The notes under the pieces are model-generated. The model worked only from the letters and a program-made list of their open reading frames with translations, searched no databases and had not been told where the DNA came from. DNA of 57,268 nt, counting the filler, from Dugesia japonica (lineage: Eukaryota), in the NCBI GenBank assembly GCA_001938525.1. It is 6 parts of 6 records of this genome, joined end to end, with 100 filler letters (N's around TTAATTAATTAA, not from the genome) between each part and the next. Parts side by side here need not be neighbours in the genome. Positions count along the whole stretch, not along the records: positions 1 to 8,872 come from MQRL01599351.1; positions 8,973 to 17,393 come from MQRL01490433.1; positions 17,494 to 26,615 come from MQRL01630921.1; positions 26,716 to 38,364 come from MQRL01608265.1; positions 38,465 to 47,884 come from MQRL01646375.1; positions 47,985 to 57,268 come from MQRL01565500.1. The stretch is one strand, 5' to 3'. The position numbers were made by a program, and so were the translations under genes. Of this stretch, positions 1 to 57,268 are shown piece after piece; positions within the stretch are counted from its first letter, which is position 1; each line of letters begins with the position of its first letter.

Positions 1-185
1 CCCCTGAGGACTGTTTTTTCCCCAGTCAACCTTTTCCAACTCAGNNNNNNNNNNNNNNNNNNNNNNNNNNNNNNNNNNNNNNNNNNNNNNNNNNNNNNNN
101 NNNNNNNNNNNNNNNNNNNNNNNNNNNNNNNNNNNNNNNNNNNNNNNNNNNNNNNNNNNNNNNNNNNNNNNNNNNNNNNNNNNNN

Positions 186-689
186 GATATAATAATCTCT
201 GTAGCGAGAAATATTCTCCAAATTCCTGAATGGATCCAGATTAACAAAGATGTTCAAATTTCTGACTTGAAAGACATTATCATTGATGTGTCAAATATTA
301 ATAAAGACATTTCGATTTTCGATGAAGATGGTAATGAACTTGATGATAATGAAATTATCAAGAATTATGATTTATTCAATGATTCAGAAATTAAAATATG
401 TTTAAAGTTTTTTCATATTCGATCATTGATTATTGGTAAGTATATTTTTCAGAGTAGACCGTTACTTGAATCTTCAAGTGACAAATTTATTACCAATTCA
501 ATCTACATTCCCCTTAGAATGTAGAATTTCCGATACAATTTTAGAAGTAAAACAAAATATTAATCGTGTTTTTGGTTTTCAAATGGAAATGACCTTGTTT
601 TCAGAGATCACTATCTTGGAAGATGATAAACGATTGATAGATTATGCTGTGCAAAATAATGATTTATTATTCTACATAGAATCTAACAA
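186..689 (+). CDS. Exons encoding two tandem ubiquitin-like domains (partial gene)
   Basis: ISDLKDII...DGNELDDNEIIKNYDLFNDSEIKI and FPLECRISDTILEVKQNI...ILEDDKRLIDYAVQNNDLLF match the ubiquitin-fold pattern (LED..TL.DY.I). A 46-nt GT-AG intron at about 407-452 would join the two frames. Donor gtaaat at about 690. Confidence 0.6.
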
Positions 690-1424
690 GTAAATTCGAT
701 ATTATTTCTCAATAATCAATTGATAATTTTACTGATAATNNTACAAATTAACAAGAAAATTAGATAAATGCTATTAGAAAATTTATCAGTTTAAGGTTTT
801 TTATGAGAATTAAGAATGATAAAATTTATCAATTAATCTAATATGAAGCATGCAGAGAATTCACGGATAAGTTTTATTGATTATATCTATGAAGATCTTC
901 AACAGAATTCATCAAACAATGCAGTTGCAGCATCGACACAAATTTGTCATTTCACTGGCAATTCGTTTATGAGAATCAATAAATTGAATGAGAACAGTTA
1001 CAACAGATTCCTGAGAATTGATTACTTTTCATTTCAACAAGTTATCAAAATTCTGACAAATATATAGTATTCAGTTAGTGACTATTGGTGAACACAGAGG
1101 AGGAGGAGGAGGAGGATAATAATCAATAGTTCGTAAATACATCACATCAGTAGGGTGTTTTATTGAGTTTGCTTTGCAAAAATTGGTATTTCTCTGCAAT
1201 TTGCAAATTTTTTTAAATTACTTTATCTGATTGAGGAGTGTGGTAGATTTCTATCGAGATAAACTGACCTTGTTTTATGAATATGTAATGTATAACGCAT
1301 TATAATAATAGATAACCAAGCAATAAATTTTATTATAACTTAATTTTAATGAAATCTAAAAATGATTTAATATCACTTCAGTAATATCTAATTTCACAAT
1401 TTAAAAATTTACGAAAATAAAATA

Positions 1425-2205
1425 AAAATATTCATAATTATAAAGTAAAATATTTAATTCATAAATCAAAATATTCATATTCATAAATTATAAATTAAAA
1501 TATTCATAAATTATAAATTAAAATATTCACAAATTATAAAGTAAAATATTTATTTTTTTACAATTGCAATCATTGCGAGAATAATTGTATAAAATAACCA
1601 TTGACAAAATCATTATATTCATAAATCAAATTATTCATAAATTAAAATATTCATAAATTAAAATATTCATAAATTATAAATTAAAATATTCATAAATTAT
1701 AAAGTAAAATATTTATATTCATAAATCAAAATATTCATATTCATAAATTAAAATATTCATATTTAGAAATTAAAATTCATAAATTATAAATTAAAATATT
1801 TATATTCATAAATCAAAATATCTATATTCATAAATCAAAATATCTATATTCATAAATCAAAATATTCATAATTATAAATTAAAATATTCATAAATTATAA
1901 ATTAAAATATTTATAAATTAAAAAGTAAAATATTTATTTTTTTACAATTAAATAACCATTGACAAAACCATTAAATTCATAAATCAAATTATTCATATTC
2001 TTAAATTAAAACTTATAATATTCATAAATTATAAGTAAAATATTTATATTCATAAATCAAAATATTCATATTTAGAAATTAAAATTCATAAATTATAAAT
2101 TAAAATATTCATATTCATAAATCAAAATATTCATAAATTATAAAGTAAAAAATTTATATTCATAAATCAAAATATTCATTTTCATAAATCAAAATATTCA
2201 TAATT
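1425..2205. repeat. Degenerate AT-rich minisatellite (ATATTCATAAATT[ATAAATT]AAA-like units)
   Basis: Directly visible tandem units. Fragments of the family-A repeat terminus are interleaved at about 1559-1606 and 1942-1970. Confidence 0.9.
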
Positions 2206-2372
2206 CATTTAAAATAAAAGCTTCCATCAAAATTTTTTTTTGTGGTTTTTGATAACAATTGTTATTAAAAACCGCAAAAAAAATTTTGATCGAAGCTTTT
2301 ATTTTAAATGAATTCTGAAAAATGATCAATGATTATGTCCAACAATTATTCTCGCAGTAATTGCAATTGTAA
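2205..2372. repeat. Family-A PLE-terminal repeat, fold-back form without ribozyme core
   Basis: Palindrome at about 2205-2312 centred on gataacaattgttatt, followed by ...atcaatgattatgtccaacaattattctcgcagtaattgcaattgtaa, which is shared with 55195-55360. Confidence 0.8.
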
Positions 2373-3428
2373 AATAAAATATTCATATTCTTAATTTATA
2401 ATATTCATATTCAAGAGCTGCTATCAATAAAATTAACTGAATTCCCCCATGGGCAACAAAGTAATGTTATATTCCCTTATAAATTTGAAACTTCGTATGA
2501 AATGTTCATAAATGAAACAGAGTTATCAGCACAATGACCAGAAATAACAAATGAAGAATATAATAATTACAAAGTCAGAATGGATGAAATAAGGAAGCAA
2601 TAATTTGCTNNNATAATATGAATCTAGAAATATACTTATTTCAAACATTTCGCCTAGATTGGAGCCATTACGATTTGTTTCCTTGCCAGGATTAAGCAAG
2701 ATTTTCATTTCCTGTGCTATTATAACTGTTAAAGGGAACGATTATTGGTGTTTGAATATTCAAATTATAATCACTAAGTTTATCCATAAAATTAATTCAA
2801 ATACTAAATACAAACTAATAAAAACTATTATTCAAACAAATCTACCTTTTTTATTTTTCTCTTTTTAAATTTGTTTTAATGAAAAATTTAAACAATTTTT
2901 AAATTAATTCTCTGCTCGTAATATCAATGCAACGTCCNNNNNNNNNNNNNNNNNNNNNNNNNNNNNNNNNNNNNNNNNNNNNNNNNNNNNNNNNNNNTTT
3001 CAATGAGCAATAGAGTTTACTTCTTCAAATAATTGTAAATCCATTTTCAACGAGATTTGACGAATGTTCAATAATATAGGATTTTGGAGTATATTAATAT
3101 GAATTTTCTTTTAACTATGGATAGCCCTATTGTAATATCTTAGTTTTTTCGAGTTTTACTTATATTGTCTCACTTTAATATGATGAACATTGCGGTTTTT
3201 GTTTCTTTCATTTGTCTTTTTCTCTAATTCCATTAACTAATTACTAACGGAAATAGCTAAACAGAAAAATGATAATGTTGACAATAATCATTTTATTTTT
3301 CACTATTTTGCTAATATTCTGAATTATATTTGCGACTCTGAATTGATTATAATNAACCTATAATCATAGTGAAATACATTTTGTTAATAACTTTATAAAT
3401 ATTGTTTTTGGAATAGTTTTACATTCAG

Positions 3429-3857
3429 AGAAGATCAAATAAAAATTCTTGAGCTCATCAAAAATGGAAAATTTGCCAAAGTCTATAAAGGGAAAAATTT
3501 GATAACTGGCTCTAACATAGTTTTGAAAAAGTACAGTTTAAAATGGAAGAACATTCGCAATTTTACACCATTGAAAGATGAATTAATTACTTTGTCGAAA
3601 TTTCAAAATGACGATAAAGTTGAATTCGTCAACTTAGACTGCGTATTTCAGACCAAGACACATTTCTTCATTGGAATGGAATATATTGAAGGGGTACTCA
3701 ACGTTTTCATTACTTATTTCATCATCAGTGTTTTTCTAGGGATCTCTAGATGCACGTATCCCTCTAACAGAAAATAAGATTATCGATTATTCCAAACAAA
3801 TATTGGGAGCATTGGATTATTTACACAGATCAGACATAATTTATCGGAATATGAAAT
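3429..3857 (+). CDS. Divergent Ser/Thr protein kinase-like gene, two exons (3429-3693, 3740-3857), subdomains I-VIb
   Basis: Spliced product is EDQIKILELIKNGKFAKVYKG..IVLKK..DELITL..FFIGMEYIEG|GSL..YSKQILGALDYLHRSDIIYRNMK. The 46-nt GT-AG intron is in frame. A possible decayed downstream exon lies at about 7881-7950. Confidence 0.8.
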
Positions 3858-4017
3858 GTGAGAATTATCATTTTCCTATTTACGCCTGTATAATGATATG
3901 TAAATTATGGATTCTAACAACTTGTTATACTTGGCAAAAATGAAAAAGTTAAAATATGAATTTTTCAATTTTAAATGAAGATTTATTGCAAGATGTTTAA
4001 CAAAATCTTCAGTTATA

Positions 4018-5583
4018 CAGATGGTCAAATTTTTTGACACACCTAATATTTTTATAATCGATGCTTAATCAAAATACTTTTCTAATTGATTTTGTATGGA
4101 TATAAAATTCTTATTCAAAATATCTTAAAATTGTTTCATTAAATATACTTGTTGATATAATATAGTCATATTTAGGAAATTTTCAATTTATTTAGATGTC
4201 AAATTTTTTTGACACACTTATTTATTTATAGGAAAAACCTAACGATCATGCAGATTACCATGCTTTTCTTAGTAAATAAACGACGTCTAATTGACTTGTA
4301 TAAATCAATAACTTTGTATTGCTTGTTGACATTAAAACGATTTATGACGGTAGTGATTTTTTCAACTAAACCATCCTTACAATTGAACTGGTTTCCATCG
4401 TAGACGAGATCTGACATTGTTTAACAGCAGTTATCAACAATATTCATATTTGGGCTTTTTGCCGGAAATTCCAATACTGATATACCTGATTTCTTCATGA
4501 ATTCCTGATCTTTCTTACTTTTGAGCACCGAAGAATTATCCTCCTGGAACCACCAAAATACTTATTCAAAAATATCTAAACTTGTTTAATTAAATATAGT
4601 TGTTTATATAATATAGTCATATTTAGTAAATTTTCAATTTATTTAAAAGTCAAATTTTTTGACACAGAAAGTTTAAAATTTATTAAGTAATTTTTGAAGT
4701 TGAAGTACAATTTAATTGAAAAGTATATTAGGTTCTACATCAATAATGCACAATATATTTGAAAGAAAACTGGCCATTCAATGGAGAACAGAAGAACTTA
4801 GTTATTTGGTCATTGGGACAAGGTTGAATTCATTTGACTGCCGTCCAAAAGCAATTACGTATGCAAGGTACAAGATTATTGATTTCGTTAAATCATAATT
4901 GGTATCTCGCAAAGAAGTGGTTTTCTTTGGAAGGTCTAGATGATTGGAGATCCTACGTACACAAATCATCGTAAAGAGGCAGTGCAAAGGTGGAAGCGTC
5001 ATGGTATGGATGATGACCATGCCAAACGGTCTGCTGTCTTTCAAGGTCCTTAAACAAAACATGAATTCTGATGGATACATTAAGTTTTTGTCAGAAAGTG
5101 CTGTGCCCATAATAAAATTAAATTATGGAGAAAATTGGTGGTTCCAGGAGAATAATTCTTCGGTGCACAAAGTAAGAAAGTGCAGGAATTCATGAAGAAA
5201 TCAGGTATATCAGTATTCGAATTGCCGGCAAAAAGCCCATATCTGAATATTGTTGAGAATTGCTGTTAAGCAATATCAGATCTTGTCTACGATGGAAACC
5301 AGTTCAATTGTAAGGATGGTTTAGTTGAAAAAATCACTAAAAATGTACTATTAAAAGCATGGTGATTTGTATAATCGTTAGGTTTTTCCTATTAGTGTTT
5401 CAAAAAAAATTTGACATTTAAATAAATTGAAAATTTCCTAAATATGACTATATTATATCAACAAGTATATTTAATAAACAATTTTAAGATATTTTGAATA
5501 AGAATTTTATATCCATACAAAATCAATTAGAAAAGTATATCGATTATAAAAATATTAGGTGTGTCAAAAAATTTGACCATCAG
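4018..5583 (+). mobile_element. Rearranged Tc1-like DNA transposon with long inverted arms
   Basis: TA|CAGATGGTCAAAT... and ...ATTTGACCATCAG ends. Transposase remnant GGSVMVW...WWFQENN..H followed by SPYLNIVENC. The left arm 4018-4555 is an inverted copy of about 5132-5583. Confidence 0.9.
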
Positions 5584-5746
5584 TTTAAAACTATCTATTA
5601 AAACGATTTAGTTTTTTCCATAGCTTCTCTACTGTTGGCTTCCAAATTGAAAATTAAAAACGCAAATCATCGTATAAATAGTAATAATAGTAATTATAAT
5701 AGTTTTATAATAGTAATAATTTATAATAGTAATTATAATATAATTA

Positions 5747-5875
5747 CAATTATTGTGAGAATAATTGTTGGACTTAACCATTGATCGTATTTGAGATTTC
5801 ATTAAAATAAGATAAGGCTTCGATCAAAAAATAAATTTTGTTTTGTTTTGATCGAAGCCTTATCTTATTTTAAAG
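5747..5875 (-). repeat. Family-A PLE-terminal repeat with fold-back, embedded in (TAATAG)n-like repeats
   Basis: caattattgtgagaataattgttggacttaaccattgatcg... followed by the inverted repeat aaaataagataaggcttcgatcaaaa / ttttgatcgaagccttatcttatttt. Confidence 0.75.
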
Positions 5876-6161
5876 TAATTATAATAGTTTTATAATAGTA
5901 ATAATTCCGCGATAATGAATATAAATTAATAGAGTTCCGTTGTGCTAAAAAGTTTGAGAAATACTGACTTAAACGTTAACGCTTACACTATAGTTAGAAG
6001 AAATAGTTAGAAGTTAAACTTACACTAAAACAAAAGAATAATTCACTATTTAAAGAATTTTACATTCGATTAATAACCATAAACAATCGATTTTAAAAAT
6101 GTTAAAAACGATGGCAAATGTTTGATAAAAAATAAATAATGTAATTTAAAATAAAGCTTTA

Positions 6162-6207
6162 TTGTTATATCTTTCGACGGATCAACATTCGGCGTCATCA
6201 GAGAAAA
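6162..6207 (-). ncRNA. Degenerate minimal hammerhead ribozyme, family B
   Basis: Minus strand reads ttct-CTGATGA-c-gccgaatgttgatccgtc-GAA-agatat-a-acaat. Shares the flank aaacgatggcaaatgtttgataaaaaataaataa with the 28727-28825 copy. Confidence 0.55.
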
Positions 6208-6354
6208 ATGAGTTTACAAAGTCCGTATTATTTAAACAAAAATTCAAGTAATTATACTGAATATAAGACGGCTATAATCCTAATTATTAATTTTTTTTCC
6301 TCCTTTACAAACTATTTTTATTAATGTAAAATTTCTTTATAATAATATATTTTT

Positions 6355-6530
6355 TACAATTGCAATTATTGCGAGAATAATTGTTGGACGTAACTATTGA
6401 TCGTTTTTCAGATTGATCGTTCATTTAAAATAAAAGTTTCGATCAAAATTTGTTTTTTTAGTTTTTTGAGATTAATTCGATATTTCGACTTTGTCTTCGT
6501 CAGTAATTGACTTTTTTAATTTATTCAAGA
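6355..6530 (-). repeat. Family-A PLE terminal repeat (pLTR) downstream of a PLE ORF remnant
   Basis: Full unit (ribozyme, then gatcgaaactttt, ...attattctcgcaataattgcaattgtaa) located 3' of the 6638-7015 ORF remnant on the same strand. Confidence 0.75.
6473..6509 (-). ncRNA. Minimal type-I hammerhead ribozyme, family A
   Basis: Minus strand reads caatta-CTGACGA-a-gac-aaa-gtc-GAA-atat-C-gaatta. Core intact, with one mismatch at the base of helix I. Confidence 0.7.
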
Positions 6531-6637
6531 TTTATGTTTATAATAGTAATAATTTTTGAATTAATTTTTTTTTATTAAACTTTAACTGGTTAATTTTCAT
6601 TCTTATTGAAATTTAATTTAATTATTCTAAATAACAT

Positions 6638-7015
6638 TTATTTTAGGATTGTCTTCTTTAATTTATATTTCTTCATGTTTTTTTCTATGAATTCTGTAGA
6701 AATGTAGCCAGTTCCCAGTGTTTTCCATGTTATGTGATGTTGTTGTTCTGGTGAAATTTTATATTTGTGTTGAAAGTGTTTTAAGACTTCAAACTTTTTT
6801 TCTGAAGAAACTAAACAACCAATGTTGTTTGATCTCTCAGTGCAGTTAAATGTATTCTGAGCGCAAAAATAATTCTTGTGATTTATGGTGAACACTATTT
6901 CTTCTAATTGATTACATTTGCTCCTTGTGAATCAAAATATTTTTAGTCTTGACATAGTTAAGTTTAGAATATTCCTATGTTTGATTGTAATGGCATTAAA
7001 TCTTAAATTATGCTC
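6638..7015 (-). pseudogene. Decayed 3' end of a Penelope-like element ORF (Zn-finger/GIY-YIG region)
   Basis: KCNQLEE.VFTINHKNY...FNC..., VLKHF and W..L.T motifs loosely resemble PLE C-termini. Followed by a hammerhead-bearing terminal repeat. Confidence 0.45.
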
Positions 7016-8872
7016 TGGTCCTCTCAGCAGGAAGTACGGGGGCTAGGTAATCGGTTTTGAATCGGATAGTCCTGTAATTCAACTGCCTGTCAGGTTTGAA
7101 AAAAAATAGAAGTACCGGACGTACATTTTCCCGGTATTCCTTNCGACGGTTCAAAAATTTTTAAATTAAATTTTTTTTACCTCAGTAGGCTATGGAAAAT
7201 TCTATTTTAAAAAAAAATAGTTTAATATGTAAAGTATTAAAGTATTAAATATTAAACATCTTCTCTTGAAAAGTAGAACTATTTCTTTCAAAAATAGCCT
7301 GCATTAAATTTATTAAAAATAGTTCACTTTGTCTTTTTCAAATATATAAAATATAAAAATTATATCAAAACCCAAATAATAATTAAACATTTAAAAGATT
7401 TTTGGATTTAATTNNNNNNNNNNNNNNNNNNNNNNNNNNNNNNNNNNNNNNNNNNNNNNNNNNNNNNNNNNNNNNNNNNNNNNNNNNNNNNNNNNNNNNN
7501 NNNNNNNNNNNNNNNNNNNNNNNNNNNNNNNNNNNNNNNNNNNNNNNNNNNNNNNNNNNNNNNNNNNNNNNNNNNNNNNNNNNNNNNNNNNNNNNNNNNN
7601 NNNNNNNNNNNNNNNNNNATTTTAATAACGCTTTAAATATCTTACAAAAATAGTTTTCTAATTATCTTGACTAAAGAGAAATTTTAATACATCGAAATCC
7701 ATGTTGTTTTTATTATCTAAAAACAAATTAATATATAAATAAATAAAGTTCCGTTAATAATCAAACTTTAAGTATCATGAAATGAGTGGAATTGTAAATC
7801 AAGTCATGGGATATACATTTACCCAGAATAAATATTCAGCAACAAACATATGAAAGCTGTTTTTTATAATTATTTTCTAGCGTCATCTTCAAACATTTTT
7901 TAATCTATGAAAAAGGTTTATATTAAAATTTTGATTATATAATCAATTGTGTAATCTCTTGAATAAATCGAATTAATTGAAAAATATGCAAAAATACTTA
8001 GATTTGCATGTTTAAACATTAATTTTGGAATCAATAAATCTAATAACATAACCCTCTCCCAATAAACTTCAAAGTTTCTGCACAAAATTTTAGAATATTT
8101 ACAATTAATTTTGTTATAATATTATAATTGTAATATCAATATTGCTTTGACCTCGAACCCAGCTATGTTTATGAATTTTGATACACTGATGTTGTAAGTC
8201 TTAAATATACTAAATATACATTTATACTATCATAATTTAATTATTATTGAGTTTATTTTTTCATAGATTAAAATTTGTGCTTGTGGAAANNNNNNNNNNN
8301 NNNNNNNNNNNNNNNNNNNNNNNNNNNNNNNNNNNNNNNNNNNNNNNNNNNNNNNNNNNNNNNNNNNNNNNNNNNNNNNNNNNNNNNNNNNNNNNNNNNN
8401 NNNNNNNNNNNNNNNNNNNNNNNNNNNNNNNNNNNNNNNNNNNAAATTTTAATCAATAAAAATTGGCAATGAAATTTAAAAGTTCGCTCAATTGAATTGC
8501 TTTCATTATTCATCATTAAATTTAAAGTCGAAAACGAATTTATGAAAGTTAATTAATTAAATTAAACATCGGAAATAGTTGAACTTTCTAATTTTCAGTG
8601 GAATAACTTGACTTTGAATTTATTATATTTCGTTGATTTCTCATAATTTTATAATTACAATTTATAATTAATAATAAAATAAATAATTGGTGATTGTAAA
8701 ACAAAGTATAAAAATAGTTACATACCTGGCAGGCCCTAAACAAAGGCTCAATAAAACATATCAGTAATTAGTAGTTAAATTACGTTAATAGTGTAAAGTT
8801 GTATTTTAATGTATATAGTGAATATAATTTATGAAACTGTAAAATCTATGAACGAATATTGATTATCCCGAG

Positions 8873-8972
8873 NNNNNNNNNNNNNNNNNNNNNNNNNNNN
8901 NNNNNNNNNNNNNNNNTTAATTAATTAANNNNNNNNNNNNNNNNNNNNNNNNNNNNNNNNNNNNNNNNNNNN
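8873..8972. other. Artificial scaffold linker N44-TTAATTAATTAA-N44
   Basis: Exactly 100 nt with a six-frame-stop 12-mer, repeated identically five times in the window. Confidence 0.95.
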
Positions 8973-9101
8973 CTGTAGATAGAGTTACTTTAATTTTACC
9001 TAAAATTATTTATATTTATAAAATTATTATTTTAAGTGATTATTGAATTGCTAAAAAATCATATTCTGAATTATTAAAACCCAAATTATTACTAAAATAA
9101 A

Positions 9102-9737
9102 ATGGATGAACTAGTTGAAGGTGATAATCCCAACGGACCCCATTTAAATTTAAATGAGAGCGAGTTAATGCTAAATGTAAATGAAAATAAAAATTTATAT
9201 CCTAATATAAATAAACATATTTATAAAGATCATAAATATACTATTCAAGATCTTAAGACTAAATTATCAAATTTAAGAATTGTTAATATTGAATCAGATC
9301 TTTATTTCATTGATGATAAAATTAATCATTATAAAAATTTTTATAAAAGATGGTCAAGGTTAGATACTTCAATAAGATTTACAGAAATATTTATAGGAAC
9401 AGCTGTTGGAATAACTGGAACAGTTTTAATTTCTTTAGGAACTTTTGGTGTTGGTGAATATTTTCCAATCATTTTAACTATACCAGTTTCCTGTATTCCT
9501 ATAATTGGAACTTTATATGCATCATTAATAATATCTAAAAAGAAGAAGTATAAAACCTTAATTCATGAATTAGAAACTGTTAAAAACAAATTATTTTTAT
9601 TTCACCAAAAAGCTTTTTCAGATGACATTTTAACTGATGAAGAAATATCTATTAGTACGAATTTGGTTAAGCAAATTAAAGATTTTATTTCTCGTGAAAA
9701 ACATTTTAAAAAGTTAAATATGAAAGTGAAATTTTAA
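9102..9737 (+). CDS. Intact 211-aa two-TM protein of the type found in Polinton/Maverick elements
   Basis: Pattern LYPNI...LRI..I...KI.HY..., two hydrophobic helices, KKKKY..L..L...KN.L..KA.SD..LTDEE resembles a recurrent Maverick accessory membrane protein family. Intronless with no stops. Recognition is from memory, not from a search. Confidence 0.6.
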   Translation: MDELVEGDNPNGPHLNLNESELMLNVNENKNLYPNINKHIYKDHKYTIQDLKTKLSNLRIVNIESDLYFIDDKINHYKNFYKRWSRLDTSIRFTEIFIGTAVGITGTVLISLGTFGVGEYFPIILTIPVSCIPIIGTLYASLIISKKKKYKTLIHELETVKNKLFLFHQKAFSDDILTDEEISISTNLVKQIKDFISREKHFKKLNMKVKF

Positions 9738-11809
9738 AGAAACTTGAAAACCAAATTGAAAGTCAACAAAAAGTAATTAATAAATTGAAGAATTGAATTT
9801 TCTATAAAATTATAACTTTTTAAAATTTTTGTTCAGTTGTAGTTAATTTGTATTCTCATTTTCATTTTTATTAGTAGCCATTTTCTTTACCAATAAAACA
9901 ATCAAGAAATTTCAACAAATCAGATTAGAGTATATCGGGTCAATTTGACCTTGGCTGGGGAAAGGGTGGCCCAGTTCGCCACTATCTACCTACTATCGTC
10001 ACCTTTCTTGAAAATTCCAAGAAATATTGCTTCGTTAAGCAGATCCATTGATACGCTGGTCGCCATGTTAGTTTTATTTGTTTTCTTCTTCATTTAAATC
10101 AACTAAAGTAAAACTTTTGATTCAATACTTTAGTTAAAATACAAATAATTCTTCTTTGAAATTCTTCTTGCTTTTTTGAACGCTTTTTTCAAAACTTGCC
10201 TTTACCAATTTATATTTTTAAATAATAATAAATTTAAACAAATTTATTATATTTATTTTGCAAATATAAAACTTCCGAATTTAAAATAATTTNAAAAATA
10301 AAGCGATAAAATCTAATTATTAAACTTTTCACTAAATATTTACATTTAAAAACTTTTGTTAATAAATATTTTACATAAAGCTTTGCAATTAAATTTCAAA
10401 TTTACATTAAAAAAATTTAAACTAATAAACATTTATTTAATAAAACCTTTTTGAATTAAATTTTAAACATATTTACTAATTTTTAAAATTACCTAACATG
10501 AATAAAGTAAATTAAGATTTTAATGATTTGGATGAATTGTTTGCAGCCGGTATTTCTTGATTAGCTTTTTATAATGAGATATTCAATTCATCTTGCATTG
10601 ATAGATTTTCTTCATAAATTACTACGATGTCGTTTTCTAATAATTTCACCGAATATTCAGAAGAATTGCTCCATTAAATTTTGAACCAATCGCAGAACAG
10701 ACTTTGGTGGAATGAGCTGAGAATTACGTAGACAACTCAATACCACTTTAATAATAACATGATCTGTGTATATCAGTCAAGTAATTATCATAACTCAGTA
10801 CAAGAAACCATTAAGTATTCAAAATATATAATTGATTAAAAGCTTTCCTATCGAAAAGATTATTTTAATTTTAATATTTCAATATCAATACTGTTGGGCT
10901 AGTTAACTATGAAAATTACTGCGTAATTGCCTCGAAAATTCAGAAAATTTATTGAGCAAAAATTAAAGTAAAATTGATTCGAAAATTCTGAATATTTTTT
11001 GAGAGAAAGTAATTTGAAATTTCCTCAGAAAAGCCAGCATAGTAATGAATGAAAATGACCACACATTTGTCTCGAAAATTCAGAACATGTATTGAGTGAA
11101 AATTAAGGCGAAAAAGCCTCATAAGAATCAGTTATTTACTGACAAGAATTCATGAGAAATTTCCTCGGAAGATCAGAGAAATTATTGACGAAAATAAGAA
11201 GGAGTATTACAGCGAAACTGAGGCGTGGCGATGAGCTAAAAGTGTGTTCTTTACGTAATTCTAATGGTAAAGCTATGGATGGGTCGATGAAAACTGATTT
11301 TCTGGGGGCTCGATGAACATGAAGCATTGTTTGCTCTTGCCAATTTTTCTAGTTGTTTGTGCACCTCTTGTAATCTGGTTTCAAATTTGCATTTGTGAAT
11401 CAGAAAATATTATGTTCTATGTTTAATAATTTTTCTTTTATTTATCTAAAACAATATTCTTATCATAAAGTAAAATTAGATAAGTCATCATAGAAATAAG
11501 AATCACACATACGAAATAAATCTTCGTGTAATGTTTAATGAACGTTGTATGTCCACTTTATATATTTTTTGTTTTTGCTCGTTTCTGATTTAAATAGTTA
11601 GGGATTCTTGCTAAAGCTTTGCACTAGCAAGGACTAGAAAATATGGCTACTTTAATGAACATCTTCTCTGGTTTATGCTCCAGAAGCGAACACGAAGCCA
11701 TATTAGGTCACAGGCCGAAGAATCGCGTAATGAAATTTTAATTTTCTTATCAAATGATATGTTAATTGATGTTTTACGGAAAATATATAATTTTATCTAA
11801 CTTAGGAAT

Positions 11810-12244
11810 ATGACCGAGTATTATCAACCACATATTCCACTAGTCCTTATCAACGATGGTGATGAAGGAACCTTCTGGGTTCCATGGAGAAATACTGTCG
11901 AATTATTAAATAAACAGCGGGTGAAACACGAGAAAGAGAAAATCGATTTGCTCCACAAAGGTGGAAGGCTCGGGGAAAAATTCGGAAGTACGAAACAACA
12001 GTTGATCGATACCCAGGCTACTCTTCAACTATGCCAACAGGAAAATTAGCGACTCCGTCAAGGAATGAATTTAGTTAAAGAAAGTGCGGCCAAATTAATT
12101 CTGCCACAAATGGAGAATAGAGAGGCTTTGGATCAGCTCGAGAATCATGTTCTGTTGTTGGCACCCGAGGTTGTCGCAGGGCAGGAGAATCAGCAACTCC
12201 CCATTATAGTGAAGGTGGAGTCCCTAGCAGTATATGACGAATAA
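11810..12244 (+). pseudogene. Unknown coiled-coil-like ORF with one in-frame TAG (12047-12049)
   Basis: The frame continues RLRQGMNLVKESAAKLILPQMENREALDQLENHVLLLAPEVVAGQENQQLPIIVKVESLAVYDE*. Visibly GC-richer than the flanks. Confidence 0.4.
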
Positions 12245-12479
12245 ATGTTGAGAGTGTCTGAATTTGTTTTATGTTCTTCAGTTGCGGTAATGTTAATAAA
12301 TTTAAAGTGATATGTACGTTATGATATAAGATTGATGGTGATCCACAAAGGCGGTATGTGTTAAATAGTTAATGAGCAAAATGTTAAAATTGTTAATTTT
12401 CTTTCTTATTTAGTTACAAAATAAATTATTTTTAATTATTGCAAAATGTTTTTAAAGATTTATTATTCAATTAATTATA

Positions 12480-12803
12480 GTGTCTATAAACAGCGAGGAA
12501 GTAGTAGGGAACAAAGATTTAGCCGCCGAAAAGTAAAGATAGACCGAAGAGCATCCCTACCTGCGAAACGAGATCTTAACGCTGAAGGGACAAGTTATGA
12601 AGGCAGCGAGAAAATTCAATCAACTGATAGAAAAGGAGTTGTCTCTCCAGCACGCAAATCGGCTCATGGCAGAAATCATCAAGACATACGNCGACAGCAA
12701 GAGCTCGATGTTCACCAGATTAAGAATCTTGTGGCTGAATTATCGACCGGTACCAGATTATCTGAATGGAGGCAGTAACACCGTGGATTTAAATGCAGAA
12801 TAA
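12480..12803 (+). pseudogene. Unknown coiled-coil-like ORF remnant
   Basis: ...LRNEILTLKGQVMKAARKFNQLIEKELSLQHANRLMAEIIKTY... with upstream stops. GC-richer. No family recognised. Confidence 0.3.
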
Positions 12804-14474
12804 ATTACTGATGTACATATGAATAAACGTTAGTGTTGTCATGGACTTGTTTTGAGTTACGACCGTGTTTACCATAATGAAATCAGCGTTTCACAAATTG
12901 AATTTTTTTTTAACTGAGCAAATACAAGAGAGATTGCTTTCGGAGTTCATATATTCAGTAAATAAGACGCGATACCACAAAATCGCGCTGAACCCGTGGA
13001 AGAGGGGCATGTCACAGAGGTGACACCAATGCTTGTGGTTTTTAGGTATGCCCCTAGACATGACAATGAAGTATTAAATATGAAAGCAAGTTCAGAGAGA
13101 TTAGAGACAAATTAAAACATAAAAAATCCTAAAAGCCCAACAATACTAATCCATTAAAAAAAATCAAAGTGCAGTTATTTGAAACACATTGTATTAAAAA
13201 ATTAAAATATCTTTCTCTAAACGTGATAATCATTTTAGAAGTTTATGAAGAATTTTTTAAATTCAAACCAATCTAATATATTTGTCGATAATTAAAATTT
13301 ATCAAAATAAAAAAGGTTCACTTTGCAAAAAGGTTAAGCAACACTGGTACACTCAAGTTTTCAATAAAATAATTATTTTAATTAATTAATTGAATCTAAG
13401 TGTTAAAAGTTGAAATATTAACTGGTCAGGAATAAAATGATTTTTATAACTTTTTTGGAATACTTTGCGATTCCGTTTTTCGCAAGGCTAGCGTAAGTAA
13501 TTAGACAAGTTTACTTTAATGACAAAAATTTAACTCGATCTATAACTAAAATTTCTTGGAAAATTTAGTTGCTTAGTAGCACCAATGATTAATGTAAATT
13601 AAAATCATTTTCAAAACCTGAAAAGAAATCTGATTGAAAAATAAATCAAAAGGAGAATTTAATATTATTTCTCGAAAAAAAGATTGTAAAGAAATTATGT
13701 ACCAACAATTTATTATGTGAAAATGATACGCTACGGTGAAATCAATAAATCCAAGTCGATAATTTGAGTAAATATTAAATTAATTGAACAATTTCAAAAT
13801 ATATCATAATATCCCAATAGATAACCAATAAATATATTCACATTTAGACAAAAATAACCAACTAGACACCGTGCATTAGTATTAGTAATTAATAATAATT
13901 CTGGTTGAGATCAAATGAGAGAGAGAGAGAGAGGTACGTCTAACAAACTATCATCGATTCAAATTTATAAAATTCATTCATCATCACCCCAATACACCAA
14001 ATCGATCTATATAGTACATGCGCTCATCATTTGGAAATCAATTCCAACGATCAACTAAAATCTTCCATAACAATAATAATGTTAAAAACAACAACAAAAA
14101 TAAATCATCATCAACAGTATCATCATTATCAACCATTTCCGAAATACATTTCAATAAATATTCAGTAAAGTATCTAAAAATCAATACAATACACCTAAAT
14201 AGAAGGAATAGAAAAAATCAAATCAATTGCAATATTAAGAGAAAGAAGTCAAGAGAAAAATATTGAATGAATAAAATGTCGAACCAAATCATTATTTTAA
14301 AATTAACAGTGACAAAAGCAACCATAATTGTTGCGCAAGTCTCATTATATAAACTTACTACTGAAATTTACAAAAACTTGATTTGTCTATCACAGTAGAC
14401 ACGCGCATATGGTAAACTATCGAGATCAAACTGAAATTTTGATTAATTAAATAAAAAATTCCAAGAAATTTACA

Positions 14475-14800
14475 TAATCAATAATAACAATAATGATCGA
14501 TAATAATAGTGATCGATAATAATAATGATTGATAATAATGATAATCGATAATAATAATGATTGATAATAATAATGATTGATAATAATAATGATTGATAAT
14601 AATAATAATGGATAATAATAATAATGGATAATAATAATAATCGATAATAATATTTGATAATTATAATAATCGATAATAATAATAATCAATCATAATGATA
14701 ATTAATCATAATAATAATCGATAATAATAATCAATCGTAATAATAATCAATCATAATAATAATCAATCATAATAATAATCGATAATAATAATTAATAATG
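14475..14800. repeat. (AAT)n/ATCGATAATAAT microsatellite, probably in the calcineurin 3' UTR
   Basis: Directly visible low-complexity repeat downstream of the calcineurin stop on the minus strand. Confidence 0.85.
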
Positions 14801-15159
14801 AAAATAGATAATTATTTATAATCTAACAACGGATTCAAATTAAAGAAATGTTATGACATAAATATTGATAAACGGACAACACAATCATCATCTAAAAGAT
14901 ATTATCATTATAATTATAATTATCATTATATTAGTTGTTATGGCATAGATTGAGAAAAAATAAATCAACAGCATCAGATCAACTGATCATAGTCAAATGT
15001 GTGATAGTTTCGTTTTTGTTAAATTAAGGTTTAGAAATAATAATTATAATAATAATAAGAAGAAGAATAAGAAGAATAAGAATAAGAATAGTGATGATAC
15101 TATCGTATCTTGGTTCAGATACCAATAATAATTATATCGATAATAAGCACATTAAATCA

Positions 15160-15598
15160 CTATGCCACATGCGATGATGATGATGCAGATGATTCAACAG
15201 CATTAATTGGAGACGCTTGGTAAATGCTGTCTGCACCAGCACTCGATTGAGCGATTGAAGGTGAAGCTGCTAAAAGGATATATTTTATTTTCACTTAATT
15301 TTCAAATAAAAATTACTTGAATTACCTATTAATTTACTGTTTACGGGATAGCTAGGTCTACGCGGTGGCATTCGTTCGTTAACTTGGTCAAGAACCTTTG
15401 CTTCCTCAAATGACTGAATTGGATGATGTGGGGAAACTCCAGTCATTGCTAAATTAATATCAAATGACAAAATGCAATATCAAATTACAATATGAATTAC
15501 CTCCGTGAATAGAATCTTTACCACCTGTCAACAGTCCCATTGGTAGCATTCCATTTGGAGTGAGTCCTTTTAATTCAAGTAATGATTCACTCTCTTCT
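15160..15598 (-). CDS. PPP3CA: Calcineurin A (PP2B catalytic subunit), last three exons: 15501-15598, 15326-15448, 15160-15269
   Basis: Spliced product is [32 protein letters not shown]|[25 protein letters not shown]..|..HVA*. It matches the calcineurin A segment after the CaM-binding helix plus the autoinhibitory SFEEAK.LD..NERMPPR motif. Introns are GT-AG and phase-compatible. The paralogue cannot be assigned. Confidence 0.93.
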
Positions 15599-16109
15599 CT
15601 AGAAAACAAAATTAAAAGAAAACTTATTTTTAAAGTAGTTTATCATTCATTCATCTGTTAGATATTTGTTCTATAAAAACATTATATAACGGGGTTAGAG
15701 TTTTGTAAAACAACAAAGGAATATTTTAGTTCTTTTTTGTCGTGTTATACAAACTTTTATCTTTTATAATATTCTAAATTTATAACTTCTAAAGGATTAT
15801 CAATATAATTTTTTTCCAATATCAAATATCTAACAATTTTGCAATATTCATTTTATATGCGCCATCTACCATAACCATATAATTGTAGAAATTGTTCCTG
15901 GATTATTTATACATTTGACATTTGTACTTTCTAGTCTAAGTCGCATATAANGGTAATGGAAATATCTGTTTCAGAAAGTAATTGGATTTGTTACAGATAT
16001 TTCTATTCCACAATAAAGATTGGCATTACACATATAAAGTGAGTTATTTGAATGTAGCTATTGACAAATAATATCATCAACTATAATCAAATCACTGATT
16101 ATTCTATCT

Positions 16110-16298
16110 TATAAGGAAATAATTATTAATTAATAATTTCAGCCAATAGAAAGCGATTAAATTGAATAATAATATTTAATTCATTTTAATCCCTTTTAGT
16201 TATCTAATCAGTTAGTGTTGCAGTAGCGAAATAAATGATGTCTAAAAATATTAGTTGTGATTTGGAAAAAAAATTATGAATTGAAGATTTACCTAATA
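16110..16298 (+). mobile_element. Solo LTR of the tRNA-Leu-primed Gypsy family
   Basis: tataaggaaat..atttcagccaatagaaa..gaagatttacctaata matches the LTR at 47123-47302. Flanks tatct/tacct form a degenerate 5-bp TSD. Confidence 0.7.
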
Positions 16299-17393
16299 TA
16301 CCTGATGAGAAATTTCAAACATACTATTTTTAAATATTTCATGTTTAAATTGTAAATTATCACACAGATCTAGTTTTTTCAATAATTTAACCATCATTAT
16401 TTTACATATTTCTGCATATTTACTTGAAAATTGGGTATAAGATACTAGTGATCCATGCTATTAAAATATGAGTCAAAGTAGTTGNNNNNNNNNNNNNNNN
16501 NNNNNTTATTATTATTTGCAAGACATTGAAAAATCATTATTGAAATAATATAAAACTTATACGTTTGTTATAACAAAACGAAAAATATTAATGAGTAATT
16601 GATGGAATATTAAATCAAGTCAATTAAATTTAATGTATTATCTGTTTCGAGACTATGTCATTTGAGAAATGCATACTGTTTATTTTTATTCCACTGAGAA
16701 ATATTTTATGAAAATGAAAGTAATAAATTAATATTTCAATTACCTTTTGAATCATATTGAATATAATAAAGTTATTACAAAATGAATATAGCAAGTATTG
16801 GATTTTATTATATTACGAAAAATGAAATTAACGGAAAATTTAATCCAAAAACAAATCCAATAATCGTCAAATTTAAAATCTGTTCTTATCACATTAGGTT
16901 AACAAAATTATTAAATTATATTATGTTTCCAATAGAAAAATTTTGATTAGGGAACAAGATTTCATTTAATAGAACTTGAATCAGAATCACATAACTGATC
17001 TAATAAATTTAAATAGAAATAAACTTCTACAATTTATTGGACTAAAAATAGAAAAAAATATTTCATTGAAAAAAATTAAAGAAAATCATAAAAGAAGAAT
17101 TGTGGAAAAGTTAATTTGGATACATCTAGAATGTATCGTAATTAATTCAACAATAATGATATTTCTTCAAACTATATATATTTCTTATTATTATTATCAT
17201 CATCCATTTTTAAATGAATAAAATGAAAAAACAATGTCAATAAATGGTTATAAATAAAGATTATTTTCCCGAGATCATTATGATTTACAAAATATCAATT
17301 TATGACTATCAATATGCTAATTATAATCAAATATTGTTTCAATATTCGCATATTAGGCATTAAAATTGGTTTTTAAAAATATTTTTATGATAA

Positions 17394-17493
17394 NNNNNNN
17401 NNNNNNNNNNNNNNNNNNNNNNNNNNNNNNNNNNNNNTTAATTAATTAANNNNNNNNNNNNNNNNNNNNNNNNNNNNNNNNNNNNNNNNNNNN
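17394..17493. other. Artificial scaffold linker
   Basis: N44-TTAATTAATTAA-N44. Confidence 0.95.
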
Positions 17494-17752
17494 TAAAAGG
17501 CTCAAGTTGAAACTTCTCGATCAACTTCGTAACTTGTTCACAAATGTTATGTCCAATGGGAGTTGATGACAATAATCATTTACAAAATTTTTTCGGCTGT
17601 TTCAAAATTGTCAGTAACTCCTCGTACAAACACAACTAATTATACAGGGTCACTTACATATGTGCTTTCATCAAGAGCCAAACTATAAGTCGCACACTTA
17701 TTTATCTGCTCTTTTAACGTCTCTAGAATATTTTCTGCAAGTTGACTGATAC
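17494..17752 (-). mobile_element. hAT (Charlie/GTF2IRD2-like) transposase fragment
   Basis: ISQLAENILETLKEQINKCATYSLALDESTYVSDPV*LVVFVRGV carries the YSLALDEST motif, with stops. Confidence 0.85.
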
Positions 17753-18065
17753 CCCAACATTTTAAACATAAAATAACATTGATATTTTGTATGTATTTGA
17801 GGATCCATCATGTTCTCAATTTTTAAGAATTTTACAAAATACTTGAATTTTTATTCAAGCATTCATTTTTTTAAAAAATTGAAATTTTAAATTTACAAAT
17901 TTCACATTCGACATGCTTTAACAATTTTTATTTAACATTATTTCATAAATTAATTTTTTTATTGAAAAAATTAATAAATAAATTTAAAAATTAAAAATCA
18001 TAGCCATCTTTTATTCAGTAATTTTTGTTTAAATAATATAGACTGAATAAACTCATTTTTCATTT

Positions 18066-18106
18066 TTGTCTGATGATGACGGTTGATCTGTCGAAATATA
18101 TAACAA
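18066..18106 (+). ncRNA. Minimal type-I hammerhead ribozyme, family B (best-formed copy)
   Basis: ttgt-CTGATGA-t-gacgg-ttgat-ctgtc-GAA-atatat-A-acaa gives a 4-bp helix I, a 5-bp helix II, a palindromic helix III and an AUA cleavage triplet. Confidence 0.75.
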
Positions 18107-18438
18107 TAAAGTTTTATTTTAAACGGCATCATTTATTTTGTAATAATAATAATAAATAATTTTACATTTAATTTTTTTACCTCACTTTGTCAACAAAAGT
18201 CAAACTTTCAGTGAACACTCTTATAAAGTTATGTCAACAAAATGTTTATCCCCCTCGTGACGNNNNNNNNNNNNNNNNNNNNNNNNNNNNNNNNNNATCT
18301 TGAAATAATTGTTGGCCTCAATTTATCTTGGAAACCCTCCTCTCCCTTGTCAATAATTGTAAAACGGCCCCGACTCATAATTACTGATTATATATTAGCA
18401 TGAAGTTAAGAAAATCAAAGAACTAAATAATTTCTTAC

Positions 18439-18776
18439 TTATAATGCATGCACTTAAAAACAAAATAAGAAAAACTCTATCCATTACAACTGCAACGAAT
18501 TTCCATTCTTCCTGAACCTAGCTCAATATAATCATTATTACTCTTTGTTCATTATATTATGTTTACTTTATTTTTGTAACCTTCATCTTTCAAATTGTCA
18601 ACAACATATTTTAAATCTGAAATAGTTCGATTAATTTTTTCTTCGATTTCCGAATTTCTTGGAGTTGAACTTCGTGTTGATATTCTCCTTGTAAATGTCT
18701 CATAGATGAATTTAGATGACGAAGTTTCTTTAAACAAAGATGGATTGGAATACATATAACATCTTTCAGCCATTTC
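18439..18776 (-). CDS. Nicotinic acetylcholine receptor (Cys-loop) subunit, MA helix/M4 exons 18567-18776 and 18439-18517
   Basis: ...ISDLKYVVDNLKDEGYKNK|VQEEWKFVAVVMDRVFLILFLSACII carries the EW.FVA.V.DR.FL motif across a 49-nt phase-0 intron. Confidence 0.9.
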
Positions 18777-19094
18777 CTAGATAAAACACATAAATAGAAT
18801 AGAAGGTAATTTATTTATCTAAATATTTAATTTTCTATTTTTTTTTACTTAATTATTACAAGTTTATCTAAAATGAATTATAGGCATGTGTTTCATCAAT
18901 CGATTGCGAGTTATGATTGTTGATTATTTATTATAATTTAAAATTGATCTGAGTACAAACAAAATTATATGTTTATTAACATTAATTAATTTAATCTATA
19001 TTATAATCATATAAATATTGGTATAAGGATAAACATAGATCAAATAAAAAGAGAAACCAATTAAAAGTAGTAGTAATAGGAAATAGAAATAATA

Positions 19095-19306
19095 AATAGA
19101 AATGTAAAATATACTAGAAATATAATTACATATCATGTAAATTTTAGTAAATTCTCAAACAAATATGGTCTATGAAAATTTAGATAGTAATTTAAAGTTA
19201 AAAATTTAAATTACTATCTAAATTTTCATAGACCATATTTATTTGAGAATTTACTAAAATTTACATGATATGTAATTATATTTCTAGTATATTTTACATT
19301 TCTATT
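19095..19306. repeat. Near-perfect palindrome (about 102-bp arms, 8-nt loop)
   Basis: Arms 19095-19196 and 19205-19306 are reverse complements, with one mismatch seen. Confidence 0.9.
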
Positions 19307-19361
19307 AATATCAATAGAAAACCTAAATACAGCATATTAAAATGTCAATAGAAATCTCAAA

Positions 19362-19413
19362 AACAATCAATGGTTACGTCCAACAATTATTCTCGCAATA
19401 ATTGTAATTGTAA
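19362..19413 (+). repeat. Family-A PLE-terminal fragment
   Basis: aacaatcaatggttacgtccaacaattattctcgcaataattgtaattgtaaa matches 55306-55359. Confidence 0.75.
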
Positions 19414-20239
19414 AGCATATTAAAAGGTGAAATTTTATATGAACTTTAAATATTTCAGTTGATAATACAGGGGTGCTAACGATTTAGATGACGAGAAAAA
19501 TAATATTTAAATGAATATTAAATAATGAAAGAATTGAGATTAATTATTATTATTATAAAAATTAATAAAAGTTAGAAAATACATAAGTAAAATTAAGTTA
19601 TTAGCAAAGTAACTTAATACACTAAAATAATAACATTAAATAAGTATTGTCGGGCTAAAATTTTATCGAAGAAAAAACGATATATAATAATAAATATATA
19701 ATATAATTTCAAATGATGCCAAATCATTCTAATAAATAAAATTATGTAAAATACATGCTAAGAAAATTTTGAGAGATTAAATTCAAATTAAATAATTAAT
19801 TAAAATACATAAACCTTGCCAATAAAGTAAATGAGAATTGTTATAATATTTTATGAACTTGATCCCAAAACTTTTCTTGTTAATGAAATATAAAAAGTTG
19901 ATGTGCGACCAATAGAAAATCAGTATGGCTAAAAAATTTTATAAATAGTGTGAGGAATGATATTTGAATTGTTTGATTTCCAATTTTTTGCGCAATTAAA
20001 GTTTTAAAAATTTAAAATATTTCAAATAATTAAAATAATTATTGCCTATATTTGTTTGAATATTAAAACTATTCTAATCCAGTTTTTCAATTTATATAAA
20101 AATTTGTTTTAAATAAATGTTTGATGATGATAGCGTTTTTCTTGCTAATAAATAGAATTGAGAGTAAGAATCGTGTAAAAAACATTTTATTTGTTGATGC
20201 CTTCTGTGGATTTTTTCTGAGTAATTGAATAGTAGTTGT

Positions 20240-20848
20240 GCATAAAAGAGTATAAAAATGAGTTATATTATTGTAAATATTTTCTGTTTTTACCGAACAA
20301 ATTTATAAAATTGAAGCACGAAAATAGTGTCCAAAGCCAAATATTCACCGAAAAAGTTAATTGTATCTGTTTGATGGTCCACTGCTAGTATTATCCGTAA
20401 CAACTTTTAGAAACCTGGTCAATTCATTGCAACAGATGTATACTGCAACCAATTGGATGACATGAGGAAATTGCTTGCGATTAAGCAGTCGAAAAAGATC
20501 GATAGAGATAAACCAATTATCTTGCAAAACAGTTGCTCAAACTGCATGGTTTGGAATTGGAAACCCTACATCACCAACCGTATTCGCTAAATCGAGCTCC
20601 AACGGCATATTATTATGTGAAAGTATTAGACAACGGCTTGGTGGGAATATTATTCGAATATTATTATAATCTAAAGTCTGCCAAAAACGCTTTTCGTTAT
20701 TTTATCGCCAATTTTCTTCGTTGCTGGAAAAAGCAAATTGCCATTAATTTTTATGCATATTACTAATAAATTAATTGCCTTTTGGTTGTTATATAATAAT
20801 CCAAAATTTCGATTAAAAATCTTACATTTCATGCTTAATATCTTATAT
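20240..20848 (+). mobile_element. Decayed mariner transposase remnant
   Basis: HHQPYSLNRAPTAYYY (HPPYSPDLAP.DY motif) and an upstream YCNQLD segment, with many frameshifts. Confidence 0.7.
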
Positions 20849-22514
20849 AATATATAATCCTACGAAATTTTTGCAGTATTACAATTACTACAATCTTGAT
20901 GATAGCGGTTGGTTATTAGTCTTATTATCATATTGTTCTTTTTAGTAACGTTATTCACAAACCTAAATATACTATTTAATTCCATTTTTTTATTGTGCAT
21001 CCCTCACTTGACAAGATTAACCGTGATTACTTTATAATTTATATTTTTTTATCAATACATATGGTTTCTGGTTTGATGTTTCAATGCTCATTCTCGTTTT
21101 CTCGGAATTACCTTTCGTGATCACAGTCTGTTTTTCTTTTTTTCCCAAGATTATTTTTAATAGTTACCTAAACTGCAAATACACTTTTCTATTTTAATTA
21201 AATACATTATTTTTTTATTAAATGCAGTGTTAATCTTAGCAATCATTTGTGTTATCAGCAAAATTCTATCAAACTTTTATTCTGTTGTGATGTAAAATTA
21301 TAAATAAATTTTACAGATTTTTTAACATTCTAATTAAAAATTTACCATTAATTAAACGTAAATATTCTCAAATGTACTTTCATTTAATTTAAATATTGAG
21401 AACCTATTTGATAACAAAAACTAAGAGAAAGTAAATTAAAATGCATTCTTACAAAACCATAATACAGGGTCCTGGTTATGTATATTAACATACTTAGATT
21501 TTAAATATTTAAATAAACAACAGAGATAAAAAGCCAGTCATAATTGAATTTTGAAGAACATAATTTTTCCTCCAAAGAAAGCTCAAAAGCGATTGTGTTT
21601 TAAAAATAACTAAATTAATTATTATATAATTAATCCATACAAACAAATAACCAATATTTAATTCTAATCACTTGTAATTTGAAATAAGCAATGTTAACAT
21701 ACATATTAAACATCTTGAAGAACAAAATTATACATCATATAAAGATGATTGCTTTTATAAAATAGAATAATCAACGATTGAAGTAAAATTTGTAAAGATG
21801 AAAAATTATTTAGTAAAAAACATTTAATATTAAAAAGTAATTACGCATCTTTTAGTTGGTTATCCTTTTATCAAACTTCATAATTTAATAACTATCTATT
21901 GCTGATATTCTAAATATTTCTGACATGAAAATACACAAACACATTTTTTTATTAATATATAATTAGTATTCAAGTCGGAGGGTTGTGGAATGCGTTTACA
22001 AATCTGTACTTTATAATTGATTACAACAAAAATTAGATTTAAAAATCGGGTAATTTATGTTTACTACTGACGAATATATTATTTTTGATTTTGCTGTAAA
22101 TTACTAATCGACATTTTCTTTATACTGTCACAATTTGTAGATTTACAAATATTGATATTTACAAATAATGAAATAAATTCGGATGTATCAACATTATATC
22201 AGTGATTAATTTTTAAAAAAAGATTTATTTATAATGAATAAAGGTTTTAATTAATTATTTTATAGATAAATCATAAGTTTTATTTCTATTAAGACTCTGT
22301 GATCATCATACTTCTTGAATCTATAAAATATATATTAAAAATAAAAAGATAAAGATTTAATTTTGTTATTTAAACAAATAAATAAATAAACTGAACAAAT
22401 TGAGATTCAACTTTAATTTTGAAAATTTTTTATTAGAAATTTAGGGTGGCTAAATAAAAGGGTCGTTTTATATCACAAACTAAATTTATTATAAAAAGAA
22501 CGACAGTTCCATTC

Positions 22515-22800
22515 GAAAGATTTTCTCCATTATTATTAATTACTCTGCCATTGTTGACGCTAAGTATGGATGCCTTTCCAATAAATTTCTTCTTGATGTC
22601 GATCAAAGAACTGAGACACCCATACTTTGACTTCATCGTTTTTGAATTTGTTTTATCGGCTATAGAGTGCTACATTGGTCGGAATAAGTAATAAGCCGAT
22701 GGAGCAAGGTCTGAACTATAAGAAGAATAAGGCAAAATTATCCGGCTCAACTCCTTGATTTTTTATTGGGTAATCTTTGCAATGTGCATCATCATTGATA
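22515..22800 (-). mobile_element. Mariner 3' remnant
   Basis: LPYSSYSSDLAPSAYYLFR...INNNGE. Confidence 0.7.
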
Positions 22801-23139
22801 AATTTTATTTTGAATGCATCTACATTTTGATGTCATGAAATTTGGTTTACATGGCTGGGTTTTTCTGTGTATAACTCTGAATTAATAGTACAACTCACAT
22901 CCAGATACTCGAAGTATACAGACCTTTCATATTCCATTATACTCAAATCATAAACTTCTTTCTTTGAATATATTTTGGTTGTTGTTATGATGTTCTTAAA
23001 AACATGATTGTAAAGAAGGTACAACCAAACGAAACCGACAAATAATTAGATTTATTGAAATAAATATTAATTTGAAAGTATTTTTTGTTTTTACTTTAAA
23101 TATTTTTATTAATTATTGAAAATTTAATGTTGTTATTTC

Positions 23140-23617
23140 TCAGGGGAGACTCCAAAACGTATGTACTTGTTTTTCAATATAACTTTCAAAGGTGATCTAG
23201 TGCGCCACCTTCTATCTACTATTTGGATTTGGTTTTGGTTGTTCACCAATGTTCAACCGCTGTCATTTCTTTGTAGTATTATTGTAACAGATCCATTTGT
23301 CATTCTTACGACACTTTTCTTAACTTTACGAAGAATTCCGGCATTAGTAACCTGCGACATCTTGATATGGTTGCTGAATTCATCTGGGACCCATTTCCGC
23401 TCTGATTTACTTTTCAAATTGTACGCCATTGGTTTTTAACGATCCCGTGAAGGCAAATTTTTCTACAAAGTCTCATGTAGTTTGGCACGGATTCGACTCT
23501 ATATCTTCCTTTATTGCGTTATTCCTTTATTCCAAAACTAGTAGATACCGTTGATGTTTGTCACCTTCAAAACTTCAATCATCATCTCAGAAACACTGGA
23601 ACCATCGCCAACATTAA
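23140..23617 (-). mobile_element. Mariner remnant (N-terminal/WVP region)
   Basis: ...RKWVPDEF... motif in a decayed frame, with a TIR-like end near 23140-23220. Confidence 0.5.
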
Positions 23618-24319
23618 NNNNNNNNNNNNNNNNNNNNNNNNNNNNNNNNNNNNNNNNNNNNNNNNNNNNNNNNNNNNNNNNNNNNNNNNNNNNNNNNNNN
23701 NNNNNNNNNNNNNNNNNNNNNNNNNNNNNNNNNNNNNNNNNNNNNNNNNNNNNNNNNNNNNNNNNNNNNNNNNNNNNNNNNNNNNNNNNNNNNNNNNNNN
23801 NNNNNNNNNNNNNNTTATATATTAATAAACCTTTTATAGAAAAAAATAAGGCGGCAACGGTTGGTGGCTTAATACTTTGAAATGAACTTCATTATAATTT
23901 TTGATTAATTATTCGTTTTAAATTTTAAACTTCATTTATCTTATTATTCTCAAAAAATATTTTCTATATTTAAATCCTAGTAATTCCATTTATTTTTAAT
24001 TTCATCTCACTATTGTCTCACTATTTCATTTTCTCATCATTGCTTATTTTACCTCCTATTATTAAATGTAAATAATTTAGTCAATTTAATTGAATAAACA
24101 ACAGATATTCAGTTTATTGATATTAATGGAAATGATAAGTTATAAAGTAGATCAAAGACCCAATATTTGATAAAAACTTTATTTGCAAACAAACATTTGC
24201 AATATCAAGCTGCTTGAATCATTGTAAAATTATAAATGTGGATAAAAGCATGCCTATAGGACAAAAACGCAAAAGTAGTCAGTCTGTCTTGACTAAATAA
24301 GATCTACATTACCAATTTC

Positions 24320-25340
24320 CGATAACCTTTCAAAAACTGGTACAACTTTACAATCATTTAAAAACTTCACCATCATCCAGGTTTTTTTCTGATCATCATA
24401 TTCAACCGAAGACCTTTGATATTTTTAAAGCATCTGAAGTTCTTTGATCTCCCAATGACAAGCAATGTTTGCTAAAGATATGTCAGCAGAAAGTTTTTCC
24501 CTATAAATTTCAAGTTCGCTGACACCATGTCATCCTTGAAATTTTTCATGCCAGCCCAAACTTGCTTTGAAAGATGGATCTTCATTTAACTGTGTATTGA
24601 AAAATATTGCTTTTTCATGCAATAATAGGGCAGATATTGGCTGTTCAGTTGATCGTCTTTGTATGAACCACATAAAAATACGCTCTTTAACTTCTTTATT
24701 TCCTGTTTTTTTGTAACTTTCCGCTGAGCTTCCTCTTCTGATATTAAACAATTAGTAAACTTCATAATATTTTCACCTTGTGTTTCATATCAGAGATAAT
24801 TGATGTTGCGACAACATATTTATTACATAGATATCGTCCCGGGTCATCGCGTTTCAAAGCCGCGATTATATCCAATTTATCTTTTAATGCTAATACATAT
24901 ATACATATTATATCGCTTTTTAACGAAAAACATTGTAATTAGAGAATTAAAATAAAAGTTCTATTATCCGGATCTCAATTATCTGGATTGTTCAAAATAA
25001 AACAAAAAATAATGAATTTATGACATGTTTTCTTTTTGATGACATATCGATAATATTAAAATGAAATATTTAAATTGTGAAGATAATTTTCAAGAAACAA
25101 ACGTTTAATGCGTATTGAATTCAAAAGACTACTACTACCTATACCTTTTACATAAGATGCATGACTCAAACGAACAAAAATGTATTATGCAATTCATCAT
25201 GTACATGAGCAAAAGTGGACACAAGTTCATAATTTATTGTTTTATTTTGAACAATCCGGATAATCACGGATAATAGAGGTTTTATTGTAATTCTTTAATT
25301 ACAATGTTTTTTCGTAAAAAAGCGATATATGTATATATTG
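24320..25340 (-). mobile_element. Pogo/Tigger (Jerky-like) transposase remnant with an inverted-repeat block at its 5' end
   Basis: VLALKDKLDII and IFMWFIQRRS..PISALLLHEKA..FKASLGW.EKF (CENP-B HTH). About 24895-25030 is inversely repeated at about 25205-25340. Confidence 0.8.
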
Positions 25341-25882
25341 CAAATTATTAATATAGATTATTATCGTTGTTAACAATTTAATAGCTTAATCTCTATTAGA
25401 AAAGTTGATTATTATATTTAAAAAGTTTCAGCTATTTCATCAGGAATTGGAATGCTTAAAAATTTATAAGCTTAAATTTTATAATGCTTAATATTTATAA
25501 GTTTAAATTTAAATGCTTTAAATATTTTGTTTAACTGAAACTTTACAGCCATACAAACACACATTGCAAAATTTGTATATTGTTTCTGTAGAAAAATAAT
25601 AGAGCATATGGTTAGTAATTTTGTAATTTAATTATCTATTTTGTAAATTTTGTAATTGATAAATTGTACTTCTTTTTATAATATTTATTTAATTGTAAAA
25701 TTTTTACTTGTAGCATTTGATAATAAATGTTGCATAATAAATTTTGATAATTAATTTTCTTAGTTATGCTTAATGAAGATTAAGTAAACTCAGAGGTATG
25801 CATGCCTCTCAATTATTATCACTATTAATATTACTATTCTTATTAATAATAATAATATTATTAATATTAATAATATTATTAC

Positions 25883-25917
<35 letters not shown>

Positions 25918-26572
25918 TTTGTGTTTAATATTATTAGTAATTGTGNNNNNNNNNNNNNNNNNNNNNNNNNNNNNNNNNNNNNNNNNNNNNNNNNNTTAAT
26001 TGTAAAATTTTTACTTGTAGCATTTGATAATAAATGTTGCATAATAAATTTTGATAATTAATTTTCTTAATTATGCTTAATGAAGATTAAGTTAACTCCG
26101 AGGTATGCATGCCTCTCAATTATTATCATTATTAATAATATTATAATAATATTAATAATATTATCACCATTAAAGATAATAATAATAATAATAATAATAT
26201 TTGTGTTTAATATTATTAGTAATTGTGTTTTTGAGATACCAATAAAGAGAAACCTTAACCTTCCCTAAAATCCGATCCTGTACAAGATTATTATTGCATT
26301 AAAGTTTTCTAAAATAGATAAGGTTTGTTGAGAAATGTGATTTTTGCCTGAAAAATATGTATAAGTTATTTTAGAATTAGCAAAAAATATGTGAAGATTA
26401 GCAAATATTCACAAGATATATCATTTAGATGTAGGTAAATGGTTCGCAAAAAATCATTTAACTCATTAGAACAAAAGCAAGTGTAAAGAAAAATAATGTT
26501 AATATTCAAAAACCTAATGTTCATATGCAAAATCTCAATGTTAATTATTATTATTATTATTACTATTATTAC

Positions 26573-26615
<43 letters not shown>

Positions 26616-26715
26616 NNNNNNNNNNNNNNNNNNNNNNNNNNNNNNNNNNNNNNNNNNNNTTAATTAATTAANNNNNNNNNNNNNNNNNNNNNNNNNNNNN
26701 NNNNNNNNNNNNNNN
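26616..26715. other. Artificial scaffold linker
   Basis: N44-TTAATTAATTAA-N44. Confidence 0.95.
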
Positions 26716-28356
26716 TTAGTACAAATTCCGACTAACGAGTTCCCAGATAAACTCCATTTCTCAAAATAGTTATTCAAAACAAGAGAATATTTTCTAATGT
26801 CCAATAGACTTTTTTTATATTAATTATATTTTCTCATTTTCACATTAATTATTAATTGTTCAACAAGATTGATATCTAATTGAAATTTTTTTATAAAATT
26901 ACTTTAAAGATTTTTTATTTGAAAAATGTGGAATTAATTATTTATAATTAATGAAATAAGAAATGAATTTATTTTGAAAGAACACCATTAACTCTACATG
27001 AGAAATTTTGTCATAACTATTATAAATTAATGGTATAAATAATTCTTTTTTGTAAATAACTAGTAATTTGATCAATAGCCTTCCTTTTTAAAAATTTTTA
27101 ATAAATATATTATTGTTCAGTTATTAAAAATGACATCAATTTAATTAATTTAAAGAAAAACTTAAAAATAAAAAAAAATTAAATATTTGGTATTTCTATT
27201 AATTATATTAAATATTTCATGGAATCTCCAATATCAAGACGTGAATCACAGTGAAACCAAATAAAATAGAATATATATTAAACTGTCGGTGCATTCATTT
27301 TTCATTTTTATTTCAATTTAAAACTCAAACTTTAATTAATGGTCTCAGTTTATTGGAATTTTTATTGTGAATTTCCATTATTAGAACTTAGAAATGACAT
27401 TGATTAATAATTTAAATGTCCAATTCCGTTAGAGTTGATTGAGCTTCATTTAGATTGTGAATTTAATTTAATTTAAAATCCATGTTAATGTTACATTTAT
27501 TAGTAGATTTAATTTTATTCTGAAAAGTTAATAATTCGGTCATTAATTAAATTTGCTATATTTCAAAAATAATATTTAAATTTTTCTAGTTATAATTAAT
27601 ATTTATTAAATTAATATTAAAGTAATTTAAATTGACATTGAATCTAAATACAAATTTTCTAATTAAAAATTTTAAATTTGTAAACGTTTTGTTAATATGA
27701 AGCGATATGATTACAGTTTGTATATTTTTTCTCACAAATTAATCGCCCATAAGTTTTTGTCATCTTAAATATGATTACAAAGCCAATGAGAAAAATGTTC
27801 TAGTATGTTTTCAACAGAAACTACCCAATGAGATATATAATACGAGTTCTTATACTCTTATCAATATCAATAAAGATATCAAGTAAATAATCAATATTTC
27901 ATTAGTCATCTATTTACTCGAAATATTGATTAATATATCTATACTACTTTTGTAATATTTTAATTTAAATTTATTTTAAGAGAATTTGTATATCCAACTA
28001 TTTTCATGACTTTCGAATTTGATGGTTTTATTTAGATATATTTCCAGAGAATTATTAGATTTATTATTTCTCTTCATATCTTAATAAAGAACGTTTAATT
28101 ATTACAGATTTAATGAAAATCAGTAAAAAAAATTAGAATTACTCTTGAGGTTTTGGTCAAACTTATAAATTTAAATCGAAAGTAGAATGATGAAATTCTG
28201 AACTTTTCATCCTCTTAATTGAAATTTTGTACAACTATTCAATGTATTTTATTTGTTTATGAAATGAAAATTTTAAATTCAATTTCGTAAATAAACTTAT
28301 CGAATACTTAATAATTATATTATTAAACTGATAAAATTCGTTATACAATTAAACTT

Positions 28357-28515
28357 ATTGTGAGAATAATTTTTGGATTTAAACCATGGATCACATTTTT
28401 AAAGTTTCAATATATTCAAAGTGTAGATCAAAATGTTATTGTTTTTTAATTTTTTAGATATCTGAATTTTCGACAATAGCGTTCTTCAGGGATTTACTTT
28501 TTGATTTATTCAAGT
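28357..28515 (-). repeat. Diverged family-A terminal repeat with degenerate hammerhead (28456-28496)
   Basis: Minus strand reads aaatcc-CTGAAGA-acgctattgtc-GAA-aatt-C-agatat. The distal attgtgagaataatt motif is retained. Confidence 0.5.
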
Positions 28516-28781
28516 TAATAATTGAAATAAAAATAATTTTGAAATTTAATTTATTTTTAAAACACAATGACAAATTTTTAATAAAAAATAAATCAAGCCA
28601 CAAGTGACGTAATTAGAAAATTTGGGCCCTTATGCAAAAGTTTTTAAAGGGCGTCTAATTTTTTTTATTTAGAACAAGTACTAGGGATATAACTAGTTAA
28701 TTAATTAATTTAAATAAGTATGTAATAAACGATGGCAAATGTTTGATAAAAAATAAATAACGCTATTTATAATAAAAAATT

Positions 28782-28825
28782 ATTGTGAAATATTTCGATG
28801 GATCAACCGACATCATCAGAGAAAA
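28782..28825 (-). ncRNA. Degenerate hammerhead, family B, in an inverted repeat at the 5' edge of a PLE
   Basis: Minus strand reads ttct-CTGATGA-t-gtcgg-ttgat-ccatc-GAA-atattt-C-acaat, directly upstream and antisense of the PLE RT remnant. Confidence 0.6.
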
Positions 28826-28829
28826 TGAA

Positions 28830-31800
28830 AAGTTCCTTTGCTAGAAACAATAGATCAGAAAAATATTTATGGGAAAATAATGTTAGTGATCATACTGAAA
28901 TAAATATACCTACCTTTCGTGAATTGTTGACAATAGCTACGGATAATGTTTCGTTTTGGTATTTTAATAAATGATATAAACATATAGATAGGGTGGCTAT
29001 GGATATTCCACTATGTCCTACAATAGCGTTGATTTTCTTGAATAAACTTGAAGAACGAATGAGCTTATTTTCTTTGAATAAGCCTCCTGCTTATAAAATA
29101 TATGTTGATGGCATTTTTCTTATTTTTGGTAATCGTGAACTTGTTTTGCCTTTTCAAAGTTTTTATGAATGAAAGTTTTTTTTCTGTAGAGGAGAAAAGA
29201 AATGATATTTTGCTTTTTTGGATATTTAAATTGAAAGGAAATCATCATATAATATACGACTGTAATCTACAGAAAGAAAAGTGATACCGGAATAAATAGA
29301 TTTTGTGATCCAGCTTATAATAGGAACACGATAAAATGCTCAGTGTTTCGTTTTTGGTCATTGTCCTCAACATATTCAAAATCCATGAATAGCATCGAAT
29401 ATTTAATAAAGTTACTGTAAGCAAACTGATATAATAAACAATTTTTAAATTCGTTGACTTCGCAGATCATTGATAAATTTTAGTTCGTAACAATATTGAT
29501 TTCGATATATAAGTTGAAACTATGTTGAAAAATTTTGAATCTAATAACACTTTGTCAAATTGTGCTGGACCATTTATTTTATCGATTCCTTATTCTGAAG
29601 GTTTCAAAAAGTTAAAATATTCGATTCTGAAAGCTGTTAAGGATCTTTCTTTATTGAAAATCGTTTCTACTTTTCAAAAAATTGTTCATAACTTTGTTTA
29701 TAAATTTTTATGCAATGGGTGTGATACCCAATAGATTAGAGAGACTGCTCGGAATCTCTGTAAAAGTGTCTGCTGTGCTCATAATTAAACTAAGTAACAC
29801 TGTTTGAAATATCCCTTATTATCACAAATTTGATATTTAAACAATTATCATTTAATTTCAATTTTAATTTTAATAATAATTCTACATCACTTCCCGTTTT
29901 AAATTGAGTGCACCGATTAAATTGCTGGCTTCAATCTGTCTATTGAAACGATCTTTGGAGAGCCATCTAAATTGATTTCGAATGTTTTGTTATCTTCAAT
30001 ACGACTGCTACCTCTCAGCTACCAGTGTTGTTAGTTTTGCTCAAGCGTGACAGCCATCGTAAATCCTTTTGAATTCTCTGAATTGCAGTGATTTCGGTAG
30101 AATGTTTCGCGGTTTGGGTGGCGATATGTCTATAACTATTCCTACCTCAGAGACACTTAATTTCAAGGAAGATTTTTTTAGCGATGCTTCAAGGTTCTCG
30201 ATTGCTTGCTGTTTGATTATTTCATCCATTGTTATGTGTTCGACTTTCTTGCTTAGTGCGTTTATTCTTGAAAGAAAATCCGCTACTGTGTTCTCCAATT
30301 CCTTTAAATATTCTAATTTGAAGGAAAATTGAGCAAGGAATTCAAGCCATATACATTGTCTGGGATTTTGATCTTTCATAGTTGCAATATTTAATAAAGG
30401 CTGGTTGCAAGTCTGTATTGTGAATTGTGTAGAATCTAAATTGTGCTGGGAATTCTTAACTGCAACTACTACTGCTAATAGTTTTCTGTCGAAGGTTGAG
30501 GAATTTCTCTACAGAAGACAATTTTCTTGGAAAAAAGACAATTAAAGAATGTTTTCCTTCGGACTTCACTTGCTCCAATGCAGCTCCAACTGTTTCTAAT
30601 GATGCATCAGTTCTTAACATAAATTGTTTTGACTTGTTTTTTTTCGATAATTAGCTTGTAGAGTGGTGCAATATTTTCAGATAAATTTAAAATGAGCCAA
30701 GGATAAAAGGCAACGCAGCCTTCAAATTTTTGCAAGCTCTTTAAGTTGGCTGGAAGGCTAATTTCTTTCAAGCGTTCGATTGTTTTAGTTTTAGGAAGGA
30801 TTCCATTTTCTGATATATTTAATCCTAAAACTTCTAAATACATATATCTGCATAGATCTCTAACTAAATAGAATAGATGGTGTTAGTTACTTTTTGTTTA
30901 TAATCTTCANAGTCTACTTTATTTTTTGAAAATATTAGAATATCATCAATTTATGATATCGCGAAGTCTTGATGCCCTCTCAGAATTGTATCCACGAATC
31001 TTTGAAAAATAGCTGAGCAATTCTTCAACCCAAACGGCATTTTACAGCATTCTAATAAACCAAATGGTGTGATAACCACAGTTTTGTAAATGTCCTTTTC
31101 TGCTATCGCTATTTGGTAATTGCTTTTTAAAGGTCTAATTTGCTGAAAATTGTAGAGCCCCCAAGTTTATCCAATAGATCTTGGATTCTAGGTAAAGGGT
31201 ATTTGTCTGGTAGTGTTAGTTCATTTAATTGTCTGTAGTCTCCACAAGGTCTCCATGATCTATATTGTTTCTTAACGACAACAAGTGATGAGGCCCAGTT
31301 CATGTTGATAGGGAAAATTATTCCAGCTCTCAGAAGACGATCAAATTCTCTTTTTACTGCATCAAATTTTTCTATAAATAATCGTCGAAATTTCTGTGCT
31401 ACTGGATTGCTTTTCGTGTTAATATTCATCTGAATATTAAAATGACCATTTTGTAGGACTTGATTTGCCATTTCTACACAACAAAAGATTTTATGGTTCA
31501 ATAATTTAAACTATGGGTTGATTTACACATGCTGATTTTAGGGTGTTATTTAATATGTAAATACTTTTACTATATATATGTAATATATTTACTACAGATT
31601 ATAAATATAGTGATATGTGTAGATATCCTTATGTTAATAACAAAAATACACCTTTTAAAAATATGATATTTTCGATGTATAATAAATAAATTGTACAGTA
31701 TAGCTATAGCTTAGAGATCAAAATTTTATTTTAAAAAGAGAAGCCAATTAAAGAGATAGGTTCTCTCAGTTAAATTGAGTCTAATTTTTCTAAAAAAAAT

Positions 31801-33810
31801 GATCAGTATTTATACTTATTTTACGTATGCTCTTGCTATCAGACACACACACACACAAAACAAATAACTATGCATATGCACATATTTAAAATAAATAATA
31901 CCTACTTTATTTTTTCACCAAAATAAATAATTCCTGCATTATTTTTAATAAAACCTAAATTTCCACTTTAATAAAATGAAATCAATAATATAAATTCCTT
32001 AAAATAAAATCAATAAGATAACACCTGTTCAAATTAAAATATCAAGTTGTAACAAATTTTCCACTATTTTAAAATTATAATACAATAAACCCGAAATAAT
32101 AAAATCATAAAATAATAAAAATTATTAAAGTCATATTGATTAATATAAAAAAGCCAAAATCAATGATAAATGCCGATATAGGATAATTGAATGAACTTGA
32201 ATAGGTTTAAATTCGAATATCAAATAATAAATAATAAAATAACAAAATCAATTTCAATTTCTCTGAACTTGAATGGGTTTGAATTCGAATATTGATTTGA
32301 TTGATCTCATGTATATATGTGTGTATATGACGTGTGCTTTAATTTGAACACAATAATCAAATCATATTGCCTAGAATGTCCAGGTATAGTGCGGCCGGAA
32401 GTAGAAAATTTTATGCATTTACTATTGCAGTTAATATTAACATCGTGATATGTAAAAAAGTTAGCACCCAATATAGGTGAGAATACATCTGCAACAATGA
32501 AATCCCACGTCATGGGGTTCTATGGTTACTGATGCTGAAAGAAAGAGTTCTGAGACCATAGCTTAATATTGGTTCAATGGTTGCAGACACCAATGAGTGA
32601 GTTGAACTACTACTAGCCAGCTTAAAAATTTCTTTTGGAAGAATACTTTTATCAGCTACACTGTCAAAAAGGAATGCTACTGCTGTTTTCTCTATATAAA
32701 GATCAATAAACAAAGATTTACGCTTGTCCAAGTCTAGTGTTGTATTAACACTAGTTGAGGAGACAGTGCTCGGTTCTACTGTCTCCTATGATCGTTTTCC
32801 GAATTGAGTGGATTCCAGTTGTACGGGCTTTGACATTTGATGATTTTATTTCCAAATTTTCTGTGATAAAAGCATAATTGATCGGATGGTTTCGATTTCG
32901 ATTCATACTTGTTTCTATCATTTGATTTTTTATTAAAATTATCCTGTACTTTGAACAAGCTTGACGCTCTTTCATTTGAAATCTTGATGAGCTTATCAGC
33001 AAATTTCGCCATTTCTGATAAGGTAAGAAAATTCTTGCAAATCTGAATATCCGCAGGCATCATGGATTCAAATTAATTTTTGAGAAGAACATTAGTTTCC
33101 AAGTCAGCATTCTTGTCGAAGCATTTGACAAGGGCTTGGAGTTTTCGTAGAGCAATGAAAGGAGATTGTCCATCCAATGATTGAGTGTTCCAAATCTTTG
33201 AATTGCATCTTGTGGAGTTAACTCGTAATTCTCCAAAAGTGCATTTTTTAAATTGGTGTAACTAGGATCACCGGAATATTTAAGAAATGTTTCATATTCT
33301 ATGAGAATTTCCATTGGCAAATTAGATATTAGGTGCTGGAATTTGGTCGATTCTGAAGTAATCCTGGCGAGTTTGAAAAAGTTCTCCACTTGCAGAAACC
33401 AGAGTTTGACATTGCGCATAAGAATTTCAAACATGCATTGATTACAACTGTCACTGTTACTTCTGACAACAGATGTTATGTTCATAATTAAACTAAGTAA
33501 CAAATTTTGAAATATCTCTTATTATCACAAATATGATATTTAAACAAATATAATTTAATTTCAATTTTAATTTTAATGTATAATTATTAATATTAATTTT
33601 ACAGTGTCCAAGAGCATAATCGTTTGGTAGTGGTAGTAATATTACCGAGCATAAATATCAAACTAAATGTAATACATTTCAAATTTTAAAAATTTGTCTA
33701 AACAATTTAAAAATTATTAGGAGAGAGTACTATGTGAGGCGTTAATGATTAGATTTCATATACTGAGAATTAATGTAAAAGCAGCTCTTTCTACTAAATT
33801 AATATAAAGT
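28830..33810 (+). mobile_element. Decayed Penelope-like element (RT + GIY-YIG), split by a Gypsy insertion: 28830-29770 and 33604 to about 33810
   Basis: RVAMDIPLCPTIA (GVAMGSPL.P..A) and YVDGIF (YVDD). VYKFLCNGCDTQ*IRETARNLCKSV|QEHN is a GIY-YIG motif restored on removing 29771-33608. Confidence 0.85.
29771..33603 (-). mobile_element. Gypsy (Mag-like) LTR retrotransposon, decayed, with both LTRs and TSD
   Basis: LTRs 33474-33603 and 29771-29886 (TG..CA). TSD GTGTC at 29766-29770 and 33604-33608. PPT gggaagtga and PBS-like tgttgtcagaagt. Gag WFLQVE..F..RITS..TKF and LCFYHRKFG, protease FLFDSVAD, RT WRPCGDYRQLN..KYPLP..FSKLDL and an RNase H remnant. Integrase is largely deleted. Confidence 0.93.
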
Positions 33811-33875
33811 TTTTTGATTTAAAATTCTAAATTTTTCATAAGTTTTTATAGAATATTATTTTTATTTAGTTTTTA

Positions 33876-33951
<76 letters not shown>

Positions 33952-34561
33952 NNNNNNNNNNNNNNNNNNNNNNNNNNNNNNNNNNNNNNNNNNNNNNNNN
34001 NNNNNNNNNNNNNNNNNNNNNNNNNNNNNNNNNNNNNNNNNNNNNNNNNNNNNNNNNNNNNNNNNNNNNNNNNNNNNNNNNNNNNNNNNNNNNNNNNNNN
34101 NNNNNNNNNNNNNTTATTATTATTATTATAATTATTATTATTATTATTATTATTATTATTTGATTATTTTATTTTTATTTTAATTTTTTATTGTTTTATA
34201 TATATCTTTTTAGGTTTATAATTTTTAAATTTAATTCGTAAAAATTGACAATTTTGATTTTTTGATGTTTTAAGATTTCAATACATTTTATATTTATTAA
34301 ATTTGAAAAGAAAATTCAAAAAAATGAAAATGTTTTGATTTTTTGAGCCCGGAGAAAAATGATATGTAGAATCAATAAAGCATGGTATAATAAGAATTGT
34401 GGGGAAGTTAGTGAAAATAACAAAAAGAGAATGTTGCAATAAATTGTTGAATCGAACGAGCACTGAGCCGGGATACTAATTATTATTATCAGCATTATTA
34501 TTGTTATTATTATTATTATTATTATTATAAGAAAAAAATGGACGACGATATTTGAATTATA

Positions 34562-35815
34562 AAATTTTTTATGATTTTGAAAGTTTTCCAGATGCTGGGA
34601 ATAGTTTTTGATTCAACTATTCTGTTATAGAGTAATGTGAGTACTTTGCCTTAAGGATTTAATAACGCAATATCTCTATAGTAAATTCCATCTTGACTAG
34701 GACAAGAATTATTAGCTTTTTTAATTTCTGAGAGTACTTCGTTTTCACTAATTGGCTCGAGACTTAATGGCATGTCTGACATTTTGCAGTTTTTTAATAT
34801 GACATCCCAGCTTTTTATTTTTGGCTCTTCATGATTAAAATGACTGAGAATGCTTTCAAGATTTAGTATTACATTGTATATTGTTTTTGTTTAATATTTT
34901 TGTAACAGTCCGTTTCATATTAGTCAAAAATTGAAATCTGAGCTGATGTTTAATGGTTCACTCTTTTTGAATTTGGCCGAGATATGGTTTATGGAAATTT
35001 GATTTAAAGTTTATCTTCGGAATATTTTCTATTATTCTACTAAGAATTGTATTGGGATCTTGATTTGATATTAGGTAAACTAGCTCATTGCATTTTCTTT
35101 TCCTATTATTTAGAGTCAGCCTAGGCATTTTATTTGATTATACTTGTGTAATTTTTACTTTTAATGAGTGCTGTTCTCTGCAATGATTGGTTGAAGTTTT
35201 TTTGATTGTGTCATCAATATTTCTAAGATTTATATTTGTAAGAGGTTTATCAAGAGAAAAGTGTTTGATAAATGCATATAAGAGAATTTGGATAAATAGG
35301 CCTGATGGTCGAGTATCATATGAACAGTGACCTTGAGTTGTTACGCGATTATCAACTTCTTTAATTTCATTAATATTTGTAAGAAAATCACGACGTAAAC
35401 TGATATAATCTTTATTTTCTGATTCTGATGTTGGGTTAAGTATATAATAATCATCACAATTGTAATCCAATATGAAAAGTACCTTGTGATATTTTGTCGG
35501 TGCTAAAACAGCAAAATCTGTTGTTGTGAACAGACTTGTTCGATGTCAAGAAAATCCTTTAAGTATTCTGACGAGTTTTCGATAATTGCAGTACACATTG
35601 TAGTTCCTAGTAGCATAGACATGATCACCAAATTGAGGCCGTTGAAATACATTTGGATAATTTTATCATTTATTTTGCCATTAATCAAACTAAGAGAAGG
35701 TTTAATATCGTCAGGAATTTTTTCATTCAGTTCATACAATGAGTCATACATAGTTGTATTGTCAATTCTACGATTGAACAACCTTTTTTCTGTTTGTACA
35801 ATAAATACTTATCAA
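34562..35815 (-). mobile_element. Non-LTR retrotransposon fragment (NeSL/R2-group-like): Ulp1-type protease followed by start of RT
   Basis: INGKINDKIIQMYF.., H.VLFILD..YYILNP and Q...YD..SGLF resemble the C48 protease. Downstream on the same strand is PISENEVLSEIKKANNSCPSQDGIYY..P*GKVLTLLYNRIV...IPSIWK (RT domain 0-1). Confidence 0.7.
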
Positions 35816-35933
35816 TAAAAACTCATCAACTTTGCTGAAGACTCAAAAACCCATTTAACGTTACATTTTAGAAAAATTAACATAAAATCTTGATATTGTT
35901 TCATGCAAATAGTTAAACAAGAAGAAAATTCAG

Positions 35934-36917
35934 ATGAAATCGAATTTTTTCTTTACACTTTTACCAAGTAATAGTAGTCCGTTAGTTCATCCAAATAATA
36001 CTGCTAGTAAATACATTGTTGAGCTTAAAAATTCAATTTACATGGATGGTAATTGGGAAGTTGCAATGATGGATTTCACCATTGTATATTCAGCATGCCA
36101 ATTTACAGTCAATCCAGGATTGTGTATGAATTTTTTAAAATAATTGTTGTTAACAAACAAACAGTTCTTTTAACTCTTACTAGTAAAAGCAAATATCAAA
36201 ATAATAAGGAAACAGATATACAAAGCAAAGAATAAAAATACAATAACCGTTGTTAGTGATATTAAATTCCACACTTTATCGTTACATACTATAGAAAATT
36301 TGGAAAGATTTTTGTATTATAGAGCTTATGTAACACAAAAGGGTAATATTGTAAGTCTTTGATACTAGTAAACATATTGATGATAAAACTTTTGCTATTC
36401 GATTTCATACCTTTAAAAAGGATGATACTGTTGAACAAATAAAAATTAATTATTACTATACGATTGTAACTAAACATTATTTTCAATTTGAAACCGATTT
36501 TTATATAAAGGATTTAAAATAACTAAATGAGTATATTAAAAAAAATTACTAGGATTAAATGAATCGCAATTTACTCGAATACAAATTGGTGATAAACAAC
36601 TAAAATATGAAAGCATCAAGAAACCAAGAATATTAAAGGGTTATAATGAAATGTACATCTATTGTAGTATTGTTGAGCCTATTGTTGTTGGTGATGTTAA
36701 TATTCCTTTATTAAAAGCTGTATGGATAGAACAACATGAGAACGATGAAGTAGTTCAAATAATTGTTGATCATCCAACGTATTTACCTATTTCTTCATCA
36801 TATATAAACAATAAAGAAATCAATTTACATGATGATAGTGGAAAACTAATCAACTTTGCTGAAGATTCAAAAACAGATTTAACGTTAAATTTAAGAAAAA
36901 TTAATAATGAATTCTGA
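35934..36917 (+). pseudogene. Polinton/adintovirus-like minor capsid protein (penton), disrupted
   Basis: N-terminal FFTLLPSNSS..HPNNT.S....L...I...GNWEVAM and C-terminal MYIYCSIVEP.VVGD..PLL..V...P.YLP...EINL.DD.GK.INF...LTL.. motifs. The middle has stops and frameshifts. Confidence 0.85.
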
Positions 36918-37404
36918 TATTGTATTATTGTATAGTACTAGCCAAGGAGGTGAAGAATTACCTTACTTTCTTGGAAAGCCATATGGATCTGGTTGGTTAC
37001 GAACTATAGGGAGATTTGCTTTACCTATTCTTAGACGTATTGGTTCTTTTGGTATGAAAACCGCTCAAGATATACTAGCTAATGACGGAAAATTACTACC
37101 CACATTGAAATCAATTGCATTAGCTGAACTTAGAAATGTAGTTTCTTCCTTAACAATTGTAGTTACCAGTATGATTCCAAAGGTAGCAAGTATATTACCA
37201 CAAAGTATAACTAATAAAATACCATCTGAAATAATTAATATGCTAACAAATCAATCTAAAACAGAACCAACTAATAGAAAATGCATAAAATCACATGCAT
37301 TATGTATAAACAAACGAATGAGAAAGGATGGAACAATATTTGGAAAACGATTTGTGGTAAAACTGAATTATGTATTTTTGATCGACCATCTCCTGAAGCT
37401 GTAA
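36907..37404 (+). CDS. Small Gly-rich/amphipathic virion-associated protein found between penton and hexon in adintovirus-like Polintons
   Basis: SQGGEELPYFLGKPYGSGWLRTIGRFALPILRRIG (Q.GG..P.F.G....G.G + amphipathic helix) with a basic C-terminus. It overlaps the penton stop and hexon start. Confidence 0.75.
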   Translation: MNSDIVLLYSTSQGGEELPYFLGKPYGSGWLRTIGRFALPILRRIGSFGMKTAQDILANDGKLLPTLKSIALAELRNVVSSLTIVVTSMIPKVASILPQSITNKIPSEIINMLTNQSKTEPTNRKCIKSHALCINKRMRKDGTIFGKRFVVKLNYVFLIDHLLKL

Positions 37405-38364
37405 TTGGAAATGGTAGTTTCGAAGATGTTTTACCTATGAATTAAATTTCTGAATCACATAGCGATGTAGAGTTTTTTATAAATGGATCTCAAACAGAAT
37501 ATTTGGATTCGAATGATACTTTATTGTATATTAAAGTAAAGGTAGTTGATAAGGATAATAAAGATTTGGCTGATAAGGATGATTCGGTTTCTAGTTCCTA
37601 TATGTTGCATACACTTTTTAAGGATGTAAATCTTTCTTTTAATAATTTCAAAATTGAAGATCGAAATGGATCTTATCTTCACAAAGCATTGATTTAAACT
37701 ATAATTAATTATAATGGTGATAGTAAGAATATATATCTTACAGCAATGGGATATGGATCAGAAGCAGATAGAAAAAAGTCTATTAAAACATCAAAACAAT
37801 TATCTCTATGCGGTTCAATACAACTCAATTTTATGGATCAACCCAAATACCTTATTCCAGTTGTCAACGTTCATTTTCGATTGAAACGAGCATATTCTAA
37901 GATTTGTTTGGAATCTGCAGCCAATGAACCTAAATATGTATTATTAGATGCAAAATTAATAGTTAGATTTGTACGCGTTGAACCCTCAGTACTAGTTGTT
38001 TATCAACTGGGACTAAAAAAGAAAAATGTTGTTTATCCAATAAGAAACAAAGATGTCGTTGCATTTTCAATTAGTAAATATAGTTCATCGTTTTATAAAG
38101 AACAAATCTTTGGTGACCGTAGATTTCCTAGCTTTAATCTGGTTACATTTCAAAGTGGAGAACAATATAATGGTAGTTATAAAAGCTCTAGTTCAACATT
38201 TCAAAATCTAGATGCTGTTTCCGTTTCCTTGAAAAAAACACTGATTATCTAGAAATATATACTCATGATTTTAAAAATGATAATTATACCACAACATATT
38301 TGCAATCTATAGTAAGAAATATGGAATATTTGGATAAGAATATGTATTGTGGAATAACACTTAA
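37328..38364 (+). pseudogene. Polinton/adintovirus-like major capsid protein (hexon, double jelly-roll), disrupted and cut by the scaffold end
   Basis: CGKTELCIFDRP..VI..GSFEDVLP..DVEFFING...YLD.NDT.LYIKVKV, LHTLF..V, QPKYLIP.V.V...L.R and AKL.VR.V...PSV match the MCP family pattern (C.KSELDLF..P). Confidence 0.88.
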
Positions 38365-38464
38365 NNNNNNNNNNNNNNNNNNNNNNNNNNNNNNNNNNNN
38401 NNNNNNNNTTAATTAATTAANNNNNNNNNNNNNNNNNNNNNNNNNNNNNNNNNNNNNNNNNNNN
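38365..38464. other. Artificial scaffold linker
   Basis: N44-TTAATTAATTAA-N44. Confidence 0.95.
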
Positions 38465-38899
38465 ACATTCTGTCAAAATATGTAATACGAAAATATATAT
38501 TGAAATGGCGTTTCAAAGTTTTTATTATTACTATTTTTAAATTGAATAGTCATTTGATTGTTGGAATTTCACTTATATTCAAATACTTATTATTTAAAAT
38601 ATTATTTTCACAGTTGTATCAACTCATTCAAATTGACAAAGCCAGAGCCTCCAAGAGTTCGCAATCCATGTGAAAAAGCGTCGAAAAGAAGCAGGTTGGT
38701 AAAGCTATTATCCCANNNNNNNNNNNNNNNNNNNNNNNNNNNNNNNNNNNNNNNNNNNNNNNNNNNNNNNNNNNNNNNNNNNNNNNNNNNNNNNNNNNNN
38801 NNNNNNNNNNNNNNNNNNNNNNNNNNNNNNNNNNNNAAACCAAATCAATCTATGATATACTCCTCATTGTTTACTAAAGTTCAGGTTACTTTTCAATTC

Positions 38900-52196: not shown

Positions 52197-53832
52197 AGTA
52201 GTCAATAGTTAGCACATTTCGTATATCTATTAATGACCTGAAAATAATCCATGACTTTAATAATTTTCTGACCTATAAATAAAATACCATGACCATATTA
52301 TACTATTTCGGTACTTATTTCAGTGATTCGTCCAGCAATTTCATATGATAATTCCATGATGGGGAGATTAAGTAGATCTAACTGTTGTTGAGAGTTAAGG
52401 AATAGATTGTGGTATCGTCCGGTTTGATAAAATAATCTGGGTGCTAGGGTATCACGTTGGTGGATGATATTGAATTGATCGAGGAAAAGCCAAATATTTC
52501 AATGAGATAAACAGAATTTTAATACAATTAAAAGAAAAAAAGAATATTAAACTATATTTAATCACAACAATCTTAATTTAAATTAAAAAATTTCAACGGT
52601 TAATAAAATATTTTCGTGAAATATTTCCATTTAAAATGCTTTTTTTACATACAAAATTGATTGTTAATTTTAGTTAATTATCTGATTTAAGAATTTAAAA
52701 GCTAAATTTCGTAAGAATAACAAATGTCTTATAAATAAAAAACGAAAATATTTTTACAATCGTTTTACAATTATCAATTCGTATAGTTAAATAAATACAA
52801 ACCATTTCTTTTGTTTTAACAGTTAATTGTTTGTAATAAGAAACCGTGAAATCAAATCTCAAATTGATAAGCTTGTTTTTTATCGTGATATTTTGTGATT
52901 AATAAAAAATTAATAATTTTTAGATTTTCTTCATCAAAATTCTTATTAATTAATTCAAAAAAATTAATTATATGAATAGCTCAGTAGTGTTTGTTTATTT
53001 CTATGTTTGTATGTGATCCTCAATATTATTCAAAAATTTTCAAACAAATTTTAAAATTGTAATTTTTTTTATTATACCTTTGAAAATTTTCAATTAATAT
53101 GTTCAAAACATCAGTGATATATATTTGTTTCTTTGTTTCTTTGTTTATGCATTATGCTCAATATTATTCAAAAAAATAGTGATTTTTTATTTTTAATGAA
53201 AACTATTTTAAAAAAGAACAAGAAATATTTATAAAAATTTCATGCTCTTAATTTCCACTTCGATCACTCTGTAAGTCATATCGATCTGTGAGAGCAGTTT
53301 AAAGATGACTTTACTTTTCGGCTTTTCGATTTTTCTCGATCAATGTCAGATGAAATAGCTTCAAATCATACATTGCACGCTATCAAAAGTACAATTTTAC
53401 AATCTTACGATCAAGGCCAGTTGCTGAAAGACAACTGAAAATTCACTCGCAATGTAGTCTATAACGAAGTCTTCCGTATGTAACTTCAAAGATACGACTT
53501 CAATAAAATGATCAAAATGAAAGCAGGTAGGAAACATCTGATGTCTAAAAATATCAACAAATGACGGTGAACATGATCAAGCAACTTCCTGAAGAAATTG
53601 ATGTGCCAAATAAGGCGAGTAGTTAGTAGTACCATCAAAGCTGATACAAAGTTCGTTTGACAACAGAAACAGAGCAAATGGAAGGCACTAATATCAAGAA
53701 AATAAGGAGCGGGGCGACTTGCCCCTCATAAAATACCTAGTTTATCATTAATAATGTTAATGTTTTGATAAATATGTGATTTAGATATTTTAAACTGGAT
53801 TTGTTTTCTTCCATATAATAAAAAGTAATAAA

Positions 53833-54371
53833 AATATTAAATTGGCAACTAAATCAGTGCGCATTTTTAATGAATGTTTTATTTAAATGTTTGTTCTAAA
53901 ATGATATATCAGAAAATTTCTGTGGTTCGATGTATAAAAATATCATGCAAATAAAAGTTGAAATCAGCGGTTTGGTTTAATAATACTGGTTTTTGACTAA
54001 GTTAAACGAAAGATTGTGTAAGCCACATAAATCTTCGATCATTCAACAAAAGTTATTTCAGCTTGATTAGGATAATTTTGCCTCATTCGCCCTATAGTTT
54101 TGACCTTGCCCCGGTCGTCAAAAAATTTCATGGATGACAAAATTTTCATTTTTGATGATTATTTCAAATTCTATTAGGTTTAGAGTTTTGCCCAAAAATA
54201 CCAACAGTGGAATTTTGAACGTGATATATTATGATGTTGCCTGGGGGATGCCAACAGGTCATTGATAATAATGAATATTTTACTGTTTAATAAATAAATT
54301 TTTGAGCTTCAAAAAGTTGTTTTTCTATTTTATTATTAAAAATTCACACTAACTTAGTTGACAATCTAATA
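53833..54371 (+). mobile_element. Internally deleted mariner
   Basis: TIRs tattaaattggcaactaa / ttagttgacaatctaata. HSPYSFDLAP motif. Confidence 0.75.
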
Positions 54372-55068
54372 ATTAGAAGTATCAATTTATAGTATTGGTT
54401 AAAGTTAGAAAGTTATTTTTAAAATTAATTTATATTAATATAAGAGATAGATTTTCTTTTCGATAAAGAGCTTCAAAGAAAAATTTTCAAGTATACCACT
54501 TAATTTTATCTACTCTTCTTTATTAATAAGAATTTGTTGTAAATAAATTTTACGAAAGGAAAAAAACAAACAACTAAAATTTGATTTTCTGTATTTAATT
54601 GATGGTTGACATAAATGATAGGAATCGTCTGAGTAAATCAGAGAAATATATAAAACAGAAAATTTATCTGGATATATGTAGTAAATTATCACTAATGAAT
54701 AAAGCTAGATAGTCTATATCGAAGGATTTTTCTATCATTTTTCTCGTTCTAAACATCAAAACTAATTTATTATATTATTTTTCTTGAAAGAAATTTCTTT
54801 CCAATGATTAATAATACCAGATTTAATTTTATTTAATAAANNNNNNNNNNNNNNNNNNNNNNNNNNNNNNNNNNNNNNNNNNNNNNNNNNNNNNNNNNNN
54901 NNNNNNNNNNNNNNNNNNNNNNNNNNNNNNNNNNNNNNNNNNNNNNNNNNNNNNNNNNNNNNNNNNNNNNNNNNNNNNNNNNNNNNNNNNNNNNNNNNNN
55001 NNNNNNNNNNNNNNNNNNNNNNNNNNNNNNNNNNNNNNNNNNNNNNNNNNNNNNNNNNNNNNNNNNNN

Positions 55069-55360
55069 AAATTTAGGTTTTATTTATTGATATTGGATAA
55101 CAATTCGATATTTCGATCTTGTCTTCGTCAGGAATTGACTTTGTAAATTAAATTGACTTTAATTTAAATTGACTTTAAATTTAAATTGACTTTTTAAAAA
55201 AGTCAATTCCTGACGAAGACAAGGTCAAAATATTGAATTGTTATCCAATATCAATAAATAAAACCTAAATTTTGATCAAAGCTTTTATATTAAATGAATT
55301 CTAAAAAACGATCAATGGTTATGTCCAACAATTATTCTCGCAATAATTGCAATTGTAAAA
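55069..55360. repeat. Family-A head-to-head fold-back with two hammerhead cores (55101-55137 minus; 55204-55240 plus, G12->A)
   Basis: 55069-55142 is the reverse complement of about 55199-55272. The spacer consists of repeats of aattgacttt. The plus copy continues to the gcaattgtaa terminus. Confidence 0.85.
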
Positions 55361-56291
55361 GTCCATAACTCTAATTAAAAGGTTTGAGTGTAGTTCATGT
55401 CATTCTTAGTTTGAGTTCATTTAGAATTCGTGATTCTTACTATTGTCTGTTGTGGTTTCTATGCTGCTTGTTTTATTCTGAAAATTTTCTTCGAAAGGAA
55501 GGTATTAAGACACTGTTTGTCAGTGAGGAAACATTATTTTATAGATAATGCCTGTTATTCATTTTACTAGTAGTAGTACTGTTACTCAAAATACATATCT
55601 ATCAACAATTATTTATAAAAGTTCTATCATTTAAGTTTTAATTAAATTAATTATTGTATGTATCATCTAAAACATTTATTAGAGAGTTTTATAAAATTAG
55701 TTGCAAAAGTGGATTACAATCCTCTCTATAAAAGATATCTATTACACAAAAAAGATTTAATATTATTTAAGTCATGTCTTAAATATTATAAATACAAATA
55801 ACCTACGTTAATTTTGGTGCAAGGTCCATCGTCATACAATTTTACACCTTTCATTTGAGAAACATCTAAACAATGTTAATACAAGCAACATAACTGTTAT
55901 TTCAAATTCGCATTGAGATCCATCAGAAAGTTTCATTAATCTATTGGTATCTATATTCTTTCTTCGTTAACATATCTTCTTCATCACTGCAAGACACTGA
56001 AATCCTTTTAAAAAATTTTGTTTATCTCTAAATAATTTCTATAGTTTTCGAACTGAAAGTTTGTGAAAATTAAAAACTGAAACATAAAATTGTAAGTGTA
56101 TATATAGTACTTTTTAAATCTACTCAAATTTTCACTCCGAAATTTAAACTATTTAAAACCACGCTCTCTATACTAAATTCATATAGATTATAGCATTAGA
56201 AAATAAGTAATAAACTAAAATATAAGTGTATTTTTAAAATTCATTTAAAACCTAAAAACTATTTTTATAACCGTTTGATCTGTCAATAAAT

Positions 56292-56686
56292 GAATTCGCT
56301 TTTAACAACAAAATTTTTTTTTTTTCCAAAAATATTTTAACAAACAAAGATCAAAGTTGCTGGTCTTTTATTTTTCTTATAACAATAAAATTTAGGTTTT
56401 AAAAAAATTATACAAAAATAGATTTATCATAAGTGCTTTTCAGCAAATAACCGAGAAAATGTTCGTTTAATTTTATATTACAATTAAAATCCAATAAAAA
56501 TTAATTTTACTCAGACTTATTTACAATCTTTTTTTTATGTCAAAGTTTGTAATAATAATATACTGAACATCAGTTCCTGATGAAGGCTATGCCGAAATAT
56601 TGGAAATAAAAAAACAGCAACTTTGATCTTTGCTTGTTAAAATATTTTTTGAAATAAAACATGTTTTGTTGTTAAAATCGAATTTA
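56292..56686. repeat. Family-C inverted repeat (about 56292-56370 / 56607-56686) with hammerhead core at 56574-56604
   Basis: ttc-CTGATGA-a-ggc-tat-gcc-GAA-atat-T-gga immediately precedes the right arm. The arms share aacaaagatcaaagttgctg / cagcaactttgatctttg. Confidence 0.65.
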
Positions 56687-56849
56687 TAAAATAAAATTCT
56701 CTAAATTAATGAGTATTAAATTAAGTATAAAAACAGAAAACTTAAACATAAAATTTATTTAAACTACCAATAGTTATTTTTTTTAATTGAATTTTATTCT
56801 TACTTTAATAGGATTCAATATATTGGAAATGAGCATTATTTAAGGGATT

Positions 56850-57030
56850 CAAAAAATTAAATCTGTAGTTTGTTCAAACTCATGGAGACATAAAGAGCTG
56901 CACACTTTTCATTCTTCAATTTGAATTGTTGTGATAGGCAACAAAATATCTTTAATAGTTGGCACTGAGGTTCTGAATTCTTTATCTTCTTCTAAAGAAT
57001 CACAAAATACGATTCTAAGCGTTTCTTCTT
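56850..57030 (-). mobile_element. Possible Merlin transposase remnant
   Basis: VPTIKDILLPITTI..EE*KVCSSL..HEFEQTT resembles the I...ILPGTTI.SD.W..Y..L motif. Confidence 0.35.
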
Positions 57031-57268
57031 TGGTTTTAATTTAAAAAATAATGCAGTTAATGAATTAATAAAATACTTATTATTTAAAATCTTTTTAAAT
57101 TATGGCTGTTATTGATTAAGAATTTTGTGTGGGATTTAGCAAAAATAAATTTAATGGATTAATCGATTAAATTCAATTAAACAAAAATTATATATTTATA
57201 AATATATATATTTATGAAGCGTTCATAATATCTTTAAAAAAACTCTTTATTTTTCAGAATAAAAATAT

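What the first reader, a model, noticed from the sequence alone, without database searches (positions are those of the whole stretch)
2205..55360. Non-coding, ribozyme-capped fold-back element family (about 165-bp unit) behaving like a PLE-mobilised retrozyme/SINE
Seen: one unit (hammerhead ... gatcgaagcttttattttaaatgaattc ... caatggttatgtccaacaattattctcgcaataattgcaattgtaa) recurs whole or in part at about 1559, 2205, 5747, 6355, 19362, 28357, 44657 and 55069. Most copies share the same distal end, and four are partial inverted duplications with a different fold point each time. The 6355 copy trails a PLE-like ORF remnant on the same strand. Inference: this is the pLTR of a PLE that also spreads on its own, with variable inversion junctions arising at each retrotransposition rather than from fixed TIRs.
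Basis: partly seen in the sequence, partly recalled or inferred. Interest (0 to 1): 0.7.

Follow-up and report, generated by a model that had tools for sequence, protein, structure and literature searches.

The report
Stumps of a Penelope-like retrotransposon
The repeat is the short end piece of an ordinary Penelope-like jumping gene, made of a tiny hammerhead ribozyme motif followed by the first 22 codons of the element's own protein, and it is left behind many times as cut-short or folded-back insertions rather than being a separate non-coding element.

Summary
The repeat is real: all 8 loci are confirmed. It is not non-coding. Its distal 67 nt are an ATG plus 21 codons that match residues 2-19 of P0003, an 843-aa RT + GIY-YIG protein (14 of 18 identical, E 1e-8; 300 shuffles reach 22 bits against 36). 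The C-terminus of the same protein lies just upstream of the 6352 copy. So the unit is the pLTR plus 'tail' of an endonuclease-positive Penelope-like element, probably Nematis-like, with a minimal type I hammerhead in 4 of 8 loci. The fixed 3' end (782 and 713 contigs with unrelated flanks), shorter inverted 5' arms and 12-bp or invisible TSDs are all described for PLEs. No tandem array, amplified junction or circular-RNA joint was seen, so 'retrozyme/SINE' is unsupported but not excluded. One lead remains: many arms start about 14 nt before the ribozyme core, which may mark the RNA's 5' end and make the 165-bp unit a run-off cDNA of the autonomous element. Verdict: new member of a known kind, low interest.

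The parts
55196..55360 (+). Complete 165-bp unit: pLTR (A run, hammerhead, 5' UTR) plus 67-nt tail
   Evidence: reference
55204..55240 (+). Minimal type I hammerhead (helix I 6 bp, core, extra A, helix II 3 bp, palindromic AUAU in place of helix III); this copy has lost G12 and C17, which 93% of contig depth keeps
55294..55360 (+). Tail = ATG plus 21 codons of the PLE ORF; holds an 8-bp hairpin at 55329-55349
55069..55146 (-). Inverted arm with hammerhead (core at 55131), cut by an N gap; stuttered fold-back spacer at 55147-55195
6621..6802 (-). C-terminal 59 codons of the GIY-YIG endonuclease (P0003 aa 785-843, 67-75% identity; one frameshift near 6695, two stops)
6352..6620 (-). 3' UTR, hammerhead (core at 6503, helix I damaged), 5' UTR and tail of the same 5'-truncated insertion
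28341..28563 (-). Old, diverged copy with about 60 nt of 3' UTR upstream of a degenerate hammerhead (core at 28489)
44648..44729 (-). Distal half (last 15 nt of 5' UTR plus tail), inserted in (TTA)n
44728..44829 (+). Inverted proximal half with the one fully intact hammerhead (core at 44744); ends at the start codon; 2-nt overlap at the junction
2256..2374 (+). Forward arm, starts in the 3' strand of helix I, no ribozyme core; candidate 12-bp TSD 2191-2202/2376-2387 inside a minisatellite
2197..2260 (-). Inverted arm of the same insertion, ends at or just after the start codon
5739..5843 (-). Forward arm of a second subfamily, no ribozyme core
5846..5879 (+). Short inverted arm of the same insertion, ends at the start codon
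19343..19414 (+). Tail-only copy between a 12-bp direct repeat (19331-19342 / 19414-19425); a further 22-nt piece of the unit lies at 19307-19328
1556..1604 (-). Last 49 nt of the tail inside a minisatellite; a deleted duplicate lies near 1938-1962
43831..43875 (+). Short piece resembling the endonuclease C-terminus (10 of 15 residues to P0001, E 0.003); no pLTR found behind it

Best explanation
The copies are short, independent insertions of one family of endonuclease-positive Penelope-like elements (PLE), probably of the Nematis group. Shown: the unit is 3' UTR/5' UTR, minimal hammerhead, ATG and 21 more codons of the element's RT + GIY-YIG ORF; it has two fixed 3' ends, one at the start codon (inverted arms) and one 67 nt into the ORF (forward arms). 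Inferred from published PLE work: the element's protein nicks AT-rich DNA, starts reverse transcription inside the first part of the ORF on its own RNA, usually stops early, and often switches template or folds back, which gives a forward stump with a shorter head-to-head inverted arm and a variable or invisible TSD. Inferred and less sure (about 0.4): the common 5' boundary some 14 nt before the ribozyme core is the 5' end of the pLTR-started RNA, so the 165-bp unit is a run-off copy, while longer copies (6352, 28341) come from read-through RNA that carries a downstream pLTR. The ribozyme could cleave only as a dimer or with protein help; activity was not tested.
For: P0003 (843 aa; RVT_1 at its cut-off 29.6 bits, GIY-YIG E 2.8e-4 below its cut-off; YIDD, CxxC/YIG, HxxxxH) matches the unit's distal end with its residues 2-19 (36.2 bits, E 9.7e-9; best of 300 shuffles 21.9; best of the 14 other proteins 16.9) and 6802-6621 with its residues 785-843 (E 4e-13), in the order ORF end, UTR, hammerhead, ORF start. 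782 (X1) and 713 (X2) contigs leave the reference at 55360 into unrelated sequence (agreement 0.47); summed depth falls from about 1e6 to 8. Depth is about 3 times higher over the tail than over the ribozyme, as 5' truncation would give. Inverted arms end at TTTTAAA before the ATG in 3 of 3 loci. Same anatomy in print: pLTR with 12 codons, 22 with tail, shorter inverted 5' pLTR, solo pLTRs (PMC3846280); two internal RT start sites bounding the tail and ATT-rich targets (PMC11167929); minimal hammerheads mostly solo or as opposite-strand pairs 100-700 bp apart (PMC4209133).
Against: No full-length element of this family was seen at DNA level; the link runs through P0003, which is 67-78% identical in protein and so a relative or another subfamily, of unnamed source. 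No ORF-continuing loose end is among the 20 of 561 loose-end rows shown. The tail is 67 nt against 30-40 nt in print. A clear TSD is seen in 1 of 8 loci; 3 more lie in mini- or microsatellites and cannot be called. Contig depth is dominated by one variant set that is rarer in RNA, which could be a separate young subfamily. Covariation in 5 hammerhead copies is not above shuffles (104 of 500 reach it), and the hammerhead fold of the best copy (-5.0 kcal/mol) is less stable than another hairpin (-10.0).
Confidence: 0.83

Rival explanations
1. A non-autonomous daughter (non-LTR retrozyme or SINE-like master) derived from the pLTR now spreads on its own, perhaps from tandem arrays and circular RNA, using the PLE protein in trans.
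For: Very high abundance (29,842 and 22,862 contigs laid; 1 locus per 6.9 kb in the window). A recurring 5' start at 55191-55201 (8 of 9 opposite-strand joints shown). Four joins from 55346-55363 back to 55197-55198, read as head-to-tail dimers (table 5c). One variant set holds about 70% of contig depth at 55258 and 55304 but 1 of 112 and 242 of 942 RNA reads of X22. Animal retrozymes are proposed to derive from pLTRs (bioRxiv 10.64898/2026.07.22.740005).
Against: Retrozymes are defined by tandem units with canonical hammerheads (PMC7229834); here the motif is minimal and no array lies in the window. Each of the four back-joins has its own 9-29 nt spacer and depth 7-18, so none was amplified. 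No shown joint has RNA support, and no place where many RNA molecules begin or end was found (poly(A)/cDNA libraries, a weak test). 8 different 5' ends in 8 loci. The DNA/RNA difference is biased because short contigs of diverged subfamilies fail the 85% filter.
Confidence: 0.11
2. An ordinary MITE or Helentron-type DNA element with sub-terminal hairpin and fixed inverted ends.
For: An 8-bp hairpin 11 nt before the fixed end, kept by G-U pairs in two copies; outward-facing ends at 1556/2374; AT-rich targets.
Against: The end is in frame with the N-terminus of an RT + GIY-YIG protein; the two arms end at different points 67 nt apart; 4 of 8 loci have no inverted arm; no constant TSD; hammerhead core kept in 93% of contig depth at G12 and C17.
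Confidence: 0.03
3. The fold-backs are assembly or library artefacts of a gappy short-read assembly laid over a simple dispersed repeat.
For: The window has 2,052 N and one arm ends at a gap.
Against: The two arms of each palindrome differ (85-92% self-identity). Opposite-strand joints stand in contigs of two runs of different studies, four of the nine in both, and three RNA reads carry an inverted hammerhead arm directly before 55197.
Confidence: 0.03

Closest known systems
Endonuclease-positive PLE insertions with pLTR, tail and inverted 5' pLTR (Pen2a_Av and kin, PMC3846280; general scheme in PMC8557442; Drosophila virilis Penelope, PMC2377424)
   Same: pLTR overlaps the ORF start and reaches codon 22 with the tail; shorter inverted arm head-to-head; palindromic junctions; solo pLTRs; TSDs of about 8-12 bp or none; AT-rich simple-repeat targets.
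   Different: Tail is 67 nt (30-40 nt in those papers); the tail-less end sits at the start codon; copies are far shorter and far more numerous than in Adineta; no intron seen.
Nematis-group PLE proteins, nearest named row PNL2_SM (Fig. S2 of PMC8557442, compared by eye)
   Same: C-terminal GIY-YIG with CxxC and two histidines; short cysteine linker with CxC; 21 of 37 residues identical over the GIY-YIG core by my count.
   Different: Not the same family at that identity. P0003 also has DKT and a CxCx5C linker, which PMC8557442 lists for Hydra elements, but keeps the CCHH motif that Hydra lacks. No tree with reference sequences could be built.
Minimal type I hammerheads of metazoan PLEs (PMC4209133)
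   Same: Conserved core, one extra nucleotide between 9 and 10.1, G10.1-C11.1, palindromic 15.2-16.2 with no real helix III, mostly solo or in opposite-strand pairs.
   Different: Helix II is only 3 bp with a 3-nt loop (7-8 bp in Schistosoma, 6 bp in D. virilis in that paper); helix I is 6 bp.
Poseidon PAc of the green anole (PMC11167929)
   Same: Genomic ends at two sites near the ORF start that bound the tail; a stem-loop near the distal site; ATT-rich targets.
   Different: In PAc the ORF starts inside the ribozyme and initiation lies 111-118 nt into the ORF; here the ATG lies 84 nt after the core and the far end 67 nt into the ORF.
Non-LTR retrozymes of animals (PMC7229834; bioRxiv 10.64898/2026.07.22.740005)
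   Same: Short, AT-rich, type I hammerhead, linked to PLE pLTRs.
   Different: No tandem array, no canonical hammerhead, no circular RNA seen; the unit carries ORF codons and PLE-type inversions.

Membership tests
EN+ Penelope-like element | Single ORF with RT and C-terminal GIY-YIG endonuclease | tested here: met
   P0003 has both; its two ends match the window on either side of the UTR. The full ORF itself is not in the window.
EN+ Penelope-like element | pLTR overlapping the ORF start, with optional tail | tested here: met
   22 codons in the distal 67 nt; second end at the ATG
EN+ Penelope-like element | 5' truncation and inverted 5' arm | tested here: met
   8 different 5' ends, 4 of 8 loci inverted; 9 opposite-strand joints among 15 shown
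EN+ Penelope-like element | Hammerhead motif in the pLTR | tested here: met
   Descriptor finds 3 hits in the window (1 of this family) against a mean of 0.03 in 100 shuffles; G12 and C17 in 93% of contig depth
EN+ Penelope-like element | Partial-tandem full-length copy (pLTR-ORF-pLTR) | not testable with these tools
   No assembly held; DNA around P0003 could not be fetched
Nematis clade | CCHH motif plus reduced cysteine linker | tested here: met
   CTIC, HFQNIH and CGPKCICDGKNSC in P0003; four homologues have CxxC in the linker
Nematis clade | Placement in an RT tree with reference elements | not testable with these tools
   No named reference proteins among the 13 hits
Hydra clade | Absence of the CCHH motif | tested here: not met
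   CCHH present, although DKT and CxCx5C are shared
Non-LTR retrozyme | Head-to-tail tandem units, each with a hammerhead | tested here: inconclusive
   None in the window; four single-locus back-joins with unlike spacers in contigs; an array with a longer unit would not show in that lay
Non-LTR retrozyme | Canonical type I hammerhead with helix III and loop 1-loop 2 contacts | tested here: not met
   Only two nucleotides lie between A15.1 and U16.1
Non-LTR retrozyme | Abundant unit-length linear and circular RNA | tested here: inconclusive
   No RNA joint among 15 shown, no pile of ends; reads on both strands with mixed flanks; poly(A)/cDNA libraries, 6% and 25% of the runs read
Non-LTR retrozyme | No coding sequence | tested here: not met
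   Distal 67 nt are the ORF start
MITE | Fixed TIRs and constant TSD | tested here: not met
   Asymmetric arms, 4 of 8 loci without a second arm, no constant TSD
Self-cleaving ribozyme (activity) | Cleavage after C17 | not testable with these tools
   No in vitro data; no Rfam hammerhead match at E <= 1

The most novel reading that the evidence does not exclude
The 165-bp unit is a natural run-off product: reverse transcription that starts 67 nt inside the ORF on an RNA that begins about 14 nt upstream of the hammerhead core can copy only this much, so an autonomous PLE would itself mass-produce discrete solo, inverted and dimeric pLTR units with no SINE master. The genomic 5' boundary would then map the RNA's start, and the long-noted excess of solo minimal hammerheads in animal genomes would follow from internal initiation.
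Probability: 0.35. Interest if true: 0.55.

Novelty: new member of a known kind. Interest (0 to 1): 0.25.

Why it matters
As an annotation it is ordinary: a high-copy PLE family whose stumps would be mislabelled as MITE, SINE, retrozyme or microRNA hairpins (three MIR models score on the palindromes below their gathering cut-offs). It is of some use to PLE specialists because hundreds of independent junctions in one species fix both ends of the tail and could test, from genomic data alone, whether internal initiation plus a pLTR start site explains solo pLTRs and head-to-head inversions. The 67-nt tail, the 3-bp helix II and the mix of Nematis and Hydra protein motifs are small extensions of what is described.

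Tried and rejected
Whole genome: none held, so no census of copies. Rfam at E <= 1: 8 matches, none a hammerhead. The long ORF 6641-6931: no Pfam family of note, 0 of 72 candidates among longer proteins, no usable Atlas hit; it is chimeric and changes frame, and was solved only through P0001 and P0003. P0002, the second hit, is a TPR protein and a chance match. Atlas search with P0001: one GIY-YIG cluster at rank 22 (15% of members), a lead only. A 24-nt pattern found 0 matches in viral and 0 in metagenome contigs. PDB sequences: only distant RTs (9 sequences, best E 6e-6), no PLE structure. Covariation of the hammerhead: not above shuffles. Minimum-energy folds do not give the hammerhead for any of 9 motifs, as monomer or dimer. 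Run search: no RNA holder listed on record. A splice acceptor before helix I (as in D. virilis) was considered as the cause of the 5' boundary and set aside because the arms keep the A run upstream of the AG. A TATAAA 25 nt upstream in the 6352 copy is not kept in the 28341 copy and is not counted. Summed contig depth was not turned into a copy number. Earlier notes on this genome or on P0003: none.
Full report
1. Observation. The window is 24.8% G+C with 2,052 N; no whole genome is held for it. A profile made from 8 of the 13 arms that I aligned gives 11 hits at E <= 3.4e-7, all at these eight loci, three further hits at E >= 0.047, and no hit in 20 block-shuffled windows. I call the strand that carries the hammerhead the sense strand and use the arm 55196-55360 (+) as ruler. 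On that ruler all eight loci end at 55357-55360, and their forward arms start at eight different places: inside the ORF (6802), about 60 nt upstream of the ribozyme (28563), 55196, about 55236-55267, 55256, 55279, about 55290 (with a stray piece from 55247) and 55312. Four loci hold a second, inverted arm head-to-head. Their inner junctions lie at about 55236, 55256-55270, 55196 joined to 55279, and 55196/55199 with a stuttered spacer. Their outer ends stop at TTTTAAA in 3 of 3 loci where they are visible; the fourth is cut by an N gap.

2. The unit is the end module of a Penelope-like element. The long ORF beside the 6352 copy gave nothing in Pfam, among longer proteins or in the Atlas. Read through its stop with X, it found 2 proteins among 1.84 billion: a TPR protein by chance and P0001, 77 aa, which continues in a second frame of the window. 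P0001 found P0003, 843 aa (E 3.8e-23; 1 of 10 candidates), with RVT_1 at its cut-off, GIY-YIG at E 2.8e-4 under its cut-off, YIDD, CxxC before YIG and HxxxxH; 12 further homologues, all unnamed, share this layout. Residues 785-843 of P0003 match 6802-6621 at 67-75% identity with one frameshift and two stops (E 4e-13). Residues 2-19 match the distal end of the repeat itself, at all eight loci to some degree: 14 of 18 identical for the reference arm, 36.2 bits, E 9.7e-9, against at most 21.9 bits for 300 shuffles of P0003 and 16.9 for the 14 other proteins held. The distal 67 nt read ATG plus 21 codons. The 6352 copy therefore reads: end of endonuclease, 115 nt, hammerhead core, about 84 nt, start of the ORF, stop at codon 22. 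That is pLTR plus tail. In Adineta Pen2a the pLTR holds 12 codons, 22 with the tail, and an inverted, shorter pLTR sits at the 5' end; solo pLTRs occur (PMC3846280, passages and Discussion read). The same scheme, with a 30-40 bp tail and microsatellite targets, is given in PMC8557442 (passages, section 11 and supplement passages read). P0003 keeps CCHH, so it fails the Hydra definition, though it has DKT and a CxCx5C linker; by eye its endonuclease is closest to the row PNL2_SM, listed after the Nematis rows in Fig. S2 (21 of 37 residues). Nematis-like is thus a motif call, not a tree.

3. The ribozyme. Rfam has no hammerhead match. By hand the motif is helix I CAAUUC/GAAUUG, CUGACGA, one extra A, helix II GAC-AAG-GUC, GAAA, UA, UC: only the palindrome AUAU stands for helix III. 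These are the marks of the minimal PLE hammerhead, which is thought to work as a dimer, cleaves poorly in vitro, and occurs mostly solo or as opposite-strand pairs (PMC4209133, parts 1-2 of 4 read). A strict descriptor finds 3 motifs in the window against 0.03 on average in 100 shuffles; one is of this family (44744), two of other families. Four further arms are damaged, and 4 of 8 loci have no core. In public contigs G12 and C17 hold 93% of the depth in both runs, so the family consensus is intact. Against a strong claim: covariation over 5 copies is not above shuffles, and another hairpin is 5 kcal/mol more stable than the hammerhead fold. Activity is untested.

4. Outside the window. Twenty listed runs of 9 studies hold the stretch or part of it. 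I laid 4 of the 24 listed runs on 55190-55440 at 85% likeness. 29,842 and 22,862 contigs were laid. Summed depth drops from about 1e6 to 8.1 and 6.5 behind 55360, where 782 and 713 contigs go on into unrelated sequence (agreement 0.47): at least several hundred insertions share this end. Depth over the tail is about three times that over the ribozyme. Of 38 joints 15 are shown; all lie at depth 5.3-23.6 and none has RNA support. Nine are opposite-strand joints, and 8 of these have one side at 55191-55201 and the other anywhere from 55228 to 55321. Four of the 12 rows shown in table 5c (of 17) join 55346-55363 back to 55197-55198 through spacers of 9-29 nt, each different; I read them as head-to-tail dimers at single loci (the table does not give the kind). 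RNA reads (55 and 2,074) lie on both strands, leave the unit at 55360 into mixed sequence (629 reads in X22, agreement 0.45), and show no pile of starts or ends: this looks like copies carried in host transcripts. These libraries are a weak test for small or circular RNA.

5. How it works. Shown: coding tail, two fixed 3' ends 67 nt apart, variable 5' ends, head-to-head inversions, AT-rich or (TTA)n targets, a 12-bp direct repeat around the 19343 copy (4 of 116 random boundary pairs reach 12 bp or more; three other candidates lie in satellites). Taken from the anole element (PMC11167929, parts 1-2 of 4 read): the PLE protein nicks ATT-rich DNA on both strands and starts reverse transcription at two internal sites that bound the tail; ribozyme cleavage was not needed for insertion in vitro. 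Inferred: here the two sites are the start codon and codon 22, the forward arm is primed at one and the inverted arm ends at the other, and template switches or fold-backs make the junction anew at each insertion. Less sure: 3 of 12 arms in the window and at least 12 of 38 joints start at 55191-55201, 9-19 nt before the core and about 35 nt before the cleavage site. This may be the 5' end of the RNA (the Penelope transcript starts inside the pLTR; PMC2377424, passages read), which would make the 165-bp unit a run-off cDNA. The test is weak: my reference ends there, junctions further upstream cannot show, the rows shown may be a biased pick, the chance of 12 of 38 is 0.003 to 0.37 depending on the window allowed, and a TTAA/A-run could favour fold-back there by sequence alone. 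An AI note on another genome (e1-7858714) describes the same clustering; it is a lead, not support.

6. Rivals. A free retrozyme or SINE: retrozymes are tandem units with canonical hammerheads and circular RNAs (PMC7229834, passages read; bioRxiv 10.64898/2026.07.22.740005, part 1 of 5 and passages read, supplements not seen). None of this was seen, and two defining features fail. It is not excluded, because one variant set dominates contig depth (55258 T 73%, 55304 T 71-74%) yet is rarer in RNA (1 of 112 and 242 of 942 reads in X22); short contigs of diverged subfamilies are filtered out, which inflates this contrast. MITE or Helentron: fails on coding end, asymmetric arms and TSDs. Artefact: arms differ by 8-15% and such joints stand in two runs.

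7. Novelty and verdict. Every shown feature has a published PLE precedent; the family may already be in Repbase, which I could not search. I did not find the run-off explanation in the texts read or in searches, but most subscription papers on PLE structure are not in the library. Verdict: real, correctly spotted, correctly tied to a PLE, wrongly called non-coding and without evidence for independent spread. New member of a known kind; interest 0.25.

Noticed in passing
window 6099-6298 (-), 17976-18142 (+), 28720-28831 (-): A second hammerhead-bearing repeat family (cores at 6201, 18070, 28819; longer helix II, AUAUAU palindrome) that shares the TTTTATTTTAAA motif with family 1. The 28720-28831 copy starts about 12 nt before its core and faces away from a PLE remnant, like an inverted 5' pLTR.
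   Followed up: partly
window 28885-29758 (+): Older PLE remnant of another family: RT (profile E 1.6e-11) and a weak GIY-YIG piece, followed by a Gypsy-type element with LTR-like repeats at 29776-29881 and 33479-33585 and RT/RNase H/gag-like pieces on the minus strand.
   Followed up: partly
window 56290-56862; homologous pieces 42027-42300 (-): A third family with the same build: hammerhead core at 56577 (helix II GGC-UAU-GCC, a compensatory change against family 1), a shorter inverted arm at 56290-56373 and a longer forward arm.
   Followed up: partly
window 5706, 5891 and 6539: A 16-mer of the family's own 3' UTR occurs only there and in both flanks of the 5739-5879 copy, inside a 33-bp direct repeat: insertion into, or stuttered copying of, the element's own UTR.
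   Followed up: partly
window 19092-19309: A 218-bp near-perfect palindrome (96%) with no other match in the window abuts the 19307-19414 copy; the microsatellite left of the 44648 copy (44531-44636) is also self-inverted. Flank fold-back at insertion is a possible cause.
   Followed up: no
window 1383-2410: An AT-rich minisatellite (periods 7, 16, 22) holds three pieces of the unit; one tail piece was duplicated with the array and lost its hairpin.
   Followed up: no
places 55258, 55278, 55304, 55322: One variant set dominates DNA contig depth in two runs but is rarer in poly(A) RNA; could be a young silent subfamily or an array, or a filter bias.
   Followed up: no
P0003-P0006: These proteins combine DKT and a CxCx5C linker (listed for Hydra elements) with an intact CCHH motif, while P0008-P0011 have a CxxC linker: a possible bridge between Nematis and Hydra types.
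   Followed up: partly
window 4013-5588: Inverted repeats of about 265 bp (88%) around a broken ORF that resembles a Tc1/mariner transposase (resemblance recalled; no Pfam hit for 4944-5192).
   Followed up: no
window 34651-35545 (-) and 35913-38252 (+): Broken ORFs that resemble a protease-bearing non-LTR element and Polinton/Maverick-type capsid genes (resemblance recalled; no Pfam hit). Observed only.
   Followed up: no
window 430-693 (+), 3391-3777 (+), 45527-45886 (+): Ubiquitin-like, protein-kinase and RT RNase H-like pieces.
   Followed up: no
window 8873-8972, 17394-17493, 26616-26715, 38365-38464, 47885-47984: Pairs of 44-N runs 12 bases apart (TTAATTAATTAA at the first): a scaffolding spacer of the assembly, not biology.
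   Followed up: no

Follow-up and report, generated by a model that had tools for sequence, protein, structure and literature searches.

Background

A minimal hammerhead of metazoan Penelope-like elements (PLEs) has reportedly been treated by Lünse, Weinberg and Breaker (RNA Biol 14:1499). The minimal hammerheads of PLEs have a palindromic AUAU helix III, form several families per genome, and occur as thousands of dispersed single copies and as opposite-strand pairs (Cervera & de la Peña 2014, PMC4209133). Fig. S3 of that source gives an AUAU helix III for Schmidtea, Nematostella, Latimeria and C. remanei and AUAUAU for Drosophila, and a 3-bp helix II is published for C. briggsae. PLEs in general show 5' truncation, an inverted copy in front and an optional tail on one end (PMC8557442). 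In vitro, an internal start of RT sets the tail, with uncut RNA serving as the principal substrate, and the ribozyme is protein-assisted (PMC11167929). In axolotl, non-LTR retrozymes number as many as 120,000 copies (Cervera & de la Peña 2020, PMC7229834; Li et al., 10.64898/2026.07.22.740005).

The window analysed here (the whole stretch of 57,268 nucleotides from Dugesia japonica, assembly GCA_001938525.1) consists of six scaffolds of 8.4-11.6 kb each with N44-linker-N44 joints, and has a base composition of 25.7% GC. Names such as 18070+, 44744+ and 56577+ are core start coordinates.

Results

All nine hammerhead motifs of the original prediction were found at their positions and strands, and their assignment to five of the six scaffolds and to three sequence families (A, B and C) was confirmed. 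They match the published consensus of PLE-type minimal type-I hammerheads, palindromic AUAU/AUAUAU helix III included, as had been proposed. Both core boxes (type I CUGANGA and GAAA) are intact in 8/9 copies, the exception being 55210+ (G12A), and the G10.1-C11.1 pair follows one extra nucleotide in 8/9, being absent in 28489-. Three copies (18070+, 44744+, 56577+) are completely formed and six are damaged; among the copies that had been listed as main ones, 6503- (first helix I pair mismatched), 55131- (C.A mismatch within helix II) and 55210+ each have a defect. Helix III is self-complementary in seven of the nine (ATAT in five, ATATAT and AATT in one each) but not in the decayed family B copies 6201- and 28819-. 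Helix II, said to differ yet remain paired, does differ among families, but this is not within-family covariation, and the mismatch in 55131- is an exception to the pairing; one of nine pairs was changed on both sides, a value reached in 110 of 500 shuffles (five alignable copies only).

The full type-I descriptor matched four times, each time with a palindromic helix III, against a mean of 0.098 and a maximum of 2 in 500 local dinucleotide shuffles, and the core with G10.1-C11.1 and GAAA occurred seven times in perfect form (shuffle mean 0.034, maximum 1). The 25-nt pattern of families A and C occurred five times (shuffle mean 0.15); the CTGANGA core by itself is unremarkable (25 in the window; shuffle mean 13.9, maximum 27). 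That the nine motifs are accidental matches in AT-rich repeat DNA is hardly credible. The low GC content, the grouping of the copies into three families, hence their non-independence, MFE folds that differ from the hammerhead fold, and the Rfam result (nine rows at E<=5, none of a hammerhead family, the top ones being miRNA models on palindromes) speak for such an explanation; the full core, the extra nucleotide, the G-C closing pair and the palindrome recur in each of three dissimilar families, the published consensus is matched, and the excess of perfect cores shows that the motif frequency is not that of shuffled AT-rich sequence. At the motif level, chance matching is refuted by the shuffle comparisons.

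The fully formed family A hammerhead lies at 44738..44774 (+) and has a helix I of 6 bp, a helix II of 3 bp with a 3-nt loop, the helix III ATAT and C17 at 44768. The direct family A copy 44733-44829 ends before the tail and is abutted by an inverted family A 3' part with the complete tail (44648..44729, -), the tail being on one end only (44648/44829). The unit at 55197..55360 (+) contains the hammerhead 55204-55240, with G12A at 55227, and then continues for 126 nt until it stops sharply at its 3' end, 55360. An inverted copy at 55069..55149 (-), of which the hammerhead (55101-55137) has the C.A mismatch in helix II, faces 55210+ head to head; a 17-bp repeat (55133-55193) lies between. The copy at 6344..6600 (-) has the full tail and a hammerhead (6473-6509) with the first helix I pair broken, and shares about 75 nt of extra upstream sequence with 28489- (0/1000 shuffles). 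The latter is the core of a diverged, decayed family A-like copy at 28341..28568 (-), 69-72% like family A, with the helix III AATT, a broken helix I and without the G10.1-C11.1 pair. Family A sequence without a hammerhead was found as a tail at 19307..19414 (+), as a tail with a fold-back at 5739..5879 (centre about 35 nt 3' of the cut site), and as a fold-back palindrome without core at 2197..2383 (centre 2258/2259), followed by the tail. This palindrome is centred on AATT, 2-5 nt 3' of the predicted cut site. Its reading as a mark of the cut site is unsupported: it is one of four family A inversions, and a hand estimate from the 16 four-base palindromes in the family A unit gives about 23% by chance. 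No ORF joined to family A or C was found in the window, and the ORF 6641-6931, upstream of family A, had no Pfam or Atlas match.

The reads show family A to be very abundant, in keeping with the very high copy number that had been implied. Sequence leaves the reference at 55360 in 888 contigs (X1) and 660 reads (X15), and the same end was seen in a further 50 and 18 reads; depth is greater over the tail than over the core. G12 (55227) accounts for 93% of the X1 contig depth and is found in 379/432 X15 reads, 25/35 X18 reads and just 3/9 X14 reads; G12A is a minority state in family A. Among the variants listed, variation within the motif is confined to loop II, to N17 and to the reversion at G12, and by these variants the core appears constant.

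Several of these observations could also be accommodated if family A, and perhaps C, were an independent, non-autonomous unit of about 165-240 nt that arose from a pLTR and is moved by PLEs in trans, like dispersed retrozyme monomers. No ORF is linked to A or C, the abundance of family A is very high, the direct copies 44733 and 55197 share a start point 13-14 nt before the core, and an inverted piece is joined at 55196-55199 (three X1 joints; loose ends in X14 and X18); an origin of retrozymes from PLEs has moreover been argued (bioRxiv 10.64898/2026.07.22.740005). We nevertheless think this unlikely. The position 55197 is not the absolute 5' end of family A because two copies share the further upstream 75 nt described above, joints at 55197 are favoured by a reference stretch that began just 7 nt ahead of it, the hammerhead stands in no tandem array, and the inverted and one-sided-tail layouts are those of ordinary PLE truncation (PMC8557442).

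Family B provides the tie to a PLE frame. Its fully formed hammerhead lies at 18066..18106 (+), with a helix I of 4 bp, a helix II of 5 bp, the helix III ATATAT and A17 at 18102; helix I forms in just one of the three copies. A copy at 6099..6298 (-), with a decayed hammerhead at 6162-6207, lies directly 3' of a family A tail. The third, at 28720..28831 (-; decayed hammerhead 28782-28825), stands in inverted orientation where a PLE frame has its 5' end, about 40 nt from 28819-. This frame (28867..29770, +) is 5'-truncated and decayed, is interrupted by stops and frameshifts, and contains RT motifs, thumb, linker and the start of a GIY-YIG endonuclease. A decayed Ty3/gypsy-type element (29776..33585, -), with 107-bp direct repeats at 29776-29881 and 33479-33585, is inserted in the endonuclease region, and the C-terminal end of the same GIY-YIG domain follows at 33676..33786 (+). 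The remnant thus shows 5' truncation with an inverted copy in front. By tblastn, 70/70 query proteins match the remnant 28867-33786 (best E 5e-44 to 4e-46), in the order RT, then C-terminal GIY-YIG, colinear with residues 161-533 of P0001. The relatives scanned have RVT_1 in 12/12 and GIY-YIG also in 1/12; they carry no PLE label, and the remnant is presumably a PLE by its domain order and motifs. Searching with representatives by phmmer returned 458 matches, P0010 had only weak matches in PDB, to retron and group II RTs, and nothing was obtained by Pfam on the read-through frames (0/15) or by a word-based search for homologs of the decayed RT fragment (0/59 candidates). No 3' hammerhead was found behind 33676..33786 before a microsatellite and a 162-N gap, and resemblance to family B at the PLE's own 3' end was undetectable (422-786 of 1000 shuffles scored equally high).

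The formed family C hammerhead at 56574..56604 (+) has a helix I of 3 bp with one wobble, a helix II of 3 bp, the helix III ATAT and U17 at 56601. By read depth, the repeat extends over about 56434-56690, and an inverted copy (88%) of its 3' part 56604-56687 lies at 56290..56373 (-). The majority state of family C differs at the unconstrained N7 and has a Watson-Crick pair in place of the helix I wobble; at position 56570, 97% of the depth differs from the window. A conserved upstream hairpin masking the core, seen in MFE folds of 8/9 copies, is not general, being lost in the family C majority. No RNA dataset covering 55240-57200 was listed.

The original prediction held that an ATAT monomer could not close. 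This stands for families A and C, where A15.1-U16.1 would close a 2-nt loop; in family B the monomer could close a 4-nt loop, though at a modelled +0.4 kcal/mol. The dimer requirement derived from it is favoured by the monomer geometry of A and C, but no same-family, same-strand tandem pair is present in the window, none of 21 TRF rows places a hammerhead within a tandem array, and a protein-assisted alternative has been published. With ViennaRNA, active dimers are less stable than the dimer MFE by 6-22 kcal/mol. Neighbouring A and B copies, at distances of 302 and 330 nt, were rejected as heterodimers, their helix I strands cross-pairing over just 0-1 bp; A and C have ATAT in common, and their helix I strands cross-pair over 3 and 6 bp in the model.

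Copies occur in polyA RNA on both strands, and 95% of placed X15 reads continue into other sequence. RNA 5' ends at positions equivalent to 44769, which had been suggested as a sign of cleavage, did not materialise: neither starts nor ends pile up at the cut site, though ends in the libraries examined (oligo-dT and cDNA only) are uninformative. The presence of copies in such RNA and the A/C compatibility would favour dispersed copies retained as active ribozymes and cleaving host transcripts as trans-dimers, A-C heterodimers among them. We hold this to be very improbable: six of the nine copies are damaged, the RNA ends show no pile-up, the C17 fraction is alike on both read strands (54/122 versus 110/223), the modelled dimer energetics are unfavourable, and in vitro activity is low even in cis dimers (Cervera & de la Peña 2014, PMC4209133). 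Quite improbable, too, is a bolder form in which family A would be a 165-nt non-autonomous PLE-derived element of tens of thousands of copies, whose hammerhead, with its 3-bp helix II and 3-nt loop, would be among the smallest in nature. Given the many host transcripts that contain family A copies and the cross-compatible arms of A and C, trans homo- and heterodimers would cut host RNAs in vivo, and fold-backs like 2197-2319 would be genomic fossils of the cut.

Discussion

Taken together, we consider it probable that the nine motifs are minimal type-I hammerheads of three repeat families, likely the pLTR ribozymes of PLEs left as short, truncated, inverted insertion remnants; to cut, those that are intact would need either dimerisation or the element's protein. 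The remnants are likely scattered through a repeat-rich, animal-like genome. What is seen directly is the motif excess, the inverted and fold-back layouts, the sharp family A 3' end, the high abundance of family A and the PLE frame beside one family B copy. The proposed link to PLEs is accordingly strengthened: 28819- lies beside a PLE frame, and the inverted copies at 44648-44729, 55069-55149 (A) and 56290-56373 (C) are of PLE type, as is the sharp 3' end of A; against it, the tie of family B is adjacency to the frame only, for 1/9 copies, and no frame is joined to A or C.

What is published on PLEs suggests that a tandem master element is transcribed and that RT starts internally, at a fixed point downstream (3') of the hammerhead, corresponding to the end at 55360. 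It would usually halt early, then fold back or switch template, and such a stop would leave pLTR fragments of 100-250 bp preceded by an inverted copy. The sequence on both sides of the scissile bond is present in 9/9 copies, so that their templates were uncut RNAs. Within the master RNA, two hammerheads of the same family would pair via helix III, which is palindromic, and by exchanging helix I strands; the dispersed single copies, with the damage noted above, are likely inert passengers in decay.

The families resemble the minimal hammerhead of PMC4209133 in being type I, with CUGANGA plus one extra nucleotide, G10.1-C11.1 and GAAA, in the palindromic helix III stub and short helix I, in occurring mostly as single dispersed copies, and in having several families per genome and opposite-strand pairs. 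An inverted hammerhead copy at the truncated 5' end of a PLE, as with 28819-, is found in Cotesia (PMC4209133). They differ in that the 3-bp helix II and 3-nt loop of A and C are among the shortest published, the A, B and C sequences are absent among the rows of Fig. S3 compared, and family A may exceed the reported 2,000-9,000 copies per genome (PMC4209133). With the Poseidon PLE PAc of Anolis carolinensis (Frangieh et al. 2024, PMC11167929) they share a pLTR hammerhead, AT-rich insertion sites, a fixed 3' end 100+ nt downstream, an optional tail and a cut site without RNA-seq ends. The PAc frame starts inside the hammerhead, whereas here this is merely suggested for B and failed the similarity test (the frame opened by the ATG of the family B core, compared with PLE N-termini, did not rank among the best 25 of 4578 chunks, and no chunk was significant), and the one-sided tail is about 66 nt here but 30-40 in PAc. 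Non-LTR retrozymes (PMC7229834) are likewise short non-coding repeats with type I hammerheads, and monomers exist, but they are tandem arrays with mostly canonical hammerheads; here all nine are minimal, 0/9 is in an array, and tandem units of 150-450 bp each with a hammerhead were not seen.

The families A, B and C were not found in the literature searched on hammerheads in Schmidtea and planarians, and may be in print. The present data add three sequence families to a hammerhead class described in 2014, whose features are already published; families missed by Rfam were recognisable by reading the sequence alone. The abundant, transcribed family A would be a convenient test bed, with thousands of copies for tests of covariation and selection, and the insertion junctions of such a family can be mapped against the cut site, a modest gain that needs the whole genome. 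Exact-pattern scans returned 0 matches in metagenome contigs and 0 in prokaryote genomes. The 17 viral loci from such a scan are unrelated (34-61% GC, the flanks of the window in none); one recurrent viral group has the palindromic ATAT and arms that pair in part.

Hammerhead motifs in the window

All nine minimal type-I hammerheads of the original prediction were found at their positions, and they are real and were correctly recognised. Named by core start and strand, they were assigned from alignments to family A (6503-, 44744+, 55131-, 55210+ and the diverged 28489-) and family B (6201-, 18070+ and 28819-), with 56577+ as family C. The motifs were in excess over shuffled sequence: the full descriptor (complete core; helix II, >=2 bp; helix I, >=3 bp) gave four matches (18070+, 44744+, 56577+ and 55131-) versus a mean of 0.098 in 500 local-dinucleotide-preserving shuffles, and the core with G10.1-C11.1 and GAAA occurred 7 times versus 0.034. 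Three of the nine motifs were fully formed and six damaged, by a broken first helix I pair (6503-), a helix II mismatch (55131-), G12A (55210+) or, in the remainder, several lesions each. An Rfam search of the window did not detect the motifs. Covariation was not demonstrated; 1 of 9 pairs was double-changed among the 5 alignable copies, as equalled by 110 of 500 shuffles, and this pair is a difference between families A and C. By sequence similarity, a distant relationship between families A and C is possible (14/1000 shuffles score as high); relatedness of families A and B was undetectable (445/1000). The motif type is already described in the literature; its marks in passages of Cervera & de la Peña 2014 (PMC4209133) are an extra nucleotide, G10.1-C11.1 and the palindrome.

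Geometry of cleavage

As predicted, an ATAT helix III is impossible in the modelled monomer, where A15.1-U16.1 would close a 2-nt loop; for ATATAT, a 1-bp helix with a 4-nt loop would cost about 5 kcal/mol. A swapped dimer could be constructed for each of the three families, but the predicted energies (-5.6, -12.0 and +0.2 kcal/mol) were above the respective dimer MFEs (-23.8, -18.4 and -22.3), these nearest-neighbour values leaving out tertiary contacts of the core. No same-family, same-strand pair was found within the window. Close same-strand neighbours of families A and B (302 and 330 nt apart) had arms without cross-pairing, and those of families A and C (1367 nt apart) had cross-pairing arms. 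For hammerheads of Penelope-like elements (PLEs), sections of PMC4209133 report opposite-strand pairs 100-700 bp apart, a predominance of single copies, and low activity as dimers and none as monomers; the dimer model is stated in part of a review (PMC6765202), which cites Lünse et al.

The scissile bond was spanned by 9/9 copies, which were therefore derived from uncut RNA, in agreement with a passage of PMC11167929 that describes PLEs as using mainly uncut RNA as substrate and their ribozyme as protein-assisted. Most likely, any importance of cleavage would be confined to tandem master transcripts, and the dispersed copies would be by-products of truncated reverse transcription, now decaying.

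A Penelope-like element beside a family B copy

The inverted copy 28819- is separated by about 40 nt from the start of a decayed + strand frame. A 97-residue piece of this frame matched 458 proteins (E<=0.001). With 70 of 150 relatives as tblastn queries (two repetitive ones and those <300 aa excluded), 70/70 matched 28801-29782; residues 161-533 of one relative (P0001) were colinear with 28867-29770 and 33676-33786 (E 4e-46). Among relatives scanned for domains, RVT_1 was found in 12/12 and GIY-YIG also in 1/12. Reverse transcriptase followed by GIY-YIG with a CxxC...YIGET motif is, we presume, the order of EN+ Penelope-like elements. The endonuclease region is interrupted by a decayed Ty3/gypsy-type element (29776-33585; RVT_1, RNase H and DUF7041 matches), which therefore arrived after the PLE copy. 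The sequence past 33786 runs into a microsatellite and a gap, and no hammerhead was detected on that 3' side. The tie between family B and the PLE is one of adjacency only; an inverted hammerhead-bearing copy ahead of a 5'-truncated PLE is a published layout (Cotesia example in a section of PMC4209133; also described for PLEs in part of Craig et al., PMC8557442).

The core ATG of family B opens a frame of >40 codons at 6093-6198 (-), resembling Anolis Poseidon, in which the hammerhead contains the start of the frame; the family B frame did not match PLE N-termini significantly. A second GIY-YIG C-terminal remnant was located at 8029-8194 (-) (tblastn E 0.001, one query). About 130 nt past it, at about 7890 (-), lies a stretch that resembles the core but does not form helix II; its similarity to families A-C was not significant.

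Inverted copies and tails of families A and C

No coding frame linked to family A or C was found in the window; family A may be either a truncated pLTR or a short element that stands alone. Inverted copies lie directly upstream of these families at 44648-44729, 55069-55149 and 56290-56373, and family A forms fold-back palindromes at 2197-2319 and 5796-5879. Family A tails also occur without a hammerhead; a 27-nt tail word had 6 occurrences at <=1 mismatch (0 in shuffles). Parts of PMC11167929, PMC8557442, PMC7229834 and a preprint (10.64898/2026.07.22.740005) deal with tails, non-autonomous forms and the inverted arrangement. A 17-bp unit that stems from the 5' end of the inverted family A copy is repeated four times between head-to-head hammerheads (55133-55193), and loose ends of RNA reads indicated a similar layout at another transcribed locus. 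A YAG (56570-56573), retained in the read variants listed, stands three bases ahead of family C helix I; by analogy with the 3' splice site reported in a passage on D. virilis Penelope (PMC4209133), it could be a 3' splice site. No spliced reads were seen there.

Read evidence

Reads of four runs (X1, contigs with depth; X14, X15 and X18, RNA reads) were compared with one stretch, 55190-56720, at 80% likeness. In X1, 33,566 contigs matched. Their summed depth, which is no copy number, was 8-13 over most of the unique flanks, rose to 10,000-27,000 in family C and reached about 1.1 million on the family A core. The family A depth ratio is 1.4e5 (raw) or 4e3 (each contig overlap counted 31-fold), and thus thousands of copies or more is a fair reading, in line with the high copy number that had been anticipated. 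Published totals, in sections of the sources, are about 2,000 + 1,300 hammerheads for S. mansoni, 4,000 for coelacanth and 9,000 for Xenopus (PMC4209133); for retrozymes, the axolotl total is as high as 120,000 (Cervera 2020, PMC7229834). The abundance of family A alone is therefore not new.

Among the variants listed (40 of 256), G12 was the majority in family A (93% of X1 depth, 379/432 X15 reads and 25/35 X18 reads; only 3/9 in X14), and loop II was variable (26% of X1 depth). The family C majority had another base at N7 and a Watson-Crick pair versus a wobble in the window copy. Family A had a sharp end at 55360 in reads. RNA reads covered both strands of 55190-56720 and stem from other loci (flanking bins empty; 94-97% continue into unlike sequence). 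No position was found in this stretch where many RNA molecules start or stop, a weak null because the libraries were fragmented and read at 6-25%; RNA ends at the cut site were likewise absent for the Anolis carolinensis Poseidon PLE, according to a portion of Frangieh et al. (PMC11167929).

Other elements

The window (57,268 bases, 25.7% GC; six scaffolds of 8.4-11.6 kb each, with 100-base spacers) contains many decayed mobile elements and AAT microsatellites and has the appearance of an AT-rich assembly from an animal. A 218-bp near-perfect palindrome (19092-19309; 105/110 arm positions match) abuts a family A tail, and another tail (1536-1604) is embedded in a degenerate AT-rich satellite (1383-2219; period about 22 bp). 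Clustered broken ORFs (35138-38252), without a match in Pfam or PHROG, resemble what we take to be Polinton/Maverick structural genes. Of the further decayed mobile-element pieces, three are presumably Tc1/mariner-like by motifs (4013-5588, 20512-20766 and 39473-39739) and one is the RNase H of an LTR element (45527-45886). In seven viral contigs (L002, L003, L006, L009, L012, L014 and L015), a CTGATGA core with a GAAATAT palindrome recurred, with partly pairing arms and a poor helix II; this could represent either a minimal hammerhead of an aquatic virus or a coincidence within coding sequence.

Follow-up and report, generated by a model that had tools for sequence, protein, structure and literature searches.

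A penton, middle-gene and major capsid block damaged by mutations: most likely the remains of a dead Polinton/Maverick from a very large family, in a probably planarian genome

Capsid-encoding Polintons of planarians have been in print since 2014, when Krupovic et al. (PMC4028283) listed four of them for Schmidtea mediterranea; in their Table S1, three are marked as carrying a major capsid protein (MCP) and all four as carrying a penton and an ATPase. Maverick expansions have been reported in Dugesia (10.64898/2025.12.11.693146), and planarian Polintons are repressed by the PIWI protein SMEDWI-2 (PMC8532177). Polinton virions have not been observed so far (10.1101/2023.08.22.554363). In the Beta-class adintoviruses described by Starrett et al. 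(2021, PMC8502044), the genes follow the order integrase, penton, “Cupiennin”, hexon and adenain, and a membrane-active role has already been proposed there for the small “Cupiennin” gene. Vertebrate Mavericks, as presented by Barreat and Katzourakis (2021, PMC8097293), carry the equivalent module of integrase, minor capsid protein, PW, major capsid protein and protease. According to established Polinton biology, MCP trimers would form the faces and pentons the vertices of the capsid made by a complete element; an A32-like ATPase would package the DNA, an adenain-like protease would mature the particle, insertion would be the task of an rve-chromodomain integrase, and PolB would copy the element.

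The window, that is the whole stretch of 57,268 nucleotides that we analyzed, is AT-rich (16–38% GC per kb). It consists of concatenated scaffold pieces, as indicated by five occurrences of an N44-12 nt-N44 pattern at 8873, 17394, 26616, 38365 and 47885. The capsid genes form the right end of the piece 26716–38364; the artificial linker (N44 + 12 nt + N44, 38365..38464, no strand) follows, and another piece begins beyond it. The block itself (35934–38364) comprises genes for a penton, a small middle protein and an MCP, all in the same orientation and collinear with intact relatives, which are proteins from public metagenome-type assemblies (P0001, P0014, P0052 and others). When these single-ORF relatives were aligned to the window, no space was left for introns in any of the three genes. 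An earlier note, made from the sequence alone, had described three co-oriented, overlapping and intronless genes, and this description was borne out, with an overlap of 11 nt between penton and middle gene. An intron-containing host gene is ruled out by the same collinearity.

Our preferred reading, to which we give a probability of roughly 0.92, is that this block is a mutation-damaged penton/middle/MCP module of a Polinton/Maverick and, most likely, what remains of a dead member of a very large family, in an animal genome that is probably planarian. Because the copy carries no terminal inverted repeat (TIR), target-site duplication, integrase or polymerase, its membership among the Polintons rests on homology and on its relatives.

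The MCP (hexon) gene (37347..38364, + strand) is 72–78% identical to residues 2–339 of the 406-aa protein P0001, in two matching parts of 72% and 78% identity (E 9e-144), and breaks off after residue 339 of 406, where the scaffold ends. It has no start codon, is interrupted by stops at 37443 and 37695 and changes frame near 38230–38243. Used as query, its largest unbroken piece (37698–38249) retrieved 13 proteins of 406–409 aa, 53–73% identical to it, among 1,006 candidates; none of them is named. At 14 of the 99 positions that are invariant in these 13 intact relatives, the window carries a change, compared with a mean of 3% and a maximum of 9% when each relative is left out in turn. An MCP phylogeny, one of the checks proposed in the earlier note, was built from 39 rows (38 candidates, which was all of them, plus the unbroken piece of the window), without named references and with a bootstrap that was not fully settled. 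In this tree, the window piece groups with P0001–P0003 (99/98), on an end branch of 0.29 versus 0.079 for P0001.

The penton, or minor capsid protein (PX), is likewise a pseudogene (35934..36917, + strand), delimited by tblastn with the intact proteins P0014, P0052 and P0053. Its ATG lies at 35934 and its stop ends at 36917. The match to P0014 and P0052 is piecewise, with identities of 38–61% and E-values down to 1e-63, and comparison with P0052 reveals at least three in-frame stops and two frame changes. The penton and hexon had been called broken, and our analysis confirmed this for both. When the last penton piece served as query, one 356-aa protein was found among 265 candidates, and this protein in turn found 53 among 1,196. 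The position of the penton, one gene upstream of the MCP, is the one expected in Polintons/Mavericks, where a single jelly-roll PX is adjacent to the MCP or one gene away.

Sequence profiles and searches of the three genes (Pfam with seven window pieces and four intact relatives, PHROGs, and PDB sequences) identified no capsid family, and of 58 pattern matches in IMG/VR viral contigs none was confirmed. Structures were predicted for the intact relatives and not for the broken window genes. The P0001 model, built with 13 sequences, reached a moderate pLDDT of 70. It matches the MCPs of Singapore grouper iridovirus (SGIV), PBCV-1, mavirus and Sputnik, with a best E-value of 6.6e-14 and a TM-score of about 0.58. 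In a viral library, its best match was a protein of Cotesia sesamiae Mombasa bracovirus (23% identity, E 1.4e-21), followed by adomavirus LO7; this bracovirus is itself listed as a Polinton source in Table S1 of PMC4028283. In the ESM Atlas, P0001 lies beside eukaryotic clusters, the best of which scores 0.98 and carries the double jelly-roll (DJR)-like family PF21738 on 30% of its members. The P0014 model (pLDDT 91), for which 34 of the 53 hits were aligned and shorter, partial and fused ones excluded, has the mavirus penton 6g42 as its top match (E 1.9e-8), adenovirus penton bases and Sputnik coming next, all at low TM-scores of 0.33–0.43. The predicted folds of the relatives are thus a double jelly-roll for the MCP and a single jelly-roll for the penton, as the earlier note had anticipated for a structure check. 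For the window, a DJR MCP of Polinton/Maverick type (Polintoviricetes) is recognized through its identity to P0001 and the DJR match of the P0001 model, the gene itself being broken.

Between these two genes lies a small basic gene in the position of PW/“Cupiennin” (36907..37404, + strand). It opens with an ATG at 36907, stays open over 165 codons until 37404 and has 56 representative relatives at E ≤ 0.001. The nearest of them, P0104 (135 aa), ends at about 37347, and the window ORF runs 19 codons further. Since P0104 ends at 37347 and the ORF continues to 37404, the native stop is lost. The middle ORF had been reported as open, which holds: it contains no internal stop or frame change, although it lacks its native stop. 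The claim that its product is Gly-rich and amphipathic also stands in part: glycine is enriched only in the first 50 residues (8/50, against 11/164 overall), whereas an 18-mer starting at about residue 30 has a hydrophobic moment of 0.74, a value reached in 6 of 1000 shuffles. The protein is basic, with 23 K+R versus 10 D+E. Of the 41 aligned members, 32 have a QxGG motif among their first 30 residues, and a conserved amphipathic stretch comes after it. Neither Pfam nor PDB searches gave a family for this gene. Its assignment to the “Cupiennin”/PW gene that Beta adintoviruses carry between penton and hexon relies on position and amphipathic character, not on sequence comparison with named Cupiennins.

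Adenain/Ulp1-type proteases cleave after Gly-Gly. Because the QxGG motif precedes a conserved amphipathic segment, the middle protein may be an internal virion protein from which a protease cut after QxGG would free a cationic amphipathic helix, and the freed helix might disrupt membranes at entry. Adenovirus protein VI would be a possible parallel. In a limited literature search, no paper came up on an equivalent of adenovirus protein VI in Polintons, which does not show that none is in print.

The gene context of the relatives was analyzed in 36 loci, obtained from 135 pattern matches in JGI metagenomes and including the near-duplicates L003/L004, L006/L007, L012/L013, L018/L019, L020/L021 and L008/L015. 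The order penton, middle gene, MCP was seen in 24 of them; eight of the other contigs start after the penton and four at the MCP start. A homologue of the middle gene lies directly upstream of the MCP in 32/36. An integrase was found upstream of the penton in 12 loci and an ATPase upstream in eight, a protease downstream in 18 and a polymerase in opposite orientation in five. The ATPase is located upstream of the integrase on the same strand, and between the two lies another small gene. Checked examples gave Pfam matches to rve in 3/3 integrases, to the chromodomain in 2/3 and to Pox_A32 in 2/2 ATPases. The proteases showed weak, below cut-off Peptidase_C5 matches in 3/3 and no match in another one; among 13 protease sequences, His, Asp, Gln and Cys residues do not vary. 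The polymerase of L002 matched a PHROG DNA polymerase (E 4.8e-20) and that of L019 matched none; none of three relatives' polymerases scanned matched PF03175 at E ≤ 0.01. Together with the predicted folds, this context supports the claim of a Polinton/adintovirus-type virion module, and the relatives are, as judged from their genes, Polinton/Maverick elements with a Beta-adintovirus virion layout.

Several accessory genes were observed in these loci. TATA-binding-protein-like genes (PF00352, E 1.7e-18 to 3.7e-12) occur in 5/36 (L002:2175-2621, L005:382-726, L020:2420-2869, L025:3733-4206 and L027:2414-2914). In three of these loci the gene lies on the upstream side of the ATPase, in the other two on the downstream side of the protease. 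Comparison of the ORFs of the 36 loci revealed no such gene in the window. Near related elements there are also an ORF resembling ubiquitin-conjugating enzymes (E2) and a gene for a dual-specificity phosphatase (L020:222-719, L006:952-1263). In many loci the protease is followed by a conserved ORF of about 155 aa that matches no Pfam family; the putative label EXO was given to it by a motif.

In comparison with the described systems, the relatives have the same order from integrase to protease as the Beta adintoviruses of PMC8502044 and the same module as the vertebrate Mavericks of PMC8097293. As expected for the Beta PolB described in PMC8502044, their scanned polymerases gave no match to PF03175. 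A chromodomain integrase, a defining trait of Beta adintoviruses, was seen in two of three relatives' integrases; the window copy has no integrase. For the N-terminal OTU-like domain of PolB, another such trait, a Pfam scan of three relatives' polymerases returned only an endonuclease VII domain. This domain lies inside the polymerase genes L002:9122-12391, L019:2815-6474 and L020:10209-14105, in line with the homing-endonuclease insertions reported in polinton pPolBs (PMC11161782). The arrangement differs outside the virion module. Unlike in the Beta adintoviruses as described, the ATPase and the second small gene of the relatives are placed upstream of the integrase on the same strand; in vertebrate Mavericks, ATPase and PZ lie with PolB on the opposite strand, whereas here only PolB does (PMC8097293). 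Motif searches in the supplement text of PMC8502044 gave no match. Polinton-1_SM, Polinton-2_SM and the others of Schmidtea mediterranea come from what is probably the same host group, as compared by their listing in PMC4028283. On this basis, the suggestion of a possibly undescribed lineage is unsupported, and a “new” member of the Polinton family may prove to be already known, named families having been compared by description rather than sequence.

Just upstream of the penton, its 3′ end recurs together with a decayed middle-gene start (35818..35904, + strand; 87 nt, 84% identical to 36842–36928), and this duplicate marks the left edge of the Polinton remnant. The similarity starts abruptly at about 35818, and tblastn with residues 325–346 of P0052 gave 82%. 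Summed contig depth over this edge rises from 1,747 to 86,368 in run X1, where reads from the main penton end also map. Tandem penton paralogues are present in 4/36 relative loci (L018, L020, L021 and L033), or four of the 14 that extend far enough to show which gene precedes the last penton. As L020 and L021 are 98% identical, these are three distinct elements. Both situations resemble the duplicate pentons of adintoviruses already published (bioRxiv 10.1101/2024.03.25.586562), and a tandem penton was accordingly rejected as a novelty. The tandem pentons of the relatives are old (29–44% protein identity), whereas the extra piece of the window is 84% identical in DNA and includes the middle-gene start, so that it is either a more recent duplication or a neighbouring copy that has been truncated.

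Further left, a degraded repeat (34558..35817, - strand) abuts the remnant. It weakly resembles a protein of R2 retrotransposons (E 0.18), and other searches, including Pfam, gave it no identity; a non-LTR retrotransposon is weakly supported. Judged by motifs, it may include a cysteine-protease-like part as in NeSL-type elements. It was rejected as a part of the Polinton, as it matches none of the 303 ORFs of the relatives and has a different depth level. A decayed Gypsy-like LTR retrotransposon (29771..33577, - strand) was also observed, with pieces of DUF7041 (gag-like), RVT_1 and RT_RNaseH and with 104-nt direct repeats that are 90% alike and 3,703 nt apart.

None of the 303 ORFs from the 36 loci matched the window outside the capsid block. 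Since integrase and ATPase lie upstream in relatives yet are absent from the 9 kb of upstream scaffold, which is consistent with truncation, the left part of the element is lost or displaced. The protease/polymerase side would fall beyond the scaffold end. The earlier explanation that the scaffold end hides the missing genes is thus valid for this side but not for integrase and ATPase. A search for terminal inverted repeats in the window yielded only AT-rich inverted repeats of at most 57 nt, both element ends being missing from the scaffold. After insertion, the copy would have lost its left arm (integrase and ATPase) at the junction with another repeat near 35818, and it would have decayed neutrally since.

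Part of the stretch is present in twelve sequencing runs from seven studies, the best of which holds 41% of its words. Of the 24 runs listed, four contig runs (at 85% likeness) and four raw RNA runs were mapped to 34300–38364. Three runs of organism A yielded 16,994, 12,967 and 13,195 contigs, against 2,401 for organism B, most of them 90–95% alike; 1,287 contigs of run X1 were at least 99% alike. Summed depth in X1, which is not equivalent to copy number, was 27 at 34300–34435, about 1,200–2,600 over the upstream repeat and 130,000–600,000 over the MCP. These contig numbers and the depth over the capsid block indicate that the Polinton family is very large and diverse in the host sequencing runs.

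Among about 47 million records of the four RNA runs, we detected 12, 542, 32 and 52 matching reads (638 in total), with both strands alike. Six were 95–99% alike and 0/638 reached 99%, and none of the twelve runs with part of the stretch is recorded as RNA. The RNA signal is low-level and comes from other copies or from DNA, with none traceable to the window copy. The sampled animals may be another strain: as the best run holds 41% of the words, the window copy may be absent from them, which weakens the RNA result.

Could the breaks be errors of a short-read assembly, produced by collapsed repeat copies, with a true locus that is intact or a different element? The assembly is indeed fragmented and its scaffold ends within a repeat, and to the incomplete word coverage is added that no listed contig spans the stretch. 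However, substitutions occur along all genes, including those at the invariant MCP positions, far above usual base-calling error, and the many near-identical contigs of X1 also speak for real sequence. Repeat collapse tends toward the common letter, not away from it, and the changes at invariant positions run against this direction. We consider assembly error very unlikely. That the block came from a free virus or from another organism co-assembled with the sample is less credible still, close to negligible: the nearest intact proteins do come from metagenome-type assemblies, but the scaffold is shared with the Gypsy element and microsatellites, the genes are broken, and organism-A runs from three studies contain related DNA in abundance.

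The open middle gene invites a different account, in which host use of a domesticated membrane-active peptide kept it open while its neighbours decayed. It is alone among the three genes in having no internal stop or frame change, and its protein has a strong amphipathic helix. Against this, its native stop is lost, and no read at least 99% alike was found in the four RNA runs. By a hand calculation from at least 9 breaks in about 2.0 kb of neighbouring genes, a 0.44-kb gene would escape breaks by chance in about 14% of cases at that density. Domestication is therefore very unlikely, slightly more so than assembly error, and a dead Polinton fragment remains our preferred reading.

By itself, this dead copy is of little weight, as degraded Polinton capsid modules are common in animals, 96% of the vertebrate Maverick copies surveyed in PMC8097293 being degraded like the window copy, and planarian capsid-gene Polintons are on record (PMC4028283). 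The family seems very abundant in a much-sequenced organism, which makes this a reasonable host in which to ask about particles and about the role of the middle protein. A far bolder proposal, which we regard as unlikely, is that the host harbours one of the largest capsid-encoding Polinton families of animals, with virion-competent members remaining, that the middle protein is an internal one which lyses membranes once a protease has activated it, in the role of adenovirus protein VI, and that the lineage recurrently carries its own TATA-binding-protein-like gene. If it were true, particle formation by animal Polintons would become directly testable in a tractable planarian model.

Other pieces of the window gave a few minor observations. 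An unbroken ORF of 213 codons (9096-9737, + strand) has no match in Pfam; its look-alikes in the ESM Atlas, at 0.90–0.91 and with a low recognition score, come from molluscs and Nucleocytoviricota and are unnamed. As a weak lead, it may be an accessory gene that belongs to a Polinton or to another DNA virus. The fragment at 39473-39739 (- strand), without a Pfam match, is, judged by a motif, presumably part of a mariner-like transposase. A protein-kinase exon (Pkinase, E 4e-5) is located at 3391-3777 (+ strand), and a second RT-RNase H fragment at 45527-45886 (+ strand).
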